From the sequence record SRR2962707_1525: a stretch of 32,839 nt of DNA; one strand, given 5' to 3'. The translations under genes and the position numbers were made by a program. The notes beneath the pieces are model-generated. The model was not told the DNA's origin. It did not search any database and was given only the letters and a program-made list of their open reading frames with translations. Below are positions 1 through 32,839 of the stretch, in pieces (within the stretch, counting starts at the first letter, position 1; each line of letters opens with the position of its first letter).

Positions 1-69
1 CTCTATCGCGAGATCGGAGTATTGCGGCTGGAGAAACTCGCTTCCTGTTGGGTCGCAGACTCTGCATAA
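1..69 (+). CDS. possible 3' end of a gene entering from the left edge (LYREIGVLRLEKLASCWVADSA*)
   Basis: Frame 1 is open from base 1 to TAA at 67-69. No recognisable motif, so this could be chance. Confidence 0.2.
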   Translation, partial: LYREIGVLRLEKLASCWVADSA

Positions 70-405
70 GACACGGCGCTAACGGCGTCGTTAAATACGT
101 ATCTCAAATCAGAGGCCCAACATCAGGCAGGCGATGCCAATAGCGCGGTTGCCCCCAGGTCCGGCAATATGCCAAGCAATGGCTCTGGTCTTACAACAAT
201 GATCGGCCGAACGATGGGCATCGGCGGCCCCATCCCCGCCCGGAAATCGAAAATATCTGCGTAAGCTCCACGACATCCTCCCGTTAAATACGGGATGATT
301 ACCATATCACCCCGTCCCGGCCTGAGGCCCGCGGGCCTGTCATTGGGTTGTCTCTGCTTCCCAATGCAGCGCAACATGTGCCCGTCGGCGCCGACAACAG
401 GAATT

Positions 406-1134
406 TCAGTCTTCAAAGAACAGAACGATCTCCTGCCCCCAAGCCAGAAGGTTCAGTCGATCGCCCGCAGCCACTGCCACTGCGGGACAAAGCCCACCGC
501 TGGCGATCCACTGGCCAGGCGCAAGCGGCAAACCATAGCGCGGCGCCAAAGCGAGCAGCTCTGCTGCGGCACCCAGAGGGCCGCCAATGATGTTGCGGCT
601 GCTGCCGACAACAGGTTCGCCCGCGTTATGGGTCAGCGTGATGTCGAATTCGGCATCAAAGCGTGCCGCTTCAAACGGCTGCACCTGCGTGATCCACAAC
701 AACCCGGCTCCGGCCCGATCAGAGATCTGCGCATTCAGCATGGGTTTCAACTCCTCGGGCAGCACCGAGGCCGGTATTTCGAATCCCAACGCCATATGAG
801 AGAACCGCTCAGAAGGGGTGCGCCCAGACGGGTCTGCCAACTGCAGCATCACCTCGGGTTCCGCCAGCGGCTTGTTCAGCCTGGCAAGCGACAGGCGCAC
901 CGTCTCGATAAAGACTTCACGAGGATGCAGCGGCCCCACAAAGACCTCGGTGTTATTGAAGACCTTGCGCGACCAAGGGTTCGCCCCGCCGATCTTCCAG
1001 GCGGCTATATCCGACATCTGTATCAGACTCAGACCGTAGGCTGCGGTATCCGTTGCAGGAATATCTGCTGCACTGAGAGCCGCCGACAGTCCGGACCTGC
1101 GCGACTGTTCGAATATTCCCGAGATCTGTTTCAT
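406..1134 (-). CDS. 2-keto-4-pentenoate hydratase (MhpD)-like, fumarylacetoacetate hydrolase superfamily protein
   Basis: Motifs AAYGL, AWKIGGAN (cf. GYKIGLT), AEPEVML (ExE), GFEIP, ISDRAG, GGPLGA and LAPGQWIASGGL follow the MhpD/FAH pattern. ATG at 1134 has AAGGA upstream. Alternative starts are 1158, 1164 and 1191. Confidence 0.75.
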   Translation of the reverse strand: MKQISGIFEQSRRSGLSAALSAADIPATDTAAYGLSLIQMSDIAAWKIGGANPWSRKVFNNTEVFVGPLHPREVFIETVRLSLARLNKPLAEPEVMLQLADPSGRTPSERFSHMALGFEIPASVLPEELKPMLNAQISDRAGAGLLWITQVQPFEAARFDAEFDITLTHNAGEPVVGSSRNIIGGPLGAAAELLALAPRYGLPLAPGQWIASGGLCPAVAVAAGDRLNLLAWGQEIVLFFED

Positions 1135-1420
1135 GGTCGTTTCTGTCCTTGCGTCCATCGTCACTGTGTTGCGCTCCGTGGTTACTGTCACATTCCTGTG
1201 TCGCGCTCTGGTTTAGTGCCTTTGTTGTCGCTATTGATCGCGTCCCGTCAAGGTGCCCCCACAGGGCAAAACGACGAAGGCCATGAATTGCCTCAGGCGG
1301 CGGGCTTCCGGCTTGCGTGTGCGAGACCGGATCACTAAGCTTGCGCGGTAGGCCGGTTGAGCGAAAGATGCCCCCTGCATAGGCGTTTGCGAGACGACGA
1401 AAGAGAATCAAATATCAATC

Positions 1421-2473
1421 ATGCCATTACGCGCTGCGATTATTGGATACGGAAAAATGGGCCGTATCCGTCACGATGCCATGGATCGCCACGGAGGGTT
1501 CGAGGTTGTTGTCGCCTGTGACACCGCCATTGATCCCGATGCGTCCATCCCGATGGTCACTGACCCAATGGCGGTTTACGATTACGATCCTGACGTGATT
1601 GTCTGCGGCGTCCCTAACATGATGATTCCCGATGTAGTCTGCGCAGCGCTTGAACGGGGTAAACACGTCTTTTCGGAAAAGCCCCCCGGGCGCAGTTCCG
1701 GCGATGTGCGCCGCATGATGGCTGCCGAAGATGCTGCCTTGGCTGCTCATGGTGGATTGGTGCTGAAATTCGGCTTTAACCACCGTGTGCATGACGCCAT
1801 TGAGGAAGCCAAGAAGCTCATCGACGCGGGTACTATGGGTGATCTCTACTTCATGCGCGGCGTTTACGGCAAAGCAGGTGGACCGGATTATGCCCAGAAC
1901 TGGCGCAATAACCCGGAAAAGTCCGGTGGCGGCATTCTCATCGACCAGGGCATCCATATGCTTGATCTGTTCCAGATGTTTGCCGGCCGCTTCACGAATG
2001 TGCAGAGCTTCGTACAGCGCAATTTCTGGACCGATGTGCCGGTTGAGGACAACGCATTCGCACTGATGAAGAATGCCGAGGGCATTGTTGCCTCCGTGCA
2101 TTCCTCTGCAACCCAATGGCAGCACACTTTCCGGCTGGAACTGTACATGCGCAACGGTTTCATCTCGGTGGACGGAATCCTGTCCGCCTCGGGCAGCTAC
2201 GGCGTCGAGGTGCTGACCGTCGCGCTCAATCGTCTTGATGCCAGCGGCAGCCCGACCCCGAACCCGGAACTGCAGGAGCTACGCTTTACCGAAGACAAAT
2301 CCTGGGACAAGGAAATTGCCGAATTCCATGCCGCCGTGGTGGAAGGTGTGCCCCTCAGGTGCGGCACCTCGCAACAGGCGCTGGACGTGATGGAGCTGGT
2401 CGAGGCGATCTATGCCGCCGACCCGGAGTGGAGCAAGATGCGGCAGCAGACCCCGCAGACGGTAACGGCATAA
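1421..2473 (+). CDS. Gfo/Idh/MocA family NAD(P)-dependent oxidoreductase
   Basis: N-terminal Rossmann AIIGYGKMG, EKPPG, GFNHR and GGGILIDQGIHMLD family motifs. Confidence 0.93.
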   Translation: MPLRAAIIGYGKMGRIRHDAMDRHGGFEVVVACDTAIDPDASIPMVTDPMAVYDYDPDVIVCGVPNMMIPDVVCAALERGKHVFSEKPPGRSSGDVRRMMAAEDAALAAHGGLVLKFGFNHRVHDAIEEAKKLIDAGTMGDLYFMRGVYGKAGGPDYAQNWRNNPEKSGGGILIDQGIHMLDLFQMFAGRFTNVQSFVQRNFWTDVPVEDNAFALMKNAEGIVASVHSSATQWQHTFRLELYMRNGFISVDGILSASGSYGVEVLTVALNRLDASGSPTPNPELQELRFTEDKSWDKEIAEFHAAVVEGVPLRCGTSQQALDVMELVEAIYAADPEWSKMRQQTPQTVTA

Positions 2474-2478
2474 AGATC

Positions 2479-3453
2479 ATGCAGACTCCTGTTTTCCTTG
2501 ACCATTTGCCCGACATCAACGCAGTGATCGGCCAAAAGTCCGAGCAATACCGGCTGCGGCGCACTCAGGCGCTGATCGGATTGATGCTGGATCCGTCCAC
2601 CCAGTGGCAGGAGCGCACAGGTTGCCCCGCCTGTGGTCAGGCCAACGACAAGAACCATATTTTCACGCAGACGATGATGGAATTTCGTCGCTGCAGCGGT
2701 TGCAATTCCATCTATGCTGCGCGTTGCCCCGAACAGGCTGTGCTCGATCAGCTGCGTCTTGACCAGATCGCCATCACCGCCAGCGACGCGCAGGGCGATC
2801 GGGAATTCGAATTCACCTCGCTTCTGAACTGGATCAGCCTCACCGGCGCGCGGTTGGAGCGTAGGCTGGATCACGTACTGGATATCCGTTTTTCCTCGCA
2901 GGCACCGGCCTGGCCTGATGCCACCGAACGGTTGAGCCACAACCGCACCTGGGAGTACCTGGGCCTCGAGCCCGAGGACCATGCCTTTTCGGGTCTGCGG
3001 GCAGCGATGGCCAAGGCGGCACCCCAGGCTGTCTTGATGCCTGCAGAACTGGATCGCGTGGCCGAGCCAGAAGCGTTGTTGACCGCGCTGAAGGAGACCG
3101 CCGCGCCGGGTACAGTGATCTTTGCCGCCAGCTCCTGCGCAGACGGGCTCGAATACGAGATCCTCGGTGCGGACTCTCCAAGCTTCGTGCCGCTCGACCG
3201 GCTCACGGTATTTTCCGTCAAGGGGTTTGAGGCTCTCAGCACCCGTCTTGGCCTGCGCGTGCTGGAGGTGTCGACTCCCGGTAGGCTCGATGCCGTGATC
3301 CTCGACCGCCATTTCAAGAGTGTCGAGAACACCACAATCCCCTTCTGGTCCAGCTTTTTCCGCGAGGCCGACAAAAATCGCCTGCGCGACTTGCAGATTC
3401 TGCTACAACGCAGCCTGAAATCGGGTGTGTTACGTTTCGTTCTGGAAACCTGA
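2479..3453 (+). CDS. Zn-ribbon + class I SAM-dependent methyltransferase-like protein with degenerate SAM-binding motif
   Basis: CPAC...CSGC zinc ribbon and C-terminal EVSTPGRLD, typical of polysaccharide-locus methyltransferases. Motif I reads VLDIRFSS instead of LDxGxGxG. ATG lies 5 nt after the upstream stop. Confidence 0.7.
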   Translation: MQTPVFLDHLPDINAVIGQKSEQYRLRRTQALIGLMLDPSTQWQERTGCPACGQANDKNHIFTQTMMEFRRCSGCNSIYAARCPEQAVLDQLRLDQIAITASDAQGDREFEFTSLLNWISLTGARLERRLDHVLDIRFSSQAPAWPDATERLSHNRTWEYLGLEPEDHAFSGLRAAMAKAAPQAVLMPAELDRVAEPEALLTALKETAAPGTVIFAASSCADGLEYEILGADSPSFVPLDRLTVFSVKGFEALSTRLGLRVLEVSTPGRLDAVILDRHFKSVENTTIPFWSSFFREADKNRLRDLQILLQRSLKSGVLRFVLET

Positions 3454-3486
3454 CCCTCCCCGTATCCAGAGATTAGGAATATTCTT

Positions 3487-4113
3487 GTGTCCAATTTTTT
3501 CCCCGTGACATCCTATGACAGCTGCAAGGACTTCGCAGGTGATTACTTTGCCACTCTCGCCAAGGCGACCCAACTCAGCGATCTCTCGGCGCTGGATCGG
3601 GTGGCGGCCCTTCTGAAAGAGACCATCGCGGCGGGCAATTTCATCTATATATGCGGCAACGGCGGCTCGGCGGGTATTGCCAACCACTCGCTTTGCGACT
3701 TTTTGAAATGCGTGCGCACCGACACAAATCTGATGCCGCGTTTCATGTCGCTCTCGGCCCATACCGAGATGAACTCGGCGCTGGCCAATGACATCTCCTA
3801 CTCCGAAGTCTTTGCTTATCAGCTGCAGTCCATGGCCCGCCCGGGCGATCTAGTGTGGACCGTCAGTTCCTCTGGTGACAGCGAAAACGTGGTGCGCGCT
3901 TTGCAGGTGGGCAAAGAGATCGGGTTGAAGTCGATTTCCTTTACCGGGTTTTCCGGCGGTCGGTCGAAGGACCTGGCTGATGTGAACGCACACGTGAACG
4001 CACAAAATTACGGTGTGGTCGAGGACATCCACATGGCCTTCATCCACATCCTGACCCAGTACCTGCGTATGACCCATATGGATGCCGCGTTGATCGCAGA
4101 CCGAAAGTTCTGA
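3487..4113 (+). CDS. SIS-domain sugar-phosphate isomerase, GmhA (sedoheptulose-7-phosphate isomerase)-like
   Basis: ICGNGGSA, ALANDISY, SSSGDSENVV, FTGFSGG and VVEDIH motifs. GTG start preceded by AGGA. Confidence 0.9.
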   Translation: MSNFFPVTSYDSCKDFAGDYFATLAKATQLSDLSALDRVAALLKETIAAGNFIYICGNGGSAGIANHSLCDFLKCVRTDTNLMPRFMSLSAHTEMNSALANDISYSEVFAYQLQSMARPGDLVWTVSSSGDSENVVRALQVGKEIGLKSISFTGFSGGRSKDLADVNAHVNAQNYGVVEDIHMAFIHILTQYLRMTHMDAALIADRKF

Positions 4114-4115
4114 GC

Positions 4116-4901
4116 ATGACTTCGGAGCTGCCTGCAGATCTGCACGACCGACTCTGCGCCCTCCTGCCCCGCCTTGTTCACGAGGTTTTTGCGCAGGATG
4201 TGGTGACCGAGGACAAGGGAAGCGATGGGCTGGATCTGGTCACGTCCGCGGATTTGGCCATGCAGACCCGGCTGGCAACAGAGCTTGCCGTGCTGCTGCC
4301 CGGCTCCGTGGTGGTGGGCGAAGAAGACTATGCGGCCCATCACGGGGCCGAGCCTGTCTGGCTGGTAGACCCGCTCGATGGTACGGTGAATTTTGTGGCC
4401 GAGCTGCCAGCCTATGGCGTGGCGGTCGTGCTTTTGCTGATGGGGCGGCCGGTGCTCGCGGCTGTCCACGACGTGCCGCATGGCGATCTTTATTCGGCCG
4501 AGTCAGGCCGGGGTGCGCGGATCAACGGCGCCCGGCTTCAGCGTCGGCACCACAAGGCGCGGCTTGCGGTGGTCTCTTCCGGTCTCGTGAAAGATCTTGC
4601 TGCGCGCGCGCCAGAGGCGCTGGTGGATCTGCTTGGGGATTTCAAGCTGCGTAATTTTGGCAGCCAGGCGTTGCATCTGTGCTATGCCGCTGCCGGACGC
4701 GTCAATCTGGTCGCGAGCCGCGAGGCCAAAGGCTGGGACGATCTTGCCGGGGCGCTGATCGCGCAAGAGGCGGGGCTGCACTATGGCAGCTATGCTCCTG
4801 CGTCCGAGCCGCGTCCGATGGATCAGGACCAGCTAAGCCTCTGCGCCCCGCCCGATCTGTTTGATCGCTACACGCCACTCTTCGCCCGCGCCTCCTTCTG
4901 A
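4116..4901 (+). CDS. inositol monophosphatase family sugar-phosphate phosphatase
   Basis: DLVTSAD, GEE, WLVDPLDGTVNF and WDDLAGALIAQEAG signatures. Confidence 0.93.
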   Translation: MTSELPADLHDRLCALLPRLVHEVFAQDVVTEDKGSDGLDLVTSADLAMQTRLATELAVLLPGSVVVGEEDYAAHHGAEPVWLVDPLDGTVNFVAELPAYGVAVVLLLMGRPVLAAVHDVPHGDLYSAESGRGARINGARLQRRHHKARLAVVSSGLVKDLAARAPEALVDLLGDFKLRNFGSQALHLCYAAAGRVNLVASREAKGWDDLAGALIAQEAGLHYGSYAPASEPRPMDQDQLSLCAPPDLFDRYTPLFARASF

Positions 4902-4933
4902 AAAGGCGCGTCTCAACCCGCAAGGATGACGAG

Positions 4934-5614
4934 ATGAAAACCGTTGCCATGATCCCCGCCCGCATGGGCAGCCAGCGTCTGAAGAAGAAGAACCTCGCGC
5001 CGCTCGCGGGCCAACCGCTGATCACCCATGCGATCAAGAAGTGCAAAGATTCGGGTCTTTTCGACGAGATTTACATCAACTCGGAAAACACCGAGTTCGC
5101 CCAATATGCCGAAGAATACGGCATCAAGTTCTACCAGCGCCCCGAAGCGCTCGGGAACTCGGTCGCCACGTCCGAGCAGTTCGTCTATGACTTCCTAAAG
5201 AACGTCGATTGTGACTTGCTCATTCAGGTACATTCCATCGCGCCGCTCCTGACGGCAGAGGAAGTGAAAACCTTTGCCGAAGCCTTTATTACCTCGGACG
5301 TGGATGTGATGCTGTCGTGCATCGAGGATCAGATCGAGGTCGCCTATCAGGACCAACCGGTCAATTTCACCTTTTCCGAGAAGGCCAACTCGCAGGATCT
5401 GAAACCCACCCAGCGGGTTACCTGGTCAATCACCGGCTGGCGCGCAAAAACCTATATCGAAGCGGTCGAGAGCGGCGGCATCGGCACTTATAATGGCAAG
5501 ATCGCGTTTTACCCGGTGGGTGCGATCTCTGGCCATGTGATCAAGACCCAGGTCGATCTCGATATCGCCGAGGCGCTGCTGAGCGTCCTTGCCAAACATG
5601 CTCAACACGCCTGA
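4934..5614 (+). CDS. acylneuraminate/Kdo cytidylyltransferase family protein (NeuA/KdsB-like CMP-ulosonate synthetase)
   Basis: IPARMGSQRLKKKNL CTP-binding motif, GQPLI and QRP. The C-terminal DID motif is atypical (HVIKTQVD). Confidence 0.88.
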   Translation: MKTVAMIPARMGSQRLKKKNLAPLAGQPLITHAIKKCKDSGLFDEIYINSENTEFAQYAEEYGIKFYQRPEALGNSVATSEQFVYDFLKNVDCDLLIQVHSIAPLLTAEEVKTFAEAFITSDVDVMLSCIEDQIEVAYQDQPVNFTFSEKANSQDLKPTQRVTWSITGWRAKTYIEAVESGGIGTYNGKIAFYPVGAISGHVIKTQVDLDIAEALLSVLAKHAQHA

Positions 5615-5625
5615 AGGATCTCGCG

Positions 5626-6546
5626 ATGAAAATTCTGGTTTCCAACATCATGATGATCAACGAGCGCGACCGCTTTGACGCGATCCTGCGCGAAAAGGGT
5701 GTGGCCCCTGTCTGGCCCGACGTGAACCAGTTCATGCCCGAGGCGCAATGCATCGAATTTGCGGGCGAAGTGGATGGCTGGCTCGCCGGCGACGACCAGA
5801 TCACTGAAAAGGTGTTGGAGGCCTATCTGCCACGCCTCAAGGTAATCTCCAAATGGGGCACCGGCATCGACAGCATCGACCTCGTGGCGGCCAAGCGTCT
5901 TGGGGTGCCGATCTGCAATTCGCCCGGCGCCTTTTGCGATGCAGTCAGCGAATATGCCATCGGCCTCCTGCTAGCGGCGACCCGGCGGCTGGCTCGCACC
6001 GACCGGATGATCCGGGCCGGCGAATGGCCCAAGGGCCGCTTTCCCGGCATGACGGGCAAGACCATGGGCGTGGTTGGCTATGGTGCCATCGGCCAGGGTG
6101 TGGGCCAGCGCGCCCGCGGCCTCGGCATGGCGGTGATCGCCTGTGATCCCTATATCCAGGCGGCCCCCGACGGCACCCCGATGGTCGATTTCGAGGTCCT
6201 GCTTGAACAGGCCGACGTGATTTGCCTCTGCTGCAACCAGACGCCAGAGAACTACCACCTGATCAACGCCGATACGCTGGCCCGCGCCCGCGACGGGGTG
6301 ATCCTGTGCAACGTCGCCCGCGGCGGTCTGGTGGATGAGGCGGCGCTGGTAGAGGGGCTGCGTTCCGGCAAGGTTGGGGCGGCGGCATTGGATGTCTTTG
6401 AGGTGGAACCGTTGCCGCAGAACCACCCGCTGATGGAGTTCGAGAACGTGGCCCTGTCCAGCCACAATGCCAACAGCACTGTTCAGGCCATCGAATACGT
6501 TCACGGCAATACGCTCGACAATCTGTTCAAGAATCTCTCAATCTGA
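5626..6546 (+). CDS. D-isomer-specific 2-hydroxyacid dehydrogenase (phosphoglycerate dehydrogenase family, no ACT domain)
   Basis: KWGTGIDSID, GVVGYGAIG, NVARGGLVDE, LDVFEVEP and SSHNA, with catalytic Arg/Glu/His intact. 306 aa. Confidence 0.93.
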   Translation: MKILVSNIMMINERDRFDAILREKGVAPVWPDVNQFMPEAQCIEFAGEVDGWLAGDDQITEKVLEAYLPRLKVISKWGTGIDSIDLVAAKRLGVPICNSPGAFCDAVSEYAIGLLLAATRRLARTDRMIRAGEWPKGRFPGMTGKTMGVVGYGAIGQGVGQRARGLGMAVIACDPYIQAAPDGTPMVDFEVLLEQADVICLCCNQTPENYHLINADTLARARDGVILCNVARGGLVDEAALVEGLRSGKVGAAALDVFEVEPLPQNHPLMEFENVALSSHNANSTVQAIEYVHGNTLDNLFKNLSI

Positions 6547-6552
6547 CCCCGC

Positions 6553-8388
6553 ATGCGTAGCCGGGGTATGACATATCGCCTGCAAACGGGCCTGTCTTCC
6601 CGGCCCTACGTGCAGGGCAGCGGGTTCGCCCCCAGCTTCTGGGCCCGCGCAAGCCATCTTGCCGTCTTTGGCGTGGAACTCTGCGTGACCCGGGGCGCGG
6701 TACAGGTGGATCTGATGCAGGATCAGCCGGGCGCCAAGCAGCAGTTGCTGGCCCGGCTGGATCGTCCCTTTCCGGGCAGCCAGTACAGCCCCGCCTTCAA
6801 CGTGCACGACCTGGCCGCGTCCGGTGGTGTGCTGCGCCCCGTGTTGCGGTCTGCCTCTCCGGATGCGGAATACGACCTCTGTTTTGCTACCAATGACCCG
6901 CCGAGCACACCGTGCCCTCGGTTGGCCTTCCTGTTGTCCGGTGCGCTCTCGGCATCGGTCGCGCGTCCCTTTGTAGAAGGCCTCTCTGACTTTCGTGCGT
7001 CTCCCCATATCGCGGGCAGTGCCGCCGCCCTGCTGCTGATATCGGCACAGACTGCCACAGCGCTTGGCGCGTCGCTGCCCGAAGGGGTCCACTCTACCGG
7101 CCCCGACGGTACTGGCTGGCTGCGCCGGGTCGGTTACGATCTGACGCAGGGGGTCCATACGGTTGCAGATCTCACCCATGTGGTGACGCTTGATCCCCGA
7201 CATGCGCCGGGGCCAGACACCCTGCCCTGCGCGGCGGCCCTTGCGCATTACCTGCGGGAAGAGGCGCTTCTGCATAGCCCGCCTGATGCCGGTGATTTCT
7301 GGCCCGAAAGCCTGATCGACCTGCGTCAGCTGCTGCGCCACGGGCTGCCGCGGGCCAGTTTTAGCGGCTACCTGACACGGCTGGAAAATGGCGGTCTCAG
7401 CCGTCACTGCCCTGTCGGCTCACCGCCGCCGTTGCCGCCGCTGAGCCGGATAAAACGCCTGTATCAGCGGCTGGCTGCATCGCGCCCGGCCAATCCTGAT
7501 CCTGCCCTGACCCGGCTGCGGCTGCAAACCGCCACGCAGCTGCGCCAGCGTGACCATGAGGCGGCAGTGGCACAGGACCGCCTGCAACGACGCCTGGAAG
7601 CCGCGGGCCTTTGGGAGCCGGAAACGGCGCGCGCCGAACTGGACCGGGCCAACCGCACGCTGCTCAGCCTCTTGCGCAACCGCCACAAGGGACAGCGGGC
7701 CGTCGTCGTCGGCAACGGGCCCAGCCTGCGCATCTCTGATCTCGACCGGCTGCGGGGCGACGTCACCTTTGCCTCCAACAAGATCTACCTTGCCTATGAA
7801 GACACCTCCTGGCGGCCCACCTACTATTCAGTTGAGGATCACCTGATCCTGCTGAACAACCGGGACCGGATCGAGGCGCTGGAAGGCAGCCTAAAGATAT
7901 TTCCCGCCAGCACCCGTGATTTTGGCTATCATGCGGCAGATACCGTCTTTGTGCCCTTCCTGCCCCCCGCGTCCTTTGACGATCCGCTTTCCGACCCGAA
8001 ATTTCCAGCCTTCAGCCGCGACCTCAGCCATGGACTCGCCTGGGGCTCGACAATCGTCTATAGTCAGATCCAGATGGCGCTTCATATGGGCTGCTCCGAG
8101 ATCGTTTTAATCGGTCTTGACCACAGCTATCACCTGCCTCCGGAAAAACGGGGGAACCAATACATCCACAACGGCGAGCAAAACCACTTTCACCCCAGGT
8201 ACCGGGACCCGGGAGAAGTCTGGCACCAGCCCAATCTCAACGTCCTTGAGGTTTCTTATGCAAAAGCCCGGACGGTCTGCGACGCCACGGGCGTTCCAAT
8301 TGTAAATGCCTCCCGGAAAACCGCTCTTGCCGTCTTTGAGTGTCGAGATTTCGACACCCTGTTTCCCCCTCCGGAGGCCCCCGTATGA
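6553..8388 (+). CDS. fusion of an eroded GlfT2-like N-terminal/GT2 region and a C-terminal DUF115/Maf/Cst-like (GNGPSL) transferase domain
   Basis: C-terminal domain from about 7672: VVGNGPSL, TFASNKIY, GSTIVYSQIQMALHMG, LIGLDH, NHFHPRY, IVNAS. The N-terminus aligns by eye with that of the 9295 protein. Start is 6553 or 6568. Confidence 0.8.
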   Translation: MRSRGMTYRLQTGLSSRPYVQGSGFAPSFWARASHLAVFGVELCVTRGAVQVDLMQDQPGAKQQLLARLDRPFPGSQYSPAFNVHDLAASGGVLRPVLRSASPDAEYDLCFATNDPPSTPCPRLAFLLSGALSASVARPFVEGLSDFRASPHIAGSAAALLLISAQTATALGASLPEGVHSTGPDGTGWLRRVGYDLTQGVHTVADLTHVVTLDPRHAPGPDTLPCAAALAHYLREEALLHSPPDAGDFWPESLIDLRQLLRHGLPRASFSGYLTRLENGGLSRHCPVGSPPPLPPLSRIKRLYQRLAASRPANPDPALTRLRLQTATQLRQRDHEAAVAQDRLQRRLEAAGLWEPETARAELDRANRTLLSLLRNRHKGQRAVVVGNGPSLRISDLDRLRGDVTFASNKIYLAYEDTSWRPTYYSVEDHLILLNNRDRIEALEGSLKIFPASTRDFGYHAADTVFVPFLPPASFDDPLSDPKFPAFSRDLSHGLAWGSTIVYSQIQMALHMGCSEIVLIGLDHSYHLPPEKRGNQYIHNGEQNHFHPRYRDPGEVWHQPNLNVLEVSYAKARTVCDATGVPIVNASRKTALAVFECRDFDTLFPPPEAPV

Positions 8389-9266
8389 TTACCGCCCCTA
8401 CAGTCTTCGACGATCGTGCCTGTACGTTGGGTGAGGGCCCGCTCTGGCATCCGCAACGTCATCAGCTGTTCTGGTTTGACATCGTCAATTGCAAGATTCT
8501 GTCACGGCTGGGAAAAAAAGCGTTCGATTGGACCTTTGATCGCATGGTAAGCGCCGCCGGCTGGATCGACCATGATCACCTATTGGTTGCGAGCGAGACC
8601 GGGTTAAGCCGCTTCAGTCTTGTGAATGGAACTGAGGATATGCTCTGCCATATTGAAGCGGTCAATCCTCTCACACGATCCAACGATGGTCGTGCAGATC
8701 CCTGGGGGGGCTTCTGGATGGGCACCATGAGCAAAACCGGGGAACCTGGGCAGGGAAGCCTCTATCGCTGGGCGCGTGATGAATTGCGGGTTCTCAAGAC
8801 TGGCCTGAGTACGCCCAACGCGATCTGTTTCGACCGGGGTCGCAACTGCGCCTATTATACCGATACGAAGACTCGGATCATCTGGCGCCAACCTGTCGAT
8901 CCGTCAACCGGTTGGCCAGACGGCGAAAGGCAGGTTTTTGTGGATCTGCGCGCCACATCCACCAGCCCTGAGCATAAGCCCGACGGTGCCGTGGTAGATG
9001 CCGAGGGCTGCCTGTGGAGCGCGCAGTGGGGCTCTGCCCGCGTGGCGCGCTATAGCCCCGAAGGCCAATTCCTGTCAGCTGTGACACTGCCGACAGGCCA
9101 CGCCTCTTGCCCTGCTTTTGGCGGCACGGATCTGCAAACGCTTTATGTAACAACTGCGCGGCAGAACCTGCCCGATGATCGCCCCGAGTGGCACCCGACG
9201 GCCGGACAGGTGTTTACGCTCGCGCTTTCGGTGGCTGGCCGGGCAGAGCCGCGTTGCGTTCTTTGA
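8385..9266 (+). CDS. SMP-30/gluconolactonase/LRE family lactonase
   Basis: LGEGPLW, LFWFDI, RSNDGRADPWGGFWMGTM, PNAICF, PDGAVVDAEGCLW and CPAFGG...LYVTTA. ATGA overlap with the upstream stop. Confidence 0.95.
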   Translation: MITAPTVFDDRACTLGEGPLWHPQRHQLFWFDIVNCKILSRLGKKAFDWTFDRMVSAAGWIDHDHLLVASETGLSRFSLVNGTEDMLCHIEAVNPLTRSNDGRADPWGGFWMGTMSKTGEPGQGSLYRWARDELRVLKTGLSTPNAICFDRGRNCAYYTDTKTRIIWRQPVDPSTGWPDGERQVFVDLRATSTSPEHKPDGAVVDAEGCLWSAQWGSARVARYSPEGQFLSAVTLPTGHASCPAFGGTDLQTLYVTTARQNLPDDRPEWHPTAGQVFTLALSVAGRAEPRCVL

Positions 9267-9294
9267 CCTTAACCAATCTTGGAAAAAGCCTTTT

Positions 9295-11937
9295 ATGACC
9301 TCTCCTCTTTCCCTTTGCGACCAGGCCCGTAGTGGGCACTTCATGCCGCAGCATGGGCTGTATCTTCTGCAGCGCTACCTGCCGGAGTTCGGCGGATCAG
9401 TGGTTAATTGCTTTGACGTCGCTGCCTGGACCGGCGCCACAAGCCTAGCGTGGGTGGGTGTACGGCTGGTGGTGCGCGAGGGCAATGTGCGCGTCACCCT
9501 GCGCCATGTGGCCCCCGATGGCAGCCAGAGCGATCTCGGGATGCTTGAGCAGAACGGGGTGGGCACCCAGGTGCTATCGGCGTTGCGGATCGCGGAACTG
9601 AACGGAGCCATCCTGCCCGAGGTGAGCGCGGAGGGAGGAATCAAAGGCAAACACGCGAATTACGACCTGCTGTTCGTGACCGACGATCAGCCCGTCACCC
9701 CAAACCTGCGTATCAATTACATCTTCTGCACTTTTAAACGGGCCGAATATGTCCAGTACAACGCGCAGGTGTTTCACGACTACCTGCGCCGCAACCGGGC
9801 CGAGGGCGAGGCGCATCTGACCGTGGTCGACAACGGCCATGATGGCAGTGCCACGGGCGGCCCCGGTGCCTGCGGCGTAAAGGCAGATCCGGATGTTACC
9901 GTCCTTGCCAACAACAATACCGGCGGCGCGGGCGGCTTTGGCCGCGGCATCTACGAGAGCTGCTACGGTGCGTTGGCGCCCCAGAGCTTCAGCCATGTCT
10001 GCCTGCTGGATGACGACATCCACCTGCACCCTGAGATGTTTGCCCGCAACACCGCCTTTGTGCGCTATCTGAAGCCCGGCTACCATGTGGGCGCGCCGAT
10101 GTATGCCATCTCAAACACGCAGAAGATCCCGAACAGGACCGCCTGTTTCGGGCATAAGTTCACCGGCACCGTGCATCCGCGCGACATCGCCCTTGGCGCA
10201 GGGCTCGACGCTCAGGACATCCCTGCCTTCCTCACCATGGACCGCGATCCCGACAGCACGGGCTGGTGGTGGAACTGCTTTGCCGTCACGGATGTCCAGC
10301 GCATCGGCCTGCCCTACCCGTTTTTCATCAAGATGGATGACGTGGAATATTCCCTGCGCCTGCAGGCGGCGGGGGTGAAGCTGGTGATCCCCGTCTCCTT
10401 CTGGGTACTGCACGACGACTTCGAGGAAAAATACTCTGCCGCGATGCAGTATTTCCGCCACCGCAACCGCTGGCTGCTGCTAGGGTTGCGCGGCGCATGC
10501 GATGACACGGATTTCTTCGTGAACGGCTTTGACGCCATTGTCCGGCATTTCGTCTCTGGGCGGCGTTATGAACATGCCCAGTTGCTGCTGGATGGGATGG
10601 CGCATTTCCTGCGGGGCCCCGAATATCTGGTCGCCCGGGAAAAGGAGATCCTCGCCGGAGTCTTTGCCAAGGTCTCGTGCGAGAAAAATATCCCCATGGC
10701 CACAGCGCCAAAGGGGGCGCCGGTGGTGAACGGTTTGGCCCCGCCCAGCAGCCCGGGCAACCAACGCCTGACCGAGCGTACCTGGAACAACCATTTCGTA
10801 CCGCTGAAAGATCGGGTCACCCTCGACACCACCCGGTCGCACGCTGACACCGATGTGCGTCGCTCCCGCGAGGTCAGCTACTGGAATGCGACAAAGGGCG
10901 TGGGCTACACTGTCAGGCGCAACTCGCTCCGTGCCCTGCGGCAGATGCTGGCCCTGCGACGATTGCGCAAGCGCATCCGGCAGGAGTTCCCCGCGCTCCT
11001 GCCGCGGTATCGGGAGGCAAAGGACCATTTCACCTCACCGGTGTTCTGGGCCACATATGGCAAGCATGGCGCCCAGGCACAGCTTGCGCCGCACCCGCAG
11101 GATCAGGGCGTTCTGGCGCTGCAGCACACGGTAGCGCGTTTGATCTGCGAGGCCGGCCCGCAGACCAAACGCGCGACAGTCACCGCCGGGGATCTGGCCT
11201 TTTTCAACAGCCTGCGCAACCGCTACAAGGGCCAGCGCTGCTTCGTACTTGGCAATGGACCCAGCCTGACGGTCAGCGATCTGGAGCTGCTGAAGGGTGA
11301 GGTGACCTTTGCCGCCAACAAGATTTACCTGTGCTTTGACGAGACGGACTGGCGCCCGACCTTCTATTCGGTCGAGGATCTTCTGGTGGCGCAGAACTGC
11401 CGCGCCGAGATCATGGCGTTGGACCGCACCACCAAGATATTTGCCGATCACATGCTGCCCTACCTGCCACGTCAGGCCAATCATCACTATGCCCGCTGGC
11501 TGCCGCCGATGGACAACCGCTCCCCCTTCCGGGAATTTTCCACCGATCTGACCAAGGGAATCTGCTGGGGCTCCACCATCACCTATTCGATGCTGCAGAT
11601 GGCGGTTCATATGGGATTTGAAGAAATCTATATCCTCGGCCTCGACCATTCCTATGTGGAACCCAAGACCAGGGAAGGCGGCGCGCTGGTCTCCGAGGGC
11701 GAGGTCAATCATTTCCATGCGGACTATCGCAAGCCCGGCGAGAAGTGGCATTATCCGGTGCTCGACCGGCTCGAACATTCCTATCAGTTTGCCAAGAACT
11801 ACTGCGACGCTATCGGCGTGAAGGTGTACAACGCGAGCCGCTTCAGTAAACTCGAGACTTTCCCCCGTGCCGATCTGGACGATGTGCTACACATTGAGCA
11901 CAGAAAAATCGGCCCTTGTTCCCACAGCCCAGACTAG
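9295..11937 (+). CDS. bifunctional glycosyltransferase: GlfT2-like GT2 fused to a C-terminal DUF115/Maf/Cst-like (GNGPSL) domain
   Basis: GT2 motifs CTFKR, VVDNG, NTGGAGGFGRG, LLDDD, GWWW and PFFIKMDDVEY. C-terminal domain from about 11212: VLGNGPSL, WGSTITYSMLQMAVHMG, ILGLDH, NHFHADY. Confidence 0.88.
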   Translation: MTSPLSLCDQARSGHFMPQHGLYLLQRYLPEFGGSVVNCFDVAAWTGATSLAWVGVRLVVREGNVRVTLRHVAPDGSQSDLGMLEQNGVGTQVLSALRIAELNGAILPEVSAEGGIKGKHANYDLLFVTDDQPVTPNLRINYIFCTFKRAEYVQYNAQVFHDYLRRNRAEGEAHLTVVDNGHDGSATGGPGACGVKADPDVTVLANNNTGGAGGFGRGIYESCYGALAPQSFSHVCLLDDDIHLHPEMFARNTAFVRYLKPGYHVGAPMYAISNTQKIPNRTACFGHKFTGTVHPRDIALGAGLDAQDIPAFLTMDRDPDSTGWWWNCFAVTDVQRIGLPYPFFIKMDDVEYSLRLQAAGVKLVIPVSFWVLHDDFEEKYSAAMQYFRHRNRWLLLGLRGACDDTDFFVNGFDAIVRHFVSGRRYEHAQLLLDGMAHFLRGPEYLVAREKEILAGVFAKVSCEKNIPMATAPKGAPVVNGLAPPSSPGNQRLTERTWNNHFVPLKDRVTLDTTRSHADTDVRRSREVSYWNATKGVGYTVRRNSLRALRQMLALRRLRKRIRQEFPALLPRYREAKDHFTSPVFWATYGKHGAQAQLAPHPQDQGVLALQHTVARLICEAGPQTKRATVTAGDLAFFNSLRNRYKGQRCFVLGNGPSLTVSDLELLKGEVTFAANKIYLCFDETDWRPTFYSVEDLLVAQNCRAEIMALDRTTKIFADHMLPYLPRQANHHYARWLPPMDNRSPFREFSTDLTKGICWGSTITYSMLQMAVHMGFEEIYILGLDHSYVEPKTREGGALVSEGEVNHFHADYRKPGEKWHYPVLDRLEHSYQFAKNYCDAIGVKVYNASRFSKLETFPRADLDDVLHIEHRKIGPCSHSPD

Positions 11938-11951
11938 TTTTTCAGGACACC

Positions 11952-14900
11952 ATGATGCTCTTAAAACGTAAGCTTTTCAAATCCTCTTCCCAAGAGGCAG
12001 ATGCGAAAACGGGGGCCTCTGCCCGATCTTATGAGCAGGTTTTGTCCCTTTCGCAGTCAACCGCTGTAGAGGCCAAGGGGTTCTTTGAAGGTCTGGCATC
12101 CGAAATCCGCATTTCAACGGCGCGGTTTGACCCGGTGGCTGGACGTTTGGAAGTCAACGGCTGGTGCCTGACACCCGAAGAAAACTTTGATCTCTTCGTG
12201 CAGGTCGTCGGCACCACCCTCATGTCCGAGGTCGCAGCCGCGACCGAAGACCGAATGGATGTCTTCCAAAAACTGCCGCAATACGGAAATAAGAAGAGTG
12301 GCTGGCGTGTGACGCTCCCCATCGAGACCCTGCCTGAAAAGGCAGTTGTGCGTGCCATCTACATCTCTGAAAATCGCAACTGCGTCTTCGACAGGGTCAT
12401 TGAGATCCGAGAGACAGGGTCCTTCCGCAATGAAAGTCTGAAGATCAAGAGCTGCACCTACAGCCCCTTGCGCAGCTTGTGCAAGATCGACCTAGAGCTA
12501 TGCAGCAGAAGAGCCGAGCTGACATTCGAGGTTGTTTCGGCAGAAGGGGTACGCCTCGAACAAGTCCACACTCGGACCTCCCCCGCAGATAGCAATGGTA
12601 TGCGTAGCGGAAAGCTGAACATTCAGATTCCGGGCCTGCGTGATCGGGAAGAACTTCGTGTCTCTGAAACCGGGAACCCCGCGTTACACGCCACAGTCGC
12701 GGTTTCAAGCGTACAGGATTCACCGCGCCGCATCACGGCCACCACGCCTTCTGTACGTCAGGAAAGCAGTTCCGCCGAGAATGCCCTGGATCTGGAAGCT
12801 GTGATCGCCTTGAAACGAGATCTGGCAGAACACGCCAGGCCAACAAAGGCCGAGGATGAGGTCTGCTACTTCCCGCCCTTTGAGAACAGCGCCGAACTGT
12901 CCAATCATTACCATCGGGCAAGCTGGTATCTGACCGGCTCTGACTCTCCGATTTCCCGCGTGACCTTCGCCGCAACCGAAGAACACAACAAAATCGCACC
13001 GGTGCCCGATCATTTTGGATCTCACAGCCTCGACACCGGCACATTAGATGTCATTGCCCCAGGAACCGCCTACACGGAGGCTTTGCTGCGTGCCAAGACT
13101 ATCTTTGTCTGGCGTCCCCTGACCAAGGGGTTGCAGCGCTATCTCTCCAAAATCCTGGGTAGGTCCACGATCCTCACCGTCGCCACAAATGACCCTGCTT
13201 CGGTGGAGTACGGCAACTACTGCAGGGGTCCATGGATGGTCTTGCCCGCAGCGGAAAAGCAAAAGTGCCTGAAGGAAAGCCAAGACCGCTTCCGAGCAGC
13301 CATGCAGGCGCAACGCGACGTCGGCAAGACATGCAGCGCAGTCTTTGGTACTGGCCCGTCGATCGATACAGCATTCGCGTTCGACTTTGGCAACTGCATG
13401 ACTGTGGCGTGCAACTCCGTGGTGGCGAATGACGCCCTTCTAGATCATATCCGCCCCGCCTTTATCTGCGCGGGCGACGCGGTGAGCCATTTCGGTGTCT
13501 CTCAATACGCCGAAACCTTTCGCAAGGACCTGATCAGGACCCTGATCGAACGCGACATTTACCTGTTCACCTCAGCAGCTATCGGATTTCTTCTTGTCCA
13601 GAAACATCCCGAAGTCAGCGACCGGGTGATCCTGTGTGAACAAGGGTTCAATGGTCTTAACTGCGACCTGGAAAAGATTTGGTCCCTGCCCCGCTTCGAC
13701 AGCACCCTGAATATCCACATGCTGCCGATCGCCACCAGCTTCAGTGATACCGTGTATATGCTCGGGTTGGACGGGCGAGACCCCAACCCTGTCAATAACG
13801 AGGATTTCTGGGCTCACTCCAAGGCCACTCAATACCATGATTTGGTGGACAGCGGACATATGGCACACCCCACGTTTACGCTGAATCGGGCACAGGCCAC
13901 CGAGGCCCGATACCTTGCCTCTGTGCATGAAAGCTTCATGTCTGGAGAAGCCTTGGGAAAGTCTTTCTTCACCTTGGCTGCCTCCTTCACACCGGCGGTC
14001 CATGCACGTCCAGTGCCTGACCATTGTTTCGAAACCTCCAGAGCCAACGGCATGCGCAAGCTGCGCGCCGCCCGCAGCCAGCCGCTGGCCAACATACCGG
14101 ACGCTCGACCAGTCAAAACCCGGGCAGTCAAAACCCGGGCGCTCATTGTCATGCAAATGAACCGTCGGCATTTCTCGGGTGGCCGCTATCACGGCACAAT
14201 GCTGGCAGAGGCGATGGCAGGTTTCTGCGACGAAGTCGTCGTCTGGAGCAGCAACATGCCTCCTTGGTCCGGAGATCTGTCTTTCAGCCCCCACCACCAC
14301 AATGTCAGTTACTGGATCAACGAATTTCTGCAGGCCCCAGACGGGGACTTCGATTATGTGATCGTCGTGCCAGACGGTTCGCGCAATCCCGACATGTACT
14401 ATCGCGCCTTGGAAAAGGCGCAATCCTGCAACGCCAAGACAGCCTTCCTGAACTTCGAGAGCCCCAACTGGTTCAACGCTTTGTCCCCAGTCGCCAAGAA
14501 AATGAGAGAGTCAGACAATTGGTTCGCTGCTGCCTGCTTTTCCGATATCATCCTGTCCTCGGCCAACACCGCCGTTCCCTTTGCGAAAACCTTTTACAAG
14601 ACACTGTTCCACACACCAACGTTTTCCGTAGCCCCCCCGGCCATCAACAGCCCGATCGCAGATCTGGTGAAACAGCAGAACCTGTCGCGTGAAAAGCAAA
14701 TCATCCTGATCAGCCGGTTCGGGAATACAAGCGCTCACAAGAACATTAATGCGATCTTCGACTGCATCGTTCCGGAGATGAAAGGGTACACGCTTGCCCT
14801 GATAGCAGGCACGTCTGATCTGCCGGACGACGAGACCCTGGCAGAGTTCAGAGCCAAACTGGAAGGCTTCGGCCTGTCTCTCAAGCTGCTTTACATGATT

Positions 14901-15434
14901 TCGGACCGGGAAAAGTACGAAGAGATCGCCAAATCCGAGTTGATGATCTTCCCGTCCCTTTTCGAAGGCTTCGGCTACCCACCTGTAGAGGCGGGCTACA
15001 TGGGGACGCCCTGTATTGCCTACGATCTCCCGGTCTTGCGGGAAATCAGCGCAGACCATGTGCATTTTGTGCCATGGGGAGACGAAGCGGCGCTGCGAGC
15101 CAAGATTGCAAACCTTCTACAGCAACCGCAGGAGGCACGTGTGCGGTGCACCACACCGCAAGTGCTGGACATCGCCAGCCTGACTGCCTTCAGCCGCACC
15201 CTGAAAGAGGTCCTGACCAACACGCCGGAGCCGAAAGGCGCTGCGGCTTTCTCCCGCGAACGTTTCCAACTGGCGCGCAAGGTCTATCTAGACGACTGCC
15301 ATGATACTGAGCTCTCTGGCGCAGTCATGAGCGAAGCGGCCCTGAACACCCTCATGGCCCGATACGAACGACTGGCCCATGAGGTGCGGGAAAAGCTTCA
15401 GGCCCGCAGAGGCAACACGGGGACGCAAGTCTGA
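11952..15434 (+). CDS. large multidomain glycosyltransferase: N-terminal beta-rich domains, central DUF115/Maf-like domain, C-terminal GT4 (GT-B) domain
   Basis: Central AVFGTGPSID...VACNS...MLGLDG. C-terminal FSGGRYH and FPSLFEGFGYPPVEA...PCIAYDLPVLRE (GT4 EX7E). N-terminal GW..R.DV..P..SGW motif. Confidence 0.85.
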   Translation: MMLLKRKLFKSSSQEADAKTGASARSYEQVLSLSQSTAVEAKGFFEGLASEIRISTARFDPVAGRLEVNGWCLTPEENFDLFVQVVGTTLMSEVAAATEDRMDVFQKLPQYGNKKSGWRVTLPIETLPEKAVVRAIYISENRNCVFDRVIEIRETGSFRNESLKIKSCTYSPLRSLCKIDLELCSRRAELTFEVVSAEGVRLEQVHTRTSPADSNGMRSGKLNIQIPGLRDREELRVSETGNPALHATVAVSSVQDSPRRITATTPSVRQESSSAENALDLEAVIALKRDLAEHARPTKAEDEVCYFPPFENSAELSNHYHRASWYLTGSDSPISRVTFAATEEHNKIAPVPDHFGSHSLDTGTLDVIAPGTAYTEALLRAKTIFVWRPLTKGLQRYLSKILGRSTILTVATNDPASVEYGNYCRGPWMVLPAAEKQKCLKESQDRFRAAMQAQRDVGKTCSAVFGTGPSIDTAFAFDFGNCMTVACNSVVANDALLDHIRPAFICAGDAVSHFGVSQYAETFRKDLIRTLIERDIYLFTSAAIGFLLVQKHPEVSDRVILCEQGFNGLNCDLEKIWSLPRFDSTLNIHMLPIATSFSDTVYMLGLDGRDPNPVNNEDFWAHSKATQYHDLVDSGHMAHPTFTLNRAQATEARYLASVHESFMSGEALGKSFFTLAASFTPAVHARPVPDHCFETSRANGMRKLRAARSQPLANIPDARPVKTRAVKTRALIVMQMNRRHFSGGRYHGTMLAEAMAGFCDEVVVWSSNMPPWSGDLSFSPHHHNVSYWINEFLQAPDGDFDYVIVVPDGSRNPDMYYRALEKAQSCNAKTAFLNFESPNWFNALSPVAKKMRESDNWFAAACFSDIILSSANTAVPFAKTFYKTLFHTPTFSVAPPAINSPIADLVKQQNLSREKQIILISRFGNTSAHKNINAIFDCIVPEMKGYTLALIAGTSDLPDDETLAEFRAKLEGFGLSLKLLYMISDREKYEEIAKSELMIFPSLFEGFGYPPVEAGYMGTPCIAYDLPVLREISADHVHFVPWGDEAALRAKIANLLQQPQEARVRCTTPQVLDIASLTAFSRTLKEVLTNTPEPKGAAAFSRERFQLARKVYLDDCHDTELSGAVMSEAALNTLMARYERLAHEVREKLQARRGNTGTQV
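14110..14140 (+). repeat. perfect 15-bp tandem duplication (CAGTCAAAACCCGGG x2), in frame, encoding VKTRA-VKTRA
   Basis: Read directly: 14110-14124 and 14125-14139 are identical, plus one extra C. Confidence 0.95.
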
Positions 15435-16696
15435 TGCGTATCTTCTACAGTGATTATGGTACAGATCCTGTCCGGATCGACCGCATAGAAACCATTTTGC
15501 GGGATCTCACCGTGGGGGGGGCCGTTGTGTGCCGGACCAGCGCCCAGCCCTTGGAGACGGTTACCCGCAATCTGGTGTTGCCAAACCTGATTGGGCCCTC
15601 GGGGAGGGGTATCGGGGTTATGCTGCATCCCGACATCACACTGACGGACCCGCTCCTGTGCATACAGGCAGCCACCCATCAATATGACTATCCGACAAAA
15701 GCAGCCCTGGATTGCTATTTGTCCGTCTCCTTGTATCGGGAGTACATCGAGCGAGAACTGGAGCGTTTTCAACCCGATCTCGTCATTCTGTGGCACCAGT
15801 TCAACGCCTATCACTATGCCATCTCCGATTGGTGCCAGCGCAAAGGCGTGCCAGTGATGTTTGGCGAGAACGGGGTTCTGCCCGGATCCTGGTGTTTCGA
15901 ATTTCAGGGACAGATGGCGGAAAGCTGGATTGCGCAACAGCCTGAGACTTTCAAGGCATTGCCTATCACTCGATCGGACCGCAAACATGCCACGGCCTAT
16001 CTCCGGCATGCCGCCAACACCCGCCTGAACCGCAAAGGCCAAGGGCTAAGTCTGCACGAGGTTGATCAGGCGACCGTATTGGCGGCAGACCCACGCCCCA
16101 AGATCATTTATGCGGGCGTCAACGACTTCAAGACCGGGCTTCAACCATTCACCCAGCATAGAACCCTGAAGCACACAGGAGACTTCATCAGCACCGAATC
16201 TGGCTTGCAGGCCCTGCTTCCTCTGGCCCGCAAGAATGGTTGGCACATCCTCTACAAGGCGCACCCTTCGATCAAGCACAGCACTACTGGGCTGGACAGC
16301 TATTCCGATTGTTTGACTGTCATCGACAAGCGCGTCGACCTGATTGACCTTCTGCATCAGGCAGATGCCCTCGCCACCATTGTATCGCAAAGCGCCTACA
16401 TGGCCTTGATACACGACACGCCTGTGGTCCTGATGGGGCGAATGCAACTCACCGGGTCGGGCTTGGTGGAGGAAGCCCCTTACTTCAACGGGCTGGAACG
16501 GGCAGTGCTGTCCGCCATTGCCGACACCGAAAAAACCGCGCGCTCCGACCTGCTGCGCGATCATGTTGCCCGCCTGATAAAATACTACGTCCTGTCTTCC
16601 GACTACGGCAAGCGGGGCATGTTCCGCTATGATCTCTCGGATGTAGCACCCTCGATCCTAAAGGGGCTGCGCCAATGGAAAAGGGACAGCGCATGA
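15434..16696 (+). CDS. capsule polysaccharide biosynthesis protein, KpsS/KpsC-like CMP-ulosonate (beta-Kdo-type) transferase fold
   Basis: GENGVLPG (E.G.LP), YKAHP (HP motif) and DALATIVSQSAYMALIHDTPVVLMG, typical of the Capsule_synth family. TGATG coupling to the upstream gene. Confidence 0.75.
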   Translation: MRIFYSDYGTDPVRIDRIETILRDLTVGGAVVCRTSAQPLETVTRNLVLPNLIGPSGRGIGVMLHPDITLTDPLLCIQAATHQYDYPTKAALDCYLSVSLYREYIERELERFQPDLVILWHQFNAYHYAISDWCQRKGVPVMFGENGVLPGSWCFEFQGQMAESWIAQQPETFKALPITRSDRKHATAYLRHAANTRLNRKGQGLSLHEVDQATVLAADPRPKIIYAGVNDFKTGLQPFTQHRTLKHTGDFISTESGLQALLPLARKNGWHILYKAHPSIKHSTTGLDSYSDCLTVIDKRVDLIDLLHQADALATIVSQSAYMALIHDTPVVLMGRMQLTGSGLVEEAPYFNGLERAVLSAIADTEKTARSDLLRDHVARLIKYYVLSSDYGKRGMFRYDLSDVAPSILKGLRQWKRDSA

Positions 16697-18216
16697 AACT
16701 GATCGATACCTTCACGCAGGTTCCCGATGACTGTTCGCTGGATGTGCATCCCAGTGTGACGGTAGACAAATGCGATATCGTATTCAAAGCGCGCAACTGT
16801 CATCTGGAGATTGCAGAGGGCTGCCACTTCCACGCCCTGAAACTCTATTTCCTGTCCGACAACACACAAGTGAAGGTCGGACGGGGCACCCTGTCCCGTT
16901 CCACTTTCTGGGCCAATCTGTCCGGAGGCGGCCGCCGTATCACGGTCGGAGAACATTGCCTCTTTGCCAACGTCAAGCTGCGCACCAGCGACAGTCATCA
17001 CATTATCGACCAAGAGAGCGGAGAGATGATCAATCCAGCCGCCGATATCATGATCGGCGATCATGTCTGGATTGCCGAGGATGTTCTGGTTCTCAAAGGC
17101 AGCACCATCGGCAGCGGATCAGTGATCGGATCCCGGTCGATGGTCCGCGACACGGTGCCTGAAAACTGCCTGGCTGCTGGAACCCCTGCAAAAATCCTGC
17201 GCCGGAACATTGATTGGCGCTACAGCGGGGCCAGCATCAACCCGGTTAACCAGCCTGCCCCAGCCACCTCAGAGACACCACGCCCGGAAGCCCCGAAAGG
17301 CCCCGCCGCCAGAATATCGACAGCCACACGCCAAAAACCGATGCCCGCCTGCGTCGAGATTTACTGGCAGAAGCTGCGCCGACATCTAGCGCCCGACCTT
17401 GTGGATCGTGGAGATGGCTTGGCCACATCCCTTTGGACGCCTGAAAAGGGGTCGGATGTGCAGCAGAAAGTCCGTTTCATGAAGGAGCTGCTTGGCGACA
17501 GGGCGGAGATCGCCCTGAAAGGCGGCCTTTTCCGTTTTGGGCAACTTTATGATCTGACGGTTCAACTCGAGGAAATTCTCTGCAAGGTACAATACAACTT
17601 TGAAACAGACAGCAAAGCTCCCTTCATTATTGACGCCGGCGGCTGCTACGGGCTTGCTTCTTATTTATTCAGCCGCCTCCACCCTGCCGCCAAGATTCTG
17701 ACTTTTGAGCCAAATCCCGATAACGCGCGCATCATACGGGATAATATCGACCGGATTGGCATGGACAATGTCACCCTGTGCGAAGCAGCGGTCGGAACGC
17801 GAGAAGAAGTTGTCGCATTTTATGCGGCCCCCAATATGCCTATGGGGTCAAGCACTTTTCCCCGACTGGATACGCAGCAGCATGCCGTTGAACAAATGAT
17901 GGTACAGCAAATAGACCTAGCCGAGCGCATCGCAGATCAGGTTGTGGATTTGCTGAAGCTGGATATCGAAGGTGCCGAGTATGATGTCATAGACGCGCTG
18001 GATGGACGTATGGACGGCATACGCAACCTTTTCATCGAACTCCATTTCGGCCCTAGCCTACCAAAGTCAAACTTGACACGCCTTCTGGATGTATTGGACC
18101 GCAACGGTTTCGACCACATGATTACACGCGCCGGAAATTCTGCTCCGCCCCATCCGCTGAGAGCGCCAGAGACTGTATGGCGCGGATCTTTAAACCTCTG
18201 GGCGCGAAAAATTTAA
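16693..18216 (+). CDS. fusion of a left-handed beta-helix O-acetyltransferase and an FkbM-family methyltransferase
   Basis: N-half: RTSDSHHI, DIMIGDHVWIAEDVLVLKGSTIGSGSVIG, AAGTPAKILR. Then a P/A/T-rich linker. C-half: IIDAGGCYG, FEPNP, LLKLDIEGAEY, IELH. Confidence 0.9.
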   Translation: MKLIDTFTQVPDDCSLDVHPSVTVDKCDIVFKARNCHLEIAEGCHFHALKLYFLSDNTQVKVGRGTLSRSTFWANLSGGGRRITVGEHCLFANVKLRTSDSHHIIDQESGEMINPAADIMIGDHVWIAEDVLVLKGSTIGSGSVIGSRSMVRDTVPENCLAAGTPAKILRRNIDWRYSGASINPVNQPAPATSETPRPEAPKGPAARISTATRQKPMPACVEIYWQKLRRHLAPDLVDRGDGLATSLWTPEKGSDVQQKVRFMKELLGDRAEIALKGGLFRFGQLYDLTVQLEEILCKVQYNFETDSKAPFIIDAGGCYGLASYLFSRLHPAAKILTFEPNPDNARIIRDNIDRIGMDNVTLCEAAVGTREEVVAFYAAPNMPMGSSTFPRLDTQQHAVEQMMVQQIDLAERIADQVVDLLKLDIEGAEYDVIDALDGRMDGIRNLFIELHFGPSLPKSNLTRLLDVLDRNGFDHMITRAGNSAPPHPLRAPETVWRGSLNLWARKI

Positions 18217-18334
18217 GGTGGTTTCAACAATATGCACACCATCTACACCCACAGGCGCAACTTTTGACGATGGAAAACGAGAACACTCCACGCCCGTCCA
18301 ACGGTCACAATGCGAAAAATAATAGGAACACAAT

Positions 18335-19294
18335 ATGCGTAGGATGAACACCTGGGCCCGTGGCCTGGAGCCAAAGTTCGAAACCGAGGGACATGCTCCC
18401 CATGATGCCGCGACACGCCTGACAACCGGAGATTACATCGAAATCGGTCATAGCCCTAAGTTCACCCTGTCCCCGGACATGGCATTCTACATGATTGGCT
18501 CCTGTTTCGCCCGGGAGATCGAGAAGGCCTTTTCCAGGGAAAAGAAAACTGTGCTGTCGCAAATCGGGGCGCTCCCCGATGCCTGCAATGCAGAGCTCAA
18601 AGGGGATAATTCCTCTATCATGACAAAGTTCACGACGCATTCCATGCTCGTCGAACTGCAACAATGCCTTAATGATGTTGATCTGCCCCAAAAGGGTCTC
18701 ATCGAGGCGGCTCCAGGACAGTTTTTCAATCCACAGCTGCACCGCTTGCGCACGCTTGGATACGATGATGCTGTTGCTGTTCAGGATGTCGTCCGCACAA
18801 GCGTCAAGCGCATCCAGGATGCAGATGTGGTTTTCGTCACCCTAGGCCTCACCGAAGTGTGGTGGGACGACGAGCTGAACGTTCCGATGAACGTCGCCCC
18901 GATCCACTGGAAATTTGCCCGCGAAGGCAACCGCTTCCGATTTGAAAACACTGGTTATGCCGACAACCTGAAATCAGTTCACTCACTTGTGCAACTGATC
19001 CGCGCCAAGAGCCGCAAAGATGTAAAGATCATCCTGTCGGTCTCTCCGGTGCCGCTGAATCGGACCTTTACGGATCAGGACATCATCGTCGCCAACAGCT
19101 ATTCGAAATCGACACTGCGAACCGTCGCTCAGGAAATCCAGAGTAAGTACGATTTCGTTGATTACTTTCCGAGCTATGAAATCGTGACCAATTCCCCTCA
19201 GGACAAGGCTTGGAGACACGATATCCGCCACGTGCAAGGGGACATGGTGCGGCACGTGATTTCGACATTTATCGCAAACTACATCCCAAGCTAA
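18335..19294 (+). CDS. GSCFA-domain protein (SGNH-hydrolase-like)
   Basis: IGSCFA, VTLGLTEVW, LSVSPVPL, ANSYSKSTLR, YFPSYE and DIRH motifs. AGGA RBS. Confidence 0.92.
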   Translation: MRRMNTWARGLEPKFETEGHAPHDAATRLTTGDYIEIGHSPKFTLSPDMAFYMIGSCFAREIEKAFSREKKTVLSQIGALPDACNAELKGDNSSIMTKFTTHSMLVELQQCLNDVDLPQKGLIEAAPGQFFNPQLHRLRTLGYDDAVAVQDVVRTSVKRIQDADVVFVTLGLTEVWWDDELNVPMNVAPIHWKFAREGNRFRFENTGYADNLKSVHSLVQLIRAKSRKDVKIILSVSPVPLNRTFTDQDIIVANSYSKSTLRTVAQEIQSKYDFVDYFPSYEIVTNSPQDKAWRHDIRHVQGDMVRHVISTFIANYIPS

Positions 19295-19388
19295 GTTATC
19301 CGGCGGCCACTCAAGAGGCCATCCGCCACAGAGGGCTGCGGAGCCATGAACCCGGCTGGGACGGAGCGGAAGAAACCGTGTGCTGCCC

Positions 19389-20702
<1,314 letters not shown>

Positions 20703-20704
20703 TT

Positions 20705-21805
20705 ATGAAAATCATCATTCACATCGCATACCCTTCGGCGCAATCCGAACAGACCCGCCGTTTCCTGACCCGGAACTGGGGTTCTTTGGCCCAGGTCGGC
20801 ATTCTGTTGCCCGCCTTCGAATGCGACAGCCAGATATGGACATTGCACCAGCTTCTCAACCGCGATGAGACCGATGCCCACCGACCGCCCCCTGCCAGCT
20901 TCGCGACCGGCCATGACATCCTGCTCCGGGCCAGCCCAGCCTCGGCTGCAGCATTGAAGGCGCAAATCAAGCAGATTGCACCGGACACGCTGCTGCTGTG
21001 CCCTTCGCTGCCAATGGACGCTCCCGAAGACGGGTCCGGCCCCGCAGCCCTGGCGGAACTGCTTGGCAAGGTCGATGGTGACGTGAACATCCATGCCAGC
21101 CTGCCACGCCCCGATTTGCATCTTGAGCGCCTGCTGCACCGACGTATCAGCGGGGGTGCGGCGCTGGCGGAACTACCCCAAGAGGCACTGGCGCTGCTGC
21201 GGACAGCCCATGTGGATTATCGCCAGCTGCTATCCCCTTGGGTGAGTGCTTTTCCACAAGCCCGGTTGCATCTCGTGGCGGAACATTCCAGTGTCGAGGG
21301 GCTGTCGCCGGAAACCTTGGGCCGTGCATTCTGCCAGCGGGCTGGCCTGCCAGATCTGCCCGCTGCTGGGGCGCGCCCGCAGACCTCGCCGCAAGATCCG
21401 GATGCATCCCTGCCGATGGCGCTGCTCGACCCCATCCGCCACGCCAATCGGCTGTTTCCAGCAGAGGGGCGCCTGCGCCGTCGCCGCAGTCTCCTGCACC
21501 GCTATGCCGCGCTGGACCTGCCCGCCGACGATAAGGTGGAACTTTTCGGGCCCGAGATCCGAAAGCAGTTGCTGGAGACCTTTTTGCCCGTGGCCCACGA
21601 ACTCGGGCGACTGAACGGTGGTCAAACCGTCTTTGCCGCCCCCGAGGAGATGCTCAGCCTGCGTCCTGTACCGTTGCCGGATCTGCGCCCACGCCTGCAA
21701 TCGGCCCTCCCGGGCCTGCCGCTCGGGATATTTCAGCCGCACCTGATCAGGATTCGCCGTGCCCTTGCCCAAAAACGCCCTGACGCCCCCGGCTCCCCAT
21801 GTTAG
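20705..21805 (+). CDS. degenerate paralogue of the downstream sulfotransferase-like P-loop protein
   Basis: MKIIIHIA...FLTRNWGSLAQVGILLP, RPD, HVDYR..L.PW, SLPMA and VELFG match the 21858 protein, but the P-loop residues are absent. Confidence 0.7.
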   Translation: MKIIIHIAYPSAQSEQTRRFLTRNWGSLAQVGILLPAFECDSQIWTLHQLLNRDETDAHRPPPASFATGHDILLRASPASAAALKAQIKQIAPDTLLLCPSLPMDAPEDGSGPAALAELLGKVDGDVNIHASLPRPDLHLERLLHRRISGGAALAELPQEALALLRTAHVDYRQLLSPWVSAFPQARLHLVAEHSSVEGLSPETLGRAFCQRAGLPDLPAAGARPQTSPQDPDASLPMALLDPIRHANRLFPAEGRLRRRRSLLHRYAALDLPADDKVELFGPEIRKQLLETFLPVAHELGRLNGGQTVFAAPEEMLSLRPVPLPDLRPRLQSALPGLPLGIFQPHLIRIRRALAQKRPDAPGSPC

Positions 21806-21857
21806 ATGCGCAGGGTGCCTTCCAGAGACTTCCCTCTGAGAAAACCTCCGGACGTTT

Positions 21858-22982
21858 ATGAAAGTCATTCTGTATATCGGCCACCACAAGGTCGGCTCCA
21901 CGGCCCTACAGGTCTTTCTCACCCGCAACTGGGCCACCCTCGTACGCCTCGGAATCCTTTATCCCAGCATCGAGCACCGGGGATATGCCCACAACATGCG
22001 CCAGTTGCTGAAACGGTCTCCGCTCAAGATCCTGCCGGTGCATATACGCGAACCCCACAACGCCCTGGCCTACCGGATGATCGCCGATGCCAGCCGCCGG
22101 GAGATCCCACCGCAATTCGGCCATCTGCCGGAAACCGGCGATATGCTGGCCATGATGCAGCGTCAGGTGGAGGCTCTGGCTCCGCAAACCGTGATCCTCT
22201 GCGCCGAGGCTTTTTCCAATTTCGGCGAAGTCAGCCCGGAGCTGATCACCCGGCTCTGTAATACCTTTGCCGGGGCTGATTTCACCATCTACTGCGCCTT
22301 GCGCCGCCCCGATGAATATCTGGCCTCCTGGCACGGCCAACGGCTGAAAGTGGGTGAGCCTGTCATGCCTTTGCGCGCCGACGGGGTGCATCAGTACCTC
22401 AAGACCGTTCATTTCAACTATCGCACCGTGGTGGAACCCTGGATCCAGAGGGTTCCACAGGCGCAGGTTCTGTTACGCAACTACAGGGACATCCTGGCCA
22501 ACGGTGGTTCAGTGGAAGATTTCACCGCTCTGTGCCATATCGATCTGGCAGAAGGGCTGATCCCGCCTGGCCAGTCGAACCCCAGCCTGCCGCTGGCGGC
22601 CTTTGCCGTGATGGAGCGCGCCAACCGGGACCTGGCCCCCCAGCCGCGTCACACTCTGTCGATGTTCCTGCAGCAGAAGGCCGACAGGATTTGCCCGGTT
22701 CCAAACCGCGAGGTTGAGGTCTTTGGCGCCGCGCAACGCGCGCAGATGCTGGAGGCCTTCCGCCCCCATGACAGCTACCTCGCCGAGTTGACCGGTCAGC
22801 CCCGCTTCTTCGACGATCTTGACAGAGTTCTCATTCCGCGACTGGTGCCGGACGAGGAGGCCGCGCGCCAGTTCCTGGATGCCATCGACCCCGAGATCAT
22901 CCCCCATCCGATTGCGCAGAACTTTATCATCGCCCTCAAGAAGACCTTTGTTTCCGCACCACAGGCCAAAATCTACTCATGA
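21858..22982 (+). CDS. sulfotransferase-like P-loop protein (polysaccharide-locus hypothetical family)
   Basis: YIGHHKVGSTALQ (5'-PSB-like loop), GILYP, ILCAEAFS and LRRPDEYLASW (3'-PB-like R...S). Confidence 0.72.
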   Translation: MKVILYIGHHKVGSTALQVFLTRNWATLVRLGILYPSIEHRGYAHNMRQLLKRSPLKILPVHIREPHNALAYRMIADASRREIPPQFGHLPETGDMLAMMQRQVEALAPQTVILCAEAFSNFGEVSPELITRLCNTFAGADFTIYCALRRPDEYLASWHGQRLKVGEPVMPLRADGVHQYLKTVHFNYRTVVEPWIQRVPQAQVLLRNYRDILANGGSVEDFTALCHIDLAEGLIPPGQSNPSLPLAAFAVMERANRDLAPQPRHTLSMFLQQKADRICPVPNREVEVFGAAQRAQMLEAFRPHDSYLAELTGQPRFFDDLDRVLIPRLVPDEEAARQFLDAIDPEIIPHPIAQNFIIALKKTFVSAPQAKIYS

Positions 22983-24805
22983 TCACCCTTCAAAACATTA
23001 TCGCGCCTGAAATTGGCATCTGTACGGAAAACAAGCTCTATTACAGGGAAGATGGCGTCATCGGCGTCGATCTGGAGCGCCGTCTCTATCGGGTCCCGCC
23101 GGGCTGCCGGATCGGGTTCGACACCTATTTCAACCTCTTCAACCTCGACAGCTGGCTCGGCCATTGCGTGCTCAACGGTCTGTTTCTGGAGATCGACGGC
23201 AGCGGCGAGGCGGAGGTGCGGGTGCACCAGGATCTGCCCGGCAGTTCTTGCGAGGTGATCTGGTCGCAGGTGATCACGCTCAGCGCCGACGCTCCACTCA
23301 TACTCGAACTGGACAAGTTGCTGCTTGAGCCGCGGGGTGTTGTGTCCTTCAGCGTCACCGCCCTGTCTGCCCCCGTCACGCTGCACCATGCGCGTTTTGC
23401 CACTGCCAGCATGCCCGCAGAACGCGCAACTGCCCTGCCTGAAATGGCGATTTCCATCACCACCTTTCGCCGTGAGGAGATGGTCAAGCGCACCGTGGAA
23501 AGGGTTGCGGTATTTTTGGCCGGTTTCGAGTATGGTGACCGCATCCGCCTGCAGGTGGTCGACAACGGCCAGAGCGCCAACCTGAGCGCCAGCGATCATC
23601 TGCATGTCTATCCGAACCCCAATTACGGCGGCGCCGGTGGTTTCGCCCGGGGACTGCTAGAGGCAACAGCGGTAGGCAGCAGCCACTGCCTGTTCATGGA
23701 TGACGATGCCGCCTTCAGCATGGAGAATGTCACCCGCGTCTATATGTTTCTGGCCCTCGCCCGCGATCCGCGCACCGCAGTGGCGGGAGCGATGATCAAC
23801 ACCACCAAAAAATGGGCGATCTGGGAGAGTGGTGCCTGGTTCGATGGTGCCTGCCGACCGTTGTTCAACGGCGTCAATCTGCGCAACCGCGCCCGGTTGA
23901 TGACGATGCAGCACGCCCAGAACGACCCCCGGCCCAAGACGCTTTATGGCGGCTGGTGGTTCTTTGCTTTCCCCGTTGCCGGGCTGCGCCATCACCCCTT
24001 TCCCTTCTTCGTGCGCGGCGACGATATCAGCTTCTCGCTGGCCAATGATTTTACCATCCGCACGCTGAACGGGGTGGTCTCCTTCCAAGATGACTTCACC
24101 GAAAAGGAAAGCGCCCAGACTCTCTATCTCGATCTGCGCAACCACCTGATCCATCATCTGGTCTTTGATGACCTCGCCCGCAGCCCGCTTGGCACAGCGC
24201 GGGTGGCCGTGCGTTTTATCCTGCGTTCGCTCTTGCGACTGCACTATTCCAGCGCCCAAGCGCAGATCCTCGCCTGGCAGGACGTGATGGAAGGACCGCA
24301 GTTCTTTGATGCGAACATGGACATGAGCCTCCGCCGTGCCCACATCCGCGATATGTCCGAGGATGAAGACTGGCAGCCGCTTGCCGATCTACCCTACCCG
24401 GCGCCGCGCAACCGGATCTTCACTCGGGTGTCACGCAAGCTGCGCACATGGCTTGGGCTGTTGACCCTGAACGGCCATGTGATCCCCTTCTGGTCCCGTA
24501 TGGGCAGCCGCACCCAGCAGAGCATCGCTCAGCGCGGGCTGGTCTATTACGCCTTCGGCGCGGCCGAGATCACCTTCGTCAACACCGCCCACAACAAGGC
24601 CTATACCCTGCGCCATTCCAAGCGGCGCTTCTTTCGTATCAGTTGGCAGATGCTGCGCACAATGGCCCGGTTCCTGCGCGACTTTGATCGCATCAAGGCA
24701 GAATGGCGCCGGGGCTATGACGAGATGACCACAGCTGCCTATTGGCACAGCCACCTCGACGCTTCCGGGAAAGAGGTATCAGAGACCGGCGAAAACAGGC
24801 TTTGA
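22979..24805 (+). CDS. GlfT2-like GT2 glycosyltransferase (probable galactofuranosyltransferase)
   Basis: N-terminal FDTYFNLF..W domain, ITTFRR, VVDNG, NYGGAGGFARG, FMDDD, YGGWWFFAF and PFFVRGDDI. ATGA overlap. Confidence 0.9.
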   Translation: MITLQNIIAPEIGICTENKLYYREDGVIGVDLERRLYRVPPGCRIGFDTYFNLFNLDSWLGHCVLNGLFLEIDGSGEAEVRVHQDLPGSSCEVIWSQVITLSADAPLILELDKLLLEPRGVVSFSVTALSAPVTLHHARFATASMPAERATALPEMAISITTFRREEMVKRTVERVAVFLAGFEYGDRIRLQVVDNGQSANLSASDHLHVYPNPNYGGAGGFARGLLEATAVGSSHCLFMDDDAAFSMENVTRVYMFLALARDPRTAVAGAMINTTKKWAIWESGAWFDGACRPLFNGVNLRNRARLMTMQHAQNDPRPKTLYGGWWFFAFPVAGLRHHPFPFFVRGDDISFSLANDFTIRTLNGVVSFQDDFTEKESAQTLYLDLRNHLIHHLVFDDLARSPLGTARVAVRFILRSLLRLHYSSAQAQILAWQDVMEGPQFFDANMDMSLRRAHIRDMSEDEDWQPLADLPYPAPRNRIFTRVSRKLRTWLGLLTLNGHVIPFWSRMGSRTQQSIAQRGLVYYAFGAAEITFVNTAHNKAYTLRHSKRRFFRISWQMLRTMARFLRDFDRIKAEWRRGYDEMTTAAYWHSHLDASGKEVSETGENRL

Positions 24806-24827
24806 ATAAGGGTATTTCAGAGCCTGA

Positions 24828-25481
24828 TCATTTCAGCGCGGCCTCATGCACGGCAATGGCTTCTTCGATGTCTTCGTAATATTTTGCCTTGCCACCTTCG
24901 AGGACGAGGCCCGCGTTGCAAAATTTGCGCACCTCACCCATGGAGTGATTGACCAGAATGGCAGAGGCATTTCTGACCCGTTCCTGAAACACCTGATGGC
25001 TTTTTCGTTTGAACGCCTGATCGCCCACCGCAGTGACCTCATCCACAAGATAGGTGTCGAATCTGATCCCCATCGAGGCGCCAAAGGTCAGACGCGAGCG
25101 CATGCCGCTGGAATAGGTCCGCATCGGCATGTCGTAAGACCTGCCCAACTCGGCAAAGTCTCCGACGAAATCGACGAGCCCATCCGTGTCCACGCCATAG
25201 ATCCTAGCGATGAAGCGGACGTTTTCCGCCCCGGTCAGATCACCGTGAAACGACGACGCCAGCCCCACTGGCCAAGAGGTGGTGCCATCGCTCAGCACGC
25301 GCCCGCCATCGGCTGGCAGCGTGCCTGCGATAATCTCCAGAAGGGTCGATTTCCCCGCCCCATTCCGCCCGAGCAAGGCCAAGGATTTGCCCGTGGGCAG
25401 GGTCAGAGACAGATCGTCGATCACGATCTTGCGCTCGCCCTTGATCCAAAAACTCTTGGTCAGGTTTTCCAGCCGGATCAT
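24828..25481 (-). CDS. kpsT: capsular polysaccharide ABC transporter ATP-binding protein
   Basis: GRNGAGKST, SWPVG, TGAEN, YSSGMRSRL and YLVDEVTAVGD. 217 aa. Confidence 0.95.
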   Translation of the reverse strand: MIRLENLTKSFWIKGERKIVIDDLSLTLPTGKSLALLGRNGAGKSTLLEIIAGTLPADGGRVLSDGTTSWPVGLASSFHGDLTGAENVRFIARIYGVDTDGLVDFVGDFAELGRSYDMPMRTYSSGMRSRLTFGASMGIRFDTYLVDEVTAVGDQAFKRKSHQVFQERVRNASAILVNHSMGEVRKFCNAGLVLEGGKAKYYEDIEEAIAVHEAALK

Positions 25482-25491
25482 GCCTGTCGCC

Positions 25492-26874
25492 TTATCGCCG
25501 GTCGCGGACAGAGTGGTAGATCAGTGTCACAATGGACCATCCCATCAGTAGAAACAGCCCTGCCAGCCCCACGATCAGTATCCGGCGCGGATATCCGGAA
25601 TCCTCCGCACGGGTTGGATTGATATAGGTCGCCAGATAGCGGCTTTGCCGTGTCGCCTCGTCACGGGCAAGCTCCATCGAGGTCAACGCCACCCGGTAGG
25701 TCTGTTCTGCGAATTCCCGGTCCACACTCAACCGTTCGAACTCCGAGATCAGTTCGGGATAGGTTTCCCCTGCGCCGCCGCCATCGAGGCTGTTCGAGTA
25801 AGCTAAGTTCGTTCGCTCCTGATCAATGCGCTCGCGGATCACATTGATGCGGCGCTGCGCGGTCACCAGCCGCGGATCATCGGCACTGACAGACCCAGGC
25901 AACAGGTCGTATTGCACCAAGGTCTCGGCCAGTTGCTGCTGGAGGTTGTTCATCACGCCCATGCGGCCCTGAATATCTGCAGCAGGATCCACGATACGGG
26001 TCCGGGTGCGGAACTGGACCATCGCCTCTCGCGCGGTTCTCAGCCGTTCCACGGCTTCGGTCAAATCTGCACGCGCATAGAGCATGGCATCCTCACGCGC
26101 CTGCATGTTGAGAGTATTTATGCGGGCCTGCGAATGCACCATGATCGCTTCCGTGATTGCCTGCGCCATGTCGCGATCATAAGCCACGGCCTGAATTTCG
26201 ATCAGGCTGGAACTGCTGTCATAAGACACGCTGACGATACGCTGCCAAAACCAGATCAGATCCTCAATGGTCGCCGAGGGCCAGAGCGCGAAGGCCCAGT
26301 CCCTTGGCCAATGCGTCGCGTAATGATCCACCAACCCCAGCTCGGCGTTGATCGCCTCAACTATTTCCTGACTCTGGATGAATTTATAAAGGATATCACT
26401 GTCCGAGGCGGTACTACCCCCGGTTCCCGCAAAATTCGCGAGCCCCCCCAGAAGATCCGTCGCGGTAGCGCCTTCCTGACTGCGCACAAGGAAACCGGCC
26501 TTGGACACATATTGGTCTTCTGCGATCAGAACGAGATAAAGGGTCACCGCAACCAGCGGCGCTACGACCGCCGCGAAGAAACTGAAAAGCACCCCCCAAT
26601 GGCGTTTTTTCATCCGCGCGGGCTGTGCGGTCGGTGCAACCTTCGGTTCTGCGATCTTGCGGTTCAGTTCGCGAACCTTGTCCTCGGCCGACTTTGCCCG
26701 CGCCTGCAGCGCTTTGATCTCTTTATCGGCCTCATTGGGAATGGCGGCTTTTTTTGGCGCAGGTATCGGCTTGGAGGCCGTCTCCTCAACCTTGGTCGTC
26801 TTTTGCGGTTCGCCCTCCGCCTTCGGTGGCTTCGCGTCGTCCGCAGGTTTGATAGGGGTTATATTGTCACTCAA
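25492..26874 (-). CDS. kpsE: capsule export inner-membrane polysaccharide co-polymerase (KpsE/RkpR-like)
   Basis: Two TM helices flank a coiled-coil periplasmic domain. DQYVSKAGFLVRS, RYLATYINPT..YPRR. The TTG start is uncertain and the N-terminal extension is low-complexity. Confidence 0.88.
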   Translation of the reverse strand: MSDNITPIKPADDAKPPKAEGEPQKTTKVEETASKPIPAPKKAAIPNEADKEIKALQARAKSAEDKVRELNRKIAEPKVAPTAQPARMKKRHWGVLFSFFAAVVAPLVAVTLYLVLIAEDQYVSKAGFLVRSQEGATATDLLGGLANFAGTGGSTASDSDILYKFIQSQEIVEAINAELGLVDHYATHWPRDWAFALWPSATIEDLIWFWQRIVSVSYDSSSSLIEIQAVAYDRDMAQAITEAIMVHSQARINTLNMQAREDAMLYARADLTEAVERLRTAREAMVQFRTRTRIVDPAADIQGRMGVMNNLQQQLAETLVQYDLLPGSVSADDPRLVTAQRRINVIRERIDQERTNLAYSNSLDGGGAGETYPELISEFERLSVDREFAEQTYRVALTSMELARDEATRQSRYLATYINPTRAEDSGYPRRILIVGLAGLFLLMGWSIVTLIYHSVRDRR

Positions 26875-27045
26875 AACGGCATCGCTTTTTGGAAAGACAT
26901 ATTTGCTGGGCTATCACGCAATTGTCCCGGCAATCAATGGTGGCGTGCACTGCCAGCGTGCAAAGCGCCATTTGTCACCGCAAACGCAATCCTTCATACT
27001 GCGCCCTAGCGCAGTTGCCGCGCCCTGATTTCCCCCGAGGTTTGC

Positions 27046-27870
27046 ATGAACGATACTCCGCAGCCCCCCGTCCTGCCTACCTTGACCGCAGCGCACAGCG
27101 GCACCCGGCGCTTTGCGACTGCCCGTACGATCATCGCCCTGATCCTGCGGGAAATGTCGACGCGCTATGGCCGAACCCCCGGGGGCTATCTGTGGACAGT
27201 TCTGGAACCTCTCGCCGCGATTCTGTTTCTCAGCCTTGGGTTTTCGCTGGTGTTTCGCAGCCCCGCGCTCGGCAACAGCTTCCTTCTGTTCTATGCCACG
27301 GGCTACATGCCATTTGATCTCTATGGCACACTCGCGCGCACCTGCCGTCATGCCATCGGGTTTTCCAAACCCCTGCTGCGCTACCCCGCCGTCACCTGGG
27401 TGGATGCAATACTTGCACGGGTGGTGCTGAACGGGCTGACCGGATTGCTCAACACCTTTTTGCTGCTGGCCGGGATTCTGCTGTTCACTGATGCACGCGC
27501 CATCGTAAATCCCGAGCCAATCCTGATGTCCTTGCTGCTGACGATCCTCCTGGGTATGGGGGTTGGCTCGATCAATGCGGTGGTCACCGCCTTCTTTCCG
27601 ATCTGGGATATCATCTGGGGGGTGATCAACCGGCCCCTCTTTATCGCCTCCGGAACACTCTTCCTCTACGATGACATGCCACGATTTGCCCAGGATATCC
27701 TGTGGTACAATCCTCTCATTCATATCATCGGCCTGATGCGGCGAGGGTTTTATTCAACCTATACAGCAGCCTATGTCAGCGAGCTTTACGTGCTCATGCT
27801 GAGCCTCGGGCTGACCACCTTTGGCTTTATATTGCTTGCCCGCTTCAACCGCGACATTATGAACCGCTGA
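27046..27870 (+). CDS. kpsM: capsular polysaccharide ABC transporter permease
   Basis: ALILREMSTRYGRTPGGYLWTVLEP, RPLFIASG and LWYNPLIHII..MR.GFY. About 6 TM segments. Confidence 0.95.
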   Translation: MNDTPQPPVLPTLTAAHSGTRRFATARTIIALILREMSTRYGRTPGGYLWTVLEPLAAILFLSLGFSLVFRSPALGNSFLLFYATGYMPFDLYGTLARTCRHAIGFSKPLLRYPAVTWVDAILARVVLNGLTGLLNTFLLLAGILLFTDARAIVNPEPILMSLLLTILLGMGVGSINAVVTAFFPIWDIIWGVINRPLFIASGTLFLYDDMPRFAQDILWYNPLIHIIGLMRRGFYSTYTAAYVSELYVLMLSLGLTTFGFILLARFNRDIMNR

Positions 27871-27893
27871 ACGCGCGCGGCTTGCCTGTGGTC

Positions 27894-28895
27894 TTAACCC
27901 TGCCGGGTGGCCAGTTCCCGCACTTTGGCGTGCGGCATCGTCTTGCGCCCCAGCAGACCATCGCAGACTGCGCGGCGCAGCAGGCGCAAGAAGACCGGGG
28001 CCTCTGCCCCGTAGTGCCGCGCCTTGAGCAGCCATTTCGGCAGGATCGCCAGAAGCGCCGGCCAGAACAGGACCCCCGCCGCCATCCGGTAGAGGAACAA
28101 CAGGTTGCGGTGGTAATAATAAGCCTTCCAGAGGGGCGCAATCCGCCCCCGCTGCACGGCCTGCGCCCCCGTGTCACCGGCAAAACTGGTCAAGTCATGT
28201 TCAAACCGTACCGAAGGCTCAAAGCCAATCCGCCCGCCCTTTTTGCTCAGCCCCAGCGTATAGAGACCGTCGTCGCCGTAGATAAACAGATCGGGATCCG
28301 GATAGCCGATTTTCCGTACCGTCTCTGCCGAAATGAAGAAGCCGACAAAGGAGGTGACATCGATGCCAAAGCCCTCGCCCTCATAAGAGGCGGGGGAGAT
28401 ATGAAATCCTGAACGCCCGCCCCCCAGCAGCGTGCGCAGAAACTCGCGCCGGTGCCAGAACGGATTGCGGGAGGGTCGGTTCATCTCGCAAATCTCGCCC
28501 GAGGGGAAATAGACCGCGGCGGCCATCGCATCCCACTTGCCCTCCGGTACGGCGTGAAACGCGGCCAGCCCGCCGGGCGCGGGGCGGCCATCGTCATCCA
28601 TCATCACCAGCCAGTCCGGTGCATGCTGCGCCATGGCGTGGCGCATCCCGCGTTCAAACCCGCCCGCGCCGCCGACATTCTTCTCGCTCGACAGCACATC
28701 AAGACGTGGATTGCTGAGGCTGGTCAGCCATGCACCAGTGCCATCGGTGGAGGCATTGTCGAGCACCACCACCATTGCCAACTCTTCAGCCGCGCTTCCA
28801 AGCAAGCGCGCCAGCGTGACTTGCAGCTTGTCCAGCCGATTGTAGGTTACCACCACGGCCACCAGCCGACACTGCGCCTGATCAGGGAAGGACAT
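27894..28895 (-). CDS. GT2 glycosyltransferase (GlfT1/WbbN-like)
   Basis: AVVVTYNR, VLDNASTDGT, NVGGAGGF, MMDDD, SFVGFFI, FIYGDD and YYYHRN. AAGGAG upstream of the ATG. Confidence 0.9.
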   Translation of the reverse strand: MSFPDQAQCRLVAVVVTYNRLDKLQVTLARLLGSAAEELAMVVVLDNASTDGTGAWLTSLSNPRLDVLSSEKNVGGAGGFERGMRHAMAQHAPDWLVMMDDDGRPAPGGLAAFHAVPEGKWDAMAAAVYFPSGEICEMNRPSRNPFWHRREFLRTLLGGGRSGFHISPASYEGEGFGIDVTSFVGFFISAETVRKIGYPDPDLFIYGDDGLYTLGLSKKGGRIGFEPSVRFEHDLTSFAGDTGAQAVQRGRIAPLWKAYYYHRNLLFLYRMAAGVLFWPALLAILPKWLLKARHYGAEAPVFLRLLRRAVCDGLLGRKTMPHAKVRELATRQG

Positions 28896-29126
28896 ATATC
28901 TGGCGCGCTCCTTGGTCGCGAATCGTGGTCTTCGGGCGCCGGGAAACAGGTAAAGTTGGCGACTGAGAAACCGCGTGTGTCCTGCACATGCCAAACCCCG
29001 TCAGTTTGCGCTATAAAAAAGCACCGCACAACGCCTCTGGTCTGCCCTTGCTGGTCGGGATGGAACCCCGAGGAAATAGCACAGGGTTGTGACCGCCTCG
29101 CCGCAGGGGCGGGCCCGGCTAACTGT

Positions 29127-29258
29127 CTAGCTGCGCATCCGGGTCACCCTGGCCGGGCTGCCGACCCTGGTGGCCGTCGTGGCACCGATCCAACAATCCG
29201 CGCCGATGGTTACGTCGCGCCCCAGCCGCATCATCAGACCGTTTTTCTTGACTGCCAT
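29127..29258 (-). pseudogene. internally deleted remnant of a left-handed beta-helix (hexapeptide) O-acetyltransferase, 43 codons
   Basis: Manual translation gives MAVKKNGLMMRLGRDVTIGADCWIGATTATRVGSPARVTRMRS*, with DVTIGADCWIGA and GSPARV motifs. GGAGG RBS upstream. Not in the ORF track. Confidence 0.75.
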
Positions 29259-29295
29259 TACCGCGCTTTCCCCTCCGGCGTCTTCTGCCTATGGT

Positions 29296-30132
29296 TCAGT
29301 CGTAATAGCCGTAGCCGTATTCCTGCCCCATATAGCGGCACTTGTTCAAAACCACGCCCATCACGTTGGTCTGACTGGCCAGCTCGCGTTCGCACTTATC
29401 GATTTCCTTGATGGTTGTCATCTCGGCGGCGGCCACAAGTAGGACGCAGTCGACCTGACTCGCAAAGGCCATCGTGTCGTCGGTGACCAGCATGGGTGCC
29501 ATGTCGAAGATCGTCAGCGTCGGGTCGTAACGGGTCTCTATCTCTTCCAGAACCTCTGCTACATGCGGGCCGTTCAGCAATTCGGCCGGATTGCGGCTAG
29601 GGCCGGGGTTGGTCGAAATGGCAAGGTTGTCGCCATGGCGCATCGCGTTCTGCTCGAACTGGCGGGTACCTTCGAGAACCCCGGCAAAGTTGGTCTCCCT
29701 GCCGACGCCCAGCATCCGCCCCAGAGAAGGCCGCCGCAGGTCAAGTTCGAGTAACAAGGTCCGCAGTTCGGGCTGACGCGCCAGGCTGAAGGCAAGGTTG
29801 AGCGCCAACGTGCTCTTGCCGCAACCGGCCGACGGCGAGGTGATGGCCAGCCGGTGCCAGTTGTTTGCGCGCATCTGTTGCAGCACCCGGGTGCGCAGCA
29901 TGTCCATCTCCGTCGCAGGGCTACCGCCGCGGAAGGCGACGATACGGCTGCGCTCCATCTGACGAGAGTCCAGAAACAGTTCAGGCAGAGCCTGCCAGGC
30001 GGCGGTGACATGCTCGGACGGGCTGGACGCGGGGGCCAGGACGCCAAGCCGCGAGGGAGCGCTGCCGGTCGGCGGCGGCGTGCCTGAACGTTCAGCTCGG
30101 GCTTTGGCGATAGCGCTTTGAATTTTATCCAT
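29296..30132 (-). CDS. CpsD/CapB family bacterial tyrosine kinase (Wzc C-terminal half)
   Basis: AITSPSAGCGKST, LELDLRRP, IFDMAP, GVVLNK and C-terminal Tyr cluster YMGQEYGYGYYD. Confidence 0.92.
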   Translation of the reverse strand: MDKIQSAIAKARAERSGTPPPTGSAPSRLGVLAPASSPSEHVTAAWQALPELFLDSRQMERSRIVAFRGGSPATEMDMLRTRVLQQMRANNWHRLAITSPSAGCGKSTLALNLAFSLARQPELRTLLLELDLRRPSLGRMLGVGRETNFAGVLEGTRQFEQNAMRHGDNLAISTNPGPSRNPAELLNGPHVAEVLEEIETRYDPTLTIFDMAPMLVTDDTMAFASQVDCVLLVAAAEMTTIKEIDKCERELASQTNVMGVVLNKCRYMGQEYGYGYYD

Positions 30133-30143
30133 AATCTGTCCCC

Positions 30144-31736
30144 TCAGACCCGCGTCGTCGACATGGGCCCGGCCAGCCCGGCCAGACCAATCTTCTGCCC
30201 GACTGTATCGAGCAGCTGGTCCAGCGGCATGTACCATGTATGCACCGCCCAGAGCGCCAACGGAATCCCGATCAGCAAGGCCCCCAGAGCAATCAAGATC
30301 AGACTGCGGCGGCGCAGCACCTCGTAACGGGTGCGGTAATAGGGCAGCGTCGCAAAGGGCTGGATTCCCAGATGCGTTGTCAGATCCACGGGTCGGCGGA
30401 CCCCTGCATTCGTCAGTTCCAGCAGCAGTACCATGCCCAGACCCAGCGCTATGCCTGCCCCAACACCACCTGCCGCAATCAGCGGACGGTTAGGACGCTC
30501 GGGCTCTACCGGGATCACCGCCTGTTCGATGATCGAGATCCGCTGCCCCTTGGACAGCCCCTCGATCACGTCGCCGGTTTCGGCACGGGCCTTGTTTGCC
30601 GCGGCCTGATCGTATTGCATGCGCACGTTGGCATAGTCACGCTCCAGCGTGTCCAGGGCAATGGCGTTGCCCGGTGTGGCCTCTATCGACTGCGCCAGTT
30701 TTTCAAGCGTACCGTTCACCTGCGCCTTCAGGGACGCGAGAAATTCAAGCTGGCCATCGATATCGGCAAGTTGCAGTTCGTAGGGATCCATCGGTGTGCC
30801 GTCCTGCGACACCGAACCACGTGAAAGCTGGTTCTCCACAATCTGCTCTAGCCCTGAAATACGCGCTTCGAGCAATTTGATCTTGGGATTCTCGGCAGAC
30901 AGCACGGCTCGCAGACCGGAAAGTTCATCGCGTGCAGTCTGCAACTGACGCTGTTCCGGAGTTTGCTCCTGAATCGGTATGCTATCCTGTAAGCCGCTGT
31001 CCGCTTCCCGCAAGGTCAGGACGCGGCTGCGGCGGTCCTTCAGTCCGGCCTCCTCGCGCTCGAGCTGAAGCAGGCGTTCCTGGCCGGCAGCCTGCTGCGA
31101 GCGGCGAAAATCGAGACTGTCCGGAAGAGCCTCCTGATTAGCCTCCTTGAAGGACAGGATCGTAGCGCCGCGCTGGGACAGCTCCTTGTCCAGCCGCGCC
31201 ACCTCCTGCTCAAAGAACTCCAGCGTCTGGCGCGCGGTCCGGGTGCGCATCCCCACGTCTTCCCGCAGGATCTCGGTGACCAGTTCGTTGGTCACCGTTG
31301 CGGCCAGAGGTGCATTGGGGGCTTCGAAACTTACCGCAACCAGGGTCGCTGTGTTCGAGCGCGGCCCTCCACCGGTGGTCACGATCGAAATCCGCCTGCG
31401 CATGTCGGCCACCAGGGCGTCCGCGTCGAGCCCCTCCTCCGGCTGGCCGGGTTTGGGCGCATAGATCTGCAACCGGTTGGCCATGTCGACCAGCGTGTCG
31501 CGGGTCAGAATGCGCTGCTGGATGATCTCGAGCTGTTCAGCCGCCTCGGTTCGGACGGTCGAGGCCGCGAGTTCGTCCGGAATCTGTTCGGATTCCACCA
31601 GCAGCCGCGCCTTGGCAACATAGACCGGCGGCAGCACCTTGGCGAGGGTCAAGCCGATGGCCGAACCAATCACTAAGAAGAGCAGGAACCAGTGCAGGCG
31701 CCGCAGAAACAGGGAGAGATAGAACTTCAGGTCCAT
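30144..31736 (-). CDS. GumC/Wzc-N-like polysaccharide chain-length determinant (membrane activator)
   Basis: N-terminal TM, LPPVYVAKARLLVES, long coiled coils, IIEQAVIPVEP..PNRP, C-terminal TMs. Confidence 0.9.
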   Translation of the reverse strand: MDLKFYLSLFLRRLHWFLLFLVIGSAIGLTLAKVLPPVYVAKARLLVESEQIPDELAASTVRTEAAEQLEIIQQRILTRDTLVDMANRLQIYAPKPGQPEEGLDADALVADMRRRISIVTTGGGPRSNTATLVAVSFEAPNAPLAATVTNELVTEILREDVGMRTRTARQTLEFFEQEVARLDKELSQRGATILSFKEANQEALPDSLDFRRSQQAAGQERLLQLEREEAGLKDRRSRVLTLREADSGLQDSIPIQEQTPEQRQLQTARDELSGLRAVLSAENPKIKLLEARISGLEQIVENQLSRGSVSQDGTPMDPYELQLADIDGQLEFLASLKAQVNGTLEKLAQSIEATPGNAIALDTLERDYANVRMQYDQAAANKARAETGDVIEGLSKGQRISIIEQAVIPVEPERPNRPLIAAGGVGAGIALGLGMVLLLELTNAGVRRPVDLTTHLGIQPFATLPYYRTRYEVLRRRSLILIALGALLIGIPLALWAVHTWYMPLDQLLDTVGQKIGLAGLAGPMSTTRV

Positions 31737-31738
31737 CT

Positions 31739-32629
31739 TTATTCGTCCGCCTTTATTTTCTGATTTTCCCCAAGGACCAGCGTCCCTGTGGTCGCTGCCT
31801 GAGTGGGAAAGAATACACCGTCTTCCAGTACCTGATGCACAGTCCGCGCTGTAACCAAAAGTTCGCTTCGGGTGAAGGCATATACCATAGACAGGTCGCA
31901 CAACTGATTAACCAGCCGGGGCACACCGCCCGTCGTTTCGGCGATCACAGCACAGGCCTCGGGGCTGAACACCTCGGTCTCGGCACCTGCGACCGCCAGG
32001 CGATGTGTGATGTAGTTCTGCACCGTTTCCGCATTCATCGTCGACAGATGAAAGGCCGAAGACACCCGCTGTGCGAATTGGCGCATGTCGGGGCGGTGGA
32101 TGATCTCGCGCAGCTCCGGCTGTCCGACCAGGACCAGTTGCAGCAGCTCGTCCTTGTTGGCGTTGATATTGGTGAACATCCGTAGCTCTTCGAGGGATTC
32201 GCGCGACATGTTCTGCGCTTCGTCAAAGATCAGGATGACCCGGCGCCCGGCGGCATATTCCGCGATCAGAAAGGCCTGGAACCGCGCAAACAGATCGACA
32301 TACCCCTCGTCTGCGGCGGCAGGTTGTCCCAGCGCCTGCAACACCCAGCGCAGCAACTCGCCCCGGTCGCCATGGGCATTGGCGATCAGCCCGATGCGCA
32401 CATCCTCTCCGACCGAGCGCAGCAACTGGTGCATCAGTGTGGTCTTGCCCGCGCCGACCTCTCCTGTGATCAGGGTGATCGGGGCGCGGGTCAGGATGCC
32501 GTATTCCAGCATGGTATAGGCCCGGCTGTGCGCATCCGACCAGAACAGAAAGTCCGGATCTGGCACCAGCGAAAAGGGTCTTTCCGAAAGTTTGAAATAG
32601 GCCGTGTAGATATCGAGAGTGCTGTTCAT
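31739..32629 (-). CDS. ExeA-family AAA+ ATPase associated with an exopolysaccharide locus
   Basis: Y..YFKLSERPFSLVPDP, ITGEVGAGKTT, LIFDEAQN, LVLVGQPEL and GGVPRLVNQLCD. No C-terminal peptidoglycan-binding domain. Confidence 0.92.
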   Translation of the reverse strand: MNSTLDIYTAYFKLSERPFSLVPDPDFLFWSDAHSRAYTMLEYGILTRAPITLITGEVGAGKTTLMHQLLRSVGEDVRIGLIANAHGDRGELLRWVLQALGQPAAADEGYVDLFARFQAFLIAEYAAGRRVILIFDEAQNMSRESLEELRMFTNINANKDELLQLVLVGQPELREIIHRPDMRQFAQRVSSAFHLSTMNAETVQNYITHRLAVAGAETEVFSPEACAVIAETTGGVPRLVNQLCDLSMVYAFTRSELLVTARTVHQVLEDGVFFPTQAATTGTLVLGENQKIKADE

Positions 32630-32687
32630 ACCAAGCCTAAAATCTGTCGCAGTACATGTGCCGCAGTAAGCGGGCAAAATTGTGACT

Positions 32688-32713
32688 GCCCGCTTGCAAA
32701 CAAACAAACGGGC
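32688..32713 (-). promoter_or_regulatory. stem-loop in the leader of the ExeA-Wzc operon
   Basis: Minus strand GCCCGTTTG-TTTGTTTG-CAAGCGGGC gives a 9-bp stem with one G-U pair. Confidence 0.35.
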
Positions 32714-32780
32714 TTCGTTTCCCCTACCCCGTCCAAGGCATCCGGACAAGCGTGTCACGCCTTCCTTCGCGGCAGATTTC

Positions 32781-32804
32781 AAAAAAGCGCCCTCGAAGCG
32801 GGCG
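32781..32804 (-). terminator. possible weak intrinsic terminator on the minus strand
   Basis: Minus strand CGCCC-GCTTCGA-GGGCG-C-TTTTTT: a 5-bp GC stem followed by U6. Confidence 0.3.
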
Positions 32805-32839
32805 AATCTATCTCAATTGTGGCAATGAGTGGGCGATTT

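Follow-up and report, generated by a model that had tools for sequence, protein, structure and literature searches.

The operon at positions 1421-16696 of SRR2962707_1525, a sequence from a marine bacterium, has the appearance of a locus for a CMP-activated sugar acid and raises the question of how such an acid could be made when no PEP-condensing synthase is encoded in the window (the whole stretch of 32,839 nucleotides that was analyzed, to which all coordinates refer). The genes are tightly packed on the plus strand, either 2-33 bases apart or with a stop codon that overlaps the next start codon (Table 1). Pfam searches recovered all the enzyme families named in a first-pass annotation of this DNA, namely, Gfo/Idh/MocA, GmhA-like SIS, IMPase, cytidylyltransferase (hereafter CMPt), D-2-hydroxyacid dehydrogenase (HADH) and SMP-30, and confirmed that NeuB, KdsA and aldolases are lacking, with no match to NeuB, DAHP_synth_1 or aldolase families in any window ORF. 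Just past the coordinates of that annotation, the same operon continues with an acetyltransferase-methyltransferase fusion, a probable glycan-tailoring enzyme; FkbM genes also adjoin the cassette in L056, L105 and L125.

Judging from sequence comparison, the chances seem about even that the operon, together with a divergent MhpD-like gene, is one member of a widespread, uncharacterized cassette that, by oxidizing a phosphosugar rather than condensing PEP with an aldose, would yield a CMP-activated 2-ulosonic acid retaining its 3-hydroxyl. The cassette is common to many unrelated bacteria, and its product is most likely an acidic surface sugar.

Table 1 Predicted genes of the cassette and its surroundings in the window
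Coordinates	Strand	Predicted product	Support
406..1191	-	MhpD-like protein, fumarylacetoacetate-hydrolase (FAH) superfamily	Profile A2; divergent from operon
1421..2473	+	Gfo/Idh/MocA NAD(P) oxidoreductase	PF22725, 94.6 bits
2479..3453	+	Zinc-ribbon protein, class I methyltransferase fold without glycine-rich SAM motif	AF2, Foldseek
3487..4113	+	GmhA-like SIS-domain phosphosugar isomerase (ketose-P to aldose-P)	Pfam SIS_2, 69.6 bits
4116..4901	+	IMPase-family sugar-phosphate phosphatase	Pfam, 137.7 bits
4934..5614	+	NeuA/KdsB-fold cytidylyltransferase (CMPt)	CTP_transf_3 PF02348, 84.6 bits
5626..6546	+	D-isomer-specific 2-hydroxyacid dehydrogenase (HADH)	Pfam, 185.5 bits
6553..8388	+	611-aa protein, C-terminal MptE/GT42-like domain (GNGPS)	Pfam MptE-like, 34.2 bits (slightly below the cut-off of 34.6)
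8385..9266	+	SMP-30/gluconolactonase-family lactonase	Pfam, 221.7 bits (8340-9266)
9175..11937	+	GT2 (GlfT2-like) + MptE/GT42-like (GNGPS) glycosyltransferase	MptE-like, 42.3 bits; Glyco_tranf_2_3, 28.1 bits
11916..15434	+	1172-aa protein, divergent GTGPS domain + C-terminal GT4	Glycos_transf_1, 54.7 bits
15434..16696	+	Possible KpsS/KpsC-like (Capsule_synth) transferase	PF05159, marginal
16675..18216	+	Hexapeptide acetyltransferase-FkbM methyltransferase fusion	Pfam, NCBIfam

Enzymes of the sugar-acid core

The nearest PDB relatives of the Gfo enzyme are inositol 2-dehydrogenase, sugar 3-dehydrogenases and glucose-fructose oxidoreductase; the top single match is myo-inositol 2-dehydrogenase (3cea, 1.3e-17), and iolG is second-best in NCBIfam. 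We propose that this enzyme oxidizes C1 of an aldose phosphate to a lactone, a candidate position against which counts the mixture of C1-oxidizing enzymes with inositol 2- and sugar 3-dehydrogenases among its relatives. The SIS protein falls short of the NCBIfam gmhA cut-off (112.5 bits vs 209) and aligns with GmhA in the PDB (5by2, 3e-23), including the GNGGS, ND, SSSGxS and ExIH motifs. In all five cassette-bearing genomes, it is the sole GmhA-like gene, which suggests that it is dedicated to the cassette pathway. CMPt matches the NeuA-like 9t4z (4e-18) and scores under every NCBIfam equivalog cut-off (PseF, 80 vs 206; kdsB, 41 vs 155), with homologs of 54 to 91% identity in distant taxa; it forms a separate clade and would activate a sugar acid as a CMP-sugar. 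HADH resembles phosphoglycerate dehydrogenase (1wwk, 1e-55) and a probable 2-ketogluconate reductase (9m0t, 5e-39), and would convert an aldonate, or its phosphate, to the 2-oxo-aldonate.

Conservation of the cassette and absence of a linked synthase

We compared 41 loci, 6 of them near-identical, with at least 5 kb on either side of a CMPt homolog. By tblastn, with counts that depend on the chosen seed queries and the 50% query-coverage rule, HADH was found in 40 of these loci, Gfo in 38, IMPase in 36, the MptE-like domain in 32 and SIS in 30. When CMPt was clustered at 80% identity, the respective numbers among the 19 clusters were 18 (HADH), 16 (Gfo), 15 (MptE-like), 14 (IMPase) and 13 (SIS), and the GC content of CMPt loci spans 33 to 73%. 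All 22 Rhodobacteraceae loci encode Gfo, the zinc-ribbon protein, SIS, IMPase, CMPt, HADH, MptE-like and SMP-30 proteins (43 to 92% identity), and differ in the downstream transferases. In L123, IMPase and the MptE-like domain are fused in one protein.

Neither NeuB nor KdsA is encoded in any of the 41 loci; NeuB, DAHP_synth_1, DHDPS and HpcH went unmatched in the ORFs run against Pfam, which came from the window, L023, L056 and other scanned loci, and NeuB is missing from the entire genomes of five cassette-bearing relatives. The expectation of the first-pass annotation that this enzyme set would travel with GNGPS-type domains while neuB and kdsA are missing from the neighborhood is thus borne out across distant lineages. 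The same five genomes all encode KdsA. In two of them it shares a contig with the cassette but lies at a great distance from it, in G001 the distance is about 24 kb, and in the two draft genomes the genes are on different contigs. All five also have a KdsB separate from the cassette CMPt.

The presence of KdsA in each of these genomes makes a Kdo-derived substrate possible. Under this explanation, which we consider improbable, the housekeeping KdsA pathway would supply Kdo or Kdo-8-P, to be oxidized, epimerized or modified by Gfo, HADH and the MhpD-like protein, then dephosphorylated and activated by the dedicated cytidylyltransferase, with no new route to the carbon skeleton. Gfo homologs (41 to 44% identity) do occur in two loci of the nonulosonic acid type, L024 and L031, and NeuB is encoded in L031. 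The Gfo-family protein YjhC (PMC7315737) and the DUF386 protein YhcH (PMC8141875) are both reported to act on preformed sialic acid. However, tailoring of Kdo gives no role to a dedicated GmhA-like isomerase or a phosphoglycerate-dehydrogenase-like HADH, leaves unaccounted for a lactonase slot filled by two unrelated families in 25 of the 41 loci, and has to draw on a KdsA that is not linked to the cassette in any of them.

The lactonase slot and the order of steps

The lactonase ORF of the window is open from position 8340, and its ATG at 8385 overlaps the stop codon of the preceding gene. Across the 41 loci, the lactonase is of the SMP-30 type in 18 and of the 6-phosphogluconolactonase (Pgl) type in 7, with no locus encoding both and 16 encoding neither. 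The SMP-30 protein, universal in the Rhodobacteraceae loci, is replaced by the Pgl-type protein in most other lineages; that of L023 scores above the cut-off on the pgl model (160.7 bits vs 124). The occupation of one slot by two unrelated lactonase families favors a lactone intermediate, and the exchange of SMP-30 for 6-phosphogluconolactonase suggests that this lactone is phosphorylated and that the phosphatase acts late. The first-pass annotation had arranged the enzymes into a chain with the phosphatase acting second. The core of that proposal is supported by the co-conservation of the enzyme set, whereas its early dephosphorylation fares less well: given the Pgl-type lactonase and an HADH closest to phosphoglycerate dehydrogenase, later removal of the phosphate is more likely.

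Accessory proteins of the cassette

The divergent MhpD-like gene, which the first-pass annotation did not describe, is conserved. The family profile (A2) matches 2-keto-4-pentenoate hydratase (1sv6, E 1e-14), NahK (8e-8) and HpcG (2e-4). The gene was detected by tblastn in 21 of the 22 Rhodobacteraceae loci, lies within the operon itself in L056 and L058, and is present as one copy linked to the cassette in each of the five genomes. Its product is probably a member of the pathway with a 2-oxo acid as the substrate. In the set of 41 loci, the accessory slot contains the MhpD-like protein in 30 and a DUF386/YhcH protein in 5, never both, and neither in 6. YhcH is reported to be an anomerase that acts on Neu5Ac, a 2-ulosonic acid (PMC8141875). 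Both families act on 2-oxo acids, and the conservation of two such families in the cassette strengthens the case for a 2-ulosonic acid. At the same time, MhpD-like enzymes catalyze hydration or dehydration at C4, or decarboxylation, so the product could be dehydrated or otherwise unlike a plain 3-hydroxy ulosonic acid.

The oxidative route might end in a dehydrated ulosonic acid, such as a 4-deoxy-2-ulosonic acid, with the MhpD-like protein removing the 4-hydroxyl and one of the dehydrogenases serving as a ketoreductase; the product could then have six carbons, not seven. The MhpD/HpcG/4-oxalocrotonate decarboxylase branch, to which the window protein is related, acts at C3-C4 of 2-oxo acids, and there are sugar 3-ketoreductases and 3-dehydrogenases among the relatives of Gfo. 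A precedent exists in the Escherichia coli K3 antigen, which contains 4-deoxy-2-hexulosonic acid and the gene cluster of which was unassigned as of 2023 (PMC10433991; bioRxiv 10.1101/2025.01.29.635457). We nevertheless regard such a product as unlikely: replacement of the MhpD-like protein by the anomerase-type DUF386 in 5 loci and its absence from 6 are more in keeping with a helper than with an enzyme that makes an essential change to the skeleton. The loci that lack a lactonase (16 of the 41), SIS (11) or both accessory proteins (6) imply that some steps of the scheme can be omitted or are provided by genes outside the locus.

The conserved zinc-ribbon protein is likewise an addition to the first-pass annotation. 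Its family consists of 84 proteins, with homologs in 23 of the 41 loci, and no Pfam match was obtained at E 0.001. The top Foldseek matches of its AF2 model (alignment A1; pLDDT 79.3) are the sugar C-methyltransferases MtmC (2.6e-9), KijD1 and TcaB9; the family carries VLDxRF where GxGxG is expected (alignments A1 and A4).

Transferase domains

The first-pass annotation had also counted four domains of the CMP-ulosonate transferase type. Domain 1 (VVVGNGPSL, in the 611-residue protein, the N-terminal half of which matched no family) and domain 2 (FVLGNGPSL, in the ORF at 9175-11937, above the MptE-like cut-off) share 48% identity, and the domain profile (A6) matches GT42 sialyltransferases in the PDB, namely, Cst-I (2p2v, 2e-6) and Cst-II, at E-values from 2e-6 to 2e-5. 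Domain 3 (AVFGTGPSI, about residues 430-760 of the 1172-residue protein) had no Pfam match and no significant BLASTP match (E 0.61); it is placed with this group by hhalign against the MptE-like profile (probability 90.9%, E 1.2e-6, 144 columns). The fourth, KpsS-like assignment is marginal: the protein scores 23 bits on PF05159 (cut-off 20) over 116 of the 310 profile positions and has no sequence match in the PDB, and homologs with 29 to 34% identity are found in L002, L015, L019 and L023. Furthermore, GT2 and GT4 domains, not listed in that annotation, are joined to the transferase domains.

A CMP- or CDP-linked cyclitol, alditol phosphate or aldonate as the product, reminiscent of inositol chemistry given the IolG-like matches of Gfo and the role of IMPase as the classic inositol-phosphate phosphatase, is highly improbable: CMPt has a NeuA/KdsB fold, the transferases are akin to the CMP-sialic-acid-dependent GT42, both interchangeable accessory proteins come from 2-oxo-acid families, cyclitol activation needs neither a lactonase nor a D-2-hydroxyacid dehydrogenase, and no inositol-phosphate synthase is encoded in any scanned locus.

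A proposed oxidative pathway

The substrates, order of steps, product and cellular location in the oxidative route to a 3-hydroxy 2-ulosonic acid are, as we infer them, the following. A ketose phosphate, probably sedoheptulose-7-P, would be converted to an aldose phosphate by the GmhA-like SIS isomerase and oxidized at C1 by the Gfo enzyme; the resulting lactone phosphate would be opened by the SMP-30 lactonase (the Pgl type in most other lineages), and HADH would oxidize C2 to give the 2-oxo acid. After removal of the phosphate by IMPase, the MhpD-like protein, or elsewhere the YhcH-type anomerase, would handle the free 2-oxo acid through ring closure, tautomerization or C3/C4 chemistry. The cytidylyltransferase would then use CTP to form the CMP-sugar, and the GT42/MptE-like domains, with their fused GT2 and GT4 domains, would add its residue to a surface polysaccharide, of which galactofuranose is probably another constituent. 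The sole pointer to sedoheptulose-7-P as the start and to a 3-hydroxy heptulosonic product is the approximately 30% identity of the isomerase to GmhA. D-2-hydroxyacid dehydrogenases use 2R acids, and the GmhA product is manno-configured (2S); a GmhA-type manno product would therefore not suit the next enzymes unless the isomerase yields the gluco epimer. We found no paper on such a pathway in the literature. If it exists, an ulosonic acid is made without the usual condensation enzyme, and the product keeps its 3-hydroxyl.

Comparison with known systems

With the Kdo (KdsD, KdsA, KdsC and KdsB) and NeuB-type pathways, the cassette shares a phosphosugar start through a SIS isomerase, a phosphatase before activation, a CTP_transf_3 enzyme yielding a CMP-sugar and CMP-sugar-dependent glycosyltransferases. 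In contrast to those pathways, its isomerase is GmhA-like rather than KdsD-like, its phosphatase belongs to the IMPase family rather than HAD, and two dehydrogenases and a lactonase stand in place of the PEP-condensing KdsA (DAHP_synth_1) or NeuB, so that the product should keep the 3-hydroxyl.

The oxidative chemistry itself has precedents in Zwf/Pgl, in Epd/PdxB of vitamin B6 synthesis and in the 2-ketogluconate(-6-P) reductases GhrB and KguD: an aldose phosphate is turned into a lactone or acid, a lactonase of the Pgl type takes part, and a member of the HADH family interconverts an aldonate, or its phosphate, and a 2-oxo-aldonate. However, these enzymes belong to central or cofactor metabolism that ends in catabolism or PLP, whereas the cassette is coupled to a cytidylyltransferase and glycosyltransferases, and its C1 dehydrogenase is of the Gfo family, unlike Zwf or Epd.

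The transferase domains have the GNGPS nucleotide-binding motif and sequence homology in common with the GT42 sialyltransferases Cst-I and Cst-II and with Maf/MptE-like proteins, but are fused to GT2 and GT4 domains in proteins that are 611 to 1172 residues long, at a locus without genes for sialic, pseudaminic or legionaminic acid synthesis. The families of E. coli YhcH and YjhC (DUF386 and Gfo/Idh/MocA) adjoin the cytidylyltransferase in the variant cassettes L105, L119, L122 and L125; YhcH and YjhC are catabolic, with Neu5Ac as the substrate, and the window encodes the MhpD-like protein instead of DUF386. Ko arises from Kdo through hydroxylation by KdoO after synthesis. Together with the 4-deoxy-2-hexulosonic acid of E. 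coli K3, Ko provides a precedent for non-3-deoxy 2-ulosonic acids in bacterial surface glycans.

The cassette and its gene neighborhood

The window (GC ~60%) carries one long plus-strand gene row that extends from 1421 to at least 18216, with intergenic gaps of 2 to 33 bases or, otherwise, overlapping stop and start codons. Assignment of the genes using Pfam and NCBIfam bears out the enzyme set listed in the first-pass annotation. No window ORF matches the NeuB, KdsA or aldolase families in Pfam, so the absence of a synthase and an aldolase observed there is correct as well. Downstream of the row, Pfam identifies a GSCFA protein, UDP-galactopyranose mutase, a GlfT2-like galactofuranosyltransferase, an ABC-2 permease and Wzz/ParA-like proteins.

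Features of the window and of two compared loci (L116, L123)
Feature	Coordinates	Strand	Basis or remark
MhpD-like gene, FAH superfamily	406-1191	-	conserved; profile match
Gfo/Idh/MocA oxidoreductase (Gfo)	1421-2473	+	Pfam/NCBIfam
GmhA-like SIS protein (SIS)	3487-4113	+	Pfam/NCBIfam
IMPase-family phosphatase (IMPase)	4116-4901	+	Pfam/NCBIfam
CTP_transf_3 cytidylyltransferase (CMPt)	4934-5614	+	Pfam/NCBIfam
D-2-hydroxyacid dehydrogenase (HADH)	5626-6546	+	Pfam/NCBIfam
611-aa protein with MptE-like domain at its end	6553-8388	+	Pfam/NCBIfam
SMP-30 lactonase	8340-9266	+	Pfam/NCBIfam
GT2 + MptE-like protein	9175-11937	+	Pfam/NCBIfam
1172-aa protein, GTGPS stretch + GT4 domain	11916-15434	+	Pfam/NCBIfam
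Capsule_synth match, marginal	15434-16696	+	Pfam/NCBIfam
Acetyltransferase-FkbM methyltransferase fusion	16675-18216	+	Pfam/NCBIfam
GSCFA-family protein	18335-19294	+	follows the fusion gene
UDP-galactopyranose mutase	19389-20621	-	Pfam
Four ORFs, 258 to 380 aa, within the polysaccharide locus	20663-21805, 21858-22982, 24846-25622, 25912-27009	+	no Pfam match even at E 1
GlfT2-like galactofuranosyltransferase	22979-24805	+	Pfam
Wzt ATPase with C-terminal carbohydrate-binding domain (Wzt_C)	L116, 4178-5539
IMPase + MptE-like fusion, one 536-aa ORF	L123, 12756-14366		IMPase, residues 4-251; MptE-like, 297-452

UDP-galactopyranose mutase, often together with a GlfT2-like galactofuranosyltransferase, again lies beside the cassette in compared loci L003, L010, L013, L015, L019, L021 and L125. 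This repeated adjacency suggests that the acidic sugar predicted for the cassette decorates or alternates with galactofuranose. Homologues of the GSCFA protein (~50% identity) are present in L012 and L018, and two of the four Pfam-less ORFs have weak homologues (28 to 33%) in L008.

Conservation across genomes and metagenomes

In a CMPt scan with one genome per species, 22 loci (76 to 91% identity) came from Rhodobacteraceae, among them Tritonibacter, Epibacterium, Phaeobacter, Leisingera, Ruegeria, Shimia and Pseudooceanicola; Xanthobacter agilis contributed a further locus (64%). By tblastn, all 22 Rhodobacteraceae loci contain Gfo, the methyltransferase-fold ORF (2479-3453), SIS, IMPase, CMPt, HADH, an MptE-like domain and the SMP-30 lactonase, and 21 retain the MhpD-like gene; the glycosyltransferases farther downstream vary. 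The cassette is rare: among 401 genomes sampled from the class, 3 have a close CMPt homologue, and so do 3 among 401 from the family, the centre genome being counted in both.

A metagenome scan yielded 358 stretches, from which 80 loci were kept. Partners were counted in the 41 loci where CMPt is flanked by 5 kb or more on each side. Because six of the 41 are near-identical, CMPt was clustered at 80% identity, giving 19 clusters. Seeds came from the window and five variant loci, and matches were accepted at E 1e-6 or better if they spanned 50% or more of the query. The GC content of the loci ranges from 33 to 73%. Loci without SIS include the L079 group, from metagenomes.

Partners of CMPt in loci and clusters
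Partner	Loci (of 41)	Clusters (of 19)
HADH	40	18
Gfo	38	16
IMPase	36	14
MptE-like	32	15
SIS	30	13
MhpD-like	30	8
Methyltransferase-fold ORF	23
SMP-30 lactonase	18	1
6-phosphogluconolactonase (Pgl) type	7	7
DUF386	5	5

The first-pass annotation had proposed checking whether the enzyme set co-occurs with GNGPS domains where neuB and kdsA are absent, and this is the pattern found: NeuB and KdsA are each present in 0 of the 41 loci within the 5 kb or more flanking CMPt on each side, next to near-universal HADH and frequent MptE-like domains. Pfam scans of variant-locus ORFs (45/97 and 75/166 ORFs) upheld the partner assignments and revealed no synthase or aldolase. Thus, neither the window nor any of the 41 loci shows the arrangement of a canonical Kdo or nonulosonic acid locus, in which a PEP-condensing synthase is encoded together with the cytidylyltransferase. 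That the cassette is a conserved genetic unit is well supported.

Three loci with distant CMPt homologues (L024, L031 and L057; 24 to 38% identity, with Gfo homologues at 41 to 44%) were rejected as representing a different system and excluded from the counts, as were L025-L052 for the same reason. These are nonulosonic-acid-type loci with DHQS-like (3-dehydroquinate-synthase-like) and SDR genes; a CBS-NTP-transferase (CBS-nucleotidyltransferase) or a HisF-like gene is found in some of them, and NeuB in L031. Their set of DHQS-like, Gfo and cytidylyltransferase genes looks like another uncharacterised keto-acid-sugar tailoring module.

Predicted sugar activation and transfer

CMPt is a predicted member of the CMP-ulosonic acid synthetase family, with 84.6 bits against PF02348 (cut-off 22.6; profile positions 1-149 of 217) and a best PDB match at E 4e-18. 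It reaches none of the synthetase equivalogs in NCBIfam (PseF, 80.4 against 205.7; kdsB, 40.8 against 155.2; the remaining KdsB models also fall below cut-off). The clade is broad, comprising 1866 proteins at E 1e-20 or better, and its 60 to 68%-identical members bear the source names Pseudoalteromonas, Alloacidobacterium and Labrenzia.

The two GNGPS domains of the window (domains 1 and 2) are paralogues with 48% identity that score 34.2 and 42.3 bits, respectively, against the MptE-like Pfam model (cut-off 34.6). A profile built from ten domains of this type, in the window and related loci (A6), retrieved from PDB the CMP-Neu5Ac-dependent GT42 sialyltransferases Cst-I and Cst-II at 2e-6 to 2e-5; these domains, GxGPS motif included, are homologous in sequence to GT42/MptE-like CMP-nonulosonate transferases. 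For the third domain of this type claimed in the first-pass annotation (GTGPS), BLASTP against domain 1 is not significant (E 0.61); the link to the MptE-like profile comes from hhalign (probability 90.9%, E 1.2e-6). The ESM Atlas hints at it weakly, with scores of up to 0.89 and an MptE-like cluster ranked 12th. The fourth claimed transferase, the KpsS-like ORF 15434-16696, stays marginal: it exceeds the PF05159 (KpsS/KpsC) cut-off of 20 with 23 bits, but the match covers only profile positions 158-273 of 310, and phmmer found no match in PDB.

The fusion of an IMPase with an MptE-like domain in L123 ties the pathway enzymes to the transferases; this locus also contains three CTP_transf_3 genes and three more MptE-like ORFs. 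The multi-domain transferase proteins of the window suggest repeated incorporation of the sugar. Many variant loci encode Wzm/Wzt-type ABC transporters and single-domain MptE-like transferases, which would also fit a chain-capping residue. In known systems, Wzt_C recognizes chain-end caps, so the cassette sugar might serve as a terminator in L116, a cassette locus that encodes two single-domain MptE-like transferases as well as the Wzt_C protein.

The methyltransferase-fold ORF is a member of an orphan family that comprises 84 proteins. Its AlphaFold model (pLDDT 79 with 30 homologues aligned, 30 without an alignment) best matches the zinc-ribbon sugar C-methyltransferases MtmC, KijD1 and TcaB9 (Foldseek 2.6e-9, TM-score about 0.5). 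The protein matches these enzymes in fold but lacks their glycine-rich SAM-binding motif I, which is replaced by VLDxRFxS in 30 of the 30 aligned family members. The glycine motif is also missing in the homologues from L105 and L122.

Isomerase, dehydrogenases and two exchangeable slots

SIS is ~30% identical to GmhA and scores 112.5 bits against the GmhA model TIGR00441, below the equivalog cut-off of 209.45, which none of the cassette copies in five related whole genomes exceeds. The active-site motifs of GmhA are GNGGS, ND, S-S/T-SG-x-S and E-x-H; most signature motifs of SIS can be aligned to GmhA structures from E. coli and elsewhere, with an Asp at the position of the second Glu in E. 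coli HFAEE. It is this similarity to GmhA that makes a heptose the candidate starting compound. The closest PDB match of HADH is the phosphoglycerate dehydrogenase 1wwk (1e-55). A caveat for a route through both enzymes is that D-2-hydroxyacid dehydrogenases act on 2R acids, whereas the product of GmhA is a manno (2S) sugar.

Two positions in the cassette are occupied by unrelated proteins in different lineages. The lactonase is of the SMP-30 family in the Rhodobacteraceae type only and of the Pgl type elsewhere, as in L023 (160.7 bits on the pgl model, cut-off 124), L058, L105 and L119; the two never occur together in the 41 loci. The second position is that of the MhpD-like gene, which in L056 and L058, each of another lineage, lies within the operon and is replaced in L105, L119, L122 and L125 by a DUF386/YhcH protein directly adjoining CMPt. 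These two are mutually exclusive as well, with six of the 41 loci containing neither.

As a single sequence, the MhpD-like protein has no Pfam match and a weak NCBIfam match only (1e-6). The profile of its family (A2) matches MhpD (2-keto-4-pentenoate hydratase, 1sv6) at E 1e-14 over positions 5-229, as well as 4-oxalocrotonate decarboxylase and HpcG, and the alignment has invariant E92, E94, E119 and K47. In enzymes of the MhpD type, the ExE motif binds the metal and the Lys is catalytic; full-length homology with both features places the protein in the MhpD/HpcG/4-oxalocrotonate decarboxylase branch, whose members bind 2-oxo acids through a metal. The overlapping plus-strand ORF 295-1338 (347 aa, Arg/Gln/Cys-rich) has no family match and was dismissed as a shadow of this conserved gene; automated gene calling by longest ORF would pass over the real gene here. 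The MhpD-like assignment in L023 is weak: neither phmmer nor tblastn with two seeds detected the gene, and a match came with a third seed, from L079.

Relatives of MhpD are known to hydrate or dehydrate their substrates at C4, so that the cassette could yield a dehydrated acid; the E. coli K3 antigen contains one of this kind, 4-deoxy-2-hexulosonic acid. As of 2023, no genes had been assigned to that antigen (PMC10433991; 10.1101/2025.01.29.635457). YhcH, whose family fills this position elsewhere, is reported to be an N-acetylneuraminate anomerase (PMC8141875).

We also searched the five cassette-bearing genomes for synthases encoded elsewhere. A NeuB-family gene is present in none of the five and a KdsA-like gene in all five: on the same contig but far from the cassette in two, and on other contigs in the two draft genomes. 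In genome G001, KdsA is located ~24 kb from the cassette, with KdsB directly beside it. The KdsA match in this complete genome (contig 1, 2317875-2318626) consists of two adjacent pieces, which could reflect a frameshift or an assembly error. A role of the cassette in tailoring Kdo is a less likely alternative. All five genomes possess a housekeeping KdsB in addition to CMPt; the cassette SIS is the only GmhA-like gene in each of them, and their MhpD-like gene is single-copy and located within the cassette.

A candidate oxidative route

To our knowledge, all characterised routes to CMP-activated keto-acid sugars (Kdo, sialic, pseudaminic and legionaminic acids, Kdn) begin with a PEP-condensing synthase, and genome mining for such sugars therefore seeks that synthase. 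An oxidative, PEP-free route to a CMP-activated 2-ulosonic acid is a plausible reading of the cassette and the simplest scheme in which all its conserved parts have a place; what would be new is the replacement of the defining synthase of CMP-ulosonic acid biosynthesis by oxidation chemistry. A full-text literature search found this enzyme set nowhere described as a pathway. The single source that comes near is a Leptospira preprint, which lists 6-phosphogluconolactonase, phosphoheptose isomerase, inositol monophosphatase and Kdo cytidylyltransferase, uninterpreted, among annotations upstream of the rfb locus (10.1101/771931).

Should the route exist, a whole class of acidic surface glycans escapes current annotation, which labels the cassette genes 'acylneuraminate cytidylyltransferase', 'phosphoglycerate dehydrogenase' or 'hypothetical'. 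A new monosaccharide could then probably be described in harmless marine bacteria that can be cultivated, such as Tritonibacter, Phaeobacter, Leisingera and Ruegeria, and new enzymes would become available for the synthesis of CMP-sugar analogues. The route would also provide the first functional context for the MhpD-like clade, for the methyltransferase-fold family devoid of the SAM motif, and for single-domain MptE-like transferases outside flagellin glycosylation.

The strongest arguments for the oxidative route are the two independent slot swaps: the exchange of unrelated proteins in each slot, two lactonase families and two 2-oxo-acid families, is hard to explain unless the pathway passes through a lactone and through a free 2-oxo acid that cyclises. 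More tentative, and in our judgement rather unlikely as a whole, is the fuller proposal that many lineages make an undescribed class of surface sugars, in which a 2-ulosonic acid that retains the 3-hydroxyl is derived from sedoheptulose-7-P, without PEP or a synthase, and is installed by sialyltransferase-like enzymes. The simplest product would be D-altro-hept-2-ulosonic acid or an epimer. The predicted order of steps would be isomerase, C1 dehydrogenase (putatively Gfo), phospholactonase, C2 dehydrogenase, phosphatase, anomerase or tautomerase, and CMP activation, after which the sialyltransferase-like enzymes would add the sugar to galactofuranose-containing and other glycans, either as a building block or as a chain cap. 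The glycan may be a capsule, an O-antigen or an exopolysaccharide.

This order departs from that of the first-pass annotation, in which the phosphatase acted second. The Pgl-type lactonases and the kinship of HADH with phosphoglycerate dehydrogenase suggest that the phosphate group is lost late in the pathway, and the phosphatase is therefore placed after both oxidations. Such late dephosphorylation would mirror the Kdo pathway, with its Kdo-8-P intermediate and KdsC.
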